This document shows positions 1 to 64,000 of a DNA stretch of 64,000 nucleotides, piece after piece. Made by a program: the position numbers and the translations under genes. The notes below the pieces were generated by a model. The model was not told the DNA's origin. It saw nothing but the letters and a program-made list of their open reading frames with translations, and did no database searches. Within the stretch, counting starts at the first letter, position 1, and each line of letters starts with the position of its first letter. The stretch is from Candidatus Omnitrophota bacterium. Its GTDB lineage: Bacteria > Omnitrophota > Gorgyraeia > Tantalellales > Tantalellaceae. The stretch covers positions 7,137-71,136 of the forward strand of contig JBDRNE010000025.1 in NCBI GenBank assembly GCA_043811395.1, read 5' to 3'.

Positions 1-372
1 CCCAAAAAACAGATAAATTTAGACAGCGTGCTTTTTTACCTGAATGTTATACAGCAGAATTTTGATTACGCGAATAATTTAAATTCCCAGCTTGTTGAGA
101 TAAAAACTGAAAAAGAAGAGACCCTGTCAGAGATTAGAGATTTAGAAAGAGTTGTGAACGAAACAGAACAAGAGATAAAACAAAAAAAAGCTTATGAGGA
201 CGAAATCCGCAATATTGAAATTGTCCAGGCGCCAAAAGTCGCGCGGTGTTGTCCTAAGACAAATATTTTTCGAAACTTTATCGGGGCAATATTTTTGAGT
301 ATGATTATTGGCATTTTTGCGGTATTTCTCGCGGAATTTTGGAAAAACATGGATAAAAATGATGGTAAATAA
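1..372 (+). CDS. C-terminal fragment of a polysaccharide chain-length determinant (Wzz/GumC-like) protein; reading frame is open from base 1, so the 5' end lies outside the window
   Basis: Frame 1 is open from the window edge. It has a coiled-coil-like charged stretch (EEKEETLSEIRDLERVVNETEQEIKQKKAYEDE) followed by a C-terminal hydrophobic helix (IGAIFLSMIIGIFAVFLAEF), the typical C-terminal architecture of Wzz/PCP proteins. Confidence 0.4.
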   Translation, partial: PKKQINLDSVLFYLNVIQQNFDYANNLNSQLVEIKTEKEETLSEIRDLERVVNETEQEIKQKKAYEDEIRNIEIVQAPKVARCCPKTNIFRNFIGAIFLSMIIGIFAVFLAEFWKNMDKNDGK

Positions 373-1531
373 TGTTATCTTGAAAAAACGATTCTTTTTA
401 AACGCTACAGTTATTGGTGTAATAAGTTTTGTTTTGGTAATCTTGACCGTTAATAGTGCAACTTGGTTTAGGGTGAAAAGGGCTCAGGGGTTTATTGAAC
501 GCGGTCAGACTGATTCAGCGCTTTCAATCTTGAAAAAAGCGTTTCGCAAGGAAACACTTTCTCCAGACAGACGCATTTTTGATTTAAGAAAAATCGCTGT
601 AAAAGATTTTATAGCTGTGGAATTAAATTCATTGTACTTAAAAAGCGCGAATCAAAGTTTAGAGAATGCTACCACGTTTTTTAAATCGCGGCTGAGAGAT
701 GCAAACAATTTTGAAAAGTCAATGGATGAATATTTGAAAATAATTGAACTTAAAAACGATTATGATGTTGCCTTAGGTGAAAACACAATGGCAACAGTGG
801 AATGGGACGTAATTTTAACTAAAACTAAAAACAAAAAGGCTACAGATTGTTTTATCTTTGGGGAAGAGCTTGTTGAATCTCAAAAATGGGATGACGCCAG
901 GATGTTTTACACCAAAGAAATTTTAAAATACCTGAGCCCGGTGGATGTTTTGCAAGCGTTACATAAACTTTATCCTAAAGGCGGACGGAAGAGCGAAAAG
1001 GAACACATTTGGGGAGGAGACATATTTGTAATTTTAGAAGATTTTGAAGAAAAGGACGCTCCTGTTTTAGGACCGTGGGCAAAATCGAGTGAACCCCGAG
1101 TAAACGAACATAGTATTTCAGAGGAAGAAGCCGTGAGCGGTAAAAGTTCAGAGTATTTCAATGTAGAATATGCTGGCGGACGTAATGATTATTGGGCAAA
1201 AACAGTAGATATCCCGTTAAATAATCCCGATTTGTCTTTGGGAATAAGAGTGTTTATAAAAAGTAACGGAAGTTTTAAGGGAGACTTGCGGGTTAATACT
1301 ACTTATCCTCCTAGTGGCAGATGCGGGATTACGTCTTCAACTTACCGGAAAAATTTGGAAAATGGCTGGATAGAATATGGTTTGGAAAACTTATATGAAA
1401 AAGCCCGCGAAAACGGTTTACAGCATAAATGGTCTGTTGATAACATGAAAATAGACAAAGTGCTTATTGACACATCTTGTGCTTTTTGCAAATTTTATGT
1501 TGATGACATTCAGCTGTATATCGTGGAGTAG
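359..1531 (+). CDS. hypothetical membrane-anchored protein (N-terminal TM helix, large soluble domain); function unknown
   Basis: ORF 308..1531 in the track; likely start is ATG 359/362 (MMVNNVILKK...), overlapping the upstream stop. One N-terminal TM segment (VIGVISFVLVILTV); no recognisable catalytic motif by eye. Confidence 0.45.
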   Translation: MMVNNVILKKRFFLNATVIGVISFVLVILTVNSATWFRVKRAQGFIERGQTDSALSILKKAFRKETLSPDRRIFDLRKIAVKDFIAVELNSLYLKSANQSLENATTFFKSRLRDANNFEKSMDEYLKIIELKNDYDVALGENTMATVEWDVILTKTKNKKATDCFIFGEELVESQKWDDARMFYTKEILKYLSPVDVLQALHKLYPKGGRKSEKEHIWGGDIFVILEDFEEKDAPVLGPWAKSSEPRVNEHSISEEEAVSGKSSEYFNVEYAGGRNDYWAKTVDIPLNNPDLSLGIRVFIKSNGSFKGDLRVNTTYPPSGRCGITSSTYRKNLENGWIEYGLENLYEKARENGLQHKWSVDNMKIDKVLIDTSCAFCKFYVDDIQLYIVE

Positions 1532-1620
1532 TATGAAGAAAAAAGAAGTTATCATGTTTTAGTTTTTTATTTCTCAACTGTGGCTATTCAAAAAACAAAA
1601 AAAGGTAAAGGTTTATTATT

Positions 1621-3429
1621 ATGGAAAACGAATATATTTTAGCGATTCATTGTGGGCATAACGCCTCTTGCGCGCTTATGCGGGATGGTAAGATAATAGT
1701 CGCGGTGCAGGAAGAGCGGTTTACACGTAAAAAAAATCATACCGGTTATCCCAAGTGTTCAATTGATTATTGTATGAGTAAGGTTGGCATTAGGGGGCAG
1801 GATCTTTCACGAATTGCTTATACGTCGACCAATTTAAGCGGCATTCTTGTTAAATCAAAATATTCGCTTAATTTTTCTGTGAGGGATTATCTCGATTATT
1901 ACGGAAAAAGATACTATCTCCCAAAAATGAATATGGAAAATGAAACGTGTTTCGAGTACTTAAAATGGCTACGTGATTCAGAAAAGTTCAATAAAGAGCC
2001 CCATTATTTTGATTACTCTTTTCTAACAGATGAAGTATTGAGGGACTATAATAAAAGTTTTAGTCTTTTTCGCGATGAACAAACTAAAACTTTATCTAAA
2101 CATTTAGGTGTAGAGCGTAATAAAATACGCTTCATTGACCACCATACTTGTCACGCGCATTATGCCTATTATGGGAGTCCTTTTCTCGGAGAGGATAGTA
2201 TCGTTATTACGCTGGACGGATGGGGGGACGGACGGAATCAGACTGTTTGGAAAGCATCAAATGATGGGCTCGAATTGCTGGCTGAGTCTTGTCAAAATGA
2301 TGTTGGACGGGTGTATAAGATGGCAACTTTGATTTTAGGCATGCGTCCGGACGAACATGAGTATAAGGTTATGGGGCTTGCGCCTTACGCGAAAAAATCT
2401 TACTGCCAAGGTCCGTTTGACGTTATCAAAGATATCTCACAGGTTGAGGATATGAAAATTGTATACAAAAATCGTCCGGAAGACTTATTTTCTTATTTGA
2501 AAAAACATTGGGAAGAATATCGTTTTGATAATATTGCCGCTGCCGTCCAATTGTATGTGGAAACCTTGGCAAAAGAGCTTATCGAAGATGTTGTCAAAAA
2601 AACCGGTATTAAAAAAATTGTACTTAGCGGCGGGATCTCGATGAATGTGAAAATGAATATGGCCATCGCGGAATTACCGTGTGTTTCTTCGTTGTTCGTT
2701 TGCGGTTCAGGCGGAGATGAATCTCTCAGTCTTGGCGGATGCTATTATCTGAATCGAAAGAATAAGAACAATCGACCGGTAGAAAGTTTGTGCATAGGGT
2801 ATGATGTTAAGGATGACTTGAGATCTATTGGCGAAGAGTTTGTTTCCGACCGCTATAATGTAAATAAAAACGTTTCAAATGCCGAAGTAGCTAGATTATT
2901 GGCTCGAGGACATATTATAGCCAGGGTTTGCGACTGTGCGGAGTTTGGGGCAAGAGCATTGGGTAATCGCAGTATTTTGGCTGATCCAAGTAAAAATGAT
3001 GTAGTACAAAAAATAAACAGAATGATTAAAAGAAGAGATTTTTGGATGCCTTTTGCTTTGTCAATACTCGAAGAATACACGGATGAGTATATTCTTAATC
3101 CAAAGAAAATAAAAGCTCCGTTCATGGCGCTTGCATTTAGCACTTTTCCGGATTTATACCGGAATATTCATGCGGGGACGCATCCCTACGACAAGACAGT
3201 TAGACCACAATTTGTTTCAAAGAAAACAAGTACTGGCTATTATAATTTGATAGAAGAATTTCGACAATTAACGGGTATTCCAGCCTTGTTGAATACTAGT
3301 TTTAATTTGCATGGTGAGCCTATCGTGAATGATGTGAAAGATTCTTTGCGCGCGTTTGAACTTTCTGGTCTGGATCATTTGCTGATAGAAGATACATTAG
3401 TCTCAAAACGTGACAAAAAGAGCGCATAA
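1621..3429 (+). CDS. carbamoyltransferase (NodU/CmcH/NovN family)
   Basis: 602 aa. N-terminal Kae1/YgjD-like carbamoyltransferase domain (ILAIHCGHNASCALMRDGKIIVAVQEERFTRKK; HHTCHAHYAY; GWGDG) plus C-terminal carbamoyltransferase domain. Size and motifs fit NodU-type O-carbamoyltransferases. AAAGG RBS precedes ATG 1621. Confidence 0.75.
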   Translation: MENEYILAIHCGHNASCALMRDGKIIVAVQEERFTRKKNHTGYPKCSIDYCMSKVGIRGQDLSRIAYTSTNLSGILVKSKYSLNFSVRDYLDYYGKRYYLPKMNMENETCFEYLKWLRDSEKFNKEPHYFDYSFLTDEVLRDYNKSFSLFRDEQTKTLSKHLGVERNKIRFIDHHTCHAHYAYYGSPFLGEDSIVITLDGWGDGRNQTVWKASNDGLELLAESCQNDVGRVYKMATLILGMRPDEHEYKVMGLAPYAKKSYCQGPFDVIKDISQVEDMKIVYKNRPEDLFSYLKKHWEEYRFDNIAAAVQLYVETLAKELIEDVVKKTGIKKIVLSGGISMNVKMNMAIAELPCVSSLFVCGSGGDESLSLGGCYYLNRKNKNNRPVESLCIGYDVKDDLRSIGEEFVSDRYNVNKNVSNAEVARLLARGHIIARVCDCAEFGARALGNRSILADPSKNDVVQKINRMIKRRDFWMPFALSILEEYTDEYILNPKKIKAPFMALAFSTFPDLYRNIHAGTHPYDKTVRPQFVSKKTSTGYYNLIEEFRQLTGIPALLNTSFNLHGEPIVNDVKDSLRAFELSGLDHLLIEDTLVSKRDKKSA

Positions 3430-3876
3430 ATCACAGAGAGTCCTCAGATTGTTTTGAAAATAGGACATGTTCCGGATTTCATGACAATAGATGAGTTAAA
3501 AGACCTGATGGATGGAGGCTACAAGCAGTTTTATTACAGGGCATTCTATTATCTTAAAAAGTTTAATGAACATAAGGTTTTTTGAAGATCTTAGAAAAAA
3601 CATAGTGGGGGCGCTTGGGTTTATGGGGATAGGCAAAGCATGATGAGATTTTTTTGTAGATTTTAGTTAAGTTTCCCCTCTCCATGTTAAGTCTTAAAAA
3701 GTTATTTTTCATTTCCTCTTTGGTTTTGATGACGTATCGCTAGAACGTTTCATTATATTTTGTACTTTGTGTAGCATAACTGCGTAACAAATTTCTTTTC
3801 AAAAAATGCAATATTACGAGAAATATTCGGGTTAAAAGCTTACAGATTTTATGTGAATTGGTTCCACGAAAGAGTC

Positions 3877-3906
3877 TTGACAGTATGTATATGTGTATTA
3901 TACAAT
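3877..3906 (+). promoter_or_regulatory. candidate sigma70-type promoter (TTGACA - 18 nt - TACAAT) in the 611-bp gap upstream of the epimerase gene
   Basis: TTGACA at 3877-3882 and TACAAT at 3901-3906, separated by 18 nt. It lies in the only long non-coding gap (3430-4040) of the left half of the locus. Confidence 0.35.
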
Positions 3907-4040
3907 AACGTCGTTTTGTTCGTTGAGTGTGTGTAAGATATTAAGAGGAAAACATTTAGAAGCCAATAAGCTTATCAGAATCTAATTGATGCTACTGATA
4001 ATTGGCTGAATCCAAAGTTTTTATAACTAGAGGATAGAAA

Positions 4041-5054
4041 TTGAGGACGGAAAATACGGAGAGGAAAGTAATTGTTACCGGTGGAGCTGGGTTTATCGGA
4101 TCACATCTTGTTGATTATCTCGTAGAAAAAGGATGTGAGGTTACTGTAATTGATAATTTTTCAACCGGTAGAAGGTCTAATCTTAAACATATCATTAGTA
4201 ATATCAGATTGGTCGAAGCAGATGTTACGAATTTTGAAGCTATTTTGCCCCATTTCCAAAATAAAGACATAGTTTTTCATTTAGCCGCTTTAGCGGATAT
4301 AGTTCCCTCTATTGTAAATCCTCTTAATTATTACCGGTCTAATGTTAATGGTACTATCAATGTAATGGAAGCTGTACGTTTGTCCAAAGTCAAAAAAGTG
4401 GTCTATTCAGCGTCTTCTTCGTGTTATGGTATTCCCTCCGAAGAACCTCGCCCGACATCTGAAACAGATCCAATAAATCCGCAGTATCCTTACGCGCATA
4501 CTAAATTTTTGGGAGAAGAAATAGTTCTGCATTATGGTAAAATTTATGAAATGCCAGTTGTTTCTTTGCGGTTATTTAATGTTTATGGTCCAAGGTCAAG
4601 AACATCAGGTACTTATGGAGCGGTTTTTGGGGTGTTTTTGGCTCAGAAACTTAAAAATAGTCCGTATACTGTCGTTGGCGACGGTACGCAGACACGTGAT
4701 TTTATTTATGTAAGAGACGTAGCGCATGCTTTCGCGAAAGCCGGGTTTTCGGATGTTAAAAATGAAGTATTTAATGTGGGATCCGGCAATCCTCAGAGTG
4801 TGAATAAACTGGTTTCACTTTTGGGAGGAGATAAGATTCACATACCTAAAAGACCGGGAGAGCCGGAATATACCTGGGCGGACATAAGTAAAATAGCGGA
4901 ACGTCTTTCTTGGCAGGCGGAAGTGTCTTTTGAAGAAGGTGTTGAGAGAATCGTGAAAAAAATTGATTATTGGCAGTCAGCTCCGGTTTGGACACCAGAT
5001 ACGATCGAAAATGAAACAAAAGAGTGGTTTCGGTATTTGACGAAAGGTGTATAG
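4041..5054 (+). CDS. NAD-dependent epimerase/dehydratase (extended SDR; UDP-sugar 4-epimerase / UDP-glucuronate decarboxylase-like)
   Basis: TTG start at 4041 with AGGATAG RBS. N-terminal Rossmann motif VTGGAGFIGSH; Yxx(x)K-type catalytic region (YAHTKFLGE); length 337 aa. Confidence 0.75.
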   Translation: MRTENTERKVIVTGGAGFIGSHLVDYLVEKGCEVTVIDNFSTGRRSNLKHIISNIRLVEADVTNFEAILPHFQNKDIVFHLAALADIVPSIVNPLNYYRSNVNGTINVMEAVRLSKVKKVVYSASSSCYGIPSEEPRPTSETDPINPQYPYAHTKFLGEEIVLHYGKIYEMPVVSLRLFNVYGPRSRTSGTYGAVFGVFLAQKLKNSPYTVVGDGTQTRDFIYVRDVAHAFAKAGFSDVKNEVFNVGSGNPQSVNKLVSLLGGDKIHIPKRPGEPEYTWADISKIAERLSWQAEVSFEEGVERIVKKIDYWQSAPVWTPDTIENETKEWFRYLTKGV

Positions 5055-6586
5055 TGAATCAGAAAGCATTAGAAAAAATAAAAACAATAGATGAATTATC
5101 CCTGATTTCGGAGACTCTAAAAAACGAAGGTCGAAAAATTGTTCAGTGTCACGGGGTGTTTGATCTTGTCCATTTAGGGCATATCAGGCATTTTAATTTG
5201 GCAAAAAAAGAAGCAGATGTTCTGATCATAACACTTACCGCTGACAAGCATGTCAAGAGAGGTCCCGGGCGGCCTGTTTTTAATGAACATTTAAGAGCGG
5301 AAACATTGGCGTCACTTGCTGTTAGCGATTATGTGTGTGTTATGGATTTTCCAACAGCTATCGAGGCTATTAAGCGGATTAAACCTGATATCTATGCGAA
5401 AGGGCTTGATTATAAAGAAAAGAGTAAAGATGTTACCGGCAAGATTTATGATGAAGAAGAGGCTGTTCGTGCTGTCGGTGGAGAAGTAGTGTTTACGGAC
5501 GACATTACTTTCAGTTCTTCAAATTTGATAAATAGTTATCTTGATGTGTATCCGCCCAAAACCATTAAATATTTAAAAGCTATAGCAAAAAGGCATAGCA
5601 CGGATTTAATAGTAGAAAGTCTCAATTTATTAAAAGATTTAAAAGTACTGGTTATCGGGGATGCTATTGTTGATCAGTATCACTATTGCACGCCCATGGG
5701 GAAGTCTTCTAAGGAACACCTGGTTGCGAACAGATACGTTTCAAAAGAAATGTTTGCCGGAGGAAGTTTGGCTACGGCAAACAATGTAGCAAGTATTTGT
5801 GATAAAGTGGATCTTTTGACAGTATTAGGAGAAAAGAGTTCTTTTCAGGAGTTTATTGAAAATCGTTTAGTTGAGAACGTCAATCCCGTATTTTTTTATC
5901 GGTCGGATACCGGGACTATCGTTAAAAGAAGGTTTGTCAGCCAAGGGGTTAATCGGAAACTTTTTGAAATTTGTTATATGAAAGATGATGATATTTCATT
6001 GCCGGCAGAAACGAAAATACTAGAACATCTTAAAAAAAATATTGAAAATTATGATTTGGTTGTTGTCTCTGATTTTGGGCATGGGCTTATGACAAAAAGG
6101 ATTATTGATTTTATTTGTGAAAACGCGAAATACCTGGCGCTTAATGTTCAGACAAATAGCGCCAATATCGGGTTTAACCTTGTAACAAAATACCCAAAAG
6201 CGGATTGTGTATGTGTTGATGAAATGGAGCTCAGGTTTGCCACGCATGATAGATTCAGCGATTTGCGTACACACGCGAAGGATATTTACGGGCGTCTTGG
6301 GTGCAGGCATATTATTGCCACTCGTGGCGCTCATGGTTCATTGTGTTATTCAAAAGAAGACGGGTATCATGAAACGCCCGCGTTTTCATACCGGGTTATT
6401 GACGCGATAGGCGCGGGAGACGCGTTTTTCGCGTTTGTAGCGCCGTGCTTTGCTAAAGGGTTTCCTCAGGACTTAGTGTCATTTATCGGCAATAGTGTCG
6501 GGTCATTGGCGGTTCAAATAGTATGTAACAGGGAACCCGTGAAATCAGTGGATTTAATAAAATTTATTACGCGGCTTTTAAAATGA
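5054..6586 (+). CDS. bifunctional sugar-phosphate nucleotidyltransferase / PfkB-family sugar kinase, HldE(RfaE)-like but with reversed domain order (cytidylyltransferase-like N-terminus, ribokinase-like C-terminus)
   Basis: N-terminus carries the nucleotidyltransferase HxGH motif (CHGVFDLVHLGHIRHF) as in RfaE domain II. The C-terminal half is a PfkB/ribokinase fold with the DAIGAGDAF anion-hole/ATP motif. Probable start is GTG 5054, overlapping the upstream TAG (TAGTG); the track ORF begins at the in-frame GTG 5024. Confidence 0.65.
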   Translation: MNQKALEKIKTIDELSLISETLKNEGRKIVQCHGVFDLVHLGHIRHFNLAKKEADVLIITLTADKHVKRGPGRPVFNEHLRAETLASLAVSDYVCVMDFPTAIEAIKRIKPDIYAKGLDYKEKSKDVTGKIYDEEEAVRAVGGEVVFTDDITFSSSNLINSYLDVYPPKTIKYLKAIAKRHSTDLIVESLNLLKDLKVLVIGDAIVDQYHYCTPMGKSSKEHLVANRYVSKEMFAGGSLATANNVASICDKVDLLTVLGEKSSFQEFIENRLVENVNPVFFYRSDTGTIVKRRFVSQGVNRKLFEICYMKDDDISLPAETKILEHLKKNIENYDLVVVSDFGHGLMTKRIIDFICENAKYLALNVQTNSANIGFNLVTKYPKADCVCVDEMELRFATHDRFSDLRTHAKDIYGRLGCRHIIATRGAHGSLCYSKEDGYHETPAFSYRVIDAIGAGDAFFAFVAPCFAKGFPQDLVSFIGNSVGSLAVQIVCNREPVKSVDLIKFITRLLK

Positions 6587-7161
6587 AACAAGACATTAAA
6601 CAATATTTTGGAGTTTTAAAATCTCTTTTTGATGAAGTTATCGTTACAGCCGAGGGCGGCGTGGTATGCCAGTTTAATGAAGCTATCAAAATGGCGGTAG
6701 AACTTATTTTGGATCAGGCTGGGCTTGGCGGGAAAGTTTTATTTGTGGGTAATGGCGCGAGCGCCGCGATTTCAAGTCATATGGCAACGGATTTTTGGAA
6801 AAATGCCGGGGTAAAAGCTCTTTCGTTTAATGACAGTTCATTGCTGACGTGTATAAGTAATGATTTTGGATATAAGCATGTCTTTGAAAAACCTGTTGAA
6901 ATGTTTGCCGAAAGTGAAGACGTTTTAGTCGCGATTTCAAGTTCAGGAGAGTCTGAAAACATTTTGAACGCGGTAAGCGCGGCAAAAAAAATAGGGCTTA
7001 AAATTGTGACTTTGTCAGGATTTAAAGATAATAATCCTTTAAGAAAAATGGGAGACATAAATTTTTATATGCCTTCAGTAAGTTACGGGCATGTTGAGAT
7101 AACGCATCTTTCGGTGTGTCATTGTATGTCTGATATCATAAAGGTTGGTAAAAATGGATAA
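6583..7161 (+). CDS. gmhA: D-sedoheptulose-7-phosphate isomerase (SIS domain, GmhA)
   Basis: 192 aa SIS-domain protein with VLFVGNGASAAISSHMATDF and SSSGESENIL motifs typical of GmhA. ATGA overlap with the upstream gene. Confidence 0.75.
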   Translation: MKQDIKQYFGVLKSLFDEVIVTAEGGVVCQFNEAIKMAVELILDQAGLGGKVLFVGNGASAAISSHMATDFWKNAGVKALSFNDSSLLTCISNDFGYKHVFEKPVEMFAESEDVLVAISSSGESENILNAVSAAKKIGLKIVTLSGFKDNNPLRKMGDINFYMPSVSYGHVEITHLSVCHCMSDIIKVGKNG

Positions 7162-8227
7162 GTACAAGATTGACGATCATAAGCTTATGTATCATGTCTC
7201 AAGGGTAAATGATTGGTTGAATGGTAAAATTGTTTATCCGATATACATGGAAATATGTCCTTCAGGCGCGTGCAATCATAGATGCACTTATTGTGCTTAT
7301 GATTTTGCCGGGTATAAGAATAAGTTTTTAGAGACTGAAGTATTAAAAAAGAAATTATCGGAGTTAGGTGCCAGAGGACTAAAAAGCGTTGTGTATGCAG
7401 GTGAGGGCGAACCTTTTTTACATCCTGATATGGCGGATATAATAAGTCATACTGCAAAGTCGGGTATAGATGTCGGCATTGCAACGAATGCGGTGTTTTT
7501 TAATGAAGAAACAGCAGAAAAAACACTTAAAGATATTACTTGGCTCAAAGTCAGTATTTCCGGGGCGACGGAAGACACCTATAGAAAAATACACAGGTCG
7601 AAGCCTGGAGATATTTCCCGTGTTATTAACAATATGAAAACCGCTTCAGAAATAAAGAGAATAAAAGGTTATTCCTGCACTCTTGGTATGCAACTCTTAC
7701 TTTTGCCGGAAAATTGTAACGAAGCCGTAGATTTAGTTAAATTGGCTCGGGATATTGGAATGGATTACGTGGTCATAAAGCCTTACTCACAGCATCCGCA
7801 GAGCAAGACCACGAAATATAATTCTGTGAAGTATAGCGAATATGAACATTTAGGAGACAAAATTGCTCAATTAAATACAAACAAATTTAGTGCTGTTTTC
7901 AGAATACAAACAATGCGTGAATGGGACAGCGGAAATAGTGTACGCGGGTACAATCGATGTCTTTCAACCCCTTTTTGGTCGTATATTGATATGGAAGGCA
8001 ATGTGTGGGGATGCGCAATATATTTGGGTGATGAAAAGTTTTTGTATGGAAATATTTATGAAGAGTCTTTTCAGGAAATTTGGCAAGGGAAAAAACGTAA
8101 AAAATCTCTCGCATGGATGGAAAATGAGTTAGATATTTCCAAGTGCAGAGTTAATTGCCGGATGAATAAGATAAATAAGTATCTGTGGGATTTAAAAAAC
8201 CTGCCGGAACATGTAAATTTTATATAA
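7154..8227 (+). CDS. radical SAM enzyme with C-terminal Cys-rich (SPASM/twitch-like) extension
   Basis: CxxxCxxC motif CNHRCTYCAY near the N-terminus and glycine-rich SAM motif (VVYAGEGEPF). C-terminal cysteines (GCAIYLG ... KCRVNCRMN). Paralogous to the 12376 gene. Start ATG 7154 follows AAGGTTGG. Confidence 0.7.
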   Translation: MDKYKIDDHKLMYHVSRVNDWLNGKIVYPIYMEICPSGACNHRCTYCAYDFAGYKNKFLETEVLKKKLSELGARGLKSVVYAGEGEPFLHPDMADIISHTAKSGIDVGIATNAVFFNEETAEKTLKDITWLKVSISGATEDTYRKIHRSKPGDISRVINNMKTASEIKRIKGYSCTLGMQLLLLPENCNEAVDLVKLARDIGMDYVVIKPYSQHPQSKTTKYNSVKYSEYEHLGDKIAQLNTNKFSAVFRIQTMREWDSGNSVRGYNRCLSTPFWSYIDMEGNVWGCAIYLGDEKFLYGNIYEESFQEIWQGKKRKKSLAWMENELDISKCRVNCRMNKINKYLWDLKNLPEHVNFI

Positions 8228-8378
8228 CCCGAATTTCGCGTTAATCGGAATTCGCCTTTTGAAATTGTCATTCCCCTGTTTTCACAGGGGCAGGCTATGC
8301 GAAAGCAGGAATCTAGAAGGATATAGATTCTGGATTAAATTCGGGATGGCAACATTTTTGAAGAAGGGACCGGTCTTT

Positions 8379-8410
8379 CCCCCCTTTGAAAAAGGGGGTT
8401 AGGAGATTTT
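8379..8410. terminator. GC-rich hairpin (CCCCCCTTT-gaa-AAAGGGGG) followed by a T-rich tail; member of a repeat shared with 50093-50212; probable intrinsic terminator of the upstream operon segment
   Basis: 8-bp G/C stem at 8380-8387 / 8391-8398 with a 3-nt loop, then TTAGGAGATTTTAATT. Two further hairpins lie at 8273-8290 and 8309-8330 in the same 223-bp gap. Confidence 0.35.
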
Positions 8411-8450
8411 AATTAATGTCTGATTTTTAAATAAACAACGGTAAAAACAA

Positions 8451-9284
8451 ATGCATGACTTAGAAAAAAAAGCTAAAGAACTAAGACGCGTTATAGTAAA
8501 AACAATTTGTAATGGCGGCGGGGGGCATACTCCCGCTTCTCTTTCAATAGTTGAAATATTAACGGTTCTTTATTACAAAATTTTAAATATTGATCCTAAT
8601 AATTTGAAATCTCTAGAAAGAGACCGGTTTATCTTAAGTAAAGGGCATGCGGGTGTGGCTTTATACGCGATTCTTGCCGAAAAAGGTTTTTTCCCGAAAG
8701 AAGAGCTTAATACCTTTGGTCAAAAAGGAACAATTTTAGGCGGGCATCCCGATATGCATAAAATTCCAGGAGTGGAAGCTTCAACAGGCGCTCTTGGTCA
8801 CGGATTTTCGTTTGGCGCGGGGATAGCTTTAGCGGGTAAACTTGATAAAAAAAATTACAGGGTTTTTGCGCTTTTAGGAGATGGAGAATGCCAGGAAGGT
8901 TCTATCTGGGAAACAGCTTTATTCGCGCCGCAACATGGTCTTGATAATCTAATTGCAATAATTGATTATAACAAATATCAGGCGTTGGATAATTTGGAAA
9001 AAATAGTTTCGTTAGGCGCGTTGGCTGATAAATGGAAAGCATTCGGTTGGGAAGTAAAAGAAGTTGATGGTCATGACATAACTGAGTTAACGAAAGTCTT
9101 AAAAAAAGTTCCTTTTTCTTTTGGTAAACCAAGTGTCGTAATCGCGAATACCATTAAAGGTAAAGGCGTGTCTTTTATGGAAAACGTGCCGATTTGGCAT
9201 TACAGACTGCCGAATGAAAAGGAAATGAAAATATTATGTAAAGAACTTGAAATAACAATGGATGAAAGGGTAGCTTCTGAATGA
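8451..9284 (+). CDS. transketolase, N-terminal (thiamine-diphosphate-binding) subunit
   Basis: 277 aa with GHTPASLSIVEIL, SKGHAGVALYA, GALGHGFSFGAGIA and LGDGECQEGSIWE, the canonical split-transketolase A subunit motifs. Confidence 0.85.
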   Translation: MHDLEKKAKELRRVIVKTICNGGGGHTPASLSIVEILTVLYYKILNIDPNNLKSLERDRFILSKGHAGVALYAILAEKGFFPKEELNTFGQKGTILGGHPDMHKIPGVEASTGALGHGFSFGAGIALAGKLDKKNYRVFALLGDGECQEGSIWETALFAPQHGLDNLIAIIDYNKYQALDNLEKIVSLGALADKWKAFGWEVKEVDGHDITELTKVLKKVPFSFGKPSVVIANTIKGKGVSFMENVPIWHYRLPNEKEMKILCKELEITMDERVASE

Positions 9285-10228
9285 GAGATGCTTATTTGCG
9301 TGCTTTATATAGTTTAGCCAAAAACGATGAACGAATTTTCGCGCTTGTCGCGGATAATGGCGCGATTGTTTATGACAAGTATCGGCAAGATTTTCCGGAA
9401 AGGTTCATTAATTTTGGCATAGCGGAAGCCAATATGGTAAGCGTTGCCGCGGGTCTTGCTTCATGCGGGAAAGTACCTTTCGCGTATACCATTTCTAATT
9501 TCATCACAATGCGCGCGTTTGAACAGGTAAGAAACGATGTTTGTATGCAAAAAATGAATGTTAAATTAGTTGGTATCGGTGCGGGGTTTGTTTATAGCAA
9601 TTTAGGACCTACGCATCACGCTGTTGAGGATATCGCCCTTATGTCGGTTTTACCGGGCATGACAATTTTTTCCCCGGCAGATCCAATAGAAGCCTATGAA
9701 GCAACCATAGCCTCAGCAGAGATAAATGGACCAGTATATTTGCGTCTTGCAACCGGTGGCACGCCTGTAATTTACAAAGAAGATTATGAATTTAATCCCG
9801 GCAAGGGTGTGATCTTAAGGGAAGGTAGAGATGTCGCAGTTATTACCACAGGCAATATCACGCATGAAGTTATTCTTGCTATAGATGAACTTAAAAGAGA
9901 AGGCATATCAGTGCGCCTAATAAATATGCATACGATAAAACCTATTGATAAACAGATTATAGTTAAAGCGGCTGAAGATACCGGGGCTATTTTGACTATT
10001 GAGGAACATTCACTTTTTGGCGGGTTAGGTAGTTTGGTATCATTGATTTTAGTTGAAACAGATGTTTCGGTAAGTTTCAAGAGTTTAGGGTTCGACAATA
10101 CTTTTCCAGAAGGGTATGGAACATATCAGGATATGAAAAAAATGAATGGTCTTTCAAAAGATGATTTTATAAGAGAAACAAAACTTCTTTATGAAAGAAA
10201 AATGCAGAAAAACGGAATAGTGTTTTAG
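9281..10228 (+). CDS. transketolase, C-terminal (pyrimidine-binding / C-terminal domain) subunit
   Basis: 315 aa; ATGA overlap with the N-terminal subunit; FGIAEANMVSVAAGLA and GPTHHAVEDIALM motifs. Confidence 0.85.
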   Translation: MRDAYLRALYSLAKNDERIFALVADNGAIVYDKYRQDFPERFINFGIAEANMVSVAAGLASCGKVPFAYTISNFITMRAFEQVRNDVCMQKMNVKLVGIGAGFVYSNLGPTHHAVEDIALMSVLPGMTIFSPADPIEAYEATIASAEINGPVYLRLATGGTPVIYKEDYEFNPGKGVILREGRDVAVITTGNITHEVILAIDELKREGISVRLINMHTIKPIDKQIIVKAAEDTGAILTIEEHSLFGGLGSLVSLILVETDVSVSFKSLGFDNTFPEGYGTYQDMKKMNGLSKDDFIRETKLLYERKMQKNGIVF

Positions 10229-10242
10229 GGTAAAAGGAAATT

Positions 10243-11688
10243 ATGGGGGGAAAGAACGAAATAAAAAAGGTATTATTGGTTTCGCCAAGGTTTAATAAAG
10301 GCAGACATCAAATATCTATTCATCCTTTGGCAGGTCTTGGGTATATTGCCGAATCTTTAAAAAATAACGGTTTTGAAGTTAATGTTTTCGACATGAACTT
10401 GCAGTATTCTGAAAAGGATTTGGCAGAGAAAATACATAGTTTTCTTCCCGATATGGTAGGTTTTTTGATTATGACTTTTGGCTATAAAGATACTTATCGT
10501 CTGATTGAAGGAGTTAAAGAGCTGGAGCCGAATGTTAAAATTGCTGTTGGTGGACCACATATTTCTACTTTAAAAGAAAAGGTTTTACAGGAATGCTCCG
10601 CAATTGATTATGGCGTTTTGCTCGAAGGTGATAAAAGTTTTGTTAGGTTGTGTCTTAATGACGACGTAAAGAATATTCCGGGGATAGTTTATCGCGCGGA
10701 AGGTAAAATAAGAAAAAATGAGTTTAATGAATTTATTGAAAATCTAAATGAATTACCTTTTCCTAGATATGAAGCATTTGAACTTGAAAAGTACCCTGTT
10801 AAACAGATAGGCATTGTTACTTCAAGGGGGTGCCCGTATAAGTGCATATATTGTCCGGTAGTTTCTGCCATAGGTCGAAAATTTAGAGCTAGGAACGCTG
10901 ACAATATTGCAGAAGAAATAGAATATTGGCACAGTAAAGGATACAGAGAAATTCTTATTTTGGACGACAATTTTACTTTAGTTCGTTCACGCGTGGAAGA
11001 ATTATGTTGGTTGCTTATAAACAAAGATTTAAAAGACATTAGACTTAAATGTCCCAATGGTATAAGAGCTGATAAAACAGATTATGAACTTTTAAAGCTT
11101 ATGCGAAAAGCCAGGTTTGATATGATCTCTTTTGGAGTGGAATCTGCCAGTAGTAAGGTTTTAAAAAATATAAATAAAGACGAGAATATTGATGTAATAG
11201 AAGAAGCTATAAAAAACGCGTGTAGTTTAGGGTTTGAAGTTAGCCTGTTTTTTATAATAGGTTCTCCGGGAGAAACCCCGGAAGATGTTCAAAAGTCTTT
11301 TTCTTTGGCATTAAAATATCCAGTTGCTGTCAGTAATTTTTATAATATTATTCCGTTTCCTGATACAGAACTTTTTGACTGGATTAGTAAAAATAAATAT
11401 TTCTTGCGTCCATTGGAAGACATTATGAATAACGCGTCACATTTTATAAATGAGCCCTGTTTTTTTACGCCTGAAATGTCTTACGAAGAAAGAAAGCGCG
11501 CTTTTAAAAATGGTAAGAAAATTTCGAAAATTATACGAAAAAGGTTTATCGAAAAAAAACTAAAGGGTCCTGAAGTTTTAAAGAGATTGTTCAGCTGTAT
11601 TTACACTATTGGGGTTGTGGAACAAGTTTTAACGACAAATAAATCTGTAATAAAACTGAAGGAAAAATTGAAACAAGCAGTTTGTTAA
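10243..11688 (+). CDS. cobalamin (B12)-binding domain radical SAM enzyme (class B)
   Basis: N-terminal B12-binding Rossmann-like region (KKVLLVSP...GLGYIAESLKNNGFEV...IAVGGPHIS) followed by SRGCPYKCIYCPV (CxxxCxxC) and an elongated radical SAM core. Confidence 0.8.
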   Translation: MGGKNEIKKVLLVSPRFNKGRHQISIHPLAGLGYIAESLKNNGFEVNVFDMNLQYSEKDLAEKIHSFLPDMVGFLIMTFGYKDTYRLIEGVKELEPNVKIAVGGPHISTLKEKVLQECSAIDYGVLLEGDKSFVRLCLNDDVKNIPGIVYRAEGKIRKNEFNEFIENLNELPFPRYEAFELEKYPVKQIGIVTSRGCPYKCIYCPVVSAIGRKFRARNADNIAEEIEYWHSKGYREILILDDNFTLVRSRVEELCWLLINKDLKDIRLKCPNGIRADKTDYELLKLMRKARFDMISFGVESASSKVLKNINKDENIDVIEEAIKNACSLGFEVSLFFIIGSPGETPEDVQKSFSLALKYPVAVSNFYNIIPFPDTELFDWISKNKYFLRPLEDIMNNASHFINEPCFFTPEMSYEERKRAFKNGKKISKIIRKRFIEKKLKGPEVLKRLFSCIYTIGVVEQVLTTNKSVIKLKEKLKQAVC

Positions 11689-11701
11689 CGAAGGAGCACA
11701 A

Positions 11702-12364
11702 ATGGGAAGCCTTCTAAATGTAATAACGCCGCTTCATAAAAGGGCAAAAAGAGATTATGTCGCGAGGATGATAAAAGATAAAGTCGATTGTTCCCGAATT
11801 GCCCGCCAATATGGAAAAGATTATTGGGATGGTGACAGAAAATACGGGTATGGCGGGTATAAATATGACGGTAGATGGAGTGTTGTTGCACAAGGGTTAA
11901 TTGATTTATATAAACTTCCAGTAAATGCAAAGATTTTAGATGTTGGGTGCGGGAAAGGGTTTCTTTTGTATGAATTAAAAAAACTTCTGCCCCGTGCGGA
12001 AATAAAAGGATTTGACATTTCAAGCTATGCAATTGAAAATTCAAAGGAAGAGGTCCGGGATAGTTTGTTTGTGCATAAAGCAGAGGACGAGTTTCCTTTT
12101 AATGACAAAGAATTTGATCTGGTTATTTCGATCTCAACGCTTCACAATTTGTGCGTGGGCGACTTAAAAAGCGCTCTCAAAGAAATTGAGAGAACCGGCC
12201 GGAATAAGTATGTTACGATGGAAGCTTACAGGAACGAAGAAGAACTTTTTAATCTCGAGTGTTGGGCATTGACTTGTGAATCGTTTTTTAGACCCGAAGA
12301 ATGGCAGTATTTGTTTAATGAGTTTGGGTATTCGGGTGATTTTGAATTTATTTATTTTGAATAA
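11702..12364 (+). CDS. class I SAM-dependent methyltransferase
   Basis: Motif I ILDVGCGKGFLL, acidic motif II (EIKGFDIS), motif III (FDLVISISTLHNL). AAGGAG RBS 6 nt upstream of ATG 11702. Confidence 0.65.
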   Translation: MGSLLNVITPLHKRAKRDYVARMIKDKVDCSRIARQYGKDYWDGDRKYGYGGYKYDGRWSVVAQGLIDLYKLPVNAKILDVGCGKGFLLYELKKLLPRAEIKGFDISSYAIENSKEEVRDSLFVHKAEDEFPFNDKEFDLVISISTLHNLCVGDLKSALKEIERTGRNKYVTMEAYRNEEELFNLECWALTCESFFRPEEWQYLFNEFGYSGDFEFIYFE

Positions 12365-12375
12365 TAAGAGGGGTT

Positions 12376-13446
12376 ATGGGGAATATTTATACTAAAATGA
12401 AAATATTTCATTTCAAAGAAAAAATAGATTCTCTTCCAAGGGAAAAAGGAAAAGTTTTAGCGCCTATTCACATCAGAATAAAACCGACAAATGTGTGCAA
12501 TCATAACTGTTCGTATTGCGCGTATAGGGCGGACGATTTGCAGTTGGGCAAAGACATGGTTCAGCGTGATTTTATTTCTAAAGAAAAAATGATGGAAATA
12601 ATTGATGATGTAATTGAAATGGGGGTTAAAAGTGTTACTTTCTCCGGCGGGGGAGATCCTTTTTGTTATCCATATCTTTTTGACGCGGCAAAAAGATTAT
12701 CCGAATCAGATGTTAAATTTGCTTCACTTACAAATGGGGCTTTGCTGGACGGGGAAAAAGCTGAAATTTTCGCGAAAAACGCTTCCTGGATTCGAATTTC
12801 TATGGATGGGTGGGATGACGAAAGTTATTCTGAGTATCGGGGGGTACCCAAAGGAGAATTTACGAAAGTTTTGAATAACATAAAAAATTTTAAAACGTAT
12901 AATGGTGCCTGTTTTTTAGGGGTTTGTATTATTGTTGATAAAAAAAATGCGTCACATGTATATGAATTAGCGGAACAAATAAGAGAGAGCGGGGCTAATA
13001 GCGTGAAAATAGCGCCGTGTATTGTTAGTAACAGCGGTAAAGAGAATAATGAGTATCATGAGCCTATATTTGATAAAGTTAAAGTAGAGATTGCTCGAGT
13101 TATAAAAAAACTTGGTGATGTTGATTTTGAGATATTTGATTCATACCACGGACAACTAGAAACTTTTGAAAAAGAATATTCATGGTGCCCGTATCTGCAG
13201 ATTTTGCCTGTTATTGGCGCGGATCTCAATATTTATCCGTGTCAGGATAAGGCTTATAATCTTGACGAAGGGCTGATAGGATCTATAAAAGAAGTCAGGT
13301 TTAAAGATTTTTGGTTTTCTGATAAAAATAAGTTTTTTAAAGTTAATCCTTCGCGGCATTGCGCGCATCATTGCGTGGCAGACGGCAAAAATAAACTCAT
13401 TTTAGATTACTTGAATGTAGACAAAAATCATATGGGGTTTGTATAA
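12376..13446 (+). CDS. radical SAM enzyme with C-terminal Cys-rich (SPASM/twitch-like) extension; paralog of 7154-8227
   Basis: CNHNCSYCAY cluster, SFSGGGDPF SAM-binding motif, C-terminal cysteines (WCPYLQ ... YPCQDK ... HCAHHCV). Confidence 0.7.
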   Translation: MGNIYTKMKIFHFKEKIDSLPREKGKVLAPIHIRIKPTNVCNHNCSYCAYRADDLQLGKDMVQRDFISKEKMMEIIDDVIEMGVKSVTFSGGGDPFCYPYLFDAAKRLSESDVKFASLTNGALLDGEKAEIFAKNASWIRISMDGWDDESYSEYRGVPKGEFTKVLNNIKNFKTYNGACFLGVCIIVDKKNASHVYELAEQIRESGANSVKIAPCIVSNSGKENNEYHEPIFDKVKVEIARVIKKLGDVDFEIFDSYHGQLETFEKEYSWCPYLQILPVIGADLNIYPCQDKAYNLDEGLIGSIKEVRFKDFWFSDKNKFFKVNPSRHCAHHCVADGKNKLILDYLNVDKNHMGFV

Positions 13447-13462
13447 CCAAAAGAAGTATCGG

Positions 13463-14482
13463 ATGTATTTAAAAAAAACGAAATTGCATAAACGTCAAAG
13501 GTTGCATAGAGCCGGAGATTTGAGAACTATTTCGCTTGATGTGACATCCCTGTGTAGTATGAATTGTCCTCATTGTTATGCTGAATCATTTGTAAATGCG
13601 AAACCTATAGAACTTGATGTTTTGAAGCGCGCCATGGACGAAGCATATGAACTTGGTGTATTTCACTATGTTTTTCAGGGAGGAGAGCCCATTGAGGATC
13701 CTGAGAGGTTGGAAGCGATATTTCGCATGTGTTATCCTGATGAAACTTACATGAATGTTGTAAGTAACGGGTGGCACATGAATCGTGATATGATACGTTG
13801 GCTAAAGAGTTTAAAGGTTGATAAAATTGCTTTTAGTCTGGATTCGGGGATAGAAGAAGAACATGATAAGAACAGGCGAGCGGGTTCTTATAACAGAGTT
13901 CTTGAGGCCGTGGATATTGTTTTGGGAGAAGGTCTTTTAACATCCATTTCTATCGTAGTTACCCATCACTCTTTGCATTCGGCAGGATTCAAGGCCGCGT
14001 ATGATTATGCCGAAAGTAAAGGAATAAGACTGGATGTGCAGATAGCCGAACCTGTCGGAAAGTGGGATGGCAACACAACATGTCTTATGACTCCCGACGA
14101 TTCTCTGTATATCAAGGAATTGCAAAGAAAAGCTCCTATCTTAAAAAACGGACAATGTATGGTGAATCGCGATATTTTTTGCGGAGAACAAGATCATTGT
14201 CCCGCCGGAACCGAATTTATGGGGCTTTCCATTGACGGTGAGTTATTGCCGTGTAATTTTCTTCAATTCAGCGTAGGGAATATACGCAAGGAAACAATAG
14301 GAGAAATGCGTAGGAAATTGTTGACGAATCATTGGTTTTGGGGACAACACCCTTGTTGCTTATGTGGAGAAGATCCTGACTTTATAAATTCATTTATTAC
14401 TCCTTATGTCGGGCAGAAAAAACCGCTTGATGCGAACAAAATCTTTAATTTAATGAAAGGGGCAGAGCATGGGAGAGTTTGA
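13463..14482 (+). CDS. radical SAM / SPASM-domain enzyme
   Basis: CSMNCPHCYA cluster and FQGGEP motif; C-terminal SPASM-like cysteine pattern (FCGEQDHCPAG ... LPCNF ... HPCCLCGE). Track ORF begins at TTG 13439; ATG 13463 is preferred. Confidence 0.65.
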   Translation: MYLKKTKLHKRQRLHRAGDLRTISLDVTSLCSMNCPHCYAESFVNAKPIELDVLKRAMDEAYELGVFHYVFQGGEPIEDPERLEAIFRMCYPDETYMNVVSNGWHMNRDMIRWLKSLKVDKIAFSLDSGIEEEHDKNRRAGSYNRVLEAVDIVLGEGLLTSISIVVTHHSLHSAGFKAAYDYAESKGIRLDVQIAEPVGKWDGNTTCLMTPDDSLYIKELQRKAPILKNGQCMVNRDIFCGEQDHCPAGTEFMGLSIDGELLPCNFLQFSVGNIRKETIGEMRRKLLTNHWFWGQHPCCLCGEDPDFINSFITPYVGQKKPLDANKIFNLMKGAEHGRV

Positions 14483-15236
14483 TGGTTTTAAGAAAACAGG
14501 GATAGATTCAGATGTTGAAAAGGACCTGGAAAAGCATTTTCGCAGATTTAATATTGGCCCCTTGGATGCGCTTAAACTTTTTCCCGTACTTGCTCGCCGG
14601 CAGTGGTTGAAGCGATTCTTAGCCCATGTTGAGCTGTTCCAAAAGACCTTAGATGTGCCTGGGGATATTGCGGAGTTGGGAGTCTTTCGCGGATTGGGTC
14701 TTATGACGTGGGCTAATTTGCTGGAAGCCTACTGCATAGGGGACCGCACAAAGATTGTTTATGGGTTTGACAATTGGAAGGGGTTTACTGAACTTGATCC
14801 AGAAGACGGAAAAGACTCTACCTCAGTTCAAAAGTTTGTTGGTGGGTTTTCTCCGGAAAAATACTATAACGAGATAAAACAAGCGATTGCCATTTTTGAT
14901 AAAGACAGATTTATTCCATGGAAACCACGTGTAAAATTGGTCAAAGGAGATGTAGTAAAAACAGTACCAAAATTTATAAAAGAGAATCCAGGAACACGTT
15001 TTTCTTTGATTCATTTTGATTGCGATCTATATCGTCCTACGAAGATTGCACTAGAAGTTCTATGGCCTGTTTTGTCTCGAGGTGGAGTAATGTTGTTCGA
15101 TGAATATTCTATTTCGGAATGGCCGGGAGAAACCAGAGCTGTTGATGATTTTTTTAACAACAAAGCAAATGTTAGGATCAAGGCGCTTTCGTGGACCAAT
15201 GCTCCAGCAGGCTATGTTATTAAGGGAAGCGATTGA
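14469..15236 (+). CDS. TylF/MycF/NovP-family sugar O-methyltransferase (class I SAM MT)
   Basis: 255 aa with ELGVFRG(L) SAM-binding motif and DCDLYRPT metal/substrate motif resembling macrocin O-methyltransferases; overlaps the upstream gene by 14 nt. Confidence 0.55.
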   Translation: MGEFDGFKKTGIDSDVEKDLEKHFRRFNIGPLDALKLFPVLARRQWLKRFLAHVELFQKTLDVPGDIAELGVFRGLGLMTWANLLEAYCIGDRTKIVYGFDNWKGFTELDPEDGKDSTSVQKFVGGFSPEKYYNEIKQAIAIFDKDRFIPWKPRVKLVKGDVVKTVPKFIKENPGTRFSLIHFDCDLYRPTKIALEVLWPVLSRGGVMLFDEYSISEWPGETRAVDDFFNNKANVRIKALSWTNAPAGYVIKGSD

Positions 15237-15381
15237 GGGGGATAATAAAAAGCCCACCGCTCAAATAGGAGAGGAAAGTGGTAGGGGGGGCGCATAGGAA
15301 CTATGTTGTTGATTTTGGTTCTTTTTTTGAAAACGTACTGTATAAACGAGGCGATATCATAAAGAGGCAGGTGGGGGACGT

Positions 15382-16287
15382 TTGACATATTTGATAGTAG
15401 GATCGGACAGTCTTATCGGAGGGGCTTTGATGTCCGAGTTGAAACGGACTGGCAGGCAGGTAATAGGGACGACAAGGCGCCGCGAAACCGTAGATACGGA
15501 TCATTTTTATCTTGACCTATTAAAAGACCCCGGAACGTGGAATTGTCCCGATTTTGTTACTGTTGCTTTTGTCTGTGCCAGTGTAACCAGGATCGAAAGT
15601 TGTAGACGTGATCCAGTTGAAAGCGCTCGTGTGAACGTAAAAGGAATATTCGAATTGGTTAGGAATTTGACTGAGAAGGGGATATTTGTGATTTACCTGT
15701 CGACGAATCAGGTGTTTGACGGGACGGTACCACATCGTTTGCCAGATGATCAATTGTCTCCCATTACAGAATATGGAAAACAGAAGGCAGAAGCCGAACG
15801 CTTGATCAGCCGGTTTGATCCTCTTGTTGCGATTGTACGTTTTTCAAAGATTTTGGAACCGAGGAATCCGCTTTTTTGCGAGTGGCAAAGGCTTCTTCGA
15901 AAAGGGAAAGTTATTCATCCTTTTTTCGATATGGTTATGGCTCCGGTGGGGCTTGCTTGTGCGGTTTCCATATTATCGATTATGGGAGAACATTGTTTAC
16001 CCGGTATTTTTCAAGTGTCCGGAAATGAGGACGTTTCGTATGCCGAAGTTGCCCATATAGGAGCGACAATATGTGGCGTAGATGAAAGATTAGTACAGCC
16101 GGTTCTTTCATCCAGATCCGGGTGTTATTTAGAAAAAGTAGTCGAACACACGACTATGGATGTGACCAGGTTAAAATTAGTTTTTGGAGTAGAAATACCG
16201 GATGTAAGAACTACAATTAAGACAATATTTACTGAACTACTGGCATTCGAAGAACGTTCTGTATCTCTGAAAAAAGGAGAATATTAA
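15382..16287 (+). CDS. RmlD-like NAD(P)-dependent sugar reductase/epimerase (dTDP-4-dehydrorhamnose reductase family)
   Basis: TTG start; N-terminal LIVGSDSLIGGAL nucleotide-binding loop; YGKQK catalytic YxxxK; ~300 aa, typical RmlD size. Locally higher GC than the rest of the window. Confidence 0.55.
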   Translation: MTYLIVGSDSLIGGALMSELKRTGRQVIGTTRRRETVDTDHFYLDLLKDPGTWNCPDFVTVAFVCASVTRIESCRRDPVESARVNVKGIFELVRNLTEKGIFVIYLSTNQVFDGTVPHRLPDDQLSPITEYGKQKAEAERLISRFDPLVAIVRFSKILEPRNPLFCEWQRLLRKGKVIHPFFDMVMAPVGLACAVSILSIMGEHCLPGIFQVSGNEDVSYAEVAHIGATICGVDERLVQPVLSSRSGCYLEKVVEHTTMDVTRLKLVFGVEIPDVRTTIKTIFTELLAFEERSVSLKKGEY

Positions 16288-16289
16288 TA

Positions 16290-17474
16290 ATGCCAACAAA
16301 CCCGGTCGAAATGTGTGTGTTATGTGGTCACGATACTTTTAAAGAATTTTCCCAATCTATGCGGTTAAAGTCTGTTACTTCGGATTGTAAATTCTGGGAT
16401 TGTGGCGGAATTATCGAGGTTTGCGAATATTGCGGGCATATCCAAAAACGAATGGATCCTTTGTGGAGGGAAGAAGTATCTCGGATATATGCCAACTATA
16501 CGATATACCACTTAAGTGAGGGGAAAGAACAGGTTGTTTTTGATGATGATAGTTCAGCAGTTTTTCCCCGGTCCTTGCGGATATTTGAGTCCTTGGAAGG
16601 ACAAGTTAACATATCGGAGCAAGGTTGTTTGATGGATGTGGGATGCGGAAATGGAGAATTACTGTGTTTGTTCAATAAAAAATATCCTGGGTGGGTTCTT
16701 GCTGGATACGAGCAGGACGAAAAATGTAGAGGAAATATTGTCCGAATACCTGGTGTGCGGCATTTTTATTCCGGCGAGATCGATCTGATCGATCAGATCG
16801 ATCAGAAATTTGATTTCATCACACTTATGGATGTTTTGGAACATGTATTCCAGCCAGTGCAGTTATTGAAACAGCTGCGTAGTAAGCTCGTTTCGGGCGG
16901 TATGGTACTTGTCCATGTGCCTGATTATTCACAGAATCCGTTTGATTTGTTAGTTATGGATCATTGTTCTCATTTTACACCGGAAACGCTCATCCAGACC
17001 GCCCGGCATTCTGGTTTTGAAGTAAGAGTTTTCGCTACGGACTGGATACCGCGATACATTACGGTTGTACTGTGTGTTACGAAAAACCAGGCCATGCAAA
17101 AGATCGCGAAAAGGGATCCGAAGGATGTGGCAAAAGCAGTGGCAGTTGATATCAAATGGTTGGAGGATGTGGTTGAGCACGCTCGTAAGAGTGCAGATAA
17201 GGGCGAGTTGGGTGTTTTTGGAACAGCGATAGCCGGAACTTGGCTGGCTGGCAGGTTGGGTTCCTTGGCATGTTTTTTTGTGGATGAAGATCCTATGAGA
17301 TTGGGGAAAACGCACATGGGTAGGGAAGTTATTCATCCGTTTGATGTGCTCGAAAACAACGAAGTATATTTACCCGTGGTGCCTGAAAAAGCTACACAAA
17401 TTAATAATCGCTTCAAAAGATCTGAAAAATTATTGAAACTTATTCTTCCTCCGATGTTTTCTAGCAAATTATGA
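16290..17474 (+). CDS. NDP-hexose C-methyltransferase-like enzyme (N-terminal Zn-ribbon, class I MT core, C-methyltransferase C-terminal domain; TylC3/EvaC-like architecture)
   Basis: CVLCGHD ... CEYCGH zinc-ribbon; LMDVGCGNGELL motif I; C-terminal GVFGTAIAGTWLAGRLG ... FFVDEDP Rossmann-like tail characteristic of sugar C-methyltransferases. AAAAGGAGAA RBS upstream. Confidence 0.55.
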   Translation: MPTNPVEMCVLCGHDTFKEFSQSMRLKSVTSDCKFWDCGGIIEVCEYCGHIQKRMDPLWREEVSRIYANYTIYHLSEGKEQVVFDDDSSAVFPRSLRIFESLEGQVNISEQGCLMDVGCGNGELLCLFNKKYPGWVLAGYEQDEKCRGNIVRIPGVRHFYSGEIDLIDQIDQKFDFITLMDVLEHVFQPVQLLKQLRSKLVSGGMVLVHVPDYSQNPFDLLVMDHCSHFTPETLIQTARHSGFEVRVFATDWIPRYITVVLCVTKNQAMQKIAKRDPKDVAKAVAVDIKWLEDVVEHARKSADKGELGVFGTAIAGTWLAGRLGSLACFFVDEDPMRLGKTHMGREVIHPFDVLENNEVYLPVVPEKATQINNRFKRSEKLLKLILPPMFSSKL

Positions 17475-17674
17475 ACAACTGTTTGCTAAGTTTTTTATGT
17501 TCTTTACAAGATAATTTAGAGCTATGTGGGCTAAATGGATGAATGGTTTGTTTGTGAGGTTAGTGGAGAAATTTTGATAAAGAATGTGTAAGTAAAAAGC
17601 TTTGAAACCACAACATTTTGTGGTTAACTGCGGTGTTTCCATAAAAACAGTACCTTGAATAGGAGACGTAGTTA

Positions 17675-19009
17675 ATGAAAAGCGATAAGATGAGGAAAAT
17701 GTTAAAATTTGGAATCAGGCAGTTTTATCATATTCGGGAAGGCGGAATTCCTGTACTATTTCGAAAAGTGGTTATTTTATTCCGGGTGTCTTTTGAAATG
17801 TTATTAGTCTTGTTGGCGGTTCCGATAGTGCTTTTTGCGCGGTTGTTAAAACCAATTATCTGGATACGGTTTGGGTGTCTTATTAGTCCCAGGATTGGAC
17901 ATTTTGCGGCCAATACGGAAATGTATATGTGTTTTCGCGATATGGACGAGCGTAGTAAGCGCCGATTAGATCTGTTTTATTGTACAAAACCGATTTGTAA
18001 TCGCCAGTTAAAAAAAATGTGGGGACGAGTTTTACATATTTTTAAGCTAGTACGCTGGTGTGATAAAGCAAATCAATTATTGCCGGGAGGAAAAGATTAT
18101 AGGGTTGTTTTATTGTCGGATAGAGATACATGTGGTGTCCTTCAGCAGGTTAAGAAACATCTTTTTTTTACAGACAGAGAAGATCGGTTCGGTAAGAAAG
18201 AGATCGAAAAAATGGGGATTTCTACAGATGCTTCTTTTGTTTGTTTTTACGCTCGTGACGCCGCGTATCTTGATTCTATAGCTCCGGGAATTGATTGGAA
18301 GTATCACAACTACAGAGATTCAAACATAAAGGACTATCTTCTTGCGGCAGAAGAACTAACAAGAAGAGGGCATTTTGCCGTTAGAATGGGAGCTGTGGTG
18401 AAAGATGAGTTAAAAGTCAGTAATCCCTCAATAATTGATTACGCATCAAAGGGAAGAACCGATTTTATGGATATATATCTTGCAGCAAACTGCAAATTTT
18501 TTCTTTCATCTACAGGAGGAATTAATGCGGTAACGACAGTGTTTAGGCGTCCGGTAGTTTTTGTGAATAATATGCCGCTTGCATGTTTTCCTGCTTCAAA
18601 TTATGGGGACTTATTTATTCCAAAAAAATTATGGTTGCGAGACGAACGTCGTTTTTTAACTTTTCAAGAGATTTTAGATTCGGAAATAGCTTTTTTCTTT
18701 TTTTTCGAACAGTATGAGAATAGAGGAATTGAACTTGTTGACAATACTCCGGAAGAGATTATGGATGTGACTGTGGAAATGGATCAGCGTTTAAACGGAC
18801 AATGGCAAACTATGGAAGAAGATGAAGAATTGCAGAGATATTTTTGGTCGTTGTACAATTCGGAAGAATACAAACGATATTGTAAGATGTTTCGAAGATT
18901 TGGCAATATGCCGTATCATCGAATACCATGTCGTATTGGTGCTAAGTTTTTGCGAGAAAATAAAGAATTGCTATACGGCAAGAGGATAATGGGAATTGAT
19001 CTCAAATAA
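17675..19009 (+). CDS. hypothetical protein, possibly a GT-B-like glycosyltransferase / capsule-type transferase; N-terminal hydrophobic segment
   Basis: 444 aa; AGGAGA RBS; N-terminal TM-like helix (LLVLLAVPIVLFARLL); no motif I can assign with certainty. The layout (N-terminal domain plus C-terminal STGG-containing region FFLSSTGGINA) is reminiscent of GT-B sugar transferases. Confidence 0.35.
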   Translation: MKSDKMRKMLKFGIRQFYHIREGGIPVLFRKVVILFRVSFEMLLVLLAVPIVLFARLLKPIIWIRFGCLISPRIGHFAANTEMYMCFRDMDERSKRRLDLFYCTKPICNRQLKKMWGRVLHIFKLVRWCDKANQLLPGGKDYRVVLLSDRDTCGVLQQVKKHLFFTDREDRFGKKEIEKMGISTDASFVCFYARDAAYLDSIAPGIDWKYHNYRDSNIKDYLLAAEELTRRGHFAVRMGAVVKDELKVSNPSIIDYASKGRTDFMDIYLAANCKFFLSSTGGINAVTTVFRRPVVFVNNMPLACFPASNYGDLFIPKKLWLRDERRFLTFQEILDSEIAFFFFFEQYENRGIELVDNTPEEIMDVTVEMDQRLNGQWQTMEEDEELQRYFWSLYNSEEYKRYCKMFRRFGNMPYHRIPCRIGAKFLRENKELLYGKRIMGIDLK

Positions 19010-19038
19010 GCTAAAATTGTTTTCAAAGCGTACATATT

Positions 19039-19839
19039 ATGAATAGCAGAACAAAAAACTTGAAATTCAAACAAACATCCGTAAGTAAAGAAATCGCGGG
19101 AAAACTTTTTTTCTTTGAAGGTTATAGCGAAAAGAATGTTGAAGATGGAGTAGATTCGTTTAAACATTTTTTAAAGAAATACAAAAAACTATACAGAATT
19201 CTGAAGGTTATGATCTCACCTGTATGTTTTGATAATTCGTTGGGTCGGTTCATAAATAAAGAGATTGGTAATCAAGAAGGTTGTTTTATAAACTTAGGAT
19301 CAGGGAATGAACGAATTCATGAGAAAGTAGTTAATTTTGATATTTTTGGCTATGATGAAGTGGACATTATTTGTGATATTTGCAGTCTTCCAATTGAAGA
19401 TAATTCGGTTGATGTGGTTTTTAATTTGTCTGTGTTAGAACATGTTCCATTTCCGCAGAAGGTTGTATCTGAAATTTGGCGGGTACTTAAACCTGGCGGA
19501 TTGGTTTTTTCTGATGTGCCGTTTGTTATGGGGTTTCATGCTTCGCCATATGATTATAGCCGATGGACAGCTGTTGGCATAAAAAAACTTTACGCGAAAT
19601 ATGACATTTTAGATTTTAAAGTTAACGGAGGGCCGACTTCCGCATTTTTGTGGATTTTTCAGGAATGGTTTGCTATGCTGTTATCCTTTGGTATAAAGGC
19701 GTTATATCTTTTATTGCACATTTTTATAATGTGTTTGACTTTTCCGATAAAGTTTATCGACATAATTTTGAGATATCATCCAATGGCCGAAAATATTGCG
19801 GCCTCATATATTTTGATTGGAAGAAAAACCTATGAGTAG
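19039..19839 (+). CDS. class I SAM-dependent methyltransferase (Methyltransf_11-like)
   Basis: INLGSGNERI motif I, DIICDICSLPIEDNSVDVVFNLSVLEHV motif II/III region, VLKPGG post-III motif. Confidence 0.6.
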   Translation: MNSRTKNLKFKQTSVSKEIAGKLFFFEGYSEKNVEDGVDSFKHFLKKYKKLYRILKVMISPVCFDNSLGRFINKEIGNQEGCFINLGSGNERIHEKVVNFDIFGYDEVDIICDICSLPIEDNSVDVVFNLSVLEHVPFPQKVVSEIWRVLKPGGLVFSDVPFVMGFHASPYDYSRWTAVGIKKLYAKYDILDFKVNGGPTSAFLWIFQEWFAMLLSFGIKALYLLLHIFIMCLTFPIKFIDIILRYHPMAENIAASYILIGRKTYE

Positions 19840-21772
19840 TTTAAAAAAGTATATAGATTCTTTTACTCATTCCTTGGTAATTCAGTTTATCTGTAGAAAA
19901 AAAATTACAATATTTGTTGGTGCGGGTCTTATATTTTTTGTAGTGTTTTTAGCGGTAAACAATTATTCTCCGATCATAGGATTGTGGGAAGGATCGGTTG
20001 TATATTGGAATTTTTTGCCGGAAAGACAACCTTCCTTAATGTTGTCAATTTCAGTGTCTGGGGATACTATCAGTATGCATGGTAGGGGGTATGCTTTATT
20101 ATACATTTCCCGTTGGGTATTGGATATAGTTGGGCATAGTCTTACAATGATGAGGCTTTTTCCCGTTATGTATGGACTTAGTGCCCTTTTTTTATTTTTC
20201 ATTGTTTTAAAAAGATGGTTTGGGGTTAAAACTGCGTTTTTAGGTGTACTTTTATTATCAACAAATCATGTGTTCTTAACCTATCAGCATATGTTGGTTG
20301 TGCAGATGGTATCTCTCGCGGCTGTATTATTTTGCATTGAACGTTTTCAAAATCTCAACTATAAACACACTAAGGTTGCGGCAATTACCATGGGATTGGC
20401 CTGTGCTTTAGTGTCTCCGCACTACATTATAGGTCGTTTTTGCATGCTGGCAATTCTGATGTTTTATGTCATAGACTGTGGAGGTAGCTATACCGCTTGT
20501 AGTAAAGATTATACGTCGATTAGTGCTCGTGAAAGGGTGAACACAATTGTAATTATATTTCTGAGTGCAATAGCCATACTATTTCTTTTCTATCCAGGGA
20601 ACGTTTTTTTACTTTTAAGCAAAAAGTTTATATTCACTGCGGCCGGAGAATATACCGTTACTTGGCGTGAAGCCCTAAACAGTATTGTACATAATGCTAA
20701 ATTTTTTTTAAGATACTTTGCTCTTGGAAATTTTTGCTCTAAATATCCCGATGACATTCTGGTAACTTTGCCGTATCCACTCGAAAGTAAGATAATTACG
20801 GTTTTGGCAGTTTTAGGGATAGCAGTTAGTTTGAAGAGAGTCAAAAACTACAAAATATTGTTTTTATTCATGATGTTATCAGTTACGAGTTTTATGCCGT
20901 TTTTTTCTCAAATTTATCCGGGAAAAATTTTTTTTGATTCTTCGAGTTTAAGTTCTTTTCGTACATTTTTTATTATTCCCTTCATGCTTATTTTCGCGGT
21001 TTTGGGAGTGAAGTATGTTTATCGAAAAATAAAAGATAGAAAAGTTTTTTGGATAAAATGTTTTTATATAGCGCTTGTTGTGTTGATTCTGTCTAGGCTT
21101 GGAGTTTGTTTGTACGAACAAAACCGGTTCCAGGCATATGTTGATAACTATCAATTTGATTTTTCACAGAAAGCTGTCCAAGCATCTCGAGATGAAAATA
21201 TTGCTTTACCGAATGACCAGAAAAGAGAATTGAACATAAATCAAATCTATTATCATAATCTTGCACAATTCATTGCTGATAAAATAGATGAGAAAAAAAA
21301 TATTTCGCAAAATACAGAATTGATCTATATACCAGAGGAATATTATACCCCGGATTATTATAGGTATGGTTCGGGAAATATGCCATTTAAGGGTGATTCA
21401 TATTACTTCAAGATGTACTTGACGTTTTACCTGAGGGAAGCAGGGATGAATGTGGGATATTTGGCTCTTAAAACAGATTATCCTCAGCCTCTAACGGGTA
21501 GGATAATTGGAATGCTGGAAAATTTCAGCTATACAGAAGGTGCAATGCGACAGCTAAAAACAAATCCGAAATATAACAATTTTATCGGTAATTTGCGCGA
21601 GTGGTCCCCGATTAAATCTAATTTTAGGCAGATTGGGGAATATGTTGTAAATGGAGCTGGACTTTGCCCTGCTGAATATATTTTGGTCACGAATAAAGAG
21701 GAAGCAGATGCCTGCGAGAAGCTACTGGGGAAAGCTATAACATTGAGAATGCCTGATGATATAGCAAAATGA
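19832..21772 (+). CDS. polytopic membrane protein, GT-C fold glycosyltransferase-like (ArnT/PMT family-like)
   Basis: ~12 predicted TM helices in the N-terminal two-thirds, a large C-terminal soluble domain, and an early loop RWVLDIVGHSLTMMRLFPVMYGLSALFLFFIVLKRWFG resembling the ArnT/PMT first-loop region. ATG 19832 overlaps the upstream TAG. Confidence 0.45.
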   Translation: MSSLKKYIDSFTHSLVIQFICRKKITIFVGAGLIFFVVFLAVNNYSPIIGLWEGSVVYWNFLPERQPSLMLSISVSGDTISMHGRGYALLYISRWVLDIVGHSLTMMRLFPVMYGLSALFLFFIVLKRWFGVKTAFLGVLLLSTNHVFLTYQHMLVVQMVSLAAVLFCIERFQNLNYKHTKVAAITMGLACALVSPHYIIGRFCMLAILMFYVIDCGGSYTACSKDYTSISARERVNTIVIIFLSAIAILFLFYPGNVFLLLSKKFIFTAAGEYTVTWREALNSIVHNAKFFLRYFALGNFCSKYPDDILVTLPYPLESKIITVLAVLGIAVSLKRVKNYKILFLFMMLSVTSFMPFFSQIYPGKIFFDSSSLSSFRTFFIIPFMLIFAVLGVKYVYRKIKDRKVFWIKCFYIALVVLILSRLGVCLYEQNRFQAYVDNYQFDFSQKAVQASRDENIALPNDQKRELNINQIYYHNLAQFIADKIDEKKNISQNTELIYIPEEYYTPDYYRYGSGNMPFKGDSYYFKMYLTFYLREAGMNVGYLALKTDYPQPLTGRIIGMLENFSYTEGAMRQLKTNPKYNNFIGNLREWSPIKSNFRQIGEYVVNGAGLCPAEYILVTNKEEADACEKLLGKAITLRMPDDIAK

Positions 21773-21830
21773 CGCTTATTTTGTGAAACTTAACATAGAA
21801 AAAGGTTAATAGACTAATAAGGTGGTAAAG

Positions 21831-23411
21831 ATGCGAATAATGTTTATTATAAACGAGTTAGGAATAAACGCGCCTTTTGGACCGATGATATTATCGGCGG
21901 TTCTTAAAAAAAAAAGACATGATGTTAGTCTAGGTGTAATACAAAAGGAAGACCTTGAAAAAAAAATAGGTTCATGGAAACCAGATATTCTCGCGTATAG
22001 TATGATGTCAGTTGACATGAAGGACATGAAGAAGTTCAATGATTCTTTGCGAAAAAAAATAAAGATTTTCACTATTTTGGGCGGTGCTCATCCTACCTTA
22101 GATCACAGTTGTATAGATGATCCCGGAATTGACGCAATTTGTGTGGGAGAAGGGGAAGAGGCGATAGTTGAGGTTGTTGAGGCGCTAGAAAATGGAAAAA
22201 GTTTGGAAGGTATTAAAAACATTATTACAGATAAGGCGTCTCCTTTAGAGTTGAGAGATCTTATAGAAGATTTAGATACGGTTCCTTTTATGGACAGGGA
22301 ACTCGTTTACGCGCATCGGGAAATGGCACGTTTTGGGGTTAAAGGGATTTGGACAAGCAGAGGATGTGTTTTTAGGTGTCCGTATTGTTTTAATAGCCGT
22401 ACGAATGAAATTTTCAAAAACAAAGGAAGAATTTTTAGACGGCGCAGTGTTGAGTCAGTAATAAAAGAAACCGAACAATTGGTTTCAAAGTATCGAGTTG
22501 ATTTTATTCGGATGCAGGATGATGTTTTTATTTATAAAGTTGATGATTGGTTAAAAGAATTTGTGGATAAATGGGCAACTCGAATAAAAATTCCATTCTA
22601 TTGTTTACTGCGTTCAGAGACTGTTACGGAAGAAATGGCTTTTTATTTAAAAAAGGCAGGTTGTTTTTCTATCGCGATGTCAATAGAGTCAGCAGATGAT
22701 GATATAAGAATTCGTATGATGCGCCGAAAAGTTGAAAAATCAGATTTAGAGAAAGCGTTCAGTATTTTTAAGGAACATAAGATCAATGTGTACGCTAACA
22801 CAATGCTGGCACTTCCATTTACAAAGCTTGAAGATGATATTGCGTCGGTCGATTTTGCTATAAAAGTTAAGCCTGAAATGCCGAACTTTTCAATTTTTAT
22901 GCCATATCCTGGTACGGATTTAGGAGATTATTGCGCGAGAATCGGAGTGTATGATGTTAACCAGAATCATATAGAATACGGTATGCGTAACGCAAGTTCT
23001 TTAAAATGTTTTACAAAAAAAGAAAAAGATGCCCAATATAACCTTTGCGAACTGGCAATAATCGCTGTTAAATTACCTTTTTTGAGAAATTTAATCGTAA
23101 ATCATCTTATACATTGGAGCCCGAATAATTTTTTCTTTTTTATGCACTACATTTTTTCTATTACAGCTTATGGGAAAAAGATCTTTTATTTCAAGCATAC
23201 ATTTTTTGAATATTTTGAACTATTGGGACGGACCCTAAAACATTATATCTATGATTTTTTGAAAGGTGAAAAGAAAGATATGTGTAAAGAGAAGCAAGAA
23301 AAAATAAACAAATGTGAGACGGTTCTTGCCGAAAAAGAGCGTAAAGAAGAACTTGAAAAATGTATGGAGGCGATGGAAACCGGTGAACCAGTCGGCTGGT
23401 TGGCAAGTTGA
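21831..23411 (+). CDS. cobalamin (B12)-binding domain radical SAM enzyme (class B)
   Basis: N-terminal B12-binding domain (FTILGGAHPTL, CVGEGEEAIVEVVEAL) then SRGCVFRCPYCFNS. AAGGTGG RBS before ATG 21831. Confidence 0.8.
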   Translation: MRIMFIINELGINAPFGPMILSAVLKKKRHDVSLGVIQKEDLEKKIGSWKPDILAYSMMSVDMKDMKKFNDSLRKKIKIFTILGGAHPTLDHSCIDDPGIDAICVGEGEEAIVEVVEALENGKSLEGIKNIITDKASPLELRDLIEDLDTVPFMDRELVYAHREMARFGVKGIWTSRGCVFRCPYCFNSRTNEIFKNKGRIFRRRSVESVIKETEQLVSKYRVDFIRMQDDVFIYKVDDWLKEFVDKWATRIKIPFYCLLRSETVTEEMAFYLKKAGCFSIAMSIESADDDIRIRMMRRKVEKSDLEKAFSIFKEHKINVYANTMLALPFTKLEDDIASVDFAIKVKPEMPNFSIFMPYPGTDLGDYCARIGVYDVNQNHIEYGMRNASSLKCFTKKEKDAQYNLCELAIIAVKLPFLRNLIVNHLIHWSPNNFFFFMHYIFSITAYGKKIFYFKHTFFEYFELLGRTLKHYIYDFLKGEKKDMCKEKQEKINKCETVLAEKERKEELEKCMEAMETGEPVGWLAS

Positions 23412-23470
23412 ACATATTGCACGTATCAGGTGTGTCACGCAGTACGTTAAAAAATTAACGAGGTGAGAGT

Positions 23471-24403
23471 ATGCAGATAACAATTGTTATTCCGATTTAT
23501 AATAGCGAAAGTACGATTGGGAAGCTTGTGCCGAATTTGATCGAAAATTTGAAAGAAGTAAGTCTTCAAATAGTTTTAGTCAATGACGGAAGCAGTGACA
23601 AAAGTCATGAAGCGTGTCTTAGTCTTCGGGAAGCATATTCTTCGATAGTTGAGTATATAAATCTTGCCAGGAATTTTGGTGAACATAACGCGGTTATGGC
23701 AGGGTTGAATTACGCTAAGGGAGATTATGTCGTAATTATGGATGATGATTTTCAGAATCCGCCTCGTGAGGTGCCCCGTCTGGTTGCGGAAGCGAAGGAT
23801 AAGGGGTATGATATTGTTTATACATGTTATGAGAAAAAGTGTCATAGTTGGTTTAGAAATTTTGGAAGTAAGTTTAATGAAAAAATAGCGAATTTAATGC
23901 TGGATAAACCTAAAGACTTGTATTTATCAAGTTTTAAGTGTTTGAGCGCGTTTGTTGTTCGGGAGATAATAAAGTATAAAGGACCGTTTCCTTATATTGA
24001 CGGATTAGCTTTAAGATGCACACGAAACATAGGAATTATTAAAGCTCAGCATCAGAAGCGGGAAGACGGCAAATCGAATTATACGTTAAAAAAACTAGTT
24101 AATTTGTGGCTAAATATGTTTGTCAATTTTTCGATAATTCCTTTACGCATAAGTGTTTTTCTGGGGTTAATATTGGGTGGAATGGGAATACTCATAAGCA
24201 TTTATGTGATAATTGAAAAAATATTGTATCCGGGTGTTCCCGTGGGATGGACGTCTCTCATGTTAGCTGTAATGGTGTTTTCAGGAGTACAGCTTTTAAC
24301 GCTAGGGCTTTTAGGGGAATATGTTGGGCGGTTATTATTGAGTAATAATCAGACGCCGCAATTTGTTGTTAGGGAAATTTATGCAGGCGAAACGAATGAA
24401 TAA
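23471..24403 (+). CDS. GT2-family polyprenyl-phosphate sugar transferase (ArnC/GtrB/DPM1-like) with C-terminal TM hairpin
   Basis: IVIPIYNSESTI, VNDGSSDKS, DDDFQNP (DXD) motifs; two C-terminal TM helices (IPLRISVFLGLILGGMGILISIYVI; LMLAVMVFSGVQLLTLGLLGEYVGR) as in ArnC/GtrB. Confidence 0.8.
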   Translation: MQITIVIPIYNSESTIGKLVPNLIENLKEVSLQIVLVNDGSSDKSHEACLSLREAYSSIVEYINLARNFGEHNAVMAGLNYAKGDYVVIMDDDFQNPPREVPRLVAEAKDKGYDIVYTCYEKKCHSWFRNFGSKFNEKIANLMLDKPKDLYLSSFKCLSAFVVREIIKYKGPFPYIDGLALRCTRNIGIIKAQHQKREDGKSNYTLKKLVNLWLNMFVNFSIIPLRISVFLGLILGGMGILISIYVIIEKILYPGVPVGWTSLMLAVMVFSGVQLLTLGLLGEYVGRLLLSNNQTPQFVVREIYAGETNE

Positions 24404-25397
24404 TATATCATGTAAGGATTTTTTCAAAAACAAAAAAGTACTTATAACAGGCGGGTTGGGTTTTATTGGTTCAAATTTGGCAATTAGGCTAGTTGAACAA
24501 GGCGCGACGGTTACTTTGCTGGATGGAATTATTGAGGGACACGGGGGTAACGAATTCAATATAGACCCAATAAAGGGGGAAGCAGAAGTTGAATTTGGTG
24601 ACATAAGAGATGCAGTTCTAATGAACAAAATTGTAAAGGACAAGGACTTTATTTTTCATTTGGCAGGGCAGAATGACCATGTTTTAAGCATTAGGGATCC
24701 TTTTCCGGATATTGATATTAACATAAAAGGGTCTGCCGTTCTTTTGGAAGCGTGCAAAAATTTTAATAAAACCGCAAAATTAATTTATACCGGAACACGT
24801 GGAGAATATGGAACTGCGGCAAGCTTGCCGGTCAAAGAAACCGCGGCCATAAACCCGAAAGGAATTTATGAACTTTCAAGTTTGACGGTGCAGAAATTAT
24901 TTAAGATTTATCATGAAAACCATGGAGTTAAATCTATAACTCTAAGATTGACTAATATTTATGGTGAGCGCGCGCAAATGAGGCATAATCGGTTTGGAGT
25001 AGCAAACTGGTTTGTCCGTTTGGCTGTTGAAGGCAAGACAATAAAAGTTTTTGGTGATGGGTCGATATTAAGAGATTTTCTGTATGTTGAAGATACTGTC
25101 AGGGCCCTTTTGACCTGCGCTATGTGTGAAGAGGCTTATGGCGAGGTTTTTAATGTAGGGCATAATAAACCCAGCACTTTTTTGGAATTAGCAAAAAATA
25201 TTGTAAAAATAGCGGGAAAGGGAGACTGGGAAATGGTTCCCTTTACAAAAGAACGACTTATCCAGGAGCCAGGTGATTTTTATTCAGATATAACGAAGAT
25301 TAAGAATATTGTCGGATGGGAGCCAAAAGTTTTTTTAGAGGAAGGAATTGGAAGAACGGTTAGGTATTATGAAGAGCACAAACAATATTATTGGTAA
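24381..25397 (+). CDS. NAD-dependent epimerase/dehydratase (extended SDR)
   Basis: VLITGGLGFIGSNL Rossmann motif, catalytic YELSSLTVQK (YxxxK); ~339 aa. Confidence 0.75.
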   Translation: MQAKRMNNISCKDFFKNKKVLITGGLGFIGSNLAIRLVEQGATVTLLDGIIEGHGGNEFNIDPIKGEAEVEFGDIRDAVLMNKIVKDKDFIFHLAGQNDHVLSIRDPFPDIDINIKGSAVLLEACKNFNKTAKLIYTGTRGEYGTAASLPVKETAAINPKGIYELSSLTVQKLFKIYHENHGVKSITLRLTNIYGERAQMRHNRFGVANWFVRLAVEGKTIKVFGDGSILRDFLYVEDTVRALLTCAMCEEAYGEVFNVGHNKPSTFLELAKNIVKIAGKGDWEMVPFTKERLIQEPGDFYSDITKIKNIVGWEPKVFLEEGIGRTVRYYEEHKQYYW

Positions 25398-26520
25398 AAA
25401 AAACAGCAGTATACCTTTTGTGGACTTGTCAGCGCAGTATATGGGGATAAAAGGAGAAGTTGATAAATCTGTGAACGGAGTTATTACAAAGGGATGGTTT
25501 GTTTTAGGCAAAGAACTTGAATGTTTCGAGAAAGAGTTTGCGGCGTATTGCGCCTCAAAATACGCGGTTGGTGTGGGTTCAGGCACGGCGGCATTATTTT
25601 TGTCTTTAGTTGCGTGCGGGCTTGAACCTGGGGACGGTGTTATAACAACTCCGAATACAGCTCTTCCAACAATTTCCGCAATAACTTGGGCAAATTGCCG
25701 GCCTTTTTTTGTTGATATTGCCCCTGATACGTATACTTTGTGTCCCGAAAAATTGGAATGTTTTTTACAAAACAATTTTTCAAAATTTAAGATTAAAGCG
25801 ATAATTCCGGTTCACCTTTACGGCAATTCCGTTGATATGGATCCTATTTTGAAAATCTCGGAAAAATACGGATTAAAAGTTATTGAGGACGCTTGCCAGG
25901 CCCATGGGACAGAATACAAAGGGAAAAAAACAGGTACAATGGGAACTGCGGGATGTTTCAGTTTTTATCCGACAAAAAATTTAGGTGCATATGGTGACGC
26001 GGGAATGGTTGTTACCGATAGCGAAAAAATAGCAAACAAGCTATGTATGCTGAGAAACTATGGAGAGAAAAGCAAATATTTCAATGTGGAAAAAGGAGTT
26101 AATTCAAGACTCGATGAAATTCAAGCCGCTGTTTTAAGAGTAAAACTAAAATATCTTGATACTTGGAATCAAAAAAGGCGAGGGCTTGCTGGAGTATACG
26201 CGGATTTATTAAAAGATACATGTATTCAATTGCCGGTAGAAAAAAAATACGCGAAGCACATATTCCATCTTTATGTTGTGAAAACTAAAAATAGGGATGG
26301 TTTAAAAGAAAAACTTATGAATAATGGAATAACTACGCATATTCATTATCCTATGCCTGTTCATCTTCAGCCGGCATATAAAGATTTGGGATATTCTTCG
26401 GGAACGTTTCCTGCGGCGGAAAAGTGTTCGGAAGAGATTCTTTCTTTACCCATGTTTCCGGAGTTGGAAAGGGAACGCGTGGAAAGAATTTGTAGCGTTG
26501 TAAAGGAATTTGCCGGATAG
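25369..26520 (+). CDS. DegT/DnrJ/EryC1/StrS-family PLP-dependent sugar aminotransferase
   Basis: IPFVDLSAQY N-terminal signature, GSGTAAL, DACQAHG and SFYPTKNLGAYGDAG (PLP lysine region) motifs. Confidence 0.85.
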   Translation: MKSTNNIIGKKNSSIPFVDLSAQYMGIKGEVDKSVNGVITKGWFVLGKELECFEKEFAAYCASKYAVGVGSGTAALFLSLVACGLEPGDGVITTPNTALPTISAITWANCRPFFVDIAPDTYTLCPEKLECFLQNNFSKFKIKAIIPVHLYGNSVDMDPILKISEKYGLKVIEDACQAHGTEYKGKKTGTMGTAGCFSFYPTKNLGAYGDAGMVVTDSEKIANKLCMLRNYGEKSKYFNVEKGVNSRLDEIQAAVLRVKLKYLDTWNQKRRGLAGVYADLLKDTCIQLPVEKKYAKHIFHLYVVKTKNRDGLKEKLMNNGITTHIHYPMPVHLQPAYKDLGYSSGTFPAAEKCSEEILSLPMFPELERERVERICSVVKEFAG

Positions 26521-26578
26521 ATTTTAGTGCTTGGGGAATTTGTAAATTTTAAATTATAGATAAACATTAGGATGGGCA

Positions 26579-28339
26579 ATGAAGGCAGAAATTTTTGTGC
26601 GAAAAATTTTTAAAAAATTTCCATTACTTTTAACCGGCAATATTGTCTTGTCGGTAATAATGAGTTTATTTGCGGCATGTTCTTTGTTTACTATCAGCCC
26701 TCTTGTTGATTTTTTGATTAATCCGGATCTCAAGAATATAAGCCCTTTGACTCAAAAAGCCATAGACATATTGAAATGGTTTAATATGCCAGTATCGTTA
26801 TGGAGTTGGCTGGCAGTGTTTGTTGTTTTCGTAGCTTTGAGCAGTTTATTTCAAGTATTCGCGAAGTATTCGATACTTAAAACAAAATATGCGGTTTTGC
26901 GAGATATTATCTTAGGCACATTTAAAGATTTTTTTGATTCAGGCTGGTACTTTTTCTCGAGCGGCAAGCAAGGAGTACTTTTAAATACTTTTACGAGAGA
27001 AATTACGACTGTGGGAGACGCTTTCGGTGCGATGGCGCTTTTTTTCTCGAGTATTTTGCAGACTGTTTTTTTTCTGACGGTTCCTTTTTACATTTCATGG
27101 CAGGTAACTATTATTAGTCTCGGCGTATCGCTTTTATTTGCTGTTCCGTTCATTCTGCTCGGTAAATACAGCTATCGGTTGGGGGTTTTAAATACAACAA
27201 CCTCCAATCATACAAAGTCGGTCATTCAAGAAAATATAAGTCTCGCAAAAATTGTGTTGGGCTTTGGTAAACAGCAAAAAAGCGTGGATAGCCTTGCTAA
27301 TGCCTTTGACGCGCATCGGGACGCGACACTTAAATCACAGTTTTTAAGTATTGCTATTCCTATTCTGTACGATCCTTTTGGAGTTGTAATGATCGTTATC
27401 GCGCTTTTTACCGCTCGCAGATTCAATGTACCGTTATCAGAACTAATGGTGCTTCTCTTGGCGTTAAGGCAGGTTGCCTTTAGCGTAGGGAACCTAACCG
27501 CGCAGAAAAATTCTTTAGAGAATTTTTTTCCGAGTTATGAGCAAATTGAAAACTTAAGGAATCGCGCCAAGCGCTTAAAACAAAAATCGGGAGAAAAATG
27601 CTTTAATGGTATTGAGCGGGAAATTTCTCTTCAAAATGTTTCTTTTAGTTATCCCGGACATGGAGAAGTATTAAGCGCTGTGAGTGTTCGCGTGCCAAAA
27701 GGCAAAATGATAGCTTTTGTGGGAGGATCAGGCGCGGGGAAATCTACTTTAATTGATGTGATACTGGGATTTCACTCTCCAAGTGATGGTCGTGTTCTTT
27801 GTGACGGAGTTTCTTTGGCAGAGTTTGAAATTAATTCTTTTCGTAGGAAAGTTGGATATGTACCGCAGGATAGCGCGCTTTTTAACATGACAATAAAAGA
27901 TAATTTATTATGGGCTTTGGAAACGGCTCAAGAAAAAGACATTATTTCTGCTTGTTGCCAGGCTAATGCCGATGAGTTCATTAGGCAACTTCCGGAAGGT
28001 TATAATACTTTTGTGGGAGACCGGGGAGTTCGGCTTTCGGGAGGTCAGGTCCAAAGAATAGCCTTAGCAAGGTCTATTTTGCGGAAGCCTGAGCTTTTGA
28101 TTCTGGATGAAGCGACAAGCGCGTTGGATACACATTCGGAAAAATTAATTCAGCAGGCTATTGAAACAATCGCGAAAAAAACAACGGTAATTGTTATCGC
28201 GCACAGGCTCTCAACCATTGTAAACGCGGATTACGTGTACGTATTAGAAAAAGGACGTATTGTCGAAGAGGGCACTTATCGTTGGCTTATGGAGAACAAT
28301 GGATATTTTAACCGTATGGTGGCGATGCAGACCCTGTGA
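26579..28339 (+). CDS. ABC exporter, fused permease + ATPase (MsbA/PglK/Wzk-like type)
   Basis: Six N-terminal TM helices, Walker A GGSGAGKST, ABC signature LSGGQVQRIALARS, Walker B ILDEATSALD, H-loop AHRLST. Confidence 0.85.
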   Translation: MKAEIFVRKIFKKFPLLLTGNIVLSVIMSLFAACSLFTISPLVDFLINPDLKNISPLTQKAIDILKWFNMPVSLWSWLAVFVVFVALSSLFQVFAKYSILKTKYAVLRDIILGTFKDFFDSGWYFFSSGKQGVLLNTFTREITTVGDAFGAMALFFSSILQTVFFLTVPFYISWQVTIISLGVSLLFAVPFILLGKYSYRLGVLNTTTSNHTKSVIQENISLAKIVLGFGKQQKSVDSLANAFDAHRDATLKSQFLSIAIPILYDPFGVVMIVIALFTARRFNVPLSELMVLLLALRQVAFSVGNLTAQKNSLENFFPSYEQIENLRNRAKRLKQKSGEKCFNGIEREISLQNVSFSYPGHGEVLSAVSVRVPKGKMIAFVGGSGAGKSTLIDVILGFHSPSDGRVLCDGVSLAEFEINSFRRKVGYVPQDSALFNMTIKDNLLWALETAQEKDIISACCQANADEFIRQLPEGYNTFVGDRGVRLSGGQVQRIALARSILRKPELLILDEATSALDTHSEKLIQQAIETIAKKTTVIVIAHRLSTIVNADYVYVLEKGRIVEEGTYRWLMENNGYFNRMVAMQTL

Positions 28340-28375
28340 CGGTATAGTTACTAATAAAGCTAAATTAGAGGAAAT

Positions 28376-29248
28376 ATGAATAAATTGATGGTTAAAGGTA
28401 AAAAAGCTTTGAAATTTATGGTTTTTAACCCTAGAGAATTTATTGCGAGGCTAAAACTAAATTTGTATCCGTTGTTCTTTAAAGCTCAGTCCGGAAAAGT
28501 ATTGCTGAACGGTATTTGTTTCCAAATTGATCTTGATTATGATGTTGTAATGCGCAATATGTACTATGGGCTTTATGAGAGCGTGATCAGTTCTTTGTTG
28601 AAAAAGTATCTTCGGGAAGGTGATGTGTTCATTGATGCGGGTGCGAATATCGGGTATATGTCAGCTTTTGCTTTGGGTATGGTAGGTAAAACCGGTGAAG
28701 TTCATTCTTTCGAACCGGTCCCGCGGTATTTTAAACGGCTCGAGAGAATTAAAGAAGATAATCCAGAGTATAATATTTTCGCGAATAATACCGCGCTTGG
28801 AGAAAAAGAAGAAACTTTAAGTATTAAGGTTACGAATGTCCGGAATATTGGGTGGAACACTATGGTTCCGGACTTTATGGACGAGAGCGCGGTGAAAGAA
28901 GAAATACCGGTTAGTGTTATGAGGTTGGATGAGTATATTTTTTCTAAAGAAATTGAAAATGTACGTTTGATAAAAATAGATGTGGAAGGATATGAGTTTC
29001 CCGTACTTAAAGGGCTCAACAAATACTTATCAGGTGCGAAACAACTGCCGATTATTATTGCTGAAATTGTTCCGGATAGTTATCCAAGGCTAAATAGTAC
29101 GCTCCATGAATTTTCTAAATATATGCGAAGATTTAGATATCAGGCATATAGTGTTGATTCGAGACGCGAGATTGAGATTACATCATTAGCCATAACAACC
29201 GATGTGGTATTTTTACCGGAGTTTGTCAACGACAGCTCGAAGAATTAA
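28376..29248 (+). CDS. FkbM-family methyltransferase
   Basis: FIDAGANIGYMS and IKIDVEGYEFPVLKG motifs diagnostic of FkbM-type MTs; AGAGGAAA RBS. Confidence 0.75.
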   Translation: MNKLMVKGKKALKFMVFNPREFIARLKLNLYPLFFKAQSGKVLLNGICFQIDLDYDVVMRNMYYGLYESVISSLLKKYLREGDVFIDAGANIGYMSAFALGMVGKTGEVHSFEPVPRYFKRLERIKEDNPEYNIFANNTALGEKEETLSIKVTNVRNIGWNTMVPDFMDESAVKEEIPVSVMRLDEYIFSKEIENVRLIKIDVEGYEFPVLKGLNKYLSGAKQLPIIIAEIVPDSYPRLNSTLHEFSKYMRRFRYQAYSVDSRREIEITSLAITTDVVFLPEFVNDSSKN

Positions 29249-29335
29249 GTTATTTTGCAAAAGTAAAGGGTGTTGTCTTAGGGGAACATTGACCAATGCT
29301 TCGGCATGGGGTGTTGCTAGGGGGGGTATTTAGGC

Positions 29336-30016
29336 ATGGACGAGAAAAAAACTCGTGAACCGCAATATCAAATAACGGTGGATTTGTGTAAGGAAAAGGG
29401 GCTGACGCGGTTGGGGCTGATGACCAATCAGGTCTGGCATGACGATCCGCGACGTATGCTTTTTATTTTGGCAAGGTATAAGTTCGTGGCTAAAATGCTA
29501 AGCGGAAAGGGAAAAGTTCTGGAAGTTGGATGCGGAGACGCATTCGGTACGCGTATCGTTCTCCAGGAGGTTGGTATGGTTTGTGCCGTTGATTTCGATC
29601 CCGTTTTTATTGAAGACGTCAATGAAAGAATGGAAGAGCGGTGGGAGTTTGAGTGTAAGGTACATGATATTCTTTCAGCGCCAGTTGAAGGCGTTTTTGA
29701 CGCGGCATATTCTATTGATGTGATTGAACATATACCAAGTGACCTGGAATGGAAATTTATGCAAAATGTCGTGAGTTCTCTTAGTGATAAGGGTACTTTT
29801 ATAATTGGAGTTCCGTCAAGTCAATCCCAGGAATATGCTTCGGAATCGAGCAGAAAGGGACACGTTAATTGCAAAGATTACCAAGGGCTTGATAGTCTTA
29901 TGAAAAAATATTTTCACAATATTTTTATTTTTTCGATGAATGACGAAGTCGTTCATACGGGGTTTTCTCCAATGGCGCATTACTTATTTGCGATTGGTGT
30001 CAATAAGAAACAGTGA
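29336..30016 (+). CDS. class I SAM-dependent methyltransferase
   Basis: VLEVGCGDAFGT motif I and YSIDVIEHI motif; 226 aa. Confidence 0.6.
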   Translation: MDEKKTREPQYQITVDLCKEKGLTRLGLMTNQVWHDDPRRMLFILARYKFVAKMLSGKGKVLEVGCGDAFGTRIVLQEVGMVCAVDFDPVFIEDVNERMEERWEFECKVHDILSAPVEGVFDAAYSIDVIEHIPSDLEWKFMQNVVSSLSDKGTFIIGVPSSQSQEYASESSRKGHVNCKDYQGLDSLMKKYFHNIFIFSMNDEVVHTGFSPMAHYLFAIGVNKKQ

Positions 30017-30147
30017 TATAACATGTTGTATAAGGGTTTCATTCAGATCATAACTTTTATGTCAGATGAATCTGTTTTTGTGAGTGATATGTTTGATATC
30101 TTATAAAGTTATCTTTGTTTTAGGTCTCAGAGTGAAAGAAAAGTTTT

Positions 30148-30503
30148 ATGTTTATAGAAACATGTGACGTTTCAGGTTTTGGAAAAACGCAGAGAGGTGT
30201 GATACCTGTAGGAACTATGTTATTTTCGAAGGAATGTGATATTGCTATCGAGAATGATGTTTCAATTGGCTCTAGTGTGCATATGTGTAGTCAATCATAA
30301 ATTTAAAGATACAGAGGTGGTCAATTATTCGATCAGGGGTTTTTCCCTTATCAAGAGGTGGTGTTAAAAAAGGGCTCTTGGCTCAGGGCAAATGTTACAA
30401 TTTTCCCGGGGGGTGACCGTTAGAAAGAATGTTGTGGTTGGTGCGGGTAGTGTTGTTACCAAAAGTATTCAGGATAGGGTGATAGTAGCAAGTTGTTCTC
30501 AAT
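30148..30503 (+). pseudogene. degraded hexapeptide-repeat (LbH, maltose/galactoside O-acetyltransferase-like) acetyltransferase remnant, broken by a stop and at least one frameshift
   Basis: A 50-codon ORF (30148-30300: ...IPVGTMLFSKECDIAIENDVSIGSSVHMCSQS*) is followed in other frames by SWLRANVTIFPGG and [27 protein letters not shown]. Together these match the C-terminal half of sugar O-acetyltransferases (compare [39 protein letters not shown]). Confidence 0.5.
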
Positions 30504-30521
30504 AATATCAAAAAAATAAAA

Positions 30522-32330
30522 ATGGCCATTGGAATTTTGAATAATACATATAGATATATATTTTTGGTCCAAAATAGGGATTTTTGGAGAGCGCTTCCTT
30601 TTTCCTATGATAAAGAAAAAGATCTTGTTTTGACTTTTGATTTCGGGTTAAAACAGGAAATTCTTGGTCAAGGCGGCAAGGTTGACTTTATTGATCATCT
30701 TGTTGATGATGATCAAATGGAAGGCTATAATTTCGAAGCGTATAAGTTCTTTGACCGATGGCATTATGACAAAGATGGAAATGATATTTTTATGTACAAA
30801 GGCATTGAAGTCGGAAATATTTTTAGAATAGAAATTTGGAATGAAATTACGTATTATCCAAGAATGTTTTTAAACGTGCATGAAATCTTAAAAATAAAAT
30901 GTAAAGAAATTTTAGTAGGAGTTAATGATAAGTATTTACTTGATATTTTAAACTTACTGAAAGTAAAGGCGGGATATTGGACTATTGATAAAAAGAATAT
31001 ATGCAAAAATTATTATTTCCCAATATTTCAGTGGGTAAATGAAGGTATGTACTCTTTTAAAAGAAATTCTGGTAAAAGAAAAATTAAAAATTTTTTATGG
31101 TATTGTCTGGACAAAATACTAAATTTGCTAGATAAATTTAGTATTTTCGCTAAAAACAAAAAATATGTGTTTGCTTTAGAGTATTATCCAACAAGGAGTC
31201 TGATAAAAAGGCTTATCAGGGAAAATAAGGTTAGAATTGCCGTGGTAGATTATTGTTTGGATGAAAATCTATTTGTGCAGAGAAGATTGCCACCGACTAA
31301 CAATTTTTCTTTTCGAGATAGACAAAAATCAGAAAAATTGATTAAAAAATTTTTAGCAGAAAAACATGAAAAGTGGATACTTAAAAATATTGATATAAGC
31401 GAAAGGCTTTACACAATAATCATTAGGAGAATAAGAGATTCTTTCCCGCGTTATATAAAAATTTTAGATACGATTGTAAAATTTTTTGACAAAAAAGCAT
31501 TGTCTTTGATGATTACAGTTTCGAATATCGGAATAGTAAATTGTTTGGTGGCTAATTATTGCAAAAAAAACGATATACCGGTTTATCTTATCGTCAACGG
31601 TTTTTTGGGTAAGGCGTATCTTTCTGAAGCTAAAGAAGCTACTTGGATAAATTCTTATGGTAGATCTATGAAAGAAAATTATTTTAGGGACATGAAGAAT
31701 GTGGTTTGTCTGGGGGATCCGCGAATGGATAGCTATATGGAAAGTTCCGCAAAGAAAAGCATAAATACGGAAACCCCCACGATTGTTATTGGTGCCGGCG
31801 GGTTTAGTAATATTGATTTAAATTCATATGTTGCCTTTGAATTTGATTTTCTGAACGATATAATGGCGGCTTGCCGGAAGCTTCGGGAAAACGGTAGAAA
31901 AATGGATATTATAATAAAAGTTCGTACAAATGGTTATATGGAACAGTATTTAAATTTTGTTAAAGAGTATTATAACGATTTTCATATTCAACTATACGAC
32001 AAGGTTTCAATGAAAGAAGTTCTTGAAAAAGCTGATTTTTATATTTCAATCTATTCTCAAACGTTGTTTGAAGCGTCATGCCTGGGGATTCCAGTTCTTT
32101 TTTACAAGAAGGATACGGAAAAATCGTATCCGCCTTTTGACGGTAAATCAGAGTTAGTAACCGCTTTTTCTTTCGAAGATTTGCTCGAGAAAATGGAGTT
32201 ATTCTATAAAAGTGATTCGATATTTGATGGTTTTAAAAAGAAAGAGAAAATGGAGAAATATATAGGTCTTCTTGATGGTCATAATTTAGAGCGGAATAAA
32301 GAATTTATTTATTCAAAGATAGCCCAGTAA
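30522..32330 (+). CDS. hypothetical protein, 602 aa, C-terminal region GT-B-like (possible capsule/surface-carbohydrate transferase); lies in a markedly AT-rich block
   Basis: Long unique ORF. C-terminal stretch (EVLEKADFYISIYSQTLFEASCLGIPVLFYKKD) resembles the donor-binding half of GT-B enzymes; no firm family assignment by eye. Confidence 0.35.
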   Translation: MAIGILNNTYRYIFLVQNRDFWRALPFSYDKEKDLVLTFDFGLKQEILGQGGKVDFIDHLVDDDQMEGYNFEAYKFFDRWHYDKDGNDIFMYKGIEVGNIFRIEIWNEITYYPRMFLNVHEILKIKCKEILVGVNDKYLLDILNLLKVKAGYWTIDKKNICKNYYFPIFQWVNEGMYSFKRNSGKRKIKNFLWYCLDKILNLLDKFSIFAKNKKYVFALEYYPTRSLIKRLIRENKVRIAVVDYCLDENLFVQRRLPPTNNFSFRDRQKSEKLIKKFLAEKHEKWILKNIDISERLYTIIIRRIRDSFPRYIKILDTIVKFFDKKALSLMITVSNIGIVNCLVANYCKKNDIPVYLIVNGFLGKAYLSEAKEATWINSYGRSMKENYFRDMKNVVCLGDPRMDSYMESSAKKSINTETPTIVIGAGGFSNIDLNSYVAFEFDFLNDIMAACRKLRENGRKMDIIIKVRTNGYMEQYLNFVKEYYNDFHIQLYDKVSMKEVLEKADFYISIYSQTLFEASCLGIPVLFYKKDTEKSYPPFDGKSELVTAFSFEDLLEKMELFYKSDSIFDGFKKKEKMEKYIGLLDGHNLERNKEFIYSKIAQ

Positions 32331-32364
32331 TTTTTATTCGAAAAACAATAGGAACGGAAATATA

Positions 32365-33039
32365 GTGAAAAAAGTATTATTAAAAAATATCGTTAATAGT
32401 TTGAGAATGTGGTGGAGTTCGATATTTAATTTAACTGAGTTACAAAAGAGGCATCCTACCTGTCATTTTTATTCAGGCGCGGTTGTTGATGCTAATTCTT
32501 CACTCGGAAAATACAATATAATCTGTGAGAATACTAAAATTATTGATTCGACAGTAGCGGATTATACTAATATCCAAAAAAATTCGTGTATTATTTCAGC
32601 TGATATTGGTAGGTTTTGTTCTATTGCTTCAAGAGTCAGTATTGGCTTAGGTAGGCATCCCACTACGTATGTCAGTACCCATCCGGCATTTTATTCATTG
32701 ACCCAACCACTTGCGAAAACATTTAGTGAAAGGGATCGATATAATGTTTTTAAACGTACTTGTATCGGACACGATGTTTGGATAGGAGAAAATGCCATGA
32801 TTATTGATGGTATTAAGATAGGAACAGGCGCGGTTATTGCGGCAGGAGCGTTTGTTATAAATTCAGTTCCGCCGTACGCGGTTGTTGTGGGGGCTCCAGC
32901 AACAGTAATGTTGTATCGTTTTGATAAGGAAACGAGAGATGCGCTTTTAGAAACTAAGTGGTGGGAAAGACCCGAAAAATGGCTCCAGGAACATTATAAA
33001 AGCTTTGATAATGTTGATAATTTTTTGAAACTTTTTTAA
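32365..33039 (+). CDS. hexapeptide-repeat acetyltransferase, xenobiotic acyltransferase (CatB/Vat-like) subfamily
   Basis: GTG start after AGGAACGG; LbH repeats (VWIGENAMIIDGIKIGTGAVIAAGAFVINSVPPYAVVVGAPA) and the C-terminal LETKWWERPEKW tail typical of XAT-type enzymes. Confidence 0.65.
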   Translation: MKKVLLKNIVNSLRMWWSSIFNLTELQKRHPTCHFYSGAVVDANSSLGKYNIICENTKIIDSTVADYTNIQKNSCIISADIGRFCSIASRVSIGLGRHPTTYVSTHPAFYSLTQPLAKTFSERDRYNVFKRTCIGHDVWIGENAMIIDGIKIGTGAVIAAGAFVINSVPPYAVVVGAPATVMLYRFDKETRDALLETKWWERPEKWLQEHYKSFDNVDNFLKLF

Positions 33040-33057
33040 AATGGATAGAAGTATAGA

Positions 33058-33657
33058 ATGAAAAAAATAATAAATAGAATGTGCGCGTTAATTAGGTTGA
33101 CTAGTAAGTACATTGTTAGCAGAAACCGTTTTGAATACTTCGCGCGTAATTCCTATTACCAAAAGCCTTTAAGAATAATAGGAGGTAAATACATCAAGAT
33201 TTATGAAAATGTTAGTATAAAGAAATATATTTCGTTAGAGGCGAAAAAGATTTATGCGGAAAATCCGGAAATAGTTTTTGGAAAAGGATCTGTAATCGGG
33301 GATTTTAATCATATAAGTGCTGTTAAAAGAATTATAATTGGGGAATATGTTTGTACGGCGAATGGGATCTACATTTCAGATTATATGCCATCAAATTATG
33401 ATAAGAAGAGTGCCGTTAGGAATCAAGCTCCGAACCTTATTTCTGATGTATACATTGGTGATGGAACGTGGATAGGGGAAAATGTTGCGATTATGTGTGC
33501 TAAAATTGGAAAGAATTGCGTGATTGGTGCTAATTCAGTTGTGACATCAGATATTCCAGATTATTCTGTTGTTGTAGGAAATCCTGGGAAAATAATTTCT
33601 AATCTTAAATTGAAAAATATGACAAGAAAACGTGAAATTAGTAAAACGTATTATTAG
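33058..33657 (+). CDS. hexapeptide-repeat (LbH) sugar acyl/acetyltransferase
   Basis: VYIGDGTWIGENVAIMCAKIGKNCVIGANSVVTSDIPDYSVVVGNPGK hexapeptide run; 199 aa. Confidence 0.6.
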   Translation: MKKIINRMCALIRLTSKYIVSRNRFEYFARNSYYQKPLRIIGGKYIKIYENVSIKKYISLEAKKIYAENPEIVFGKGSVIGDFNHISAVKRIIIGEYVCTANGIYISDYMPSNYDKKSAVRNQAPNLISDVYIGDGTWIGENVAIMCAKIGKNCVIGANSVVTSDIPDYSVVVGNPGKIISNLKLKNMTRKREISKTYY

Positions 33658-33668
33658 AGGAGTTATTG

Positions 33669-34211
33669 ATGGTAAGTAGGTTTGTCGAACGTGCGAGAAA
33701 ATGGTTTTTTTTTATACGTAATTGTCGTAAATACAAACATTTAGGAGAAGGTGCCTTTATTAGTAGACCATTACGTCTAAATGGTAGGAAATATATTTCG
33801 TTAATGAAAAATGTTGTAATAAATGAGTTTGCATGGCTTATTGCTTTTAAAGTTGATAAGAACGATCCTGAACTAATCTTTGGTGAAGGTGTTCAGGTTG
33901 AACCTGTTAGTCATATTGCCGCAGTAAGAAGAGTAGTTATAGATAGCGATGTTTATATTTCTTCACGTGTATTTATTTCTGACAATACACATGTTTTTGA
34001 TGATATAAATACGCCAATAGCGTTACAACCTATTCGATTTAATTCGGAAGTATATATCGGAAAAGGGTCATGGATAGGTCAAAATGTTTGTATCATAGGC
34101 GCAAAAATTGGGAAAAATTGTTTTATAATGCCTAATTCGGTTGTTTTAAATGATATTCCAGATTATTCCGTAGCTTCAGGAGCGCCTGCAGTGGTTGTCA
34201 ATATAGTATGA
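33669..34211 (+). CDS. hexapeptide-repeat (LbH) sugar acyl/acetyltransferase, tandem paralog of 33058-33657
   Basis: VYIGKGSWIGQNVCIIGAKIGKNCFIMPNSVVLNDIPDYSVASGAPA, nearly collinear with the preceding gene; GAGGAG RBS before ATG 33669. Confidence 0.6.
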   Translation: MVSRFVERARKWFFFIRNCRKYKHLGEGAFISRPLRLNGRKYISLMKNVVINEFAWLIAFKVDKNDPELIFGEGVQVEPVSHIAAVRRVVIDSDVYISSRVFISDNTHVFDDINTPIALQPIRFNSEVYIGKGSWIGQNVCIIGAKIGKNCFIMPNSVVLNDIPDYSVASGAPAVVVNIV

Positions 34212-34260
34212 TGTAAATGATATGACGTGATCGTGAATAAATATTTAAAAGAGAGGTGTT

Positions 34261-35259
34261 ATGGATGTTAAAATCAGTGCTGTTGAATACTTTTTGCCCA
34301 AAAAGGTTTTGTCGAATACTGATTTAGAAAGGCAGTTCTATGGGTGGGATGCGGATAAGGTTGAAAAAAAAATCGGCATTAAAAGTCGACATATAGTCGA
34401 TGAGAATGAAACTGCTATGGATTTAGCGTATGAAGCCGCTATTAAAGTGTTTAAAAATTTTAATAAAGAAAAGATAGATTTTTTGATTTTTTGTACTCAA
34501 AGTCCGGATTATTATTTGCCCTCATGTGCATGCATACTTCAAGATCGATTGCATCTTAAAACAACGGTTGGAGCTTTTGATATTAATCAGGGATGTTCCG
34601 GGTATATTTATGGTCTTGCGGTAGCTAAAGGATTAATTCAATCAAAAATTGCAAGACATATTCTGTTTATAACAGCAGAAACATATACCAAGCACATATA
34701 TCATAAGGATAAAAGTAATCGGACAATTTTTGGAGACGCGGCTTCCGCGACAATTATAGAAAAATCCGAAAATAGGGGCATCTTTGAGTTTGTTTTTGGA
34801 ACCGATGGGAGCGGAGCTAAAAACCTAATCGTTCCGAATGGAGGGTTGCGCAATAGATATAATTTGGAAGAAAAAGAAGTTGAGGACTATAATGGGAATA
34901 TAAGAACTGACAATAATTTATACATGAATGGACCGGAAATATTTAAGTTTACAATTGATGCCGTTCCAAAAATATTTTCTGAAATATTGCGGGTTAATGG
35001 ATTAGATCTTGATACTGTTGACTATATCATTTTTCATCAGGCAAACAAATATATGATTGAATATCTGAGAGATAAGATTAAAATTCCGCGTAAAAAATTT
35101 TACTTAGATCTAGTACATGTAGGAAATACAGTTTCATCGACTATTCCGATTGCGCTTAAAGAAAGTATAAGCAAAACTAATGTTGTTAAAGGGGACAAAA
35201 TACTTTTACTTGGTTTCGGTGTTGGATATTCGTGGGGAGGAACAGTAATTCAACTTTAA
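34261..35259 (+). CDS. 3-oxoacyl-ACP synthase III (FabH/KAS III family)
   Basis: Active-site Cys context DINQGCSGYIYGL, His/Asn region IFHQANKYM and GNTVSSTIP; 332 aa. Confidence 0.8.
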   Translation: MDVKISAVEYFLPKKVLSNTDLERQFYGWDADKVEKKIGIKSRHIVDENETAMDLAYEAAIKVFKNFNKEKIDFLIFCTQSPDYYLPSCACILQDRLHLKTTVGAFDINQGCSGYIYGLAVAKGLIQSKIARHILFITAETYTKHIYHKDKSNRTIFGDAASATIIEKSENRGIFEFVFGTDGSGAKNLIVPNGGLRNRYNLEEKEVEDYNGNIRTDNNLYMNGPEIFKFTIDAVPKIFSEILRVNGLDLDTVDYIIFHQANKYMIEYLRDKIKIPRKKFYLDLVHVGNTVSSTIPIALKESISKTNVVKGDKILLLGFGVGYSWGGTVIQL

Positions 35260-35283
35260 AATGATCTTGGATAGGGAGGAACA

Positions 35284-35514
35284 GTGAAAAAAATAGAGTT
35301 TTTTGAGGAATTAAAAAAAGTTTTAGAAATTGAAGGTGAAATAGATGAAAATACAAATTTAAAAGATTTAGAAACATATGATTCATTATCAAATCTTGTT
35401 CTTATAGCTTTTGTTGATTCCAAGTTTAAAAAAAGAATGGGTGCGGAAGAAGTGGTATCCATTACTACGATAAAAAGTTTAATGGAAATTATAGGACTTG
35501 AGAATTTCGAGTGA
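35284..35514 (+). CDS. acyl carrier protein
   Basis: 76 aa acidic protein, GTG start after GGAGGA RBS, phosphopantetheine-attachment-like DSLS motif (LETYDSLSNLVLIAF). Confidence 0.6.
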   Translation: MKKIEFFEELKKVLEIEGEIDENTNLKDLETYDSLSNLVLIAFVDSKFKKRMGAEEVVSITTIKSLMEIIGLENFE

Positions 35515-35522
35515 GGTATAAA

Positions 35523-36287
35523 ATGAATAAATATTTAACTGATTTAAATGGAAAAAATATTTTGATAACGGGAGCTTCGCGTGGTATTGGCAAAGAGTGT
35601 GCTATTGCCGCGAATAGACTTGGTGCAAACGTGTGCCTGGTTGCTAGAAACATGGAAAAAATCAAAAAAACTTTGGACATAATAGAAAAAGAAAAAAGTT
35701 GTTATTACGCGGTGGATGTTACGGATTATCTACAAGTTGAAGATGTTGTGAATGTGTTTGTTGAGAAATTCGGTAGAATTGATGGTTTTATTCATTCTGC
35801 TGGGTTTGAAGAGAGTGTTCCGCTACAAGTAATTTCGAGTGAAAATTATGAAAAATTATTTGCAACGAATGTTATAGCTGGATTTGAATTTGCTAAAGTA
35901 ATATCTAAAAAAAGATTTTTAAATCCAAACGGCGCAAGTTTTGTTTTTATTGCATCTGTTATGGGGATTGTGGGACAGGCGGCAAAGATTGGATATTGTG
36001 CTAGTAAAGGTGCGTTAATAGCCGGGGCAAGAGCAATGGCGGTGGAGTTAGCAAAGAAAAAAATTAGAGTGAATTGTGTTTCTCCTGGAATGGTTGAGAC
36101 GGAAATCGCAGAAAATATATTTAAAATGATATCCGAAGAACAAAAAAGAGCGGTAGTTTTAGGGCACCCTTTAGGGATAGGAAGTCCTGAAGATGTAGCA
36201 GGATTATGTTCATTTCTTTTGTCAGACCAAGCTAAGTGGATAACTGGTACGAATATAATTATTGATGGTGGTTATAGCGCAGTCTGA
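35523..36287 (+). CDS. SDR-family oxidoreductase (3-oxoacyl-ACP reductase FabG-like)
   Basis: ILITGASRGIGKECA (TGxxxGxG), NNAG-like region HSAGF, catalytic YCASKGAL (YxxxK), PG motif VSPGMVETE. Confidence 0.8.
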   Translation: MNKYLTDLNGKNILITGASRGIGKECAIAANRLGANVCLVARNMEKIKKTLDIIEKEKSCYYAVDVTDYLQVEDVVNVFVEKFGRIDGFIHSAGFEESVPLQVISSENYEKLFATNVIAGFEFAKVISKKRFLNPNGASFVFIASVMGIVGQAAKIGYCASKGALIAGARAMAVELAKKKIRVNCVSPGMVETEIAENIFKMISEEQKRAVVLGHPLGIGSPEDVAGLCSFLLSDQAKWITGTNIIIDGGYSAV

Positions 36288-36313
36288 CGTGGTATCGATA
36301 AAAGGATGCAAAA

Positions 36314-37828
36314 ATGATAGCGAATATAGCTTTATTTTCATTTTTAGATAACAGTATCAATACAAGATTACTTTCGTCTTATCTAAAAAAAAACGGTTAC
36401 GAAGTTACTTGTTTCTTTTGTGAAGGTTCTTTGAATAGATGTAATTCGCGGGAACTTATACGAATTTTAAAGGAAAAGAAGATTGATTTTGCCGGAGTTA
36501 GTCTGGTAACTGATAATTTTTTGTCTGCTGTTACTTTGACAAAAATCATAAAAGAGGATTTACATATTCCGGTTATTTGGGGCGGGGCTCATGTAAATGT
36601 TATGCCGGAAGAGTGTTTGCGTTACGCGGATATGATTTGCCTGGGAGAAGGTGAAGAGGCTTTGCTGGAAGTAGCAAATAGTATCTCCCAAAATAAGCAT
36701 AATACGGAAATAAAGAACATTTGGTTTAAAGACCGTGGTAATATTATACGGAACGAACTGCGTTCTTTGGAAGAAAACCTTGATAAGTACCCTTTTCCGG
36801 ATTTTGATTTTGATACCCAGTATTTTATGAATTCAGAAGATTTTTCTCAGAGAAGTCGTCAAAAAAAAACGTTAGAATATAGTTTGATGACTTCTCGGGG
36901 GTGCCCTTATCGATGTTCTTATTGTTATAATAGCTATCGTTGGAAAAATTACGCGGGTAAGGGTAAGTATGTGAGAACCAGAAGTATAGAAAATGTGATA
37001 GAAGAATTAGTTTCTGCTAAACAGTATTTTGGCAAGATAGAAAGAGTTAACATTTGGGATGACAGCTTTTTAGTGCGAGACATTGATAATTTGCTGAAAT
37101 TCAAAGAGCTGTATGTCAGAAAAATTAATATTCCGTTTTTTATTATGGCTGAGCCTATGGCTTTTAACGAAGAGAAAATAAAAATTCTTAAGAACTCTGG
37201 ATTGAGCGAGATACAAATGGGTATTCAGTCAGGGAGTGAACGGGTTAACCGCGACGTATATAATAGGCCAATTTCCAATGAAAAGATTTTAGATATCTCT
37301 CGTGTTATACATCAATTGGGAATTCGCGTGAAATACGACATAATTTTTAACAATCCGTATGAAAATAAGGACGATTTACTGGAAACCATCGGACTTTTAA
37401 GGCGGTTTCCAAAACCTTTTTTCTTACAGGGATACAATTTAATTTTTTATCCGGGAACAGAAATTACGGAAACAGCTTTAAAAGACCAATATATTTCAAA
37501 GAAAGCGCAAAGAAAAGAGGATTTTTCGACCATACAGGGAAAAAATAATTCACCAATTGCTTTGGATAAAAAGGATATAGTTAGCAGTAGGTTTTATGAC
37601 ATAGAATATAGAACAAAAGAGAAAGATTATTTAAATATTGTTATTTCAACCTTGGGATTTAAGTATGTACCGGATGGATTTTTGGATTTTATGATAAAAT
37701 CAGAAACGGTTTTTAAACAAAAAATGTTGAGAATGCTAATAAGGTTGTATTTAAGTTTAGGGCGGGTAAAAAGGTTTATTGATAGCGCGAGAAACGCGTA
37801 TTTTATGAAAACATTAAAAAGGACTTGA
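36314..37828 (+). CDS. cobalamin (B12)-binding domain radical SAM enzyme (class B)
   Basis: B12-binding N-terminus (VIWGGAHVNVMPEE, CLGEGEEALLEV) and SRGCPYRCSYCYNS cluster. Confidence 0.8.
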   Translation: MIANIALFSFLDNSINTRLLSSYLKKNGYEVTCFFCEGSLNRCNSRELIRILKEKKIDFAGVSLVTDNFLSAVTLTKIIKEDLHIPVIWGGAHVNVMPEECLRYADMICLGEGEEALLEVANSISQNKHNTEIKNIWFKDRGNIIRNELRSLEENLDKYPFPDFDFDTQYFMNSEDFSQRSRQKKTLEYSLMTSRGCPYRCSYCYNSYRWKNYAGKGKYVRTRSIENVIEELVSAKQYFGKIERVNIWDDSFLVRDIDNLLKFKELYVRKINIPFFIMAEPMAFNEEKIKILKNSGLSEIQMGIQSGSERVNRDVYNRPISNEKILDISRVIHQLGIRVKYDIIFNNPYENKDDLLETIGLLRRFPKPFFLQGYNLIFYPGTEITETALKDQYISKKAQRKEDFSTIQGKNNSPIALDKKDIVSSRFYDIEYRTKEKDYLNIVISTLGFKYVPDGFLDFMIKSETVFKQKMLRMLIRLYLSLGRVKRFIDSARNAYFMKTLKRT

Positions 37829-37829
37829 T

Positions 37830-38840
37830 ATGCAAAAAAGAATTTTTATTACCGGAATAGCGGGTTTTTTAGGAAGTTATATGGCGTCCGCCATGCTTGC
37901 GGACGGGCATATAGTTTCAGGATGTGATAACTTAATCGGTGGGTATCTGGATAATGTTCCTAGCGGAGCGGATTTTCATCAGGTGGATTGTGGGAACCTT
38001 CACGCGATGAAAGAGTTAACGAAAAACGTGGATGTTATTTATCATTGCGCTTGTACTGCTTATGAGGGCTTGAGCGTGTTTTCTCCGAATTTAGTTTGTC
38101 AGAACACTTTTCAGATAACAGCCGCGCTAATTAGTTCCGCGATCGCGAATGATGTTAAGCGTTTTGTGTTTTGTTCAAGCATGGCAAGATACGGTACCCA
38201 GGAAAGAATACCTTTTACGGAAGACATGACGCCGAAACCCCAGGATCCGTACGGTATATCTAAATACGCCGCTGAGGAGCTCTTAAAAAATATGGCAGAA
38301 GCTCACGGCATGGAATATGTTATTATTGTGCCTCATAACATTATTGGACCGCGCCAGAAATATGATGATCCTTACAGGAATGTTGCTTCAATAATGATAA
38401 ATCTGATGAAGCAGGGTCGTCAGCCTATGATTTATGGCGATGGTGAACAGAAAAGATGTTTTTCTTTTATTGATGACGTTGTTTATTGTTTAACCCGTGT
38501 TGCGTTTCAGGAAAACGTGGTAGGTAAGGTAATAAACATTGGTCCGGATGAGGAATTTGTTTCAATTAATCAGCTTGCGCGGAATATCGCGGAACTGCTT
38601 AAATTTGACCTAAAGCCAAAATATTTACCCGAGAGACCGCAGGAAGTCAAATTGGCCTCCTGTAGCGCGGATAAGGCCCGGAAACTTTTAGGCTATAAAA
38701 CGCAAGTAACATTAAAACAAGGATTGCAATCCATAATTGATTATATTACGGTAAAAGGCGTGAAAGATTTCAAATATCATCTTGATCTTGAAATTGTAAA
38801 TGACAAATGTCCAAAAACATGGAAAGATAGATTGTTTTAA
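37830..38840 (+). CDS. NAD-dependent epimerase/dehydratase (extended SDR; UDP-sugar epimerase-like)
   Basis: IFITGIAGFLGSYM Rossmann motif, catalytic YGISKYAAE. Confidence 0.8.
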   Translation: MQKRIFITGIAGFLGSYMASAMLADGHIVSGCDNLIGGYLDNVPSGADFHQVDCGNLHAMKELTKNVDVIYHCACTAYEGLSVFSPNLVCQNTFQITAALISSAIANDVKRFVFCSSMARYGTQERIPFTEDMTPKPQDPYGISKYAAEELLKNMAEAHGMEYVIIVPHNIIGPRQKYDDPYRNVASIMINLMKQGRQPMIYGDGEQKRCFSFIDDVVYCLTRVAFQENVVGKVINIGPDEEFVSINQLARNIAELLKFDLKPKYLPERPQEVKLASCSADKARKLLGYKTQVTLKQGLQSIIDYITVKGVKDFKYHLDLEIVNDKCPKTWKDRLF

Positions 38841-38864
38841 GCTTAACGAAGGATGCGCTAAAAA

Positions 38865-39851
38865 ATGAGCGAATTAGTGAGTGTTATAGTAACAAGTTAT
38901 AATCACGCGGAATATCTTGAAAAGCGTTTAGACAGCCTTTTAGTCCAAACGTATAAGAATATTGAAATTATTGTTGTGGATGACGGGTCTACGGACGAGA
39001 GCCGTCGAGTTTTGAAAAAATATGAAAAGTTTTCTAATTTTAAAAGTATTTTTTTAGAAAAAAATAAAGGATACGCTAACGCGAGTAATTTTGGTGTTAA
39101 AGTAAGCCGCGGAAAATATATTATGTTTGCTGAGGCGGATGACTTCAATGATATTGAACAGATAAAGTTGTTGTTAGCCAGTGCCATAAAAACTTCCGTA
39201 GGCGTAGTATATTCTCGTAGCAATATTGTGGATTCGGAAGGAAAAGTAATTGGGGATGATTATAGGTTTCGGGAAGTTGCTTTTCGGAGGCATTGTTCAA
39301 AAGATTGCTTTATTAAAGGCGAGAAAATGCAAAGATTTCTTTTAAATAGTTGTGTTATTCCTAATATGAGCGCTGTATTGATGAAAAAAGAGATTTTTGA
39401 GAAAGTTGGCGGGTTTTCTGAAAAATATAAATTAACCGCGGATTGGGATTTTTGGTGCCGTATGGCAAAAGAAAGTGATTTTTTTTACATTACAAAACCA
39501 TTAAATTATTTCAGGACTCACAACACAACATTAAGAAGCACTGTTCGTTTAAACGTTCAGCTTGGAGAAATGTTCAGCCTTTTAGAAAACGCTTTTTCTA
39601 AAATGAACGCGAATTTTGTCAGAAAACAACTTTTTAAATTTAATATGGGGACTATTTTGGCTCATGTGATTATTTGTAACAGGGTAAAAGACGCGCGTAA
39701 TTTTGTGCAACTCATAAAAAAGGGCATGGAATATGAAAAGTTTATTGGGCTATATTTTGTATTCGGATTAATTAAAAAAATATACGTTTTAGTATACGCG
39801 AAACTTTGCGAAAAGTGTGTGAAGTATGAGTATGGGAATATAATCAGTTAG
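38865..39851 (+). CDS. GT2-family glycosyltransferase
   Basis: VSVIVTSYNHAEYLEKRLDSLLVQTY, VVDDGSTDES and EADD (DXD) motifs. Confidence 0.75.
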   Translation: MSELVSVIVTSYNHAEYLEKRLDSLLVQTYKNIEIIVVDDGSTDESRRVLKKYEKFSNFKSIFLEKNKGYANASNFGVKVSRGKYIMFAEADDFNDIEQIKLLLASAIKTSVGVVYSRSNIVDSEGKVIGDDYRFREVAFRRHCSKDCFIKGEKMQRFLLNSCVIPNMSAVLMKKEIFEKVGGFSEKYKLTADWDFWCRMAKESDFFYITKPLNYFRTHNTTLRSTVRLNVQLGEMFSLLENAFSKMNANFVRKQLFKFNMGTILAHVIICNRVKDARNFVQLIKKGMEYEKFIGLYFVFGLIKKIYVLVYAKLCEKCVKYEYGNIIS

Positions 39852-39859
39852 TTTTGGGG

Positions 39860-40651
39860 ATGGAGGGAATCGTGGGCGTTAAAGTAGTGATTCTATGCGG
39901 TGGATTAGGCACAAGATTGAGGGAAGAAACGGAAATTAGACCAAAGCCGATGGTAGAGATTGGTGGAAGACCTATTCTTTGGCATATAATGAAAACATAT
40001 GCTCATTACGGCGTCGATGAATTTATTCTTTGCCTGGGATACAAGGGAGATATTATAAAAGAGTACTTTTATAATTATGAGATGCTTTCCAATGATTTTA
40101 CTATTGAACTTGGGTCTAAAGATATTGTGGTGTATCCTCGCCATTCAGAAAAAGGTTGGAAAGTAACGTTGGTTGATACTGGGCTCTCTACTATGACAGG
40201 CGCTCGTGTTAAATGTATAGAAAAGTTTATTGATTCGGATGTGTTTATGCTTTCTTATGGTGACGGTGTGGCTGATATTAATGTTACCGATTTATTAAAC
40301 TTTCATAAAAAACATGGAAAAATCGGTACGGTAACCGGTGTGTTCCCGCCGTCGCGATATGGAGAGCTTGCTATTCAGGAAGATCATGTTATTTCTTTTT
40401 CTGAAAAACCGGAGAATCGTGAAAATTCAATTAACGGCGGATACTTTGTATTTAACAGGGAGTTTTTTAAATATCTTCGAGGGGATACGGAATGTGTCCT
40501 TGAACGGGAACCTTTACAGACGTTAGCCGCGGAAGGTCAGTTGAAGGTCTATCATCATAAAGGTTTTTGGCAGTGTATGGATACTTACAGAGATTATACA
40601 TTTTTACAAGATTTATGGAAAAAAGGAGAAGTTCCATGGAAAGTTTGGTAG
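39860..40651 (+). CDS. rfbF: glucose-1-phosphate cytidylyltransferase (RfbF/DdhA)
   Basis: VVILCGGLGTRLREETEIRPKPMVEIGGRPILWHIMK ... FILCLGYKG is near-canonical RfbF. Start ambiguous (ATG 39860 or GTG 39872); the track ORF begins at TTG 39854. Confidence 0.85.
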   Translation: MEGIVGVKVVILCGGLGTRLREETEIRPKPMVEIGGRPILWHIMKTYAHYGVDEFILCLGYKGDIIKEYFYNYEMLSNDFTIELGSKDIVVYPRHSEKGWKVTLVDTGLSTMTGARVKCIEKFIDSDVFMLSYGDGVADINVTDLLNFHKKHGKIGTVTGVFPPSRYGELAIQEDHVISFSEKPENRENSINGGYFVFNREFFKYLRGDTECVLEREPLQTLAAEGQLKVYHHKGFWQCMDTYRDYTFLQDLWKKGEVPWKVW

Positions 40652-41766
40652 ATTCTCCGGATATTTTTTTCGGAGCATACAGAGAAAAACGTGTTTTAGT
40701 GACAGGGCATACAGGTTTTAAGGGGTCGTGGCTTACGCTTTGGTTATTAGAGCTAGGAGCCCAGGTTGCTGGTTTTTCTCTTTATTTGCCGTCAGATCCG
40801 TGTAATTTTGAAATATTGAATTTAAAAGAAAAAATCTCGCATTACGAGGGAGACATTAGGGATATAAATGCTTTGAAGGATGTTTTTGAAAAGTTTCAAC
40901 CCGAAATTGTTTTTCATCTCGCGGCTCAGCCTATTGTCCGAAAAGCCTATGATGATCCAAAACTTACTTTTGATACAAATCTTGGAGGAACTGTAAATAT
41001 TCTTGAGTGTATAAAAAACTCTAATTCAGTCGAAGCGGCAGTTATGATTACTAGTGATAAATGTTATGACAATGTTTCCTGGGAATGGGGATATCGTGAA
41101 AATGACCGTTTAGGCGGGGATGATTCTTATAGCGCGTCAAAAGCTTGCGCGGAAATTGCCTGTCGCGCGTATATTAGCTCGTTTTTTCGTGGGGACAACG
41201 CTCCAAAAATTGTAACTACCCGAGCAGGAAATGTTATTGGAGGCGGAGATTGGGCTGAGGACAGAATCGTTCCTGATTGTATGAGGGCGTGGAGTAAAGG
41301 TGAGGATACTGTTATAAGGAATTTTCAAGCTACACGTCCCTGGCAGTACATACTGGAACCCTTAAGCGGTTATCTGCATTTAGGGGCTGAAATTAGTAGG
41401 GATGCTCGCGGGATAACCGGGGAAGCGTTTAATTTTGGTCCGGGAAGCGATATTATCAAATCTGTTGGAGAGTTGGTTGATATGTTATCACGGTTTTGGG
41501 ATAAAGTAAGCTGGAAAACAGATCCAAAAGCGCAAGACAAAAAAGAAGCAAAATTGCTTAAATTGAATTGCGATAAGGCTCTTTTTCATCTTGGGTGGCG
41601 CGCAGTTCTTGGTTTTGAAGAGACGTGTAAATTAACGACCGAATGGTATAAGAGTTATTATCAGAACGAAGATTGTTACTCTGTTTCTCGCGACCAGATA
41701 TGTAATTATATCAAAAAAGCCGAGAGGCGAGGCATCCCATGGGCAGTTGGAAAGGGCGCGGTATGA
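40636..41766 (+). CDS. rfbG: CDP-glucose 4,6-dehydratase (RfbG/DdhB)
   Basis: KRVLVTGHTGFKGSWL N-terminal signature, YSASKACAE catalytic YxxxK; AAAGGAGAA RBS before ATG 40636. Confidence 0.8.
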   Translation: MESLVDSPDIFFGAYREKRVLVTGHTGFKGSWLTLWLLELGAQVAGFSLYLPSDPCNFEILNLKEKISHYEGDIRDINALKDVFEKFQPEIVFHLAAQPIVRKAYDDPKLTFDTNLGGTVNILECIKNSNSVEAAVMITSDKCYDNVSWEWGYRENDRLGGDDSYSASKACAEIACRAYISSFFRGDNAPKIVTTRAGNVIGGGDWAEDRIVPDCMRAWSKGEDTVIRNFQATRPWQYILEPLSGYLHLGAEISRDARGITGEAFNFGPGSDIIKSVGELVDMLSRFWDKVSWKTDPKAQDKKEAKLLKLNCDKALFHLGWRAVLGFEETCKLTTEWYKSYYQNEDCYSVSRDQICNYIKKAERRGIPWAVGKGAV

Positions 41767-42218
41767 TGATAGAGGATGTTTTTATTAGACCGCTTAAAGT
41801 GTTTTCCGACTCGCGCGGCAGTGTTTTGCATATGGTTCGCCGGGATAACGATTTTTTTAACCAATTTGGTGAAATATATTTTTCCCAAATTAACCCTGGA
41901 ATTATAAAAGGATGGAAAAAGCACTTAAAAATGACGCAATATTTTGCCGTTCCTATGGGCAACGTTAAGTGGGTACTTTATGATGAGAGAGAAAACTCTT
42001 CCACATATGGTGAGATCCAGGAAATTTTTATGGGTATAGATAAGTACAGGTTAGTTTGTATTCCCCCTTTAGTGTGGTATTCGTTCATGGCTTTGGAAAA
42101 TAAATCCGCTTTAATTGCCAATTGTACTGATATTCCTCATGATCCGAAAGAGGTTATTGTAACCGATATTTTTGATGAAAAAATACCTTATAAATGGGAA
42201 TTACCTGTCAGGGAATGA
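41763..42218 (+). CDS. RmlC-like cupin sugar-nucleotide 3,5-epimerase (dTDP-4-dehydrorhamnose 3,5-epimerase family)
   Basis: MMIEDVFIRPLKVFSDSRGSVLHM matches the RmlC N-terminal region; ~150 aa cupin; ATGATGA overlap with rfbG. Confidence 0.6.
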   Translation: MMIEDVFIRPLKVFSDSRGSVLHMVRRDNDFFNQFGEIYFSQINPGIIKGWKKHLKMTQYFAVPMGNVKWVLYDERENSSTYGEIQEIFMGIDKYRLVCIPPLVWYSFMALENKSALIANCTDIPHDPKEVIVTDIFDEKIPYKWELPVRE

Positions 42219-42243
42219 ACGTTCCCGGGAGAAAACAAAAACC

Positions 42244-43191
42244 ATGAGACTTTTAATAACGGGGGGATTGGGGTACATTGGCGGCAGGGTAGCGGCGTAT
42301 TGCAAAAAAGAAAATCCTGAACTTGAAATTATTTTAACTACCAGAAAAAAGCGGAAATATTTTCCAAAATGGACCACTGGTTTTAGAGTATCGCGTTTGG
42401 AACTTTTGGATGAACGTTCGATAACGGAATGTATAGCAGGAAGCGACCCGGATTGCATTATTCATTTAGCGGCGGTTAATGAGATTGATTCAGAGGCTGA
42501 TCCGGATTTGGCGCGAGAAGTAAATTTTCATGGTACAGAAAAACTTTTACGCGCGGCTTCTATTAAAAACGTGAAAAAATTTATTTATTTTTCGACCTTT
42601 CATGTCTATGGCGCGCATAACGGAAGAGTTATTACGGAAGAATCTTCCGTCCATCCGAAACACCCCTATTCTGTTACGCACCTTGCCGCGGAAAAAGCCG
42701 TAAAAACATTTAATGGTAACGGAATGAAGACGCTGATTTTTAGGCTTTCTAATAGTTATGGATATCCAATGGATGAGTTTATAAATCGATGGACGCTTGT
42801 TGTAAATGATTTATGCCGGCAGGCGGTTGTAACCGGAAGAATTGTTTTGAAGTCTTCAGGAAGGCAATACCGGGATTTCATAGCCTTACATGATGTCGCG
42901 AGAGCGGTATATCATTTTGTTGAAACGGATATAGAAACAAATGAATTATATAATCTTGGAGGTGAGTCTTCTATGACGATACGTGAGATGGCGTCAGCGG
43001 TGGCGGAAACATACGAAAAACAGTATGGCAAAAAAATAAAAGACTTTTGTATCGGGAAAGATACTGGCAAAGATCCAAAAGAGGTTATATACAATATAGA
43101 AAAGCTCAAAAACACCGGGTTTATTTTGAAAGGCAATATGGTGAACGAAATCGAGAAAACACTTACTCTATGTGAAAGCTTTGTAAAATGA
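42244..43191 (+). CDS. NAD(P)-dependent SDR epimerase/reductase (probable 4-keto-6-deoxy-CDP-hexose reductase)
   Basis: LLITGGLGYIGGRV Rossmann motif, catalytic YSVTHLAAEK (YxxxK); directly downstream of RfbF/RfbG/RmlC-like genes. Confidence 0.6.
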   Translation: MRLLITGGLGYIGGRVAAYCKKENPELEIILTTRKKRKYFPKWTTGFRVSRLELLDERSITECIAGSDPDCIIHLAAVNEIDSEADPDLAREVNFHGTEKLLRAASIKNVKKFIYFSTFHVYGAHNGRVITEESSVHPKHPYSVTHLAAEKAVKTFNGNGMKTLIFRLSNSYGYPMDEFINRWTLVVNDLCRQAVVTGRIVLKSSGRQYRDFIALHDVARAVYHFVETDIETNELYNLGGESSMTIREMASAVAETYEKQYGKKIKDFCIGKDTGKDPKEVIYNIEKLKNTGFILKGNMVNEIEKTLTLCESFVK

Positions 43192-44012
43192 AAATAACTA
43201 GTTCAAAACCCTTGGTTAGTGTGATAATGCCGACCTATAATCAGGCTCAATTTATCGGAATGGCAATAAATTCTATTTTGCGGCAGACTTATGGGAATTT
43301 TGAAATTATAATTATTGATAACTATTCCAGTGATGATACGGAAAAGAAAGTTTTGCATTACGCTAATAACGACATAAGGATTAGATATAGTAAATTTTCC
43401 AATAATGGGATAATTGCCGCCTCCAGGAATGTAGGCATTAGGATGGCAAAAGGTGATTTAATAGCCTTTCTTGATTCTGATGACGTATGGCTACCTGAAA
43501 AGCTTGAGAAACAAGTCCGGTTTATGGAAGAAAATAAAGACGTTTTTTTGATATATTCAAAATGTTTAATCAGGGAAAACGATAAAATTGTTGGAATAAG
43601 CCCGATGATTCCTAAGAAAGGTTATATCTTTAATGATTTATTTTTGTCCTATAATTTCATCGCGTGTTTAACCGTTATGATGAGGCGCGGTCCGTATCTT
43701 TTTGATGAACATAAGAAATTACGAGCCGCTGAAGATTATGATTTGTGGTTACGGATTTCCCTGAAAGAAAAGATTTCATTTGTTGATGAACCGTTAGCCG
43801 TATATGTGAAGCATGCCGGAAACATTTCGAATGACGAGCTAAAAACTTTGGAGAAATGGAAATTTATTATTGAAAGATATGGATCATCTACGTCCAAAAT
43901 GAAATTGTTGCGTAAATACGTATCATTTTATAAGAAAGCTTTTCGTATCCAAGCTGTGCATGTATTAAAAAACATTAAAAAAGATTACCGAATAAAGGTA
44001 CCCAATATTTAG
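43188..44012 (+). CDS. GT2-family glycosyltransferase
   Basis: VSVIMPTYNQAQFIGMAINSILRQTY, IIDNYSSDDT and DSDD (DXD) motifs. Confidence 0.75.
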   Translation: MKITSSKPLVSVIMPTYNQAQFIGMAINSILRQTYGNFEIIIIDNYSSDDTEKKVLHYANNDIRIRYSKFSNNGIIAASRNVGIRMAKGDLIAFLDSDDVWLPEKLEKQVRFMEENKDVFLIYSKCLIRENDKIVGISPMIPKKGYIFNDLFLSYNFIACLTVMMRRGPYLFDEHKKLRAAEDYDLWLRISLKEKISFVDEPLAVYVKHAGNISNDELKTLEKWKFIIERYGSSTSKMKLLRKYVSFYKKAFRIQAVHVLKNIKKDYRIKVPNI

Positions 44013-44016
44013 ACCG

Positions 44017-45480
44017 ATGAAAATACTTTTTATATATTCGTTATATGAGATCATGTCCTTTGAAAAACCACTTAGTACACCAGAAGTGATTCAATTTGGC
44101 ATATCCTACATATCTTCTTTTTTAAAAAAGCATGGGCATAAAACGCGGTTAATGGTTTTAAGCCGGGTTTCCGGTAAGAAAAATCTGGAACTGATAGACC
44201 GCTATCTTGAAGAATTTTCCCCTGATTTAATTTGTTTTTCAGCAGTAAGTAGTGAATACGGTTTTATTCGGGATATAGCCACATATATCAGAAAAAAATT
44301 TCCGGATATTTATCTCGCAATAGGCGGTGTTCACGTTTCTTTGAATCCTGATGATGAAGTTTTAAATACTTTTGATGCTTTATGCATAGGAGAAGGCGAA
44401 TGGCCGGTGCTTGAATTGGTTAACAACTTGCGGGACAAAAAAAAACCTGCCGGGATACAAAACCTTTGGATAAAAAGTGAAAAAGGTATTGAGAAAAATT
44501 CTGTCCGTTCATTTTTAAGAGATCTTGACCAATTGCCGTTTCCTGACAGGGATATGTGGAAAGAATGGATCAGTGAAACGCGCGGCGCGCGGGAATCAAT
44601 ACTTCTCGGGAGGGGATGTCCTTTTGAATGTACTTATTGTTCCAACCACGCGCTTAAAAAAATAGCAGGAGGAACATATACAAGATTCCGTTCTCCGGAC
44701 AATATCTTGAGTGAAATTAAAAGTATCGTTTCTGAAACTGACAAAGGAAAAGAAATATATCTTGAAGTGGAAAGCATTTCCGTAAACAAAGAATGGGTTC
44801 TGGAGCTTTGCGGAAAAATAGAAGAATTTAATAAAGAGCGAATTAGGCCTATTTCTTTCGGTGCGAATGTAAGAATTACTCCGAAAGCGGATCTTGAAGA
44901 TGTTTTTTACGCGTTTAAGAAAAGTAATTTCAGATTCATAAATATAGGCCTTGAATCCGGAAGCGAAAGAGTGCGGCGCGATATACTTAAACGCAATTAT
45001 TCAAATGAGGATGTTATAAACGCGGTGAAGACGGCCAGGAAATACGGTTTTGAGGTGTCTTTTTTGAACCTTGTAGGTATTCCGGGAGAAACCATTGAAG
45101 ATTTTAAGGAAACGATAAAGATTAATAAGATATGTCAGCCGGAACTGACAGGTCTTTCTATTTTTTATCCTTATCCTGGTACAGAGCTTTATTCCGTGTG
45201 TGAGAGAAAAGGATTTTTGAAAGAACCGCTTAATACCGAAATGGAGAGAGGAAGAGCCAGGTTGAATTTACCTGGATTCAGTCGGAAGCAAATCGAGAAG
45301 AATTATATCTGGTTTGATTATAATGTATACCGCGGAAAGAAATCCTTAAGTGTATTATTAAAACGGGTTTTGGCTCGGCAGATAAGGGCAAATCCGGGGC
45401 TTTTTGTTTTGTATAAAAAAATTAAGAAAAGTATATATTCATCCGGGAATTTTTTAAAAAAGGAAAAAACACGGTTTTAA
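44017..45480 (+). CDS. cobalamin (B12)-binding domain radical SAM enzyme (class B)
   Basis: B12-binding N-terminus (AIGGVHVSLNPDD, CIGEGEWPVLELV) and GRGCPFECTYCSNH cluster. Confidence 0.8.
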   Translation: MKILFIYSLYEIMSFEKPLSTPEVIQFGISYISSFLKKHGHKTRLMVLSRVSGKKNLELIDRYLEEFSPDLICFSAVSSEYGFIRDIATYIRKKFPDIYLAIGGVHVSLNPDDEVLNTFDALCIGEGEWPVLELVNNLRDKKKPAGIQNLWIKSEKGIEKNSVRSFLRDLDQLPFPDRDMWKEWISETRGARESILLGRGCPFECTYCSNHALKKIAGGTYTRFRSPDNILSEIKSIVSETDKGKEIYLEVESISVNKEWVLELCGKIEEFNKERIRPISFGANVRITPKADLEDVFYAFKKSNFRFINIGLESGSERVRRDILKRNYSNEDVINAVKTARKYGFEVSFLNLVGIPGETIEDFKETIKINKICQPELTGLSIFYPYPGTELYSVCERKGFLKEPLNTEMERGRARLNLPGFSRKQIEKNYIWFDYNVYRGKKSLSVLLKRVLARQIRANPGLFVLYKKIKKSIYSSGNFLKKEKTRF

Positions 45481-45484
45481 TAAT

Positions 45485-46366
45485 ATGAAGTTTTCATTTA
45501 TTGTTGCAACATATAAAAGAAATCGGGAATTAGAGAATTGTCTCGCGTCGATTGAAAAAGTTTATTTAAGAAAGAAAAAATATGAGGTTGAAGCAGTTGT
45601 AGTTTTTCAGGCGGGAGAACAACCTTTGGAAAATATGGCGCAGAGGTTTTCAGCGTTCGGGAAGTTTCATTGTATTCAAGGCAAAGGACTCGCGAAAGCT
45701 AGAAATTACGCTGTAAAAACAAGTACAGGGGATATTTTTATCTTTTTAGACGATGATGCTGAAATCAAGGAAGATTTTGTGGAGATATTGGCAGAACACG
45801 CCCAAAATAATGAGACAGGAGCTTTTTCGGGCAGAATTCTTGAAAAACAAACCAATAGATGTTTCGCGGAATGTTTTAACGATACTCGGGTGAAACGTCT
45901 CAGATGTAGGGATTTTAAGTATTTTATGGGAAGCGCGCATGTCTTCAGAAAAGAAGTTTTTGTAAAAATCGGATTTTATGATGAAGCTTTTGGTAGCGGT
46001 GCGAAATATGCGGGCGCGGAAGAAACGGATATGTTTTTTAGAGCTCAGAAGAAAGGCGTAAAAATATTGTATATTCCGGAACTGGTTTTTTTTCATCCAA
46101 TAACAGGTGAAACGTCAGCTGACAAAGTATTTAGCTACTCGCACGCGTTTGGAGCTATGTGCGCGAAACAAATGTTTTCCGACTGGAAAAGGTTGCCGGT
46201 ATATATGTGTCTATTGTCCAAAATTTTTTTAAAAAGCCTAATACGGGTTTGTCAGCTGAAAATTTTCCCAAAAAGTATTGAAGAAAAAAACGCGCGGTTT
46301 AAATATGAATCAGTCATGTTTGGCATAACAAAGGGCGTATTGTCCTATATGGGGGAACGGGAATGA
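45485..46366 (+). CDS. GT2-family glycosyltransferase
   Basis: FSFIVATYKRNRELENCLASI and DDDAEI (DXD) motifs; 293 aa. Confidence 0.6.
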   Translation: MKFSFIVATYKRNRELENCLASIEKVYLRKKKYEVEAVVVFQAGEQPLENMAQRFSAFGKFHCIQGKGLAKARNYAVKTSTGDIFIFLDDDAEIKEDFVEILAEHAQNNETGAFSGRILEKQTNRCFAECFNDTRVKRLRCRDFKYFMGSAHVFRKEVFVKIGFYDEAFGSGAKYAGAEETDMFFRAQKKGVKILYIPELVFFHPITGETSADKVFSYSHAFGAMCAKQMFSDWKRLPVYMCLLSKIFLKSLIRVCQLKIFPKSIEEKNARFKYESVMFGITKGVLSYMGERE

Positions 46367-47496
46367 GGATAGGAATTAATGCCAGATATATTCAAGGGAA
46401 ACAAAGCGGTATTGGCATTTTTTTGCGGAATTTAATCTTAAACCTAAAAAAATATGACAGAAAAAATGAGTATGTTTTGTTTTTTGGAGATAAACTTATT
46501 CCTAAAGAAATACAAGAGACCGGATTTGAGTGTGATGTTCCTAAAAAACCGACCGGCAATCAAATCTCAAAGATAATGTGGGCGCATTGTTACCTTCCTT
46601 CGGCGGCTAAAAGAAGAAGGATAGATGTTTTTCATGAAACGTCATTTGTAGCTCCGATATTTGGAAAGATTCCGTGTGTAACAACCGTACATGATACGGC
46701 ATATCTGCGCTTTCCGTATTGTTATACCCGTCGTAACAGGTTATATTTTAAGGCGTTAGTTCCAAAAACTTTAAAAAAGTCAAAACTGATAATAGCACCC
46801 TCAAATTTTACAAAAAGCGATATTATAAACACTTTTAGTGTGAAAGAAGAGAAAATTAGAGTTGTATATCGTTCAGTTAATGAATCATTTAAAGTTTTAG
46901 ACGATAAAGATAGTCTTAAAAAGGTTAAACAGAAGTATGGAATAAAAGGCGACTTTGTATTAAGCGTGTCGGCTATTTCTCCGCGAAAAAACCTTATTAC
47001 GGCAATTAAAGCGTTTAAACTTTTAAAGGATAAAAATGATTTTAACGGGCAGTATGTGATTGTGGGCGGGAAGGGATGGCTTTACGAAGAAGTTTTTAAG
47101 GAAGTTGCGGATTCCGGATTGAGTGAAGATATTGTTTTTTGTGAGTATGTGCCGGAAGATGATTTAGTGTCTCTTTATAACGGTGCGAGTGTTTTTGTAT
47201 ATGTTTCACTTTTTGAAGGTTTTGGGATCCCTCTTGTTGAAGCAATGGCCTGCGGTTTGCCGATAGTGACTTCAAATGTGTCCTCAATGCCGGAAATCGC
47301 CGGCAAGGCCGCAAGGTTGGTTGATCCTAATAAAGTTGAAGAAATAGCTCGCGCTATAAGTGATCTTTCAGATAAAGCGTCTTCATTAAGAAGTACCGCG
47401 GTTGAGCTCGGATTAAAGCAAGCTCGCGAGTTTTCATGGAAAAAAACGACAAAAAATATGATAGCGGTTTACGAGGATGCGGCAGTACGAAGATAA
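46363..47496 (+). CDS. GT4-family (GT-B) glycosyltransferase
   Basis: C-terminal EGFGIPLVEAMACGLPIVTSN (E-x7-E-type) motif typical of GT4; ATGA overlap upstream. Confidence 0.8.
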   Translation: MRIGINARYIQGKQSGIGIFLRNLILNLKKYDRKNEYVLFFGDKLIPKEIQETGFECDVPKKPTGNQISKIMWAHCYLPSAAKRRRIDVFHETSFVAPIFGKIPCVTTVHDTAYLRFPYCYTRRNRLYFKALVPKTLKKSKLIIAPSNFTKSDIINTFSVKEEKIRVVYRSVNESFKVLDDKDSLKKVKQKYGIKGDFVLSVSAISPRKNLITAIKAFKLLKDKNDFNGQYVIVGGKGWLYEEVFKEVADSGLSEDIVFCEYVPEDDLVSLYNGASVFVYVSLFEGFGIPLVEAMACGLPIVTSNVSSMPEIAGKAARLVDPNKVEEIARAISDLSDKASSLRSTAVELGLKQAREFSWKKTTKNMIAVYEDAAVRR

Positions 47497-47629
47497 TACC
47501 AAGCTCAAAAAATAATGTTCCAAATTGTCATCTCGTAATTTTGATGAAATCGGGATATTCGGGATCTTAAATGTGTATTTATTTGTGGAATTGGTTTAAT
47601 ATGTTCAAAAAAAGGTTAAGGGTTGGGTT

Positions 47630-48931
47630 ATGATAGATAGATTTTTAAAAAAAATATCAATGAAAGAAGTTATAAATTATCTCGCTATTTTTATTATTTT
47701 TGCCGGCGCGTGGATGTATAACATCGGTTCATTTCATATGGTGAGGGGATACTTTATCTTGATGTTTGCTGTTTTGATATTATGGATGCCGTTTCTAAAG
47801 CGGCTTTATTTTAACAAACCTTTTTTAATTTTGTTTTCCATAATAGTTTTTCTTTCGTTTTTAAACATAATACTTGGAAACAATACCGTTACGCTTCTTA
47901 TGAAGCAAACCGTAGGCATAATTTTAAGCGCGTTCATTTTTTATATCTTGATTAGAATAAATGAATACGACATGAAAAAATTATTCAATATTTATTTAAA
48001 TATCGCTTTTATTGTTGCTCTTGTCGGGATATTTCAGGGAGTGAGTTTTTTAATAGGCTTTAAGCCTGGATATGACTACAGTTGGTTTTTATCTCATTGG
48101 AGGGTAAATCCAAACCCGCAATTGGGAGGCATTAGAATTAGTTCGATTTTAGTGGAACCTTCGCAGTTCTGCAATGTAATGATTCCAGCGATATTTGTGT
48201 CTATTACGTCTCTTTTTAATATCGGTTATAAATTTATAGGCAAAAGAAAAGCAATAATTTTTATTTTGCCTTTTCTTTTTACTTTTTCGTCAATGGGGTT
48301 TTTATCGATTTTAGTAGTTTTTATTTTGTTGGGCTACAATTACTTTAACATAAAAAATATGATTATGGCGGGCGCGGCGGTTTTAGCTTGTTTGTGTTTA
48401 TTTTATTTTTCAGTTGACGCTTTCAGGACAAGACTTGATGATTCTATCCGGCTCGTAAAAGGTGAGGTTGCCCCGGAAATAACAAATTTAAGCACTTTCG
48501 CGCTTTACAGCAACGCGCGCGTGGCTTTTTCAAGTTTTATAAACAATCCGTTTTTTGGCGCTGGATTAGGTTCCCATGAAGAAAACTATTATAAGTATAT
48601 CGGCGAAGTTGTTAATGTTGATAAGGTTAAAGATTTTGTAAATGTGAAAGACTCAGGGTCATTGTTTTTAAGGCTTTTGTCTGAGACCGGTTTTTTGGGG
48701 GTATTGGTAATTTTTATTTTTGTATTTAAGTTTTATCTTAAAAGACGAAGTGATCCCACAGAATATTTGTGGATGATAAATAATGCTGTCGCAACAATAT
48801 TTTTTATGAGGCTCGTTAGAAACGGGCATTATTTTAATGAAGGCTTTTTCTTTTTTATCTGGATGTATTATTTTTCAAAGAAAAAAGCGATCAGGGAATC
48901 TGCGGAAATCAAAAGTGTGGAGAGTTTATGA
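47630..48931 (+). CDS. O-antigen polymerase/ligase-family membrane protein (Wzy_C-like)
   Basis: ~10 TM helices plus the periplasmic-loop motif GAGLGSHEENYY ... GSLFLRLLSETGFLGVLV, matching the H...L..L.E.G..G signature of Wzy/WaaL proteins. Confidence 0.55.
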   Translation: MIDRFLKKISMKEVINYLAIFIIFAGAWMYNIGSFHMVRGYFILMFAVLILWMPFLKRLYFNKPFLILFSIIVFLSFLNIILGNNTVTLLMKQTVGIILSAFIFYILIRINEYDMKKLFNIYLNIAFIVALVGIFQGVSFLIGFKPGYDYSWFLSHWRVNPNPQLGGIRISSILVEPSQFCNVMIPAIFVSITSLFNIGYKFIGKRKAIIFILPFLFTFSSMGFLSILVVFILLGYNYFNIKNMIMAGAAVLACLCLFYFSVDAFRTRLDDSIRLVKGEVAPEITNLSTFALYSNARVAFSSFINNPFFGAGLGSHEENYYKYIGEVVNVDKVKDFVNVKDSGSLFLRLLSETGFLGVLVIFIFVFKFYLKRRSDPTEYLWMINNAVATIFFMRLVRNGHYFNEGFFFFIWMYYFSKKKAIRESAEIKSVESL

Positions 48932-50082
48932 AAGTTCTTTACGTTTGTCCCGGGTTAAATATTCAAAGAGGGGGAGCAATAACCGCAGTCGTAAATTTGG
49001 CAAGGACGCTTTCTGCTAAAGGTGTTTCAATCTCCATTTTTGCTCCGCGGTCGGACTGTGAAGAATACGGGTATACGGACGAGCTTAAAAATGTAAACGT
49101 GGAATTTTTTAAAAAGGGATTATTGTCTAAAATTTGGACAGGATATTCGCCGCGTTTAGCACGCAACTTAAAAAAAAGAGTTAGGGAATTTGATTTGATA
49201 CATATTCATGAATTGTGGCATTATCCAGCTTTTTCGGCTTACCGCGCGGCGAAACGCGCGGGTATTCCTTTTGTTATAACGGCGCATGGTGAACTGACAT
49301 CGCGAATGCGTGGATATAAGTCTTTCAGAAAAAAGATTTATATGCGTTTTGTTCAAAAAGATATTCTTAAAAATGCGCGCGCGCTTCACGCTATCACACG
49401 AGAAGAAGTTAAGGATTTTTATAATTTAACAAAACATGGAAATGTGGTTCATATCCCGAATGGATTAGATGTTGAAGAATTTAAGAATTTACCAAACGCG
49501 GATATTTTTAAAAATGTTTTTCCGGAAACGAAAAATAAAAAAATAATTTTGTTTTTAGGACGTATGCATCCGGTTAAAGGGATTGACATTCTTGCACAAG
49601 CTTTTGGCGCGCTTGCAAAAAATAGAAACGATGTACGTTTAATAATTGCCGGACCGGACAATGAAGGGTATCTCCGGAATATTGTTAAAATACTTAAAAA
49701 AGAAAAAGCTTTAGAAAAAACGGTTTTTACTGATATGGTGTCAGGGGAACTTAAAAAATCACTTTTGCGAGCGGCAGACATTTTTGTTTTGCCATCGCAT
49801 TCGGAAGTTTTGGGTCTAAGTACGTTAGAAGCTATGGTTTGCGGAGTGCCCGTAATTATCAGCAAAAATTGTAATTTTCCTGAAGTCGAAGAGCGTTTCG
49901 CGGGCAAAGTTATTAATATGACACGAGGAGAATTATGTAAAACACTCGATTTTTTACTTGATAATACTGAAATTCGCGCTGAAATGGGAGAAAATGGAAA
50001 GAGGTTAATTGAAGATCAATATACTTTGGATGTCGTGGGAGAGAAAATAAAAACGTTTTATGAAGATATAGTTTTAAATTAG
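48928..50082 (+). CDS. GT4-family (GT-B) glycosyltransferase
   Basis: HGELT, FLGRMHPVKGID and EVLGLSTLEAMVCGVPVIISKN motifs. Confidence 0.8.
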   Translation: MKVLYVCPGLNIQRGGAITAVVNLARTLSAKGVSISIFAPRSDCEEYGYTDELKNVNVEFFKKGLLSKIWTGYSPRLARNLKKRVREFDLIHIHELWHYPAFSAYRAAKRAGIPFVITAHGELTSRMRGYKSFRKKIYMRFVQKDILKNARALHAITREEVKDFYNLTKHGNVVHIPNGLDVEEFKNLPNADIFKNVFPETKNKKIILFLGRMHPVKGIDILAQAFGALAKNRNDVRLIIAGPDNEGYLRNIVKILKKEKALEKTVFTDMVSGELKKSLLRAADIFVLPSHSEVLGLSTLEAMVCGVPVIISKNCNFPEVEERFAGKVINMTRGELCKTLDFLLDNTEIRAEMGENGKRLIEDQYTLDVVGEKIKTFYEDIVLN

Positions 50083-50092
50083 AAAAAAATGG

Positions 50093-50212
50093 AAAAATCC
50101 CCCTGCCCCCCTTTTACAAAGGGGGAAGAAATCATAGTGGGATAAGTTTTTTTTATTTGTAATGAAAAATATCCAAGTTCCCCCTTTGTAAAAGGGGGTT
50201 AGGGGGATTTTT
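50093..50212. repeat. composite palindromic element: 12-bp outer inverted repeat (AAAAATCCCCCT ... AGGGGGATTTTT) enclosing two G5/C5 hairpins; related to the hairpin at 8379-8410; likely terminator/REP-like
   Basis: Hairpin A 50107-50125 (CCCCCTTT-tac-AAAGGGGG); hairpin B 50180-50198 (CCCCCTTT-gta-AAAGGGGG); outer arms 50093-50104 and 50201-50212; followed by TTTT. Same core CCCCCTTTG.AAAAGGGGGTTAGG.G.ATTTT as at 8380-8410. Confidence 0.45.
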
Positions 50213-50228
50213 TAACAATAGGAGATGT

Positions 50229-51212
50229 ATGACTCCTCGTATACTCATAACCGGAGCATCGGGTTTTATAGGAACAAATGTCTTAAAGTTTTATCTTGAT
50301 AAAGGTATTGAAGTTATAAACGTTGACAAGAATCCGCCTATGGATAGCGCTAACCTTAAATATTGGCGGGAAACTGATATTTTGAATCTTAATGAACTTA
50401 AAAAAGCTGTGCGCGAGTTTGTGCCTACACATATAATACATTTGGCCGCGCGTACGGATTTAGATGAAAAAAAAGATATAAGAGGATACGATGTTAATGT
50501 CAAAGGCACGGAAAATCTGATTAACGTTGTTAAGGAATACGCTAGCATTAAACGTGTTATTTTTGCTTCAAGCATGCTTGTTTGTAAGCTTGGATACAAT
50601 CCTAATAATAAATGTGACTATATGCCCTCAACTTTATACGGCGAAAGTAAAGTTTTAGGGGAGAAACTTGTGTATGAAAATGATGCAATGCTTCCGGAAT
50701 GGGTTATAGTTAGACCCACTTCTATCTGGGGGCCATGGTTTGGCGATCCGTATTATAAATTTTTCGATATGGTAATAAAAAGGAAGTATGTCTCGTTAGG
50801 CAAATACGCCGCAACTAAAACGTTCGGATATATAAAAAATGCAGTATTTCAAATGGATAAACTCCTTTTTGAAGAGAGCAGAAAAGTAGAGAAAAGAATG
50901 TTTTATTTGGGAGATTACAGTCCTCTCAATATTTCCGTGTGGTCAGATAATATAACCGAAGTTTTAAAAGAAAAACCTGCAAAGCGCGTTCCAATGTTTA
51001 TCTTTCGCATGGCCGCGTTAGTGGGAGATATGCTAAGGATGTTAAATTTTAAAAAGTTCCCAATGAATAGTTTTAGGTTGAAAAATATGACAAAAGATAA
51101 TATCATTAACTTACGCGATATTAAACAAATTGTGCCGGCTTTACCGTGTTCATTAGAAGAAGGCATACAGGAAACTTTAGAGTGGATGAAAGAAAGTGCC
51201 GCAAAAGTATGA
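50229..51212 (+). CDS. NAD-dependent epimerase/dehydratase (extended SDR)
   Basis: ILITGASGFIGTNV Rossmann motif, catalytic YGESKVLGE. Confidence 0.75.
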   Translation: MTPRILITGASGFIGTNVLKFYLDKGIEVINVDKNPPMDSANLKYWRETDILNLNELKKAVREFVPTHIIHLAARTDLDEKKDIRGYDVNVKGTENLINVVKEYASIKRVIFASSMLVCKLGYNPNNKCDYMPSTLYGESKVLGEKLVYENDAMLPEWVIVRPTSIWGPWFGDPYYKFFDMVIKRKYVSLGKYAATKTFGYIKNAVFQMDKLLFEESRKVEKRMFYLGDYSPLNISVWSDNITEVLKEKPAKRVPMFIFRMAALVGDMLRMLNFKKFPMNSFRLKNMTKDNIINLRDIKQIVPALPCSLEEGIQETLEWMKESAAKV

Positions 51213-51958
51213 AAGTTTCTATTATAACAGATGTTTTAAATTCAGAAAACACTTTAGAAGAATCTATTCTAAGTGTTTTAAATCAGGATTACGAAAACAT
51301 TGAGTACATAATAGTCGATGGCTGGTCTACTGACGGAACTTTGAAAATTATTGATAAATATATGAAAGGCATCTCGAAGTTTATTTCGGAGCCGGATAAA
51401 AATCATTTTGACGCGATGAATAAAGGGATAAGGCTTGCATCCGGGGATATTATAGGATTCCTTCATGCGGATGATATTTTTGCCGATAATTTTGTTATAC
51501 GAAAGATCGCGGAAGAGTTTATTCGTAAAGACATAGATTGCGTGTGGGGGGATTTACTATACGTTGATAAAGAGGATACGGACAAGATCGTTAGATGGTG
51601 GAAGAGTTCCGAGTATAAGAAAGATCTATTCAGAAAAGGGTGGATGCCGGCTCACCCGACTTTTTTTGTAAAAAGGGAAGTATATGAAAAACACGGGAAT
51701 TTTAATCTTGATCTGCCGATAGCAGGAGATTATGAAATCATGCTTAGGTTTCTTCACAAATGCGGAATAAAAGGGTCTTATATCCCGGAGGTGTTAGTTA
51801 AAATGCGGTTAGGCGGGTTAAGTAACCAAAGTTTGAAGAATATCATCCAAAAATCAAGTGAAGATTTGAAAGCGTGGCAGGTTAACGGATTTAGTAGGAG
51901 TTTGGGAACGTTGTTTCTAAAGAACATATCAAAGGTTTCACAGTTTTTTGTGAAATAA
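51209..51958 (+). CDS. GT2-family glycosyltransferase
   Basis: VSIITDVLNSENTLEESILSVLNQDY, IIVDGWSTDGT and HADD (DXD) motifs; ATGA overlap upstream (the track ORF starts earlier at 51146). Confidence 0.7.
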   Translation: MKVSIITDVLNSENTLEESILSVLNQDYENIEYIIVDGWSTDGTLKIIDKYMKGISKFISEPDKNHFDAMNKGIRLASGDIIGFLHADDIFADNFVIRKIAEEFIRKDIDCVWGDLLYVDKEDTDKIVRWWKSSEYKKDLFRKGWMPAHPTFFVKREVYEKHGNFNLDLPIAGDYEIMLRFLHKCGIKGSYIPEVLVKMRLGGLSNQSLKNIIQKSSEDLKAWQVNGFSRSLGTLFLKNISKVSQFFVK

Positions 51959-52006
51959 GAAGTATTATTTTAAAACAAAAAACCGACCAATGGTGAAAGG
52001 CACAAG

Positions 52007-53026
52007 ATGACAGGTAAAAAGATTTTGGTAACCGGCGCAGGCGGATTTATAGGGTCACACCTAGCAAAAAAACTTTTTAATGAGGATAATTTTGTCCGAG
52101 CGGTTGATATAAAATGGGATAATTATATTGACGAAAAATATTTTTCAGAAGAACTTACGCTTGATTTAAGAAAATATGAAAATTGCGTTCTAGCAGTAAA
52201 AGATATGGATTATGTTTTTAATTTAGCGGCAAATATGGGAGGCATAGCTTTTATTACTGAAGTAGGCGCGGATATAATGCATGACAATACGCTTATAAAT
52301 TTTTATATGGCCAAAGCTTGTTTAGCGGAAAAAGTGAGGCGTTTGTTTTTTTCATCATCCGCGTGTATTTATCCGACATATAAACAAACTGCCGCGGAAG
52401 TTAAGCCCCTCAAAGAAACAGATGCTTATCCCGCTAACCCGGATGATTTTTACGGTTGGGAAAAACTTTACGCGGAAAAGATGCTGGAAGCTTTTTCTCG
52501 GGATTACGGGCTAGACGCGCGTATCGCTCGATTTCATAACATTTATGGTCCCGAAGGTACATACAAAGGTGGAAGGGAAAAGTCACCCGCCGCGCTTTGC
52601 AGGAAAGTTTCATCAGCGACTGAAGACGGCGAGATAGAAATTTGGGGCGATGGGGAGCAAACCCGTTCGTATTGTTATATTGATGATTGTTTGAAAGGGA
52701 TAATAATGCTCATGGAGTCTGACTATACAGAGCCTCTTAACATCGGTTCGGATAGACTTGTTACGATCAATGAACTGGCGGACATTATTATTAAGATTTC
52801 CGGTAAAAATATTGCAAAAAAGTATAATTTGAACGCGCCACAAGGCGTCAGGGGTCGAAACGCGGATTTAACCATTGCTGAAAGTTTAGGGTGGCTTCCG
52901 GAAGTAAGTCTGGAGGAAGGCATTAGGAACGTTTATTTATGGATAACTTCCGAGTTAGAAAAAGTAAAGCAAAAGAAATCAAATTTTGACACCTCAACCG
53001 CAGGAAATATCTGCGTTAAGCCATAA
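52007..53026 (+). CDS. GDP-mannose 3,5-epimerase-like (GME family) NAD-dependent sugar-nucleotide epimerase
   Basis: ILVTGAGGFIGSHL motif, catalytic YGWEKLYAEK and ARFHNIYGPEGTYKGGREKSPAALCRK, which closely resemble the GME signature (ARFHNIYGP.GT.KGGREKAPAAFCRK). Confidence 0.6.
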   Translation: MTGKKILVTGAGGFIGSHLAKKLFNEDNFVRAVDIKWDNYIDEKYFSEELTLDLRKYENCVLAVKDMDYVFNLAANMGGIAFITEVGADIMHDNTLINFYMAKACLAEKVRRLFFSSSACIYPTYKQTAAEVKPLKETDAYPANPDDFYGWEKLYAEKMLEAFSRDYGLDARIARFHNIYGPEGTYKGGREKSPAALCRKVSSATEDGEIEIWGDGEQTRSYCYIDDCLKGIIMLMESDYTEPLNIGSDRLVTINELADIIIKISGKNIAKKYNLNAPQGVRGRNADLTIAESLGWLPEVSLEEGIRNVYLWITSELEKVKQKKSNFDTSTAGNICVKP

Positions 53027-53028
53027 AT

Positions 53029-54018
53029 ATGGATTCTATAACAGTCGAAAATGTTACGAAAACAAAAACTTTAAAAAAAGCCATTGTTGTCCCGTCTTAT
53101 AAAGTGTCGGATAGCTTGCCGCTTCTCTTAGAAAAAATACCATCGACGAGCGTTGATTATATCATTGTGGTTGATGATAAATGCCCTGATGGTTCAGGTC
53201 TTGGCGCGGAGAAACTTAACAAAAAAAATTGTGTTGTAATTTATCATGAACAAAACCAAGGCGTTGGCGGCGCGGTTATTTCAGGGTATTTAAAAGCACT
53301 TGATTTAGGTTGTGACATAATTGTAAAAATGGACGGAGACGGTCAAATGGATCCGGCGGATTTAGAAAAGTTTATAGAAGCACTTTCGCGCGGGTCAGCC
53401 GATTATGTTAAAGGCAATAGGTTTAATGATGTTACGGCGTTAAGAAATATGCCGAAAATACGTCTTTTCGGTAACAGTGTACTGTCTTTTATCATCAAAG
53501 TGGTTTCCGGCTATTGGGATATAATGGACCCCACGAACGGTTATACCGCAATCCATAGAAAGGTATTGGAAAGGATTGATTTGAATAAAATATCTAAAGG
53601 ATATTTTTTTGAAACAAATATGCTGATAGAGCTTAATATTGTTGACGCGGTTGTAAAGGATATTTCTATCCCGGCTAAATATGATAATCAAAACAGTTCT
53701 CTTAGCATAGGAAGAGTTCTCATAGAGTTTCCGTTTAAGCTGATGAATGGGCTGTTAAGAAGAATTTTCTTAAAATATTTTGTTTATGATTTTAATGTCG
53801 CGTCAGTTTGTATTTTGCTGGGAGTTCCACTTTTTATGTGTGGTATCATTTTTGGCGCTAAAGAATGGATAAATTCGTGTTTAACTGGCCAGCCGAGGAC
53901 TTCCGGAACGATTATTCTTATCGCGTTAATTTTAATTGTTTCTTTTCAGATGCTACTCAAAGCGGTAAGCATAGACATTTATAAAACACCTAAAAAGCCT
54001 CAATTTCGAACAGACTGA
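53029..54018 (+). CDS. GT2-family polyprenyl-phosphate glycosyltransferase (DPM1/GtrB-like) with C-terminal TM segments
   Basis: AIVVPSYKVSDSL, VVDDKCPDGS and DGDGQMD (DXD) motifs; C-terminal TM helices (VASVCILLGVPLFMCGIIFG; IILIALILIVSFQMLL). Confidence 0.7.
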   Translation: MDSITVENVTKTKTLKKAIVVPSYKVSDSLPLLLEKIPSTSVDYIIVVDDKCPDGSGLGAEKLNKKNCVVIYHEQNQGVGGAVISGYLKALDLGCDIIVKMDGDGQMDPADLEKFIEALSRGSADYVKGNRFNDVTALRNMPKIRLFGNSVLSFIIKVVSGYWDIMDPTNGYTAIHRKVLERIDLNKISKGYFFETNMLIELNIVDAVVKDISIPAKYDNQNSSLSIGRVLIEFPFKLMNGLLRRIFLKYFVYDFNVASVCILLGVPLFMCGIIFGAKEWINSCLTGQPRTSGTIILIALILIVSFQMLLKAVSIDIYKTPKKPQFRTD

Positions 54019-54062
54019 AAGATATTTGGTTTTAACTCAAACAAATTTAAAGGATATGATAG

Positions 54063-55457
54063 ATGCCGTTAAAGGTAATGTTCATTAACGCGATAAATCC
54101 CTACAGGGAAATTGAATCCCGGTATCCCCCGCTTGGAGTAGGGTATCTCATAAGTTCTCTTAGGCATCATTTTGACAAGAATACTTTTGAATTTAAGGTA
54201 ATTGATCATAATGTTAAAGCGGAAATTGCCGAATTTGAGCCAAGTATTGTAGGAATTACCTTTGTTACGCAAAATTGTAATATTGCCGTTAAATATGCTG
54301 AAATATGTAAAGGAAAAAGTATTCCGGTGATCGCGGGAGGTATTCATATTTCGTCATTACCTTTTTCTCTTTCTTCTCATATGGATATAGGAGTTGTTGG
54401 CGAGGGAGAGAGAACGATTATTGATATTTTTAAGTTATTTTTAGAACGCGGCAAGTTTGACGCGGAAGATCTTGAGAAAATTAAGGGTATTGTGTATAGA
54501 ACCGGTGCGGGAGACCTGAAACTTACGCCGGAACGTGAGAAAATATTACCATTGGATGAAGTACCTTTGCCGTCGAGAGATCTGTTTGAGATCAAACGGC
54601 ATAGTTATTTGTTCTCTTCAAGAGGATGTCCTTATCATTGTTCTTTCTGCGCGTCTTCCAGGTTCTGGAACCAGGTCAGGTTCTTCTCAGCGGAATATGT
54701 GGTTGGTGAGATAAGGGAATTGGCAGAAAAATATAAAGTGAATCTTATAAGTTTTTACGATGATTTAATGATCGCCGATCGTGCGAGGGTAGAAAAAATA
54801 GCTAGTTTATTACGGAAAGAATACAGCTTGAACAAAATTAAATTCGCGATTAACGCGAGAGCTAATTTGCTTACGGACAATATGGCAGGGCTTCTTAAGG
54901 ATATGAATGTTGTTTCAGTAAACATGGGATTAGAGTCCGGGAGCGAAAAGGTGCTTCGTTATTTAAAAGGCGGCTCGGTTAGTGTTGAGCAGAATAGGAG
55001 GGCAATAAAATCCTTGAAAAAATTTGGAATAGCCGCTAACGCGTCTTTTGTTATAGGATCTCCGAATGAGACCAAAGAAGATATTCTCAAGACATATGAT
55101 TTTATCGGCAAAAATAAACTAAATCACATAGATATCTATCTTTTAACTCCCTTACCCGGAACGCCCATGTGGGGTTACGCTAAAGAGAGAGGGCTTGTCG
55201 ATGATAATATGAATTGGGATGACTTAAACCTTAACTTTGCGCCCGGCGCGCGTGGAACAATTAATCTGTCGGAGACTCTGACAGAGAAAGAAATATACGC
55301 GTTATACAGAAAATTTCAGAGACGAAGGGTATATACTGTTATTAAAAATTTGCCAAGACATCCTTTCCGCCGAGATATTTGTTCCTCTTTCGGTAGAATG
55401 GCGGCAAATCTTATCAAAAAAGGAATAAAACGGCAGAATGAAAATACTATTAATTAG
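54063..55457 (+). CDS. cobalamin (B12)-binding domain radical SAM enzyme (class B)
   Basis: B12-binding N-terminus (VIAGGIHISSLPF, VVGEGERTIIDIF) and SRGCPYHCSFCASS cluster. Confidence 0.8.
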   Translation: MPLKVMFINAINPYREIESRYPPLGVGYLISSLRHHFDKNTFEFKVIDHNVKAEIAEFEPSIVGITFVTQNCNIAVKYAEICKGKSIPVIAGGIHISSLPFSLSSHMDIGVVGEGERTIIDIFKLFLERGKFDAEDLEKIKGIVYRTGAGDLKLTPEREKILPLDEVPLPSRDLFEIKRHSYLFSSRGCPYHCSFCASSRFWNQVRFFSAEYVVGEIRELAEKYKVNLISFYDDLMIADRARVEKIASLLRKEYSLNKIKFAINARANLLTDNMAGLLKDMNVVSVNMGLESGSEKVLRYLKGGSVSVEQNRRAIKSLKKFGIAANASFVIGSPNETKEDILKTYDFIGKNKLNHIDIYLLTPLPGTPMWGYAKERGLVDDNMNWDDLNLNFAPGARGTINLSETLTEKEIYALYRKFQRRRVYTVIKNLPRHPFRRDICSSFGRMAANLIKKGIKRQNENTIN

Positions 55458-56856
55458 CGCGCCGTATGTAGATTATTACGGTCCTATAAAATTGGCTTCA
55501 GGAAGATATTTTCCTCTTGGTTTGGGGTATATTGCTTCATATTTGCGTAGGAAAAGTCATGAAGTTCTTTTATGTGAACCGGAAGCGCAAGGGTTAAGCT
55601 ACAAAATGATACATGATATTTTTTTTAGGGAGAAACCCGATGTCATTGGGATCTCGAGTGCTACCCCCAATTTTTATAACGCGGTAAAACTTGCCAAGTT
55701 AGCAAAAACCGCGACCACTGCCGTGGTAGTTTATGGTGGCGCTCACGCCAGCGCTATCCCGGAATTTATTGTTCAAAAGTACGGCGAATATTTTGATTAC
55801 TTAGTTGTTGGTGAGGGTGAAGAAACCCTTGGAGAGCTTGCCGCCTGCTTAAATGACAGGCAAATACCTTTTGAAGTCCCGGGGCTTTGCTTTTCTCACA
55901 ATGGGAACGTAGTCAGGACAGAGAATCGAAAACCTATGGAAAATTTAGACTCTTTGCCGTATCCCGCGAGGGATCTTATCTCTCCGAAATTATTCAGACC
56001 TAACATGCACAATGTTCGTTATAAAAAGTGTTTTACTATGCTGACAAGCCGTGGCTGTCCTTTCAATTGCTCTTTTTGCGCTTCGTATTTAACTATGGGG
56101 AAAAGATATCGTCCACATAGCGCTGATTATGTGCTTGGTGAGATGAGTTTTTTGCGCGAGCGCTATAATGCCCAACAATTGATAATAAATGATGACACAT
56201 TTACTTTGGATAGAGGTAGATTGGTCGAAATTTGTGAAGGTATGATAAAAAAACGGCTTAATTTTAAGTGGTTTTGTTTTTCTCAAATTGCGGCAGTAGA
56301 TAAAGATGTTTTAAAATTGATGAACGAGGCAGGCTGTTATAACATAGGGTTTGGAGTTGAATCGGCTTCCCCCCGCATTATGGAATCGATTGGTAAAACT
56401 ATTCCTTTAAAAAAATGCGCCGAAGTTATTAATGACGCGAACGCCCTAGGGATAAAGACCCAGGCCTTTTTTGTTTTCGGAAAAAAAGGAGAAACTCTTC
56501 AGGAAATGAAAGATACTGTGAAATTCGCGCTTAGCGTCAATCCGACATTGGCGTTTTTTAATATGCTTGTTCCGTATCCAGGGACGAGAGATTTCTCGGA
56601 TTTCTTTAAGGATGTTCCGTTAGAACAGATTGAATGGAAAGATTTTGTTGCCATAGGTACAAAATCCGTGTTAAAACAATCTTGCGGTAGAGCAATAGAT
56701 TTGGAGAAGATGCTAAGCGAGGCTAATTTGAAATTCTATTTCAGAGGCAAACAACTTTTACATATTTTATCGAAGATCGGGACTTGGCACGAATTCCGGG
56801 CATATATAACAGGCGCGGCGGCTTTAAGCTTGCAGATGATGAAATGGAATAAGTAG
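55438..56856 (+). CDS. cobalamin (B12)-binding domain radical SAM enzyme (class B); tandem with 54063-55457
   Basis: B12-binding N-terminus (VVYGGAHASAIPE, VVGEGEETLGELA) and SRGCPFNCSFCASY cluster; 20-nt overlap with the upstream paralog. Confidence 0.8.
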   Translation: MKILLISAPYVDYYGPIKLASGRYFPLGLGYIASYLRRKSHEVLLCEPEAQGLSYKMIHDIFFREKPDVIGISSATPNFYNAVKLAKLAKTATTAVVVYGGAHASAIPEFIVQKYGEYFDYLVVGEGEETLGELAACLNDRQIPFEVPGLCFSHNGNVVRTENRKPMENLDSLPYPARDLISPKLFRPNMHNVRYKKCFTMLTSRGCPFNCSFCASYLTMGKRYRPHSADYVLGEMSFLRERYNAQQLIINDDTFTLDRGRLVEICEGMIKKRLNFKWFCFSQIAAVDKDVLKLMNEAGCYNIGFGVESASPRIMESIGKTIPLKKCAEVINDANALGIKTQAFFVFGKKGETLQEMKDTVKFALSVNPTLAFFNMLVPYPGTRDFSDFFKDVPLEQIEWKDFVAIGTKSVLKQSCGRAIDLEKMLSEANLKFYFRGKQLLHILSKIGTWHEFRAYITGAAALSLQMMKWNK

Positions 56857-57645
56857 ATGACTACACAATGCGGACATACATTTGTGATACCTGTATATGG
56901 TGAATCGCCTTATTTGGAAGAATGCGTTATTTCCTTAAAAAAACAGACTGTACAAAGTGATGTTTTGATGACCACGTCTACACCTTCAGTTTTTTTAGAA
57001 AATTTGTCAAAAAAATACAATATTCCCATAATAATAAACCCTGTTTGTGAAGGCATTGCTTCGGACTGGTCTTTCGCGTACAATTCTTGCCGTACTAAAT
57101 ATGTGACATTGGCTCATCAGGATGATCTGTATTTTCATAAATATTGTGAACTGTGTTTATGCGCCGTAAAAGGGCAAAAAGACAATGTAATTACGTTTAC
57201 GGATTATTATGAATTGATCAAGGATAAGTTTGTGGGGTACAACTTGCATCTCTTAATAAAGAAAATACTGCTGACACCTTTTTTGCTAAAGAGAAATATT
57301 GCCTTTCCATTTATTAAAAGAACAATACTTTCTTTCGGTAACGCGATTTCCTGTCCGACGGTTATGTACAACAAAGAGCGTATAGGTTTTTTTAAATTTT
57401 CAGAAAAATTTAAATGCAATGTGGATTGGGACGCGTGGTTTAGATTGTCGGGGATAGACGGAAGTTTTGCTTATGTGGACAAAAAGATTATGGCGCATCG
57501 GATGCACAAGGAATCGGAAGCGTATTTGCTGAGGGAAAAAGGCGCGCGGGAAAAAGAGGATCAGGAAATGCTGGAGAAATTCTGGCCGAAAAAAATTGCC
57601 CGAATTATGGCATTTTTATACCGGTTCAATCTTAAACTCAACTAA
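56857..57645 (+). CDS. GT2-like glycosyltransferase (tentative)
   Basis: N-terminal FVIPVYGESPYLEECVISLKKQT pattern (GT2 beta1-alpha1) and acidic HQDDLY motif; weaker than the other GT2 calls. Confidence 0.4.
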   Translation: MTTQCGHTFVIPVYGESPYLEECVISLKKQTVQSDVLMTTSTPSVFLENLSKKYNIPIIINPVCEGIASDWSFAYNSCRTKYVTLAHQDDLYFHKYCELCLCAVKGQKDNVITFTDYYELIKDKFVGYNLHLLIKKILLTPFLLKRNIAFPFIKRTILSFGNAISCPTVMYNKERIGFFKFSEKFKCNVDWDAWFRLSGIDGSFAYVDKKIMAHRMHKESEAYLLREKGAREKEDQEMLEKFWPKKIARIMAFLYRFNLKLN

Positions 57646-57664
57646 TAGCATTCGCGGAATCAAT

Positions 57665-58963
57665 ATGGAAACAAAAATAAAAAGTATAACAAATTGGATA
57701 ATACGCCACAAGGGGGAACTTGTAGTGCTTTTTGTGTTTTTATTATTTGCTTTTGGGTATAACATATATCGTGTTCAAGGTGATGGAAAACTGTATTATG
57801 CTTTGTTGGAGAGAACTTTGAATATACCTGATCCTGAAAGTGCGCCTAATTTTCTTGAGTTGGGTTTTCTTCAAAGTATTTGTTCTTTTTTTAATATGCC
57901 GTTTTATCTTGCTGGTTACGCCATAGAAAAAATGCTTGCCGCGCCGATACTTCTCAAAGGAATAACCCTTCGTTCAGCGTTCATAAATATTGCCAGTAAT
58001 TTTTATATAGGCGCGTCTATAATTCTGATTTTTAAAATACTGGCCATGCTGAACTTTAAGCATAGAATAAGTTCTGTTCTCAGTATTCTTTTTTCAACGT
58101 CAGCGTTTGTCGCGGCGGTAGTTATGCCGGCGTATAATCACGCGGTGGATGTACTTATAGTTACTTTTTTTATATATGTGATATTGAAGCGTGAGAGGAT
58201 GTTGCCGATTAAAAGTTTCTGGATTGGCGCGGTTTATTCTTTGGCCATAGCTTCGCGATATTTTAATTTTGTGTTAATAGTTCCGTTACTTGTTATGCTT
58301 ATGATAAAAAAAGATTATTCAAGGATAAAATATATTTTGTTTGGATTCTTTAGCACAATATGGATTTTACCTGTACTGTTCTATTATTACAACGGAAGTC
58401 CGTTTAATCCATGTTTTTCTCAAGAAGCGGTTGGAAATGTTATTCATCGTATGACATTATTTCCGAAGTATACGTTTAGATATTTTGTTCACCCTTTGCA
58501 CGGATTATTTGTTTGGTCGCCGGTAACTATACTTTCAGCCATAGGGTTAGGGGTGATGCCTCGGGACAAAAAAGAGATAGGGTACATGTTTTTGGCGATG
58601 TGGGCACTAATTGTTATGATGAATGGCTATTTCTTTGAATGGACCGCTGGCTGGTCGTTTTCAAATCGTTATCTTACGGGATTATTTCCTATCTACATAG
58701 TCGGATTGGCCGCTTTGGCTGAAAAATATGGAAAAAGAATAGTTGTTTTAGCGGCGGCGTTAACTTTCTATTCAGTTTTTTTATTTTTCAACTGGTATAT
58801 GTGTGTAATAGACGGCGGCTGGGGCACGCCTTGGAATATGATTGAGGCATGGCAAAGGGGAAAGTTTTTTTATAGTACAGGTAAAGAGCTGAATTTTCGC
58901 GTATTTTGTGAAATGATGTATGAACACTCGAGGTATAAATATATTTTCAGGGGTTTTAATTAA
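57665..58963 (+). CDS. polytopic integral membrane protein of unknown function (possible GT-C-like transferase or polymerase)
   Basis: ≥10 hydrophobic helices across 433 aa, no soluble catalytic domain recognisable; start ATG 57665 chosen downstream of the preceding stop (the track ORF starts at 57596). Confidence 0.4.
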   Translation: METKIKSITNWIIRHKGELVVLFVFLLFAFGYNIYRVQGDGKLYYALLERTLNIPDPESAPNFLELGFLQSICSFFNMPFYLAGYAIEKMLAAPILLKGITLRSAFINIASNFYIGASIILIFKILAMLNFKHRISSVLSILFSTSAFVAAVVMPAYNHAVDVLIVTFFIYVILKRERMLPIKSFWIGAVYSLAIASRYFNFVLIVPLLVMLMIKKDYSRIKYILFGFFSTIWILPVLFYYYNGSPFNPCFSQEAVGNVIHRMTLFPKYTFRYFVHPLHGLFVWSPVTILSAIGLGVMPRDKKEIGYMFLAMWALIVMMNGYFFEWTAGWSFSNRYLTGLFPIYIVGLAALAEKYGKRIVVLAAALTFYSVFLFFNWYMCVIDGGWGTPWNMIEAWQRGKFFYSTGKELNFRVFCEMMYEHSRYKYIFRGFN

Positions 58964-58964
58964 A

Positions 58965-59372
58965 ATGAAAAAGATTGTTTCAATATTATTAGCTGTATGG
59001 ATGTTTGTATTATTTCTAAATTATTCTGGTTTTTTTCGGGATGATACAGATCCTGTCGGTGTGACGGAATTTTATTTTCGATGTATGGGGGCAGGTGATT
59101 GGACATTAACATACCAAATTACCGATCCAAAAAGTTTTGATCATCAAGAATTGTTGGATTTGAGGAACAATTTATTTTTTAAAGAACAACTTTGCAACTA
59201 TAAGACGGAATTGAAAACCTTGGAAGAGAAAAAAGCAGTTACGGAAACTCAGCTATTTTTCGAAAGTGGAAAAACTATTAAATGTACTACAGTACTGGAG
59301 AAACTGGGTACAGACGTGTGGTATATTAGGGAAACCCGTTATGATGAGGGAAAAATGGCGGTCAAAAAATGA
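58965..59372 (+). CDS. small hypothetical protein with N-terminal signal/anchor helix
   Basis: MKKIVSILLAVWMFVLFLNYSG hydrophobic N-terminus, then a soluble ~110-aa domain with no recognisable motif. Confidence 0.35.
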   Translation: MKKIVSILLAVWMFVLFLNYSGFFRDDTDPVGVTEFYFRCMGAGDWTLTYQITDPKSFDHQELLDLRNNLFFKEQLCNYKTELKTLEEKKAVTETQLFFESGKTIKCTTVLEKLGTDVWYIRETRYDEGKMAVKK

Positions 59373-60406
59373 GTAACAACCTGGCAAAAATTTTTTCAAT
59401 AGTGGTTTCTTTTGTTCTTGTGATATTTTTGATTTTACTGGGAGAATTATATTGCCGCGTATTTTGTGATATTCCGTTTTTGGGAAATAGTCGGGCTTTA
59501 TTTGTTAAAAACGCTTATGGAGACAGCATCGGAAATGCCGCCAAGATTGAAGCAGTGTCTTTTGGAACAAAAGTATATACAGATATTAACGGCTTTAGAG
59601 TTCCAATAGATTTTGAGGGTATCAGAAAACCAGGTAGAGCAATTTTATTTTTGGGGGATTCGGTTGCTTTTGGTCCCGGGACTAGAGAAGAGGATACCTT
59701 TGTTGGTTTGGCAAGAAAAGAATTTTTGACGATGAACATATATAATTCGGCAGTAATAGGTTATGATACGCGTGACTATAAAAACGTTATGGAACACTTT
59801 ATTCCTCAACATGAAGAGGTTGAGAGGATCTATTTAATCTTTTGTTTAAACGATATTTGTCATAGAAGCGCTGAACTAATTGATAATGCCATCGGGGCAT
59901 TAAAACAGGAATCCGGGCAGGCAAATAAGATGATTTGTTCGTTAGGGGCGAATAGATTTATCCAAAAAATAAATCAGTATTTAAGGTCTCGCTCTAAACT
60001 CTATTTAGCTCTGCGTCACATATTAACAGACCCTTCGGCTTTAAGTTGGGAAGCGGATAGGCTTCTCTATGAATCTGATAATGAGGAAAATTTTATGAAA
60101 ACTATGCGGGCGATAATCTATATAAATGATGCCGCAAAAATTAAAAAAATTCCGTTTACTGTTATAATTGCTCCATATGAATTCCAGTTACGTGATAATT
60201 TTAAGGGGAATCATTTGCCGCAGGAAAAACTAGTTAGTTTTTTTAAAAAGGAAGGGATTAATTATATCAATGCGCTTGATTACTTTAAAGATAGAGGGAT
60301 AAAGTCTAAAGAAATTTTTTTAACTTCCGATCCAATGCATTTTTCGCCAAAGGGACATAAAATAATGCATGAAATTATATGTGAAGACTATTCCGGTCAA
60401 AATTAA
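59369..60406 (+). CDS. SGNH/GDSL-family hydrolase (esterase/acyl-esterase-like) with N-terminal TM anchor
   Basis: N-terminal TM helix, then block I LFLGDSVAFG (GDS(x) Ser motif) and a late DPMHFSPKGH block V-like His motif. Confidence 0.5.
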   Translation: MSNNLAKIFSIVVSFVLVIFLILLGELYCRVFCDIPFLGNSRALFVKNAYGDSIGNAAKIEAVSFGTKVYTDINGFRVPIDFEGIRKPGRAILFLGDSVAFGPGTREEDTFVGLARKEFLTMNIYNSAVIGYDTRDYKNVMEHFIPQHEEVERIYLIFCLNDICHRSAELIDNAIGALKQESGQANKMICSLGANRFIQKINQYLRSRSKLYLALRHILTDPSALSWEADRLLYESDNEENFMKTMRAIIYINDAAKIKKIPFTVIIAPYEFQLRDNFKGNHLPQEKLVSFFKKEGINYINALDYFKDRGIKSKEIFLTSDPMHFSPKGHKIMHEIICEDYSGQN

Positions 60407-60518
60407 TAGACCTGAATTTTACGTCGATAGAGGCTCTACAATTGTGAAAAATGTGTTAAAATAAAGCGTAGTTTATGTTTAGGTTATAACAATTTTTTAA
60501 CTCAAAAAAGTGTTTATT

Positions 60519-61469
60519 ATGACGTATCTTTTTATTTTTATGATTGCTTGCGGAATAACTTTTTTAATTACGCCGACGATTCGTTATATGGCGTTAAAGT
60601 TTTCTGTTATTGACCGGCGAAACGCTCGCAAAATACATACCAGGATAGTAACTCGGTTCGGCGGAATAGGCATATACATAGGTTTCATATTCGCGATTTT
60701 AAGTTTATTTTTAATGCAGTTTGGCGTAAATAGCGCTAATTCCAAGCCTTTATGGGCCATAATTATGGCCTCTACTATGATTTTGATTTTAGGAATGTAT
60801 GATGACGCGAAAGGCGCGGACGCGAAAGTGAAATTTTTTGTTCAGATATTAGCAACTTTTCTTTTAATAAATGCTGGTTTTAAAATTGACATAGTTGGTA
60901 ATCCCTGGGGGGACCCTCTGAACTTGGGTATCTTTAGCATTCCTGTAACAGTTTTATGGATGGTAGGCATAACAAACGCTATTAACCTAATAGACGGGTT
61001 AGATGGGCTTGCGGTAGGTATAGCTTTTATATGCGCAATGGGTCTTTTTGTTAAATTTTTGATAGTTGGGCTTGTTTTGCCCGCTTTTTTTGCCGTGAGT
61101 TTGGCCGGGGCATGTTTGGGTTTTTTAAGGTATAATTTTTCACCCGCAAAGATATTTATGGGAGACACTGGAAGCATGTTTTTGGGGTTTTCAATAGCCG
61201 CGCTTGCTATATGGACAGGACAGAAAGCTTCAACAGCTGTGGTTTTAATTGTGCCGCTTTTGGGTCTTGGCGTACCTGTTTTAGATACGATTCTTGCTTT
61301 TTCCAGGCGCATTATACGCAGGCAAAATCCTTTTACAGCAGACAAAGAGCATCTTCACCATCTATTTTTAAAGACAGGACTTAGTGAAAAACAAGTTGTT
61401 TTTGTCTTTTGGGGAATAACGCTTTTTTTGAATATTTGTGCCTGTTATTTCTTCTGCCCTCCGCAGTAA
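60519..61469 (+). CDS. polyprenyl-phosphate N-acetylhexosamine-1-phosphate transferase (WecA/WbpL/MraY-family initiating phosphoglycosyltransferase)
   Basis: Multi-TM protein with DDxxG (MYDDAKGAD), NAINLIDGLDGLA and FMGDTGSMFLG motifs diagnostic of the MraY/WecA superfamily. Confidence 0.8.
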   Translation: MTYLFIFMIACGITFLITPTIRYMALKFSVIDRRNARKIHTRIVTRFGGIGIYIGFIFAILSLFLMQFGVNSANSKPLWAIIMASTMILILGMYDDAKGADAKVKFFVQILATFLLINAGFKIDIVGNPWGDPLNLGIFSIPVTVLWMVGITNAINLIDGLDGLAVGIAFICAMGLFVKFLIVGLVLPAFFAVSLAGACLGFLRYNFSPAKIFMGDTGSMFLGFSIAALAIWTGQKASTAVVLIVPLLGLGVPVLDTILAFSRRIIRRQNPFTADKEHLHHLFLKTGLSEKQVVFVFWGITLFLNICACYFFCPPQ

Positions 61470-61535
61470 CCTATGCCGGGCAAGTTTCATATTGGCAATA
61501 GTCCATAATAAATACGATAAATACATTAAAATGCA

Positions 61536-61564
61536 TTGACATATGTAGGTAATATTCATATAAT
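61536..61564 (+). promoter_or_regulatory. perfect-consensus sigma70 promoter (TTGACA - 17 nt - TATAAT) immediately upstream of the MarR-like gene; predicted leaderless or near-leaderless transcript
   Basis: TTGACA 61536-61541, 17-nt spacer, TATAAT 61559-61564; the ATG of the downstream gene is at 61573, 8 nt past the -10 box, with no room for an SD sequence. Confidence 0.5.
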
Positions 61565-61572
61565 ACTGTTCA

Positions 61573-61926
61573 ATGAATGAACAGTATCAAGCCAAAGAAG
61601 AAGTTCTCTACCTTATCCGAGAGATTGACGATACGCCCGGGGTGACCCAGCGCGACTTATCGGCAAAATTAGGCATATCTCTCGGGAAGACCAATTATCT
61701 CCTCAAAGAACTTGTTAAAAAAGGCATTGTTAAGATCCAGAGTTTTACCACACATGACCAAAAATTAAAGAAAATCAGCTATATTTTGACTCCAGAAGGG
61801 ATAAGTGAACAACTGCGTCTTACGTATTATTATTTGAAACTCAAAGAAAAAGAATATTTAAAACTCAAACAGGAAGCTGAGATGATCGCGGAGAGGACTC
61901 AAGCTAAAGAGACCATTGGTAGTTAA
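61573..61926 (+). CDS. MarR-family winged-helix transcriptional regulator (EPS-associated MarR type)
   Basis: 117 aa; LYLIREIDDTPGVTQRDLSAKLGISLGKTNYLLKELVKKGIV is a classic wHTH recognition-helix segment. Small size and EPS-locus context match the EPS-associated MarR subgroup. Confidence 0.55.
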   Translation: MNEQYQAKEEVLYLIREIDDTPGVTQRDLSAKLGISLGKTNYLLKELVKKGIVKIQSFTTHDQKLKKISYILTPEGISEQLRLTYYYLKLKEKEYLKLKQEAEMIAERTQAKETIGS

Positions 61927-61955
61927 GGTTGATACCGTGATTTTTAAAATATATT

Positions 61956-62891
61956 ATGAAAAATAATAAATGTTCTCACGGGGTTATGTTTCACCATTTT
62001 TATGACCATACTCATGTAAAGAGCCAGGGGTCAATTTCTGCTGAACAATTAAGGCAAATAATAGAGTCTTACAACAGTGATTATGAAATTTTGTCTGCCG
62101 ATGAATGGATGTATAAAGCATGCCGTGGAGGGTTAAACGAAAATGAAGTCTGTCTGACTTTTGACGACGCTCTTTTATGTCAGTATGAGATAGCCCTGCC
62201 TGTTTTAGAAGATCTAGGTCTTACCGCTTTTTGGTTTATTTATTCGTCCATAATTGTTGGCAATGTAGAAATGCTGGAAGTATATAGAAAATTCCGGACA
62301 GATCATTTCAGGGATATTAACGATTTTTACGAAAAATTTTTTAATACGGTAAAACGTTTAGAACTTTGTATGAACATAGAATCAGTTCTAGAAAAAATTC
62401 CGAGAACTTTTCTTTATGATTTTTTGTTTTATTCGAAAGAAGACAGAGAGTTCAGATATTTTAGGGATATTATGCTCGGCGCAGATAATTATCGGAAGAT
62501 TATGAGTCTAATGATGGAAGAATGTAATGTTGATATAGACGAATTTGCAGATGGTTTATGGATGAAAGAAAAACATTTGAAGGATTTAGATTCGAAAGGT
62601 CACATTATCGGTCTGCATTCGCATAGTCATCCCACTTCAATGGCTTCATTATCCAGGAAAGAACAAAAGAAAGAATATAAGCTGAACTATGATATCCTTT
62701 ATCAAATATTGAACAAACATCCTGAAACTATGGCGCATCCGTGTAATTCATACAATCAAGACACGATGTCTATTCTTAAAGAATTTGATATTAAAATAGG
62801 TTTCAGGTCTAATATGGGAAAATGTCCTGTTTCTGAGTTGGAATTCAAGAGGGAAGATCACGCTAATGTTATGAGAAGGATAAACGGATGA
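61956..62891 (+). CDS. polysaccharide deacetylase (NodB-homology, CE4) family protein (ArnD-like deformylase/deacetylase candidate)
   Basis: TFDD (NodB motif 1, LTFDDAL) and HSHSHP (His-x-His metal motif) present; 311 aa. Confidence 0.6.
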   Translation: MKNNKCSHGVMFHHFYDHTHVKSQGSISAEQLRQIIESYNSDYEILSADEWMYKACRGGLNENEVCLTFDDALLCQYEIALPVLEDLGLTAFWFIYSSIIVGNVEMLEVYRKFRTDHFRDINDFYEKFFNTVKRLELCMNIESVLEKIPRTFLYDFLFYSKEDREFRYFRDIMLGADNYRKIMSLMMEECNVDIDEFADGLWMKEKHLKDLDSKGHIIGLHSHSHPTSMASLSRKEQKKEYKLNYDILYQILNKHPETMAHPCNSYNQDTMSILKEFDIKIGFRSNMGKCPVSELEFKREDHANVMRRING

Positions 62892-63682
62892 AGATAACTG
62901 TTTTTACAAGCAATCAGCCGCGCCATATCGCGCTTATTGAACAGATGGCTTCCATTGCTGATGAGGTTTTCGCGATTCAGGAATGTAATACTGTTTTTCC
63001 AGGACAAAGGGAAGATTTTTTTAAAAAAACAAAAGTTATGCAGGAATATTTCAGCAATGTTATTGAAGCGGAAAAGACTGTTTTTGGTTTGCCCCGTTTT
63101 TTGCCTGCGAATGTATGTTCTATGTCAATAAAATTGGGCGATTTAAATAAATTAGAACTAGATGTTTTAAGACCGGCTCTTGAAAGTGATTTCTACATTA
63201 TATTCGGAAGCAGTTTTATTAAAGGCGAGTTATGTGAATTTCTTATATCGCGAAAAGCGTTAAATATTCATATGGGACTTTCACCCTACTATAGAGGAAA
63301 TAGTTGTAATTTTTGGGCGCTTTTTGACGGTAAGCCGGACTATGTTGGTGCTACTATACATTTACTTTCAAAAGGGCTAGATTCAGGACAGATGCTTTTT
63401 CACGCTTTGCCTGGGGCGCGGAAGGTGGATGCGTTTTTGTTGGGCATGTTCGCAGTGAAATCCGCTCAGGAAGGATTAATGGCGTATTTAAAAAAAGGGA
63501 CTATCTTTGAAATAGCGCCAGTTGAACAGGATAAAAATCTTGCAATTAAATATACGCGCAACAAAGATTTTACTGATGAAGTGGCTTTAACTTATTTAAA
63601 AAACCAGCCTATAATGGAAGATATTTTTAATTCTTTGCTATGCAGGGATATGAGTAAATTTTTGCGTCCCTATGTTTATTAA
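62888..63682 (+). CDS. formyltransferase-domain protein (sugar N-formyltransferase, ArnA-N-terminal/Fmt-like)
   Basis: NIHMGLSPYYRGNSCNFWALFDG parallels the H-x-S-L-L-P-x-x-R-G-x-x-P-x-x-W-A signature of formyltransferases; ATGA overlap with the deacetylase gene. Confidence 0.55.
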   Translation: MKITVFTSNQPRHIALIEQMASIADEVFAIQECNTVFPGQREDFFKKTKVMQEYFSNVIEAEKTVFGLPRFLPANVCSMSIKLGDLNKLELDVLRPALESDFYIIFGSSFIKGELCEFLISRKALNIHMGLSPYYRGNSCNFWALFDGKPDYVGATIHLLSKGLDSGQMLFHALPGARKVDAFLLGMFAVKSAQEGLMAYLKKGTIFEIAPVEQDKNLAIKYTRNKDFTDEVALTYLKNQPIMEDIFNSLLCRDMSKFLRPYVY

Positions 63683-63695
63683 CACTGGAGGATGA

Positions 63696-64000
63696 ATGAA
63701 AGGCATAATCTTAGCGGGAGGGAAAGCGACACGGCTTTATCCTATAACAAAAGGCGTTTGCAAGCAGATGTTGCCGGTATATGATAAACCTCTTGTTTAT
63801 TATCCTTTATCAGTTTTAATGCTTGCCGGGATAAAAGACATTTTGATTATTTCGACGCCTAAAGATACCTCGAGGTTTAAAGACTTATTGGGTACGGGCA
63901 GAGATCTCGGAATTAACCTTACATACAAAGTGCAGGACGCGCCGCGCGGGATCGCGGAAGCTTTTATCGTGGCGGAAGAATTTATTGGCAAGGATACAGT
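63696..64000 (+). CDS. rmlA: glucose-1-phosphate thymidylyltransferase (RmlA), N-terminal part; continues beyond the window
   Basis: [57 protein letters not shown] ... is near-identical in pattern to RmlA N-termini; GGAGG RBS 4 nt upstream of ATG 63696; no stop before the window end. Confidence 0.8.

Follow-up and report, generated by a model that had tools for sequence, protein, structure and literature searches.

Six separate B12-domain radical SAM families, each with its own glycosyltransferase module, in an Omnitrophota surface-glycan locus

The described enzymes closest to those considered here tailor their substrates in several ways. GenK, GenD1 and Fms7 methylate the sugars of aminoglycosides once these have been glycosylated, and MoeK5 methylates a sugar linked to a lipid; HpnJ converts a lipid-linked glucosamine to a cyclitol after the GT2 glycosyltransferase HpnI and a deacetylase have acted, OxsB contracts a ring, and AprD4 dehydrates a diol without cobalamin, AprD4 and ArsL having a similar N-terminal domain yet binding no cobalamin. 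Every functionally characterised group of this superfamily includes C-methyltransferases and most characterised members are methylases, among them GenK, GenD1, Fms7 and MoeK5, listed as Csp3 methylases, and the iterative class B enzymes TokK and CysS; no sequence or structural feature tells the non-methylating members from the methylases (PMC12931638).

The 64-kb stretch of Omnitrophota DNA analysed here (the window) is filled by a surface-glycan locus whose genes all lie on one strand, the plus strand. It encodes a Wzy_C-family polymerase or ligase (47630..48931; Pfam PF04932) and a WecA/MraY-family initiating phosphoglycosyltransferase (60510..61469; PF00953; TIGR02380 at 133.6 bits, under its cut-off). 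Deacetylase-family and formyltransferase-like genes span 61956-63682, a polysaccharide deacetylase lying at 61956. Six of the window's 59 ORFs encode B12-domain radical SAM proteins, far more than any plausible background would give for this superfamily, and a tblastn search across the window found no seventh copy. Three further radical SAM genes lack a B12 domain (7145-8227, 12376-13446 and 13439-14482), giving a locus total of nine. No genes for cobalamin uptake or synthesis were found within the window; cobalamin biosynthesis is present in part of the phylum (PMC10066038).

The six sets of coordinates all prove to be genuine plus-strand ORFs: R1 (10243..11688; 481 aa), R2 (21831..23411; 526 aa, counted from the first ATG, with an alternative GTG at 21822), R3 (36314..37828; 504 aa), R4 (44017..45480; 487 aa), R5 (54063..55457; 464 aa) and R6 (55438..56856; 472 aa, and 100% identical to a protein of a Candidatus Omnitrophota MAG at NCBI). 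The original prediction, made from the DNA alone, that all six share a class-B-type architecture within a glycan locus is borne out by Pfam, which places a B12-binding domain (PF02310; 43.5-74.9 bits, gathering cut-off 32.1) and a Radical_SAM domain (PF04055; 64-96 bits, cut-off 29.5) in every protein, ordered alike from N to C terminus. A CxxxCxxC motif occurs in each, at C197 in R1 (CPYKCIYC), C179 in R2, C197 in R3, C201 in R4, C189 in R5 and C207 in R6. The other predicted motifs are kept to varying degrees: GGxH is invariant across the six, SRGCP(Y/F)xC..C is nearly so (R2 has SRGCVF and R4 GRGCPF), and CxGEGE survives in part, with GEGE in R2-R6, its preceding Cys only in R2-R4, and LLEGD in its place in R1. 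In class B enzymes of solved structure, cobalamin is base-off and no protein residue ligates it (PMC12931638); the histidine of GGxH is not a ligand motif for cobalamin.

The N-terminal B12 fold, on which the prediction had been staked beforehand, is present in both proteins that were modelled: R6 (pLDDT 92.9) and R3 (pLDDT 91.1) each combine a five-stranded Rossmann domain with a TIM barrel, the class I B12 radical SAM fold (PMC12931638). Compared with the solved structures of TsrM, QCMT, OxsB, CysS and TokK, the models give TM-scores of 0.59-0.74, at 12-22% sequence identity to solved class I enzymes. The R3 model also matches AprD4, and this cobalamin-free dehydratase is about as good a match in fold and sequence as the true methylases, and the best PDB sequence match; its alignment, however, covers the radical SAM core only, whereas QCMT, TsrM and OxsB align with the N-terminal domain through their cobalamin domains. 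In the models, many of the residues that are invariant within the R6 and R3 families sit at the Rossmann strands or immediately behind them, a placement that would be expected for a working cofactor site. Only three of the six, R1, R2 and R6, have a hydrophobic or apolar residue (F, V and P) where a weak alignment places the lower-axial Trp76 of TokK; the other three, R3, R4 and R5, have a polar one (D, S and Q). We regard R1-R6 as putative cobalamin users.

The six proteins are only 24-31% identical to one another, while other phyla carry orthologues of each, 45-73% identical to the window protein, and their six clades are each recovered in 200/200 bootstraps. Judged by these sequences they are not recent paralogues; the paralogy first proposed holds at superfamily depth only. 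The tandem genes R5 and R6 do overlap, the start of R6 preceding the stop of R5 by 20 nt, but the recent duplication that this had suggested finds no backing in their 28% identity, in trees that make their families sisters in just 4/200 bootstraps, or in the neighbourhoods of R5 orthologues in other loci, where an adjoining R6 orthologue was never found. Orthologues are known for R1 (61% identity, Elusimicrobia locus L001/L004), R2 (60-70%; Omnitrophota, Saganbacteria and Elusimicrobiota), R3 (50-60%), R4 (62%, L001), R5 (46-61%; 21 metagenome loci and L009) and R6 (a large family, 50-68%), and modules occur singly in L088, L084, L006, L007 and L011.

What is new is that every one of the families keeps company with a glycosyltransferase module of its own. 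Of the orthologues, 78% have a GT2 gene no more than 1.5 kb away, against only 22% of distant relatives, and because synteny with GT2 genes is conserved in other genomes, the clustering of six is not due to chance. Our literature search found no published description of such an arrangement, six B12-type radical SAM families each with a GT2. For R1 and R4 the coupling is seen in one related locus each; R2, GT2, SDR and DegT genes occur together in four loci from three phyla. In the window, R2 is followed by a GT2 with two C-terminal transmembrane (TM) helices (23471-24403; full-length matches to ArnC at 181.5 bits and PgfS at 184 bits, under cut-offs), an SDR (24363-25397) and a DegT aminotransferase (25348-26520), and orthologues of this cassette (23471..26520) adjoin R2 orthologues in L086, L087 and L088 (GT2 50-61%, SDR 40-43%, DegT 47-57% identity). 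Directly upstream, a 651-aa polytopic membrane protein with about nine TM helices (19817..21772) is linked to R2 by position only, the position that PMT_2/GT-C proteins take beside R2 orthologues; it has no Pfam match and no detectable similarity to those proteins. PMT_2/GT-C proteins adjoin orthologues in other loci, and similarity to them was not detected in any of the window's own polytopic proteins.

Synteny likewise defines the partners of R3, a conserved 602-aa protein (30522-32330) and three hexapeptide acyltransferases (together 30522..34211), orthologues of which (44-50% and 51-57% identity) lie upstream of R3's own orthologues in loci L084 and L085; in these same two loci, orthologues (45%) of the R3-cognate GT2 (38865..39851) come straight after the R3 orthologues, the stop codon of one gene overlapping the start codon of the next. 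Upstream of R4 (39854..44012) lie CDP-6-deoxyhexose genes, encoding an NTP transferase, a CDP-glucose 4,6-dehydratase (TIGR02622, 457 bits, over the 278-bit cut-off), an RmlC-like protein and an SDR, with a GT2 (43188-44012), and in L001 the same CDP-sugar block and a GT2 of this type precede the R4 orthologue. The GT2 cognate to R5 (53029..54018), with two C-terminal TM helices, resembles polyprenyl-phosphate sugar synthases, its best NCBIfam matches being AglJ, PpgS and a Dol-P-hexose transferase, all under cut-offs; GT2 genes of this type always adjoin R5 orthologues (21 metagenome loci and L009). R6 is followed by its cognate GT2 (56857-57645) and a polytopic membrane protein (57596-58963), the GT2 having orthologues beside R6 orthologues in L001 (58%), where a PMT_2 protein comes next, and in L010 (46%). 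From their sequences, the GT2 partners of R2 and R5, and probably that of R6, appear to be of the polyprenyl-phosphate sugar synthase type.

On balance, we think it probable that the window holds a modular surface-glycan cluster in which six anciently diverged class B families act as sugar-dedicated tailoring enzymes, each coupled to the glycosyltransferase for that sugar and most likely C-methylating. The pairing of every family with a dedicated glycosyltransferase module speaks for six independent modifications, each specific to one sugar and probably made on lipid-linked sugars, rather than for methylation of one site in steps, and the original suggestion of distinct modifications on different sugars fits. 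For R2 and R5, and probably for R6, an NDP-sugar would be made first, which in the case of R2 would be an amino sugar formed by the SDR and the aminotransferase, and loaded by the GT2 onto polyprenyl phosphate at the cytoplasmic face. On this side, which offers SAM and reductant, the soluble radical SAM enzyme would alter an unactivated sugar carbon; once the modified sugar had been flipped, a membrane glycosyltransferase would join it to the glycan. For R3 and R4, with their ordinary GT2s, the probable substrate would be either the NDP-sugar or the lipid-linked oligosaccharide as it grows. The reaction would be a methylcobalamin-dependent C-methylation, as for GenK, GenD1, Fms7 and MoeK5; this is the most likely chemistry by analogy, methylation being a prior taken from the superfamily.

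Some or all of the six may instead be non-methylating enzymes that rearrange, ring-contract, dehydrate, epimerise or cross-link a sugar, as HpnJ, OxsB and AprD4 set precedents for, although we hold this to be rather unlikely. GT2 and B12-domain radical SAM proteins acting on a lipid-linked sugar follow the logic of HpnI and HpnJ, and a polysaccharide deacetylase is at hand at 61956. HpnJ (TIGR03471), moreover, ranks first or second among the sub-threshold NCBIfam matches of R1, R3, R4, R5 and R6, but at 75.4-164.7 bits against a cut-off of 577.6, and with ApyD and BchE scoring about equally, no specific relationship follows. None of the six reaches the curated cut-off of any characterised family: BchE (TIGR02026) gives 58.8-163.9 bits against 481.35, in keeping with the original expectation that these are not BchE-like proteins, AprD4 diol dehydratase (NF033070) gives 29.8-91.3 against 500, and QCMT/MgmA (TIGR04014), PhpK (TIGR04479), HpnR (TIGR04367), TsrM (TIGR04428) and KedN5 (NF033712) are all far under their cut-offs. 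The AprD4 match and the polar lower-axial position in R3, R4 and R5, the latter from a weak alignment, agree with non-methylating chemistry, but the AprD4 alignment leaves out the N-terminal domain; and while non-methylating members cannot be told from methylases, the majority of those characterised methylate (PMC12931638).

It is improbable that one or more of the six target a non-sugar part of the glycan, be it an N-acyl chain on a local ACP (for R3), the polyprenyl carrier or a glycosylated protein. FabH, a 76-aa ACP-like ORF (35284-35514) and FabG lie directly upstream of R3, pantetheinylated substrates are present in the solved CysS and TokK structures according to their descriptions, and L084 ends in an STT3/PglB gene; FabH, ACP and FabG are, however, absent beside R3 orthologues in L084 and L085, where the GT2 and acyltransferase partners are kept, and the ACP match is just under its Pfam cut-off (20.3 vs 20.8 bits). 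The top NCBIfam match of R3, a lipid-biosynthesis ('ladderane') B12 radical SAM family, scores 104 bits, far under its 360-bit cut-off. It is very hard to credit that the six work one after another on a single sugar or carbon to build up ethyl or branched alkyl groups, as the original prediction had allowed: iterative class B methylases such as TokK and CysS exist and the overlapping R5 and R6 genes are probably co-translated, but the iterative cases known to us use one enzyme each, not several, R5 orthologues occur without accompanying R6 orthologues, and this reading is disfavoured because the modules, each with its own cognate GT2, are found singly in other genomes.

Returning to sugar-dedicated tailoring coupled to glycosyltransferases, we suggest only tentatively that GT2 and B12-radical-SAM pairs, often with a GT-C transferase, might form a general, undescribed route for radical tailoring of polyprenyl-phosphate-linked sugars at the cytoplasmic face before flipping, which would give C-alkylated or carbocyclic (ring-contracted) surface-glycan sugars in Omnitrophota, Elusimicrobia, Nitrospirota, Saganbacteria, CPR bacteria and DPANN archaea. 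If so, the present six families would stand for no fewer than six different regio- or substrate-specificities; the locus points to unusual sugar chemistry, widespread in uncultured anaerobes.

Among known systems, the Arn pathway for lipid A aminoarabinose (ArnA/B/C/D/T) shares the logic of the R2 cassette: an SDR and an aminotransferase make an amino sugar, an ArnC-like GT2 with TM helices loads polyprenyl phosphate, a PMT_2 (ArnT-family) protein follows in orthologous loci, and the window has deacetylase-family and formyltransferase-like genes (61956-63682). The cassette works like the Arn pathway but is not a member of it: scores are 181.5 vs 529 bits for ArnC (NF007986; the GT2 at 23471) and 215.6 vs 631 for ArnB (NF008658; the aminotransferase at 25348), Arn has no radical SAM step, and the window's polytopic protein is not recognisably ArnT-like. 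In the HpnI/HpnK/HpnJ route to the hopanoid side chain, too, the logic is alike, a GT2 adding a sugar to a lipid, a deacetylase trimming it and a B12-domain radical SAM enzyme remodelling the lipid-linked sugar; HpnJ is, however, thought to contract the ring rather than methylate, scores here fall far under its cut-off, and no hopanoid genes lie within the window. QCMT/MgmA (PDB 9ccb), TsrM, TokK, CysS and OxsB have the two-domain fold of the R6 and R3 models, QCMT being as compact (~450 aa) as R1-R6, while their substrates are peptides, tryptophan, carbapenem and nucleotides. Compared by published function, GenK, GenD1, Fms7 and MoeK5 likewise join an N-terminal B12 domain to a radical SAM core, act on unactivated sp3 carbons of already attached sugars (for MoeK5, one linked to a lipid phosphate) and, like R1-R6, are encoded among glycosyltransferase and sugar-tailoring genes; but whereas they belong to actinomycete antibiotic pathways, R1-R6 come as six families, each with a cognate GT2, from surface-glycan loci of the Wzy/WecA type in uncultured anaerobes.

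Each of the six predicted B12-domain radical SAM proteins, R1 (10243-11688), R2 (21831-23411), R3 (36314-37828), R4 (44017-45480), R5 (54063-55457) and R6 (55438-56856), all on the + strand, carries both PF02310 and PF04055 above gathering scores, together with CxxxCxxC and an invariant GGxH; the original prediction of six such open reading frames thus stands, and the motif strings given with it, some deviations aside, were nearly right. Searching the window for a seventh copy found none, and against NCBIfam no curated cut-off was reached by any of the six. Three additional radical SAM genes that lack a B12 domain (7145-8227, 12376-13446 and 13439-14482), two of them with SPASM domains, bring the total in the locus to nine; among the best sub-threshold matches of these three are the tungsten-cofactor maturase family, anaerobic sulfatase maturase and DesII. 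Similar B12-less genes accompany B12 radical SAMs in three loci from other genomes (L075, L085 and L087).

AlphaFold models of R6 and R3, built from orthologue alignments (pLDDT 92.9 and 91.1), both have a Rossmann domain of five strands leading into a TIM-barrel core, the layout described in a 2026 review as class I architecture (PMC12931638). Class I enzymes hold cobalamin base-off, with no protein ligand (PMC12931638), and the GGxH histidine is therefore not a cobalamin ligand. In Foldseek searches of the PDB, TsrM, QCMT/MgmA (9ccb), OxsB and CysS were matched by both models, and TokK by R6 too, with TM-scores of 0.59–0.74 overall; since AprD4, in which a related domain lacks cobalamin (PMC12931638), was matched as well, the fold search fails to separate cobalamin enzymes from AprD4. 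A profile of R1–R6 aligns to QCMT, TsrM and OxsB starting at the N-terminal domain, whereas its alignment to AprD4 is confined to the radical SAM core, and in the models many residues that are invariant within the R6 and R3 families are placed at Rossmann strands or immediately after them; together, profile alignment and residue placement provide indirect support for a putative working cofactor site. The column aligned with the lower-axial residue (TokK W76, TsrM R69) holds F, V, D, S, Q and P in R1–R6, in an alignment too weak for that residue to tell methylases from other members. Outside the radical SAM motif, the R6 family (alignment A2) conserves C266, C280 and C300 without exception and C198 at 90%, and the R3 family (alignment A3) conserves C109 without exception and C33 and C36 at 90%. 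Part of the Omnitrophota phylum has cobalamin synthesis (PMC10066038).

The six proteins share only 24–31% pairwise identity. A single Elusimicrobia locus holds orthologues of R1 (61%), R4 (62%) and R6 (67%), and an alignment-based genome scan with protein searches located R6 orthologues (50–68%) in Elusimicrobia, Nitrospirota, Deltaproteobacteria and WOR-1; R2 orthologues (60–70%) occur in Omnitrophota, Saganbacteria and Elusimicrobiota, while those of R3 and R5 are 50–60% and 46–61% identical. R6 itself is 100% identical to a protein on a 71-kb contig of a Candidatus Omnitrophota MAG. By neighbour joining (39 sequences, capped distances, 200 bootstraps), every one of the six families was recovered in 200/200 replicates. 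Judged from these sequences, R1–R6 are not recent paralogues; the recent duplication proposed for R5 and R6 is ruled out by their 28% identity, by sisterhood of their families in only 4/200 replicates, and by the finding that, in metagenome loci with adequate flank, no R6 orthologue follows the R5 orthologues.

Two carriers are in culture, Thiovibrio frasassiensis, with an R6-family protein in a glycan locus, and Formivibrio citricus, with an R3-family protein, making the question experimentally approachable. The T. frasassiensis protein (P0113; L110 10001-12322) is fused to a C-terminal class I SAM methyltransferase; natural fusions of this kind, involving R6-like and R3-like proteins, are seen in P0113 and P0240, and stand-alone class I methyltransferase genes directly adjoin orthologues in L002, L084 and L086.

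Orthologues of the six are coupled to GT2 glycosyltransferases in a family-specific way: a GT2 gene lies at most 1.5 kb away from 21 of 27 orthologues versus 34 of 154 distant relatives (BLAST-based counts in which some contigs are redundant). The R2 cassette common to the window, L086, L087 and L088 comprises a GT2 (50–61% identical to w23471, at 23471-24403), an SDR (40–43%) and a DegT aminotransferase (47–57%); a large membrane protein, PMT_2 in L087 and L088, abuts the R2 orthologue too. w23471 has two C-terminal TM helices and matches ArnC and PgfS along its whole length, with scores below cut-offs. A polysaccharide-deacetylase-family gene and then a formyltransferase-like gene lie at 61956-63682 of the window; as ArnD-like and ArnA-N-like activities, the two would round off an Arn-like route together with the R2 cassette.

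The R3 orthologues of L084 and L085 are preceded by hexapeptide transferases and a 600-aa protein, and followed by a w38865-type GT2 with overlapping stop and start codons. The 600-aa protein (window 30522-32330, L084 4029-5846, L085 2053-3879; 44–50% identical) always sits in the R3 module, belongs to no Pfam family and gave only weak GT-B-like hints. L084 ends in an STT3/PglB-type oligosaccharyltransferase gene (17334-17509); some of these glycans may thus be protein-linked. In the window, three hexapeptide acyltransferases are succeeded, at 34261-36287, by FabH, a 76-aa ACP-like frame (35284-35514, 'YDSLS'; PP-binding 20.3 bits, marginally below the cut-off of 20.8 bits) and FabG, an arrangement that suggests an N-acyl (hydroxyacyl) amino sugar; a tie of R3 to FabH-ACP-FabG was discarded as the primary reading, these genes not being conserved beside the R3 orthologues of L084 and L085.

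In the Elusimicrobia locus L001, the R4 orthologue lies downstream of the same CDP-sugar genes and w43188-type GT2 as in the window, and a w56857-type GT2 adjoins the R6 orthologue (58%), as it does in L010 (46%). GT2s like w53029 (53029-54018), whose best matches are AglJ, PpgS and Dol-P-hexose transferase, lie near most other R6 orthologues and adjoin R5 orthologues in metagenome loci with adequate flank, in four of them directly upstream as in the window. Two large polytopic proteins, w19817 (19817-21772) and w57596 (57596-58963), are placed where PMT_2/GT-C proteins sit in orthologous loci; comparison with Pfam, the PDB and phmmer gave no signal of GT-C or PMT_2 likeness, so the link is positional, and they may be unrecognized GT-C-like enzymes, polymerases or flippases.

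Alternation of B12 radical SAM and GT2 genes extends to loci of Beckwithbacteria, Patescibacteria, Nanoarchaeia and Woesearchaeota. Many clusters of several B12 radical SAM genes in Anaerolineae and Bathyarchaeota, however, have no detectable glycosyltransferase. L037, L045, L048, L065, L070 and L080 (Anaerolineae/Caldilineae) and L035 and L058 (Bathyarchaeota), with four to six such genes in ~20 kb, are multi-enzyme clusters of another kind. Clustering alone is common in the superfamily, and it is the glycan-embedded GT2 pairing that is specific here.

By its Pfam and NCBIfam annotation, the window is one very large surface-glycan locus: ~59 open reading frames of at least 150 aa, nearly all on the + strand, at 37% GC. 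They include seven GT2 and two GT4 glycosyltransferases, a WecA-like initiating transferase, a Wzy_C protein, an MsbA/PglK-like ABC exporter, eight SDR-type epimerases, dehydratases or reductases, one DegT aminotransferase, six ordinary-type SAM methyltransferases, and a CDP-glucose 4,6-dehydratase, scoring above its curated cut-off and accompanied by a nucleotidyltransferase, an RmlC-like gene and a reductase. A carbamoyltransferase is present, without the SxtJ and DUF5989 genes sought after it as in L001 and L002. Adjoining R1 on its upstream side, NDP-heptose-like genes (4041-10228) encode a GmhA-like isomerase, an HldE-like protein of swapped domain order (cytidylyltransferase N-terminal, kinase C-terminal), an SDR and a split transketolase, from which sedoheptulose 7-phosphate could come. 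Across 1-64000, all 2-kb bins have a positive GC skew (0.12–0.32), and the GC content of the modules ranges from 0.32 (30522-34211) to 0.40 (R6; 11702-17474), in keeping with a mosaic locus subject to horizontal exchange.

Because the modules occur singly elsewhere, each with its own transferase, R1–R6 most likely each modify a different sugar, independently of one another. The original prediction of distinct modifications on different sugars is thus supported in outline, each family having its own GT2 module. Putative C-methylation is favoured as a prior; HpnJ-, OxsB- or AprD4-type chemistry is a possible alternative, and methylases and non-methylating members are indistinguishable (PMC12931638). 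Sequential methylation, also proposed originally, is rejected on the same single modules and separate transferases. The polyprenyl-phosphate-synthase-like partners of R2 and R5, taken with the GT-C proteins of orthologous loci, suggest that modification would take place on the lipid-linked monosaccharide, before flipping. ArnD deformylation, HpnJ after HpnI and the action of MoeK5 on the sugar of a phosphoglycolipid serve as precedents.

[quoted passage not shown] In the present case, each of six conserved families is linked to particular glycosyltransferases in surface-glycan loci of many uncultured anaerobic lineages, and the pairing offers each a concrete hypothesis, open to testing, as to its substrate, namely the sugar that its partner GT2 handles; the predicted display of C-methyl or rearranged-carbon-skeleton sugars would be new to polysaccharide chemistry. 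The open-access papers searched yielded nothing relevant on class B radical SAM enzymes in connection with O-antigen, capsule, LPS, undecaprenyl glycans or surface-glycan loci. The known sugar-acting B12 radical SAM members all come, to our knowledge, from antibiotic pathways; the kind of enzyme is already known, and what is new is the context and the set of families.

Follow-up and report, generated by a model that had tools for sequence, protein, structure and literature searches.

A conserved module, probably for nucleotide-sugar tailoring, within a large glycan-assembly locus of an uncultivated Omnitrophota bacterium

Our analysis suggests, with a probability of roughly 0.6, that the flagged interval 11702-17474 is the downstream part of a single conserved nucleotide-sugar tailoring module at about 4041-19009, and that it contains no separate graft. 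The window, i.e. the whole 64-kb stretch of DNA analysed here, is part of one giant co-directional glycan-assembly locus of more than 64 kb from an uncultivated Omnitrophota bacterium. All 57 open reading frames of at least 150 aa, which we took as genes, lie on the plus strand, and the gene content includes many glycosyltransferases, a Wzy_C protein, an ABC exporter, a WecA-like initiating transferase and six B12-radical SAM enzymes.

Gene content of the module and its relatives

The genes of the module are listed in Table 1. Within the flagged interval, the coordinates and reading frames of the original prediction proved accurate, but its gene list had left out rSAMb and rSAMc. None of the module proteins scored above cutoff with an NCBIfam model except the glycosyltransferase at 17675-19009.

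Table 1. Features of the module and one related gene outside it. Positions refer to the window, and percentages are identities.
Feature	Position	Strand	Evidence	Counterparts in related loci
SDR4041, GalE/Pal-like short-chain dehydrogenase on nucleotide sugar	4041..5054	+	Pfam Epimerase 2e-61	67% to syntenic L084 gene; 52-58% near Zn-ribbon methyltransferase in many phyla
HldE-like bifunctional nucleotidyltransferase and sugar kinase	5024..6586	+	CTP_transf_like residues 43-134, PfkB 207-498; NCBIfam HldE and rfaE domain matches below cutoff	73% to L084 gene
GmhA-like SIS-domain sugar-phosphate isomerase	6583..7161	+	SIS_2 5e-16; gmhA TIGR00441 108 bits (cutoff 209)	60% to L084 gene
rSAMa, radical SAM/SPASM enzyme	7145..8227	+	Radical_SAM and SPASM domains	52% to L003 gene upstream of transketolase pair
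Split transketolase, N-terminal (ThDP-binding) half	8451..9284	+	Transketolase_N 2e-42	71-75% in L002, L084
Split transketolase, pyrimidine-binding and C-terminal half	9281..10228	+	Transket_pyr 2e-32, Transketolase_C 3e-26	70-71% in L001, L002, L084
B12-binding radical SAM enzyme	10243..11688	+	B12-binding and Radical_SAM domains	
MT220, class I SAM methyltransferase, 220 aa	11702..12364	+	Methyltransf_31 1e-19	70-73% in L001, L002, L084
rSAMb, radical SAM enzyme	12376..13446	+	Radical_SAM 1e-23	67-68% in L001, L002, L084; 60% in L003
rSAMc, radical SAM/SPASM enzyme	13439..14482	+	Radical_SAM 6e-20, SPASM 1e-4	
TylF/CalS11-type sugar O-methyltransferase	14469..15236	+	PF05711 2e-15	
Non-coding gap, 145 bp	15237..15381	.		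Orthologous genes overlap in L002, 16 nt apart in L003
RmlD-like NAD(P)-dependent nucleotide-sugar reductase	15382..16287	+	PF04321 3e-26, full length	
Zn-ribbon / class I methyltransferase / C-terminal Rossmann-like protein	16290..17474	+	Fold match to C-methyltransferases	
TIGR04372-family glycosyltransferase	17675..19009	+	NCBIfam TIGR04372 230 bits (cutoff 45)	
Class I methyltransferase outside the module	29336..30016	+		72% to L084 8392-9078

The order of the module is the same in its closest relatives, and variable forms are spread over many bacterial phyla. Locus L084 carries, at 53-75% identity, genes for an SDR, an HldE-like protein, a SIS protein, a further SDR, the N and C halves of the transketolase, a methyltransferase, a radical SAM enzyme, another methyltransferase, the RmlD-like protein and the Zn-ribbon methyltransferase. 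In L003 a radical SAM/SPASM gene is followed, further along, by both transketolase halves, MT220, two radical SAM genes, the TylF gene, the RmlD-like gene and the Zn-ribbon methyltransferase gene. Variants were also found in L001, L002, L085/L086 and L088 and on plasmid pDCAR1, flagellin/Maf genes sometimes adjoin the module, and an APH-like kinase or NeuB replaces or stands beside the heptose-type genes in some related loci. Among 73 loci from many phyla with the Zn-ribbon methyltransferase, it co-occurs with the RmlD-like protein in 45, MT220 in 45, the transketolase C half in 31, the dehydrogenase in 31, the HldE-like protein in 19 and the GmhA-like isomerase in 17; homologues of the TIGR04372 glycosyltransferase are present in 10 of the 73 (flanks of about 10 kb), and a member of that family is annotated on pDCAR1. 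Our literature searches found no account of this gene combination, and one on Coxiella virenose brought up no transketolase.

Specific neighbourhoods within the module recur as well. MT220 nearly always neighbours the transketolase pair, and it directly adjoins the C half in L001, L002, L003, L084 and L085/L086; relative to these loci the B12-binding radical SAM gene (GC 33.5%, GC3 z -2.2) is a one-gene insertion. rSAMc adjoins the TylF-like gene in seven of eight loci with a TylF homologue that is 50% or more identical. The methyltransferase gene at 29336 is displaced by 12 kb in the window, its L084 orthologue being located inside the module between radical SAM and RmlD-like genes; its GC content is 41.9%, and its excess of observed over expected GC (+0.029) is the largest in the window.

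Nucleotide composition and origin of the flagged genes

A GC content of 47-52% had been estimated by eye for 14470-17470, with 35-40% in the flanks. The flanking values were right and the block is indeed elevated, but by less than supposed, with 42.6% GC against 36.97% in the whole window (40.4% for 11702-17474). At least 47% is reached in only three 300-bp windows (14550-14849, 47.3%; 16950-17249, 48.0%; 17100-17399, 47.3%), with troughs of 36.7-37.3% between these peaks; the run quoted as GC-rich was located at 15477, within the RmlD-like gene. This elevation is not a chance pattern. Of the 64 1-kb windows, 15001-16000 has the highest GC content (0.438), and the genes for the TylF-like protein (0.414), the RmlD-like protein (0.428) and the Zn-ribbon methyltransferase (0.428) rank 4, 1 and 2 among the 57 genes. 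By arithmetic for 57 genes, the probability of some three adjacent genes all falling in the GC top four is about 0.0075. With the codon preferences of the window, the amino acid sequences predict 40.0, 41.9 and 40.6%; the measured values are 41.5, 43.0 and 42.8%, and the gene mean is 37.2%. About two thirds of the GC excess of the trio comes from amino acid composition. For the TylF-like gene the excess is wholly protein-driven (41.4% vs 42.8% predicted, from seven other hosts, for the family in a 37%-GC host; z -0.5).

In codon usage two of the three flagged genes are indistinguishable from their neighbours (z 1.3 for the TylF-like and 0.0 for the RmlD-like gene). Of 123 sliding 3-kb windows, 14501-17500 deviates most in mononucleotide-normalised tetranucleotide usage (correlation 0.532, z -3.1). 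The protein sequence does not explain this deviation: when synonymous codons were redrawn for the same proteins the z value was -0.58, and a rank of 3 or better was reached in 2% of 60 simulations. The block is also the stretch of the window with the lowest relative abundance of GpC (0.92 vs 1.26 elsewhere). A mild residual nucleotide anomaly, real but modest, is confined to the RmlD-like/Zn-ribbon methyltransferase pair.

The original prediction had suggested that the block may be a horizontally acquired deoxysugar-tailoring cassette of actinomycete type (mycarose, vancosamine or noviose) grafted into the locus. Taken as a recent acquisition, this we regard as very improbable. It is true that the nearest solved structures (CalS11, MycF and NovP; MtmC, KijD1 and TcaB9) are of enzymes from the antibiotic pathways of actinomycetes and that no other part of the window is as rich in GC or as deviant in composition, but the likeness to actinomycete enzymes reflects which proteins got crystallised, and the GC content of actinomycetes is far removed from 42.6%. 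The listed relatives of the three proteins and 80 genome loci include no credible actinomycete, the sole actinobacterial labels being L047, an uncultured Bifidobacterium bin, and L082, a Solirubrobacteraceae MAG with a core-only match. The closest relatives of the trio are metagenomic and are located in syntenic loci of low GC content (34-44%). Named matches among those listed belong to Omnitrophota, Acidobacteriota, Geobacter, Nitrospirota, Nitrospinae, Planctomycetota, Verrucomicrobiota, Desulfobacterota and Proteobacteria; for the TylF-like protein, 119 non-self homologues were listed (90%-identity clusters), all 69-79% identical, and the named ones include Omnitrophota. Furthermore, the best homologues of the trio and of the low-GC flanking genes share contigs (L001, L002, L084 and L085) and have the same gene order there as in the window, an outcome that the prediction itself had named as counting against a graft. 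The family and architecture assignments of the prediction are supported; its actinomycete hallmark and grafted cassette are not.

Because of the modest nucleotide-signature anomaly of the pair, the pair may have been exchanged locally with that of a related locus from the environment. Specifically, the unit at 15382-17474 might have been replaced in this lineage by recombination with the copy of another environmental bacterium, not an actinomycete, of somewhat higher GC content and different dinucleotide signature, and have been partly ameliorated since, with its function unchanged; we consider this a tentative explanation and on the whole doubtful. The RmlD-like gene exceeds the GC content expected for its family in a 37% host by 4.3 points (z 1.3) and the methyltransferase gene by 5.6 points (z 2.0), whereas the nine other module genes tested are all within 0.7 sd of expectation. 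GC3 is raised (z 1.2 and 3.0), GpC is low (0.76 and 0.97 vs a window mean of 1.24), and in L001, L002 and L084 the orthologous block does not stand out in this way from the DNA on either side of it. Gaps of 145 and 200 bp flank the pair, two of the three largest in a module in which most other genes overlap or lie at most 15 bp apart, and the 145-bp gap could mark the left edge of a two-gene cassette. In addition, the RmlD-like gene directly precedes the Zn-ribbon methyltransferase gene in 31 of 67 loci, the two travel together in many phyla, the module occurs on a plasmid, and the tailoring genes between MT220 and the RmlD-like gene vary among related loci.

Several observations weigh against such an exchange. 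When the window, L001, L002 and L084 are compared in pairs, the identities give no incongruence: they are 51-58% for the Zn-ribbon methyltransferase and 55-59% for the RmlD-like protein (the reductase of L002 is a different enzyme, about 30% identical), and 65-78% in all pairs for the transketolase C half, MT220 and rSAMb. As the identities of the pair are equally low among all four loci, the copies in the window are no outliers. There is no closer donor-like homologue, the best non-self matches of the pair being 61% and 53% identical, and in codon-usage distance the RmlD-like gene has a z of 0.0. Allowing for multiple testing over 57 genes, deviations of 1.3-3 sd are borderline; the genes at 29336, 51146 and 56857 deviate as much and the region at 33-36 kb more so, and the 64-kb window may differ from the baseline composition of the genome. 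The searches for tRNAs, mobile-element genes and flanking repeats found none, the seams show neither repeats nor mobility genes, and a search of 15237-15381 for repeats, tRNAs and Rfam matches returned none.

Enzyme functions and a putative pathway

The family calls for the first two flagged genes were borne out. The best solved relative of the TylF-like protein is CalS11 (9e-30), a TDP-rhamnose 3'-O-methyltransferase, with the motif FDCDLY aligned to FDLDLY. The RmlD-like protein matches the RmlD structure 8ctr (7e-11); its NCBI product has 298 aa, compared with 301 for the reading frame, and would place the start at 15391.

The product of 16290-17474 is, by its predicted structure, a distant relative of the NDP-hexose C-methyltransferases. 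The three-part architecture that had been claimed for it stands at the level of fold, and at that level only, since the family models PF08421 and PF08484 gave no match even at E 0.5. The AlphaFold model (pLDDT 94.7) has MtmC, KijD1 and TcaB9 as its top 18 PDB matches in Foldseek over about 430 columns; these matches are full length (E 1e-16, TM 0.60-0.65), compared with 5e-10 and TM 0.38 for the next fold class. The Zn ribbon (C9xxC12...C45xxC48) is conserved, as are both catalytic histidines of TcaB9 and the acid before His225. The motifs vlEH/vfAH and DH/EH line up with a canonical C-methyltransferase, and TcaB9 H225N and H181N lose 5.5 and 5.8 bits, respectively, against the family profile.

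The enzyme might alternatively methylate oxygen or nitrogen on a sugar or other acceptor, with the RmlD-like protein acting elsewhere in the pathway, so that the trio would not represent a methylate, reduce, methylate sequence. We consider this unlikely, and it is independent of the question of origin. An identity of just 13-15% to the proven C-methyltransferases TcaB9, KijD1 and MtmC and the unmatched Pfam models would fit it, as would the lack of conservation of Tyr222 of TcaB9, whose position is aligned to a non-aromatic residue (the family profile gives Y222F a slightly higher score). The module also lacks a clear 4,6-dehydratase for a 4-keto substrate, and two or three Zn-ribbon methyltransferase paralogues in some loci suggest several target positions. 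On the other side are the full-length fold match, exclusive to C-methyltransferases in the top 18, the conserved catalytic residues, and the tight adjacency to a keto-reductase-type enzyme, to which the methyltransferase is fused in P0025. Keto-reductases next to C-methyltransferases are known from the TylC3/TylC2-type pairing and the bifunctional MtmC.

With the 16290-17474 product as a C-methyltransferase, the module could act as follows. A sugar phosphate of seven or more carbons, a substrate suggested by the neighbouring genes, would be isomerised, phosphorylated and nucleotide-activated; the HldE-like protein has its domains in reverse order compared with E. coli HldE, and the transketolase pair could provide the ketose phosphate, lengthen the chain or attach a two-carbon branch. 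A keto-sugar would then be made by a dehydrogenase or radical SAM step. This source is putative because SDR4041 resembles an epimerase and not a 4,6-dehydratase: its best PDB relatives are 4-epimerases and Pal (motifs SASSSCYG and PYAHTK), and no clear dehydratase signature was seen in this comparison. The Zn-ribbon methyltransferase would C-methylate the carbon beside the keto group via an enolate, relying as TcaB9 does on the conserved His/acid pair, and the adjacent, elsewhere fused, RmlD-like enzyme would reduce the keto group. The TylF-like enzyme would O-methylate a hydroxyl of the still nucleotide-bound sugar, as CalS11 does. The finished sugar would be moved to the growing glycan by the TIGR04372 enzyme, the likely transferase for the product of the module. 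Judged from its genes, the module would probably provide a methylated sugar destined for a surface glycan.

The sugar-tailoring module and its genomic setting

Our analysis centred on three adjacent genes, encoding a TylF-like O-methyltransferase, an RmlD-like reductase and a Zn-ribbon methyltransferase, which the original prediction had read as a GC-rich, possibly acquired deoxysugar-tailoring cassette of actinomycete type. The ORF positions and the sequence run quoted from the block (at 15477) were as given there, and two radical SAM genes, rSAMb and rSAMc, lie inside the interval it described and had been overlooked. Pfam annotation of each large ORF shows one giant glycan-assembly locus filling the whole 64-kb window, which has a GC content of 36.97% and a strong positive GC skew all along. 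The 57 ORFs of at least 150 aa counted as genes are all on the plus strand; two minus strand ORFs of that length overlap plus strand genes and were left out of the count. By Pfam, the locus holds sugar-activation genes, many short-chain dehydrogenases (SDR), one aminotransferase, nine GT2/GT4 glycosyltransferases, acyltransferases, a Wzy_C protein, a fused ABC exporter, a WecA-like initiating transferase and at least seven SAM methyltransferases. It also encodes six B12-binding radical SAM enzymes and three further radical SAM enzymes, which suggests extensive oxygen-independent sugar methylation or rearrangement. Neither tRNAs nor Rfam matches were found within the window. Four large ORFs (407-651 aa) had best Pfam matches at chance level only (E about 0.01), and an NCBIfam scan of the first three of them in the order of the table returned no match.

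Features of the glycan locus, with positions in the window
Feature	Position	Strand	Remark
Large ORF	308-1531	+
GalE-like dehydrogenase (SDR)	4041-5054	+
HldE-like protein	5024-6586	+
GmhA-like SIS protein	6583-7161	+
Transketolase N half (TktN)	8451-9284	+
Transketolase C half (TktC)	9281-10228	+
B12-binding radical SAM enzyme	10243-11688	+	GC 33.5%
Class I methyltransferase (MT220)	11702-12364	+	220 aa
Radical SAM enzyme (rSAMb)	12376-13446	+
Radical SAM enzyme (rSAMc)	13439-14482	+
TylF-like O-methyltransferase	14469-15236	+
Non-coding gap	15237-15381		145 bp
RmlD-like reductase	15382-16287	+
Zn-ribbon methyltransferase	16290-17474	+	394 aa
Palindrome within the preceding gene	16784-16806		23 nt
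Non-coding gap	17475-17674		200 bp
TIGR04372 glycosyltransferase	17675-19009	+
Large ORF	19817-21772	+
B12-binding radical SAM enzyme	21822-23411	+
Methyltransferase	29336-30016	+	GC 41.9%
Large ORF	30522-32330	+	GC only 30.7%
Two hexapeptide acyltransferases, FabH-like and FabG-like genes	33058-36287	+	GC3 z -1.3, -4.1, -2.0, -3.0
B12-binding radical SAM enzyme	36314-37828	+
Separate RmlC-like/RmlD-like set	39.8-43.2 kb	+
B12-binding radical SAM enzyme	44017-45480	+
B12-binding radical SAM enzyme	54063-55457	+
B12-binding radical SAM enzyme	55438-56856	+
Large ORF	57596-58963	+

For the three proteins and for the flanking genes of lower GC, the closest homologues are found on shared contigs and in matching order. 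The related locus L084 has the order SDR, HldE-like, SIS, SDR, TktN, TktC, MT, rSAM, MT, RmlD-like and methyltransferase at 53-75% identity, and in L003 (64% GC) the genes from the transketolase through to the methyltransferase are arranged exactly as in the window, with NeuB, a sulfotransferase, a Maf-like protein and flagellin encoded after them. Loci L001, L002 and L085/L086 carry variants of this arrangement, with other tailoring genes separating MT220 from the RmlD-like gene. On a Maridesulfovibrio chromosome (L088) reductase and methyltransferase are fused in one protein, and the module is also present on the 133-kb plasmid pDCAR1 of Solidesulfovibrio carbinolicus DSM 3852 (NZ_CP026539.1, 99133-132266; locus L087), with two or three Zn-ribbon methyltransferase paralogues, an MptE/Maf-like protein and a glycosyltransferase of the TIGR04372 family. 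In a set of 73 loci, the methyltransferase co-occurred with the RmlD-like gene and with MT220 in 45 each, with the transketolase halves in 31 and 28, with the GalE-like dehydrogenase in 31, and with HldE-like and GmhA-like genes in 19 and 17, respectively; the RmlD-like gene was found directly upstream of the Zn-ribbon methyltransferase in 31 of 67 loci. Based on this synteny and on the TIGR04372 glycosyltransferase we place the functional unit at about 4041-19009. The B12-binding radical SAM gene between TktC and MT220 is a one-gene insertion in this lineage, since the two genes have no gene between them in L001, L002, L003, L084 and L085/L086.

Literature searches gave no paper on the gene combination of the module and nothing on TIGR04372, and a paper on the Kuenenia S-layer glycan held no gene-level information. 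The Coxiella virenose/DHHS pathway was considered as a known counterpart and rejected, its papers containing no transketolase.

The three flagged enzymes

For the Zn-ribbon methyltransferase, the predicted architecture of an NDP-hexose C-methyltransferase held at the level of the fold only. The SAM core is present (Methyltransf_23, 2e-17; DVGCGNG motif), PF08421 and PF08484 were unmatched even at E 0.5, sequence-only searches against PDB and Pfam retrieved generic methyltransferase cores only, and TcaB9 was missed by phmmer. The relationship to TcaB9 could be seen only via a predicted structure and a family profile. When an AlphaFold model from 66 homologues (pLDDT 94.7) was compared with the PDB in Foldseek, the 18 best matches were all to MtmC, KijD1 and TcaB9 (about 430 columns, E 1e-16 to 1e-14, TM 0.60-0.65), after which the matches drop to unrelated methyltransferases (5e-10, TM 0.38); the alignment is full-length and thus covers the C-terminal domain, although PF08484 was unmatched. 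The family profile reaches MtmC at 1.5e-6 and TcaB9 at 7e-6 over the SAM core. Scored against this profile, the TcaB9 mutants H225N and H181N lost 5.5 and 5.8 bits relative to wild type, which shows that each catalytic histidine has a conserved histidine as its counterpart; E184-H185 and D224-H225 are invariant in the family. The pairs C9xxC12 and C45xxC48 are kept at 90% or more in the 66 homologues and align with the canonical CxxC...CxxCGxVQ. Profile alignment to a canonical C-methyltransferase of L085 places CxxC...CxxCGxVQ, EH/AH and DH/EH in register, and by eye GVFGTAIAGTWL...FFVDEDPMRLGKTHMGREV of the window protein resembles AGYGAPAKGNTL...YIIDTTPFKQGHYTPGMHV of that canonical member. 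The latter (15641-16858 of L085, with PF08421 and PF08484) lies beside RmlC-like and reductase genes in the locus of the closest TylF-like relative, so that a single locus can hold both C-methyltransferase families. A perfect palindrome, TCTGATCGATCAGATCGATCAGA, lies inside the window's methyltransferase gene and overlaps the IDLIDQIDQ codons.

At the level of the fold, the protein shares the three-domain layout of TcaB9, KijD1, MtmC and TylC3 at a similar length (405-426 aa in the latter). It also has a putative N-terminal four-cysteine zinc ribbon, the GxGxG SAM site, a putative C-terminal nucleotide-sugar domain with the motif GxGxxxxG...D-x-x-P-x-K/R-x-G, the equivalents of H181 and H225 of TcaB9 with the acid before H225, and, as in TcaB9-type systems, a keto-reductase encoded alongside. 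It differs from the TcaB9 family in its low identity (13-15%) and in that Tyr222 is not conserved. Unlike the NDP-hexose C-methyltransferases, it belongs to an environmental, mostly Gram-negative family, and its context consists of heptose-type activation genes and a split transketolase instead of an RmlA/RmlB dTDP-hexose pathway. Taken together, fold, catalytic histidines, Zn-ribbon motif and profile alignment argue that this family (about 1,360 clusters at 50% identity, E 1e-30 or better) is a distant sister of the NDP-hexose C-methyltransferases. Its predicted reaction would be the C-methylation of an NDP-4-keto-sugar, indirectly supported by the adjacency to, and fusion with, the RmlD-like reductase.

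The reductase itself was correctly recognised as RmlD-like, with a full-length PF04321 match (92.7 bits vs a cutoff of 27) and matches to RmlD structures. Its score to the rmlD equivalog TIGR01214 is far under the cutoff (76.2 vs 224 bits), which indicates an RmlD-like fold and not RmlD itself. Unlike RmlD, it has no RmlA, RmlB or RmlC adjoining; like TylC2-type 4-ketoreductases, it is encoded directly upstream of a C-methyltransferase-type gene.

Membership of the remaining protein in the TylF family was likewise borne out by PF05711 (57.1 bits vs a cutoff of 23), and an identical protein is named 'TylF/MycF/NovP-related O-methyltransferase' at NCBI. The best solved relative is CalS11 (9e-30, 194-residue alignment), a TDP-rhamnose 3'-O-methyltransferase. 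Both share a putatively metal-binding DxDLY motif, with FDCDLY of the window protein aligned to FDLDLY of CalS11, and by analogy the window enzyme plausibly acts on a nucleotide-bound sugar. In contrast to the known TylF family, it falls into a highly conserved environmental subfamily (69-79% identity across phyla) that nearly always has a radical SAM/SPASM enzyme as its partner, rSAMc preceding it in seven of eight loci. To our knowledge no such partnership is known for TylF-family enzymes.

Composition and origin of the block

The GC content of 14470-17470 had been put at 47-52%, and the computed value is 42.6%; only three 300-bp windows in the block attain 47-48%, and within the block GC falls to about 37% in two troughs. 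The elevation is a real compositional bump, but a modest one whose magnitude had been overstated. The GC-richest of the 64 1-kb windows is 15001-16000, and the three genes rank 1, 2 and 4 for GC among 57; by our own arithmetic the chance of three adjacent genes all falling in the top four is p about 0.0075. Mean gene GC in the window is 37.2%, and GC1 of the three genes is 0.516-0.519. When the amino-acid sequence of each gene was encoded with the window's own codon preferences, expected GC was 40.0% for the TylF-like gene (observed about 41.4-41.5%), 41.9% for the RmlD-like gene (43.0%) and 40.6% for the Zn-ribbon methyltransferase gene (42.8%), and protein composition therefore accounts for some two thirds to four fifths of the excess. 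A comparison of codon usage, as proposed with the original prediction, was made by amino-acid-conditioned resampling, a raw Karlin codon-bias ranking having been dropped because it is confounded by gene length. The TylF-like gene (z 1.3; GC3 z 0.8) and the RmlD-like gene (z 0.0; GC3 z 1.2) were normal, and the Zn-ribbon methyltransferase gene deviated (z 2.6; GC3 z 3.0), with the largest positive GC3 deviation in the window.

Elsewhere in the window, the acyltransferase and FabH-like/FabG-like stretch shows the strongest synonymous-site anomaly, toward low GC and larger than any in the flagged block. The largest observed-minus-expected GC belongs to the methyltransferase gene at about 29-30 kb, which has the appearance of a module gene that was moved 12 kb downstream, since its product is 72% identical to a methyltransferase inside the L084 module.

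Amino-acid composition alone was rejected as a full account of the GC excess. With the 64-kb window as baseline, tetranucleotide usage normalised for mononucleotides deviates most at 14501-17500 among 123 sliding 3-kb windows (z -3.1). The signal was gone when synonymous codons were redrawn for the same proteins (z -0.58), 2% of the simulations placing the segment at rank 3 or better. Dinucleotides drive the anomaly (block GpC 0.92 vs 1.26, CpG 1.08 vs 1.28), with the lowest GpC in the RmlD-like gene (0.76). In L001, L002 and L084, the loci most closely related, the orthologous blocks have the same composition as their own flanks. Against the 64-kb baseline, the residual nucleotide anomaly of the block is real.

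An actinomycete graft, however, is not supported, as no credible actinomycete occurs among the listed relatives of the three proteins. The only actinobacterial labels there are a contig binned as uncultured Bifidobacterium and a core-only match to a Solirubrobacteraceae MAG. Named relatives come from Nitrospinae, Planctomycetota, Riflebacteria, Nitrospirota and Desulfovibrionales for the methyltransferase, from Omnitrophota (75%), Acidobacteriota, Geobacter and Nitrospirota for the TylF-like protein (all 69-79%), and from Omnitrophota, Pyrinomonadaceae and one Pacearchaeota bin for the RmlD-like protein. A scan of one genome per GTDB species returned 271 relatives, spanning Acidobacteriota, Verrucomicrobiota, Planctomycetota, Omnitrophota, Desulfobacterota, Proteobacteria, Nitrospirota and others. 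Nor do the nearest homologues come from another lineage than those of the flanks, as they would for an acquired island, since the same contigs (L001, L002, L084 and L085) hold both.

A signature intrinsic to the gene families was considered by regressing, separately for each family, the GC of the gene on that of its host locus over the retrieved loci. It accounts for the TylF-like gene (predicted 42.8%, observed slightly lower) and rSAMc, both family-typical, and every backbone gene lies within 0.7 sd, but it fails for the RmlD-like and methyltransferase genes, which exceed prediction by 4.3 (z 1.3) and 5.6 points (z 2.0). These two genes might have been swapped in locally from another environmental bacterium, an explanation we take seriously but consider unlikely. 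The pair is flanked by two non-coding gaps. Elsewhere in the module, neighbouring genes mostly overlap or are separated by no more than 15 bp, an exception being a 223-bp gap ahead of the transketolase N half. The two gaps beside the pair contain no repeat, RNA family or convincing terminator, a promoter/terminator scan gave no convincing operon boundary at the block, its borders have no flanking repeats beyond chance, and the 57 ORFs include no mobility gene such as an integrase or transposase. A donor search by dinucleotide signature among the fetched loci was non-discriminating (nearest L086, delta* 0.085). In all pairs of the window, L001, L002 and L084, identity is 65-78% for TktC, MT220 and rSAMb and 51-58% for the Zn-ribbon methyltransferase; for the RmlD-like protein it is 55-59% when the window, L001 and L084 are compared, and L002 has a different reductase (about 30%). 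Judged by these identities, the window's copies of the pair are not outliers, and both families are just faster-evolving. The TylF-like protein (79%) and rSAMc (69%) are slightly closer to L085 than the backbone is (52-61%), a hint that modules have been reshuffled between related loci. Gene GC follows host GC in every family with a slope near 1, as expected of long-resident genes. We therefore regard a conserved, lineage-resident tailoring module as the most likely reading, with the GC bump reflecting at most routine shuffling as in surface-glycan loci.

Predicted pathway and destination of the glycan

The mechanism that we infer as a whole would run as follows. The SIS protein would isomerise a sugar phosphate, which the HldE-like protein would then phosphorylate and nucleotidylate, and the GalE-like dehydrogenase or a radical SAM dehydrogenase would oxidise the product to a keto-sugar. 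The TcaB9-fold enzyme would C-methylate this next to the carbonyl, the RmlD-like enzyme would reduce the C-methylated sugar, the CalS11-like enzyme would O-methylate it, and the TIGR04372 enzyme would transfer the finished sugar. A methylation step paired with a following reduction finds support in the fusion protein and in how often the two genes are adjacent. A role of the dehydrogenase as 4,6-dehydratase was considered and is unsupported; the protein is GalE/Pal-like and looks like an epimerase. No module protein except the glycosyltransferase reaches its NCBIfam cutoff (gmhA equivalog, 108 vs 209 bits; HldE, 153 vs 521 bits, with reversed domain order), and no GmhB-like gene was recognised in the window, so the activated sugar is 'heptose-like' by analogy only.

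The split transketolase is a two-subunit ThDP enzyme (E1_dh/Transketolase_N plus Transket_pyr/Transketolase_C) encoded beside the GmhA-like and HldE-like genes. Substrate supply, in the form of sedoheptulose 7-phosphate, is an equally possible role to two further candidates suggested by analogy, namely C2 chain extension as in the logic of the lincomycin octose and C2 branching as proposed for AviB1/AviB2. Sugar ThDP systems for two-carbon branching or chain extension include AviB1/AviB2 (eurekanate) and YerE (yersiniose), and the lincomycin octose route comprises LmbR, LmbN, LmbP, LmbK and LmbO. The module resembles these systems in the logic of making and activating a non-standard higher sugar, or of branching a keto-sugar. 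The difference is that its enzyme is a transketolase-type pair and is neither a transaldolase nor a PDH-E1 pair nor of the acetolactate-synthase type.

A bolder reading, which we hold to be quite improbable, is that of an undescribed, phylum-spanning pathway to a C- and O-methylated, higher-carbon or two-carbon-branched sugar. It links four claims: the dedicated split transketolase would extend or branch a pathway intermediate, beyond supplying sedoheptulose 7-phosphate; oxygen-independent radical SAM enzymes would perform redox or rearrangement steps; the new sister family of TcaB9-type C-methyltransferases would add a methyl branch; and the product would decorate flagellins where the locus contains Maf and, in Omnitrophota, Planctomycetota, Acidobacteriota and Desulfobacterota, would decorate polysaccharides or S-layer glycans.

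As for the destination of the glycan, some related modules resemble Maf-type flagellin islands. In L003 (region 12443-20242) its neighbours are genes for flagellin, an MptE/Maf-like protein, NeuB and a sulfotransferase; on pDCAR1 the module lies beside an MptE-like protein and in L088 (region 1-531) beside NeuB, which indicates that related modules serve flagellin glycosylation in some lineages. The window, unlike these islands, is without a Maf, NeuB or flagellin gene; its Wzy_C protein, ABC exporter and WecA-like transferase indicate a lipid-linked polysaccharide or an S-layer/O-antigen-type glycan.

We give little weight to the horizontal-transfer aspect, as the GC bump is small and largely protein-driven. 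The three flagged genes are better framed as part of a conserved, uncharacterised module. It includes a large methyltransferase family that has no name of its own and is now annotated just as 'class I SAM-dependent methyltransferase'. The family has the fold and catalytic histidines of sugar C-methyltransferases, and in many little-studied phyla its genes are consistently associated with those for sugar activation, for a reductase and for a split transketolase. Since the module occurs in cultured strains (S. carbinolicus DSM 3852 on pDCAR1, and possibly Herbaspirillum sp. Sphag64), its chemistry and glycan are experimentally reachable, and success would give a new branched or methylated sugar and a better annotation for well over a thousand protein clusters. 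The lasting value of the finding would thus lie in having defined a widespread uncharacterised module and its methyltransferase family.

Follow-up and report, generated by a model that had tools for sequence, protein, structure and literature searches.

We analysed a 64-kb window of DNA from a diderm Omnitrophota bacterium, and the best explanation of this window is that it is a single large surface-glycan locus. Every ORF that an earlier, sequence-only reading had cited was found on the + strand where that reading placed it. The genes are arranged as in an operon: they lie on one strand and either overlap or are 30-60 nt apart. Four of the products (the 646-aa GT-C, P0001; the 310-aa GT2; the 432-aa GT-C, P0018; and the 264-aa formyltransferase, P0069) are identical to database proteins from a Candidatus Omnitrophota MAG. 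Other glycan genes in the window encode a WecA-type initiating transferase, many Leloir glycosyltransferases, and a Wzy_C-family protein (47630), as well as the ABC exporter listed here with the genes that matter for our argument:

17675..19009, + strand: TIGR04372-family glycosyltransferase with an N-terminal TM helix (NCBIfam TIGR04372, 230 bits, cutoff 45), a syntenic companion of module 1
19039..19839, + strand: class I SAM methyltransferase with a C-terminal hydrophobic anchor (PF08241, 52.7 bits; hydrophobic segment 222-240)
19832..21772, + strand: GT-C fold glycosyltransferase of module 1, 646 aa, with about 11 TM helices, a C-terminal periplasmic domain, and an invariant Glu53 in the first outside loop
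21822..23411, + strand: B12-binding radical SAM enzyme (PF02310, 57.6 bits; PF04055, 65.1 bits), between the GT-C and the GT2
23471..24403, + strand: polyprenyl-phosphate glycosyltransferase of module 1, GT2, ArnC/GtrB/PgfS type, 310 aa, carrying the metal motif DDDFQN and, at its C-terminus, a TM hairpin
24396..25397, + strand: extended SDR, a nucleotide-sugar epimerase or dehydratase, 333 aa (PF01370, 151 bits)
25369..26520, + strand: DegT-family PLP sugar aminotransferase, closest to C-3 aminotransferases (PF01041, 375 bits)
26579..28339, + strand: fused TMD-NBD ABC exporter (HepA-family 429 bits, MsbA 341, PglK 243)
53029..54018, + strand: polyprenyl-phosphate GT2 of module 2, DPM1/AglJ/PpgS type (PF00535, 66.5 bits; DGDGQM motif)
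57665..58963, + strand: GT-C fold glycosyltransferase of module 2, 432 aa, membrane domain only, with invariant Arg36 and Asp40 after TM1
58920..59372, + strand: small single-TM protein, the conserved downstream partner of the 432-aa GT-C (a 124-146 aa protein lies 3' of the GT-C in loci L008, L009, L113, L114, and L115)
61956..62891, + strand: cytoplasmic NodB-fold deacetylase, first gene of a distal cassette (PF01522, 64 bits; TFDD and HSHSH motifs in its sequence)
62888..63682, + strand: formyltransferase-fold protein, 264 aa, second gene of the cassette (PF00551, 34 bits, cutoff 26.1), overlapping the deacetylase by 4 nt

The 646-aa protein belongs to a small family (215 clusters among 1.84 billion representatives), and its own sequence matched nothing in Pfam, NCBIfam, or the sequences in PDB. 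Of 46 relatives, 28 match PF13231 (PMT_2). The AF2 model (pLDDT 67, pTM 0.71) is of moderate confidence and its TM-scores against GT-C structures reach only 0.36-0.41, but the top 29 Foldseek matches in PDB are all GT-C (AglB, STT3, PglB, ArnT, Pmt4, ALG9, AftA, and Emb). The earlier description of a 12-TM GT-C-like protein was right about the fold but not about the helix count, as topology prediction gives about 11 TM helices and a soluble domain of about 200 aa. For the 432-aa protein, which had been described only as polytopic, the AF2 model (pLDDT 87, pTM 0.90) also has the GT-C fold; its best Foldseek matches are PglB, ArnT, ALG12, AftB, and ALG9 (probability 1.0, TM-scores 0.47-0.53), and some of its homologs match PF13231 or are named GT39. 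A check for conserved acidic residues in the loops, which had been proposed along with the assignments, turned up Glu53 (invariant across 46 sequences) in the larger protein and Asp40 in the smaller one.

The GT2 of module 1 (PF00535, 103 bits) has hydrophobic C-terminal helices at residues 230-248 and 263-281. Its alignments with ArnC (9hwj, E 1e-47) and GtrB (5ekp, E 2e-42) run the full length of the protein and cover the TM hairpin, which bears out the ArnC/GtrB layout that had been proposed for it. Its DDDFQN motif is DADLQN in ArnC (motif comparison: 10.1101/2025.01.29.634835). Its best match in NCBIfam is PgfS (184 bits), with ArnC at 181 bits, and both scores are below the equivalog cutoffs (500 and 529). 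The GT2 of module 2 has two C-terminal TM helices (257-275 and 295-313) and matches DPMS (5mlz, E 6e-17), AglJ (NCBIfam, 77 bits), and PpgS (44 bits), so it was aptly called DPM1-like.

Do these GT2s work with the neighbouring GT-C proteins? The adjacency could be incidental, with GT2s and polytopic proteins acting in separate steps and the polytopic proteins being, for example, polymerases, ligases, or oligosaccharyltransferases that act on Und-PP-linked glycans. The top fold matches of the 646-aa protein are indeed oligosaccharyltransferases (AglB, STT3, and PglB) that use PP-linked donors, and glycan genes are so dense in this cluster that chance neighbours are expected. However, GT-C and GT2 genes remain adjacent in contigs that otherwise have no genes in common with the window, and the slot of polymerase or ligase is already filled by the separate Wzy_C-family protein. 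The second pair stays together in all five loci where we looked (L008, L009, and L113-L115): each has a GT-C of the 432-aa type, the small partner (59-64 bits by phmmer in L008 and L009), and a 235-aa GT2 with a DUF2304 protein. For the module 1 GT-C family, 12 of 20 metagenome loci have a short DPM1/PpgS-like GT2 beside the GT-C; where the loci are distant, the adjoining GT2 is of this short PpgS-like type and not ArnC-like. We consider incidental adjacency to be quite improbable, and the conservation in other genomes backs the suggestion that there are two parallel lipid-linked side-branch systems.

The gene order around module 1 is also conserved in part. The relative L003 shares the block of TIGR04372-family glycosyltransferase, ABC exporter, methyltransferase, GT-C (40% identical), GT2, and DegT. 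There, the ABC exporter ortholog (671 bits) is immediately upstream of the methyltransferase and GT-C, and the methyltransferase ortholog (357 bits) is immediately upstream of the GT-C and overlaps it, as in the window, where the overlap is 8 nt. Homologs of the TIGR04372-family glycosyltransferase are near the GT-C in L003 (270 bits), L097, and L104. Of 20 metagenome loci with a module 1 GT-C, 8 have a B12 radical SAM gene beside it, and L097, L101, and L105 keep the gene order of the window. We did not expect a B12 radical SAM gene between a GT-C and a GT2, and the arrangement recurs in marine contigs.

The SDR (a gene call from locus L001, with an alternative upstream start at 24363) is most similar in PDB to UDP-hexose 4-epimerase (153 bits), with RmlB at 123 bits and UXS at 110 bits. 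By score, it is not an ArnA-type decarboxylase. Its activity is uncertain because a simple pattern search found no canonical YxxxK. That the SDR and DegT genes adjoin the GT2 is a weak sign of shared function, because nearly all of the genes in this 64-kb cluster are glycan genes.

With the lipid-linked product of the adjacent GT2 as donor, the GT-C proteins might instead modify something other than a polysaccharide: lipid A or core, in the manner of ArnT, or envelope proteins, in the manner of PMT and PgfM1. The family of the larger GT-C is an offshoot of PMT_2, which includes both ArnT and protein O-mannosyltransferases, and the best NCBIfam match of its GT2, PgfS, comes from a protein glycosylation system. 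Also, one homolog is beside mlaA and mlaC (outer-membrane lipid homeostasis genes), and in L006/L101 a stand-alone triad of GT-C, radical SAM, and GT2 lies among housekeeping genes, outside any glycan cluster. On the other hand, the genes sit among polysaccharide assembly genes in the window, L003, L009, L113, and L115. We think that another acceptor is unlikely, although less so than incidental adjacency.

The sequence-only reading had joined the first GT-C, its GT2, and the DegT aminotransferase to the distal cassette in one Arn-like pathway. In such a pathway, the DegT enzyme would aminate a keto sugar, the formyltransferase would N-formylate it, and the GT2 would load undecaprenyl phosphate solely with the formylated form. 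The NodB enzyme would deformylate this lipid-linked sugar, and the GT-C would place the free amino sugar on lipid A or a glycan. All of these classes of enzyme are present in one co-directional cluster, and the Pfam matches confirm the DegT, formyltransferase-domain, and NodB-type families. The window has no sugar aminotransferase other than the DegT protein. The cassette lies just 3 kb from the second GT-C. The deacetylase has no predicted signal peptide or TM helix, as would suit a cytoplasmic-face enzyme such as ArnD. The best structural relatives of the formyltransferase are sugar N-formyltransferases (PseJ, E 3e-6; dTDP-Qui4N formyltransferase; and VioF; for ArnA, E 2e-4), and 18 homologs all keep N126, H128, and D165. 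Because this triad is kept and both polytopic proteins have the GT-C fold, the reading came through both of the checks on which it was to stand or fall, namely the fold of the membrane proteins and the Asn/His/Asp triad.

The specific chain of reactions fares worse. An Arn-like chain calls for amination at C-4, but the DegT protein groups with C-3 enzymes: against C-3 aminotransferases it scores 440 bits (7b0d), 348 (QdtB), 320 (DesV), and 245 (WbpE), and against ArnB just 172. The deacetylase was said to resemble ArnD, but it had no ArnD match. ArnC is no nearer a relative of the GT2 than PgfS or GtrB is, and at a position that is Met in ArnC and Asp in GtrB, the GT2 has Ser. ArnE/F are absent from the window.

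Also, the cassette travels on its own. The formyltransferase has more than 3400 homologs, and the 120 listed are 59-73% identical. In 80 loci that we fetched, spread over many phyla with Gram-positive bacteria and CPR among them, the pair is 51-71% identical. A deacetylase homolog is present in 75 of the 80. In 69 it was scored as the gene immediately 5' of the formyltransferase, on the same strand; in 4 more, we attribute the other placement to artefacts of stop-to-stop ORFs. In contrast, an ArnC-like GT2 is within 10 kb of the cassette in 4 of the 80, and neither GT-C family is near it in any of them. The commonest neighbours are nonulosonic-acid genes (NeuB-like in 31 of 80 and NeuC-like in 29). 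The best explanation is that this is an autonomous, widely transferred cassette rather than a distal partner of the GT2s and GT-Cs. From this distribution, its most likely role is to change the N-acyl group on an amino sugar at the nucleotide-sugar stage; we propose that deacetylation comes before formylation. An integrated Arn-like pathway therefore seems very doubtful, about on a par with incidental adjacency. What survives of it is the GT-C folds, the polyprenyl-phosphate GT2s, the formyltransferase triad, and the two parallel systems. The link to the Arn pathway, which is known for antibiotic resistance, is valid only in the general sense of loading a lipid carrier and attaching the sugar outside the cytoplasm.

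We favour the view, with a probability of about 0.62, that the glycan locus contains two Gtr-like periplasmic (extracytoplasmic) glycosylation modules and that the deacetylase/formyltransferase pair is separate from them. Most likely, each GT2/GT-C pair loads a sugar onto a membrane lipid carrier and attaches it outside the cell membrane. Both GT2s belong to the right family and have the DxDxQ metal motif; by homology to ArnC, GtrB, and DPMS, they would load undecaprenyl phosphate with one sugar, drawn from a nucleotide sugar, at the cytoplasmic face. A transporter would then flip the lipid-linked sugar. The window encodes no flippase of the GtrA, SMR, or MATE type, and the adjacent ABC exporter is a candidate flippase for the lipid-linked monosaccharide or for the whole glycan. 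Finally, at the periplasmic face, the GT-C would pass the sugar on to an acceptor; the putative catalytic base is the acidic residue that is invariant directly behind TM1 (Glu53 or Asp40). The donor for module 1 is probably a modified hexose, possibly aminated and methylated, because its block includes an anchored SAM methyltransferase, a B12 radical SAM enzyme, an SDR, and a C-3-type aminotransferase.

Among known systems, the modules resemble Gtr-type O-antigen glucosylation (GtrA flippase, GtrB GT2, and a GtrV-type GT-C) and its relatives (CsbB/GtcA/YfhO and GacI/GacL), in which a GT-C inside a polysaccharide locus has as its partner a membrane GT2 of the GtrB/ArnC/DPMS family. Unlike those systems, the modules lack GtrA, MATE, and SMR genes and are interspersed with genes for a B12 radical SAM enzyme and a membrane-anchored methyltransferase. 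Their GT-Cs are from small families, these members of which Pfam does not cover. Auxiliary enzymes inside the module are also seen in pentofuranose systems, where three components with varied flippases are joined by enzymes that act on the lipid-linked sugar (PPPRS/MATE/GT136; PMC11127046).

The Arn pathway (ArnA, ArnB, ArnC, ArnD, ArnT, and ArnE/F), which puts aminoarabinose on lipid A, shares with this locus an ArnC-type GT2, an ArnT-like GT-C fold, an SDR and DegT next to the GT2, and formyltransferase-fold and NodB proteins in the same cluster. It differs in its aminotransferase, its decarboxylase, and its flippase, and the cassette proteins are not orthologs of ArnA-N and ArnD. The cassette formyltransferase keeps the Asn-x-His and Asp catalytic motif of PseJ, VioF, and dTDP-Qui4N formyltransferase, its best solved relatives, but the similarity is limited to about 70 residues around the active site (26-30 bits), and its family is marked by an invariant N-terminal motif of its own, FTSNQPRH, and by a NodB gene as obligatory partner.

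Module 2 can be compared with a mycobacterial system in which PpgS (Rv3631), Rv3632 (DUF2304), and the GT-C Rv3779 add galactosamine to arabinogalactan. The loci related to module 2 likewise pair the GT-C with a short GT2 and a DUF2304 protein. In the window, the two TM helices of the GT2 itself replace the separate DUF2304 protein, and the GT-C is much smaller than the mycobacterial one and comes with a single-TM partner of its own, about 125-150 aa long.

The window encodes two sets of genes that pair a GT2 glycosyltransferase of the polyprenyl-phosphate type with a predicted GT-C membrane protein. These are modules 1 and 2 below, and a deacetylase/formyltransferase cassette lies further downstream. 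The ORF coordinates in the sequence-only reading were all correct.

Genes of the two modules and of the cassette (a single coordinate is a gene start in the window)
17675, + strand: TIGR04372 glycosyltransferase, flanking module 1
19039, + strand: methyltransferase
19832-21772, + strand: 646-aa predicted GT-C protein of module 1
21822-23411, + strand: radical SAM protein
23471-24403, + strand: GT2 of module 1
24396-25397 (alternative start 24363), + strand: SDR protein
25369-26520, + strand: DegT aminotransferase
26579, + strand: ABC exporter, the sole transporter found in the window
53029-54018, + strand: GT2 of module 2
57665-58963, + strand: 432-aa predicted GT-C protein of module 2
58920-59372, + strand: small single-TM protein
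61956-62891, + strand: NodB deacetylase
62888-63682, + strand: formyltransferase, 264 aa

The GT2 at 23471-24403 (PF00535) does have the ArnC/GtrB layout that had been proposed for it: residues 2-305 give full-length alignments with ArnC (E 1e-47) and GtrB (E 2e-42) that include the C-terminal hairpin, with TM helices spanning residues 230-248 and 263-281. The metal motif reads DDDFQN (91-96), and the corresponding motifs are DADLQN in ArnC, DADLQD in GtrB, and DADLQH in dolichol-phosphate mannose synthase, or DPMS (10.1101/2025.01.29.634835). The DxDxQ motif and the C-terminal hairpin together identify it as a polyprenyl-phosphate GT2. The same is true of the GT2 at 53029-54018, which has the motif DGDGQM and two C-terminal TM helices; it was described as DPM1-like, and it matches archaeal DPMS (E 6e-17) as well as the AglJ and PpgS models. 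We placed both enzymes by HMM scores and pairwise alignments. The first is not an ArnC ortholog: the NCBIfam equivalog model for ArnC has a cutoff of 529 bits, and the enzyme reaches 181.5. Its NCBIfam score for PgfS is about the same (183.7 bits), and both are far below the equivalog cutoffs. In our reading of the alignments, R137 and S141 of ArnC are retained as R129 and S133, R128 of ArnC corresponds to Tyr120, and Ser154 falls where Met is reported for ArnC, Asp for GtrB, and Gly for DPMS (10.1101/2025.01.29.634835).

Neither membrane protein matched Pfam, NCBIfam, or PDB sequences, whether we searched with single sequences or with family profiles. We predict that both are GT-C proteins, as had been suggested, because their modeled structures match GT-C enzymes, some relatives match PMT_2, and there are conserved residues just after the first TM helix (TM1). 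For the 646-aa protein, an AlphaFold2 model from 15 homologs (pLDDT 67, pTM 0.71) was compared to the PDB with Foldseek, and the best 29 matches were all GT-C enzymes (AglB, STT3, PglB, ArnT, Pmt4, ALG9, AftA, and Emb), with E values from 1e-5 to 4e-2 and modest TM-scores of 0.26-0.41. The model of the 432-aa protein (pLDDT 87, pTM 0.90) matched PglB, ArnT, ALG12, AftB, and ALG9 with a probability of 1.0 and TM-scores of 0.47-0.53. Among diverse full-length members of the 646-aa family, 28 of 46 match PF13231 (PMT_2), and some homologs of the 432-aa protein either carry PF13231 or are named GT39. The catalytic carboxylate of GT-C enzymes sits directly after TM1. At this site, the 646-aa family has a W52-E53 motif that is invariant or nearly so in the 46 relatives, and Glu53 is their only invariant acidic residue; in the 432-aa family, Arg36 and Asp40 are invariant across 24 homologs. 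Both proteins have Lys/Arg-rich N-termini, which fits a cytoplasmic N-terminus with the acidic residue in the first periplasmic loop. They differ in that about 200 residues at the C-terminus of the 646-aa protein form a soluble domain and the 432-aa protein is the membrane module alone. Because the hhalign match between the two families is weak (probability 17%), we do not claim that they are close paralogs. The 646-aa family is also rare, with only 215 clusters among the 1.84 billion representatives covered by a full profile search.

Homologous loci link these GT-C families to GT2 enzymes. In L003, the closest relative, whose GT-C protein is 40% identical, the block of TIGR04372 glycosyltransferase, ABC exporter, methyltransferase, GT-C, GT2, and DegT is retained, and the exporter (671 bits), methyltransferase (357), and GT2 (351) score at the ortholog level. 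We also compared 20 metagenome loci for the 646-aa family, mostly marine, with GT-C proteins that are 32-46% identical; a short DPM1/PpgS-like GT2 adjoins the GT-C gene in 12 of them. All five long contigs compared for the 432-aa family encode the GT-C protein, a single-TM partner of 124-146 aa that is homologous to 58920-59372, and a pair consisting of a 235-aa GT2 and a DUF2304 protein, and these genes are contiguous in two of the contigs (L114 and L115). This pair is the arrangement of the mycobacterial PpgS/Rv3632; the GT2 at 53029 instead has two TM helices of its own. These synteny patterns support two functional polyprenyl-phosphate GT2/GT-C pairs, and they back the earlier suggestion of two parallel lipid-linked systems. 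The conserved adjacency also lends indirect support to a polyprenyl-phosphate-linked sugar as the putative donor for the GT-C proteins.

The sequence-only reading went further and proposed a chain as in the Arn pathway, from amination and formylation through transfer and deformylation to a GT-C step. A specifically Arn-like identity is not supported, as five tests went against it: the aminotransferase, the SDR, the GT2, the flippase, and the distal deacetylase/formyltransferase pair. First, a DegT aminotransferase is indeed present at 25369-26520, and it does not look like ArnB, a C-4 enzyme that acts on a UDP-4-keto-pentose. Its scores against PDB entries are highest for 7b0d (440 bits), which is annotated as a scyllo-inositol transaminase, followed by QdtB (348), DesV (320), 5u1z (298), WbpE (245), and NtdA (183), versus 172 for ArnB and 175 for perosamine synthase. 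QdtB, DesV, 5u1z, WbpE, and NtdA are all C-3 aminotransferases. Second, the SDR protein (from 24363) does not resemble the UDP-glucuronate oxidative decarboxylase that forms the C-terminal part of ArnA: the ArnA model (cutoff 777) gives it 36.9 bits, and its best matches are epimerases and 4,6-dehydratases. Another SDR, at 52007, resembles GDP-fucose synthase rather than the decarboxylase. Third, the GT2 is equidistant from PgfS and ArnC by score, so it is not specifically ArnC. Fourth, we found no small multi-TM ORF in the window that could be ArnE or ArnF (the gaps between genes are either ORF-free or not long enough), nor any GtrA-family, MATE, or SMR flippase gene. Fifth, in the distal pair, the NodB domain at 61956-62891 is real, and it gave no match to ArnD: the only matches were generic NodB ones, with no ArnD family match at E ≤ 0.01 in NCBIfam or E ≤ 1 in the PDB.

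As an aside on the SDR protein at 24396-25397, a simple pattern search found no canonical YxxxK in it, and its GTRGEYG and IYELSSLTVQK stand in place of the S/T-x-E-V-Y-G and YxxxK typical of extended SDRs. To judge from these motifs, it may be catalytically atypical.

The formyltransferase does keep the Asn/His/Asp catalytic triad of N10-formyl-THF-dependent formyltransferases that had been expected of it. Its Pfam match spans only positions 100-151 of the 181 in the profile. The triad residues N126, H128, and D165 do not vary among 18 homologs, and they align with the active-site segment of PseJ. The best solved relatives are sugar N-formyltransferases (PseJ, dTDP-Qui4N formyltransferase, and VioF). 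The family has over 3,400 proteins, and the 120 listed homologs, all 59-73% identical to the window's protein, represent Planctomycetota, Bacillota, Proteobacteria, and Omnitrophota. We fetched 80 species-representative loci (51-71% identical), which add Bacteroidota, Acidobacteriota, and CPR lineages. A NodB gene is present in 75 of the 80. Our script placed it immediately upstream, in the same orientation, in 69 loci, or about 73 if we count four more loci whose scoring we attribute to artefacts of stop-to-stop ORFs. The window's 4-nt overlap between the two genes is also seen in the three contexts that we read in detail, and the cassette formyltransferases share an invariant N-terminal FTSNQPRH motif. 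Co-inheritance with the GT2 and GT-C genes, which the Arn comparison had assumed, failed: an ArnC-like GT2 is within 10 kb in 4 of the 80 loci, and neither GT-C family is in any. The neighbors are instead a NeuB-like synthase (31 loci), a NeuC-like hydrolysing 2-epimerase (29), a CBS-nucleotidyltransferase (20), a dehydratase (20), DegT (16), and acetamidino-forming amidotransferase/HisH/HisF sets (12). Because of this distribution and these neighbors, we view the pair as an autonomous cassette of nonulosonic-acid and other amino-sugar loci. It is very widely transferred and is separate from ArnA/ArnD. A nonulosonic-acid role does not fit the window itself, where homologs of NeuB, NeuC, the amidotransferase, and HisH/F are all missing. 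The simplest reading is an N-acyl swap on a nucleotide sugar, with deacetylation putatively followed by formylation. In general, a formyltransferase beside a NodB deacetylase should not be taken for ArnA/ArnD.

Both modules sit within what, from gene content, is a single glycan biosynthesis locus that takes up nearly the whole 64 kb. Identical database proteins assign the window to a 71-kb contig of a Candidatus Omnitrophota MAG. It is about 37% G+C with a strongly positive GC skew, and every sizeable ORF is on the + strand. Pfam and NCBIfam scans covered 57 ORFs and found about ten GT2 and GT4 glycosyltransferases and many SAM methyltransferases, along with the following.

Other features of the locus
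60510, + strand: WecA/MraY-family initiating transferase
47630, + strand: Wzy_C-family protein
39854-43191, + strand: CDP-glucose pathway, with scores above the equivalog cutoffs
35284-35511, + strand: ACP-like ORF, 75 aa
7145-8227, 10243-11688, 12376-14482, 21822-23411, 36314-37828, 44017-45480, and 54063-56856, + strand: radical SAM genes

The gene rmlA starts directly after the formyltransferase (62888-63682). At 4041-10228, an SDR, an HldE-like cytidylyltransferase/kinase, a GmhA-like SIS isomerase, a radical SAM-SPASM protein, and a split transketolase are grouped, and the set looks like a pathway to a heptose or a two-carbon-branched sugar. At 32365-36287, three hexapeptide acyltransferases are followed by a KAS III, the ACP-like ORF, and a FabG-like reductase; a comparable KAS III/ACP/reductase set adjoins the cassette in Paenibacillus polymyxa (L011 4685-7686). 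The 602-aa carbamoyltransferase at 1621-3429 (PF02543 and PF16861) implies O-carbamoylated sugars. It also occurs in a related Omnitrophota locus (L009 11679-13481), where it adjoins the 432-aa GT-C module. The region 43188-60406 shares a gene order with three Omnitrophota loci (L113, L009, and L115), namely GT2, B12 radical SAM, GT, GT4, Wzy_C, GT4, and, further on, GT2, GT-C, small partner, and GDSL, which suggests a surface glycan core that is conserved at the level of the phylum. The cluster is tightly packed except for two non-coding gaps of 500-600 bp (3430-4040 and 30017-30521) with no ORF of at least 50 aa; the second contains a weak remnant of a hexapeptide acetyltransferase (near 30400-30490). 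Rfam and tRNA scans gave no hits, and neither gap has an Rfam match. Upstream of the deacetylase is a 117-aa ORF (61573-61926) that, judged by its sequence, looks like a small winged-helix (MarR-like) regulator.

Of the nine radical SAM genes in the window, six encode a B12-binding domain. This abundance suggests that surface sugars are extensively methylated by radical chemistry and that the glycan is heavily methylated. Related Omnitrophota loci are equally rich in radical SAM genes and include an 880-aa fusion of a B12 radical SAM domain with a GT4 (L009 4078-6720). A B12 radical SAM gene adjoins the GT-C gene in 8 of the 20 metagenome loci, and the window's order of GT-C, radical SAM, and GT2 recurs on three marine contigs (L097 7426-11733, L101 4597-8906, and L105 2684-6919), in one of which (L101) the triad is flanked by unrelated housekeeping genes. 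The radical SAM protein at 21822 is at most a possible ortholog of these marine proteins: it belongs to the same broad clade, and the marine ones form a group apart. That a B12 radical SAM gene recurs within the module points to radical chemistry as a means of tailoring lipid-linked sugars. It is a long shot, but the triad could be a distinct type of extracytoplasmic glycosylation, in which the radical SAM enzyme, together with a membrane-anchored methyltransferase in Omnitrophota, would modify the sugar on undecaprenyl phosphate (by C-methylation, for example), and the GT-C enzyme would then install a methyl-branched sugar that is absent from nucleotide-sugar pathways. The logic would resemble that of ArnD or DprE1/E2, but with radical chemistry. 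Our literature searches found nothing specific on the combination of radical SAM and GT-C, on the deacetylase/formyltransferase cassette, or on PDB 7B0D.

From these folds, motifs, conserved residues, and gene orders, we infer the activities, donors, acceptors, and flippase in the following scheme. Module 1 would comprise 19039-26520, perhaps along with 17675 and 26579. The GT2 at 23471 would make Und-P-sugar from a nucleotide sugar, possibly supplied with the help of the SDR and the C-3-type aminotransferase. The sugar may be tailored by the membrane-anchored methyltransferase, which is translationally coupled to the GT-C gene, or by the B12 radical SAM enzyme. A candidate flippase, possibly the ABC exporter at 26579, would move it across the membrane, and the GT-C protein at 19832 would then use Glu53 to transfer it to a glycan or another envelope acceptor. 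Module 2 (53029, 57665, and 58920) would follow the same scheme, in which Asp40 would act as the catalytic residue and the small partner would be periplasmic.

Outside the cytoplasm, bacteria generally rely on pairs of a polyprenyl-phosphate GT2 and a GT-C enzyme to decorate envelope glycans, lipid A, and proteins, and such pairs drive antigenic variation and polymyxin resistance. The kind of system is well known; the GT-C families are new and rare, and the locus adds two uncharacterised ones from an uncultured phylum of nanobacteria. The pair design is common to Gtr, Arn, Pgf, and related systems, and a recent description covers variants that use other flippases and have auxiliary enzymes acting on the lipid-linked sugar (PMC11127046). 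With an intercalated B12 radical SAM gene and a membrane methyltransferase, and without a classical flippase, the Omnitrophota system is a variant of this design rather than a plain member.
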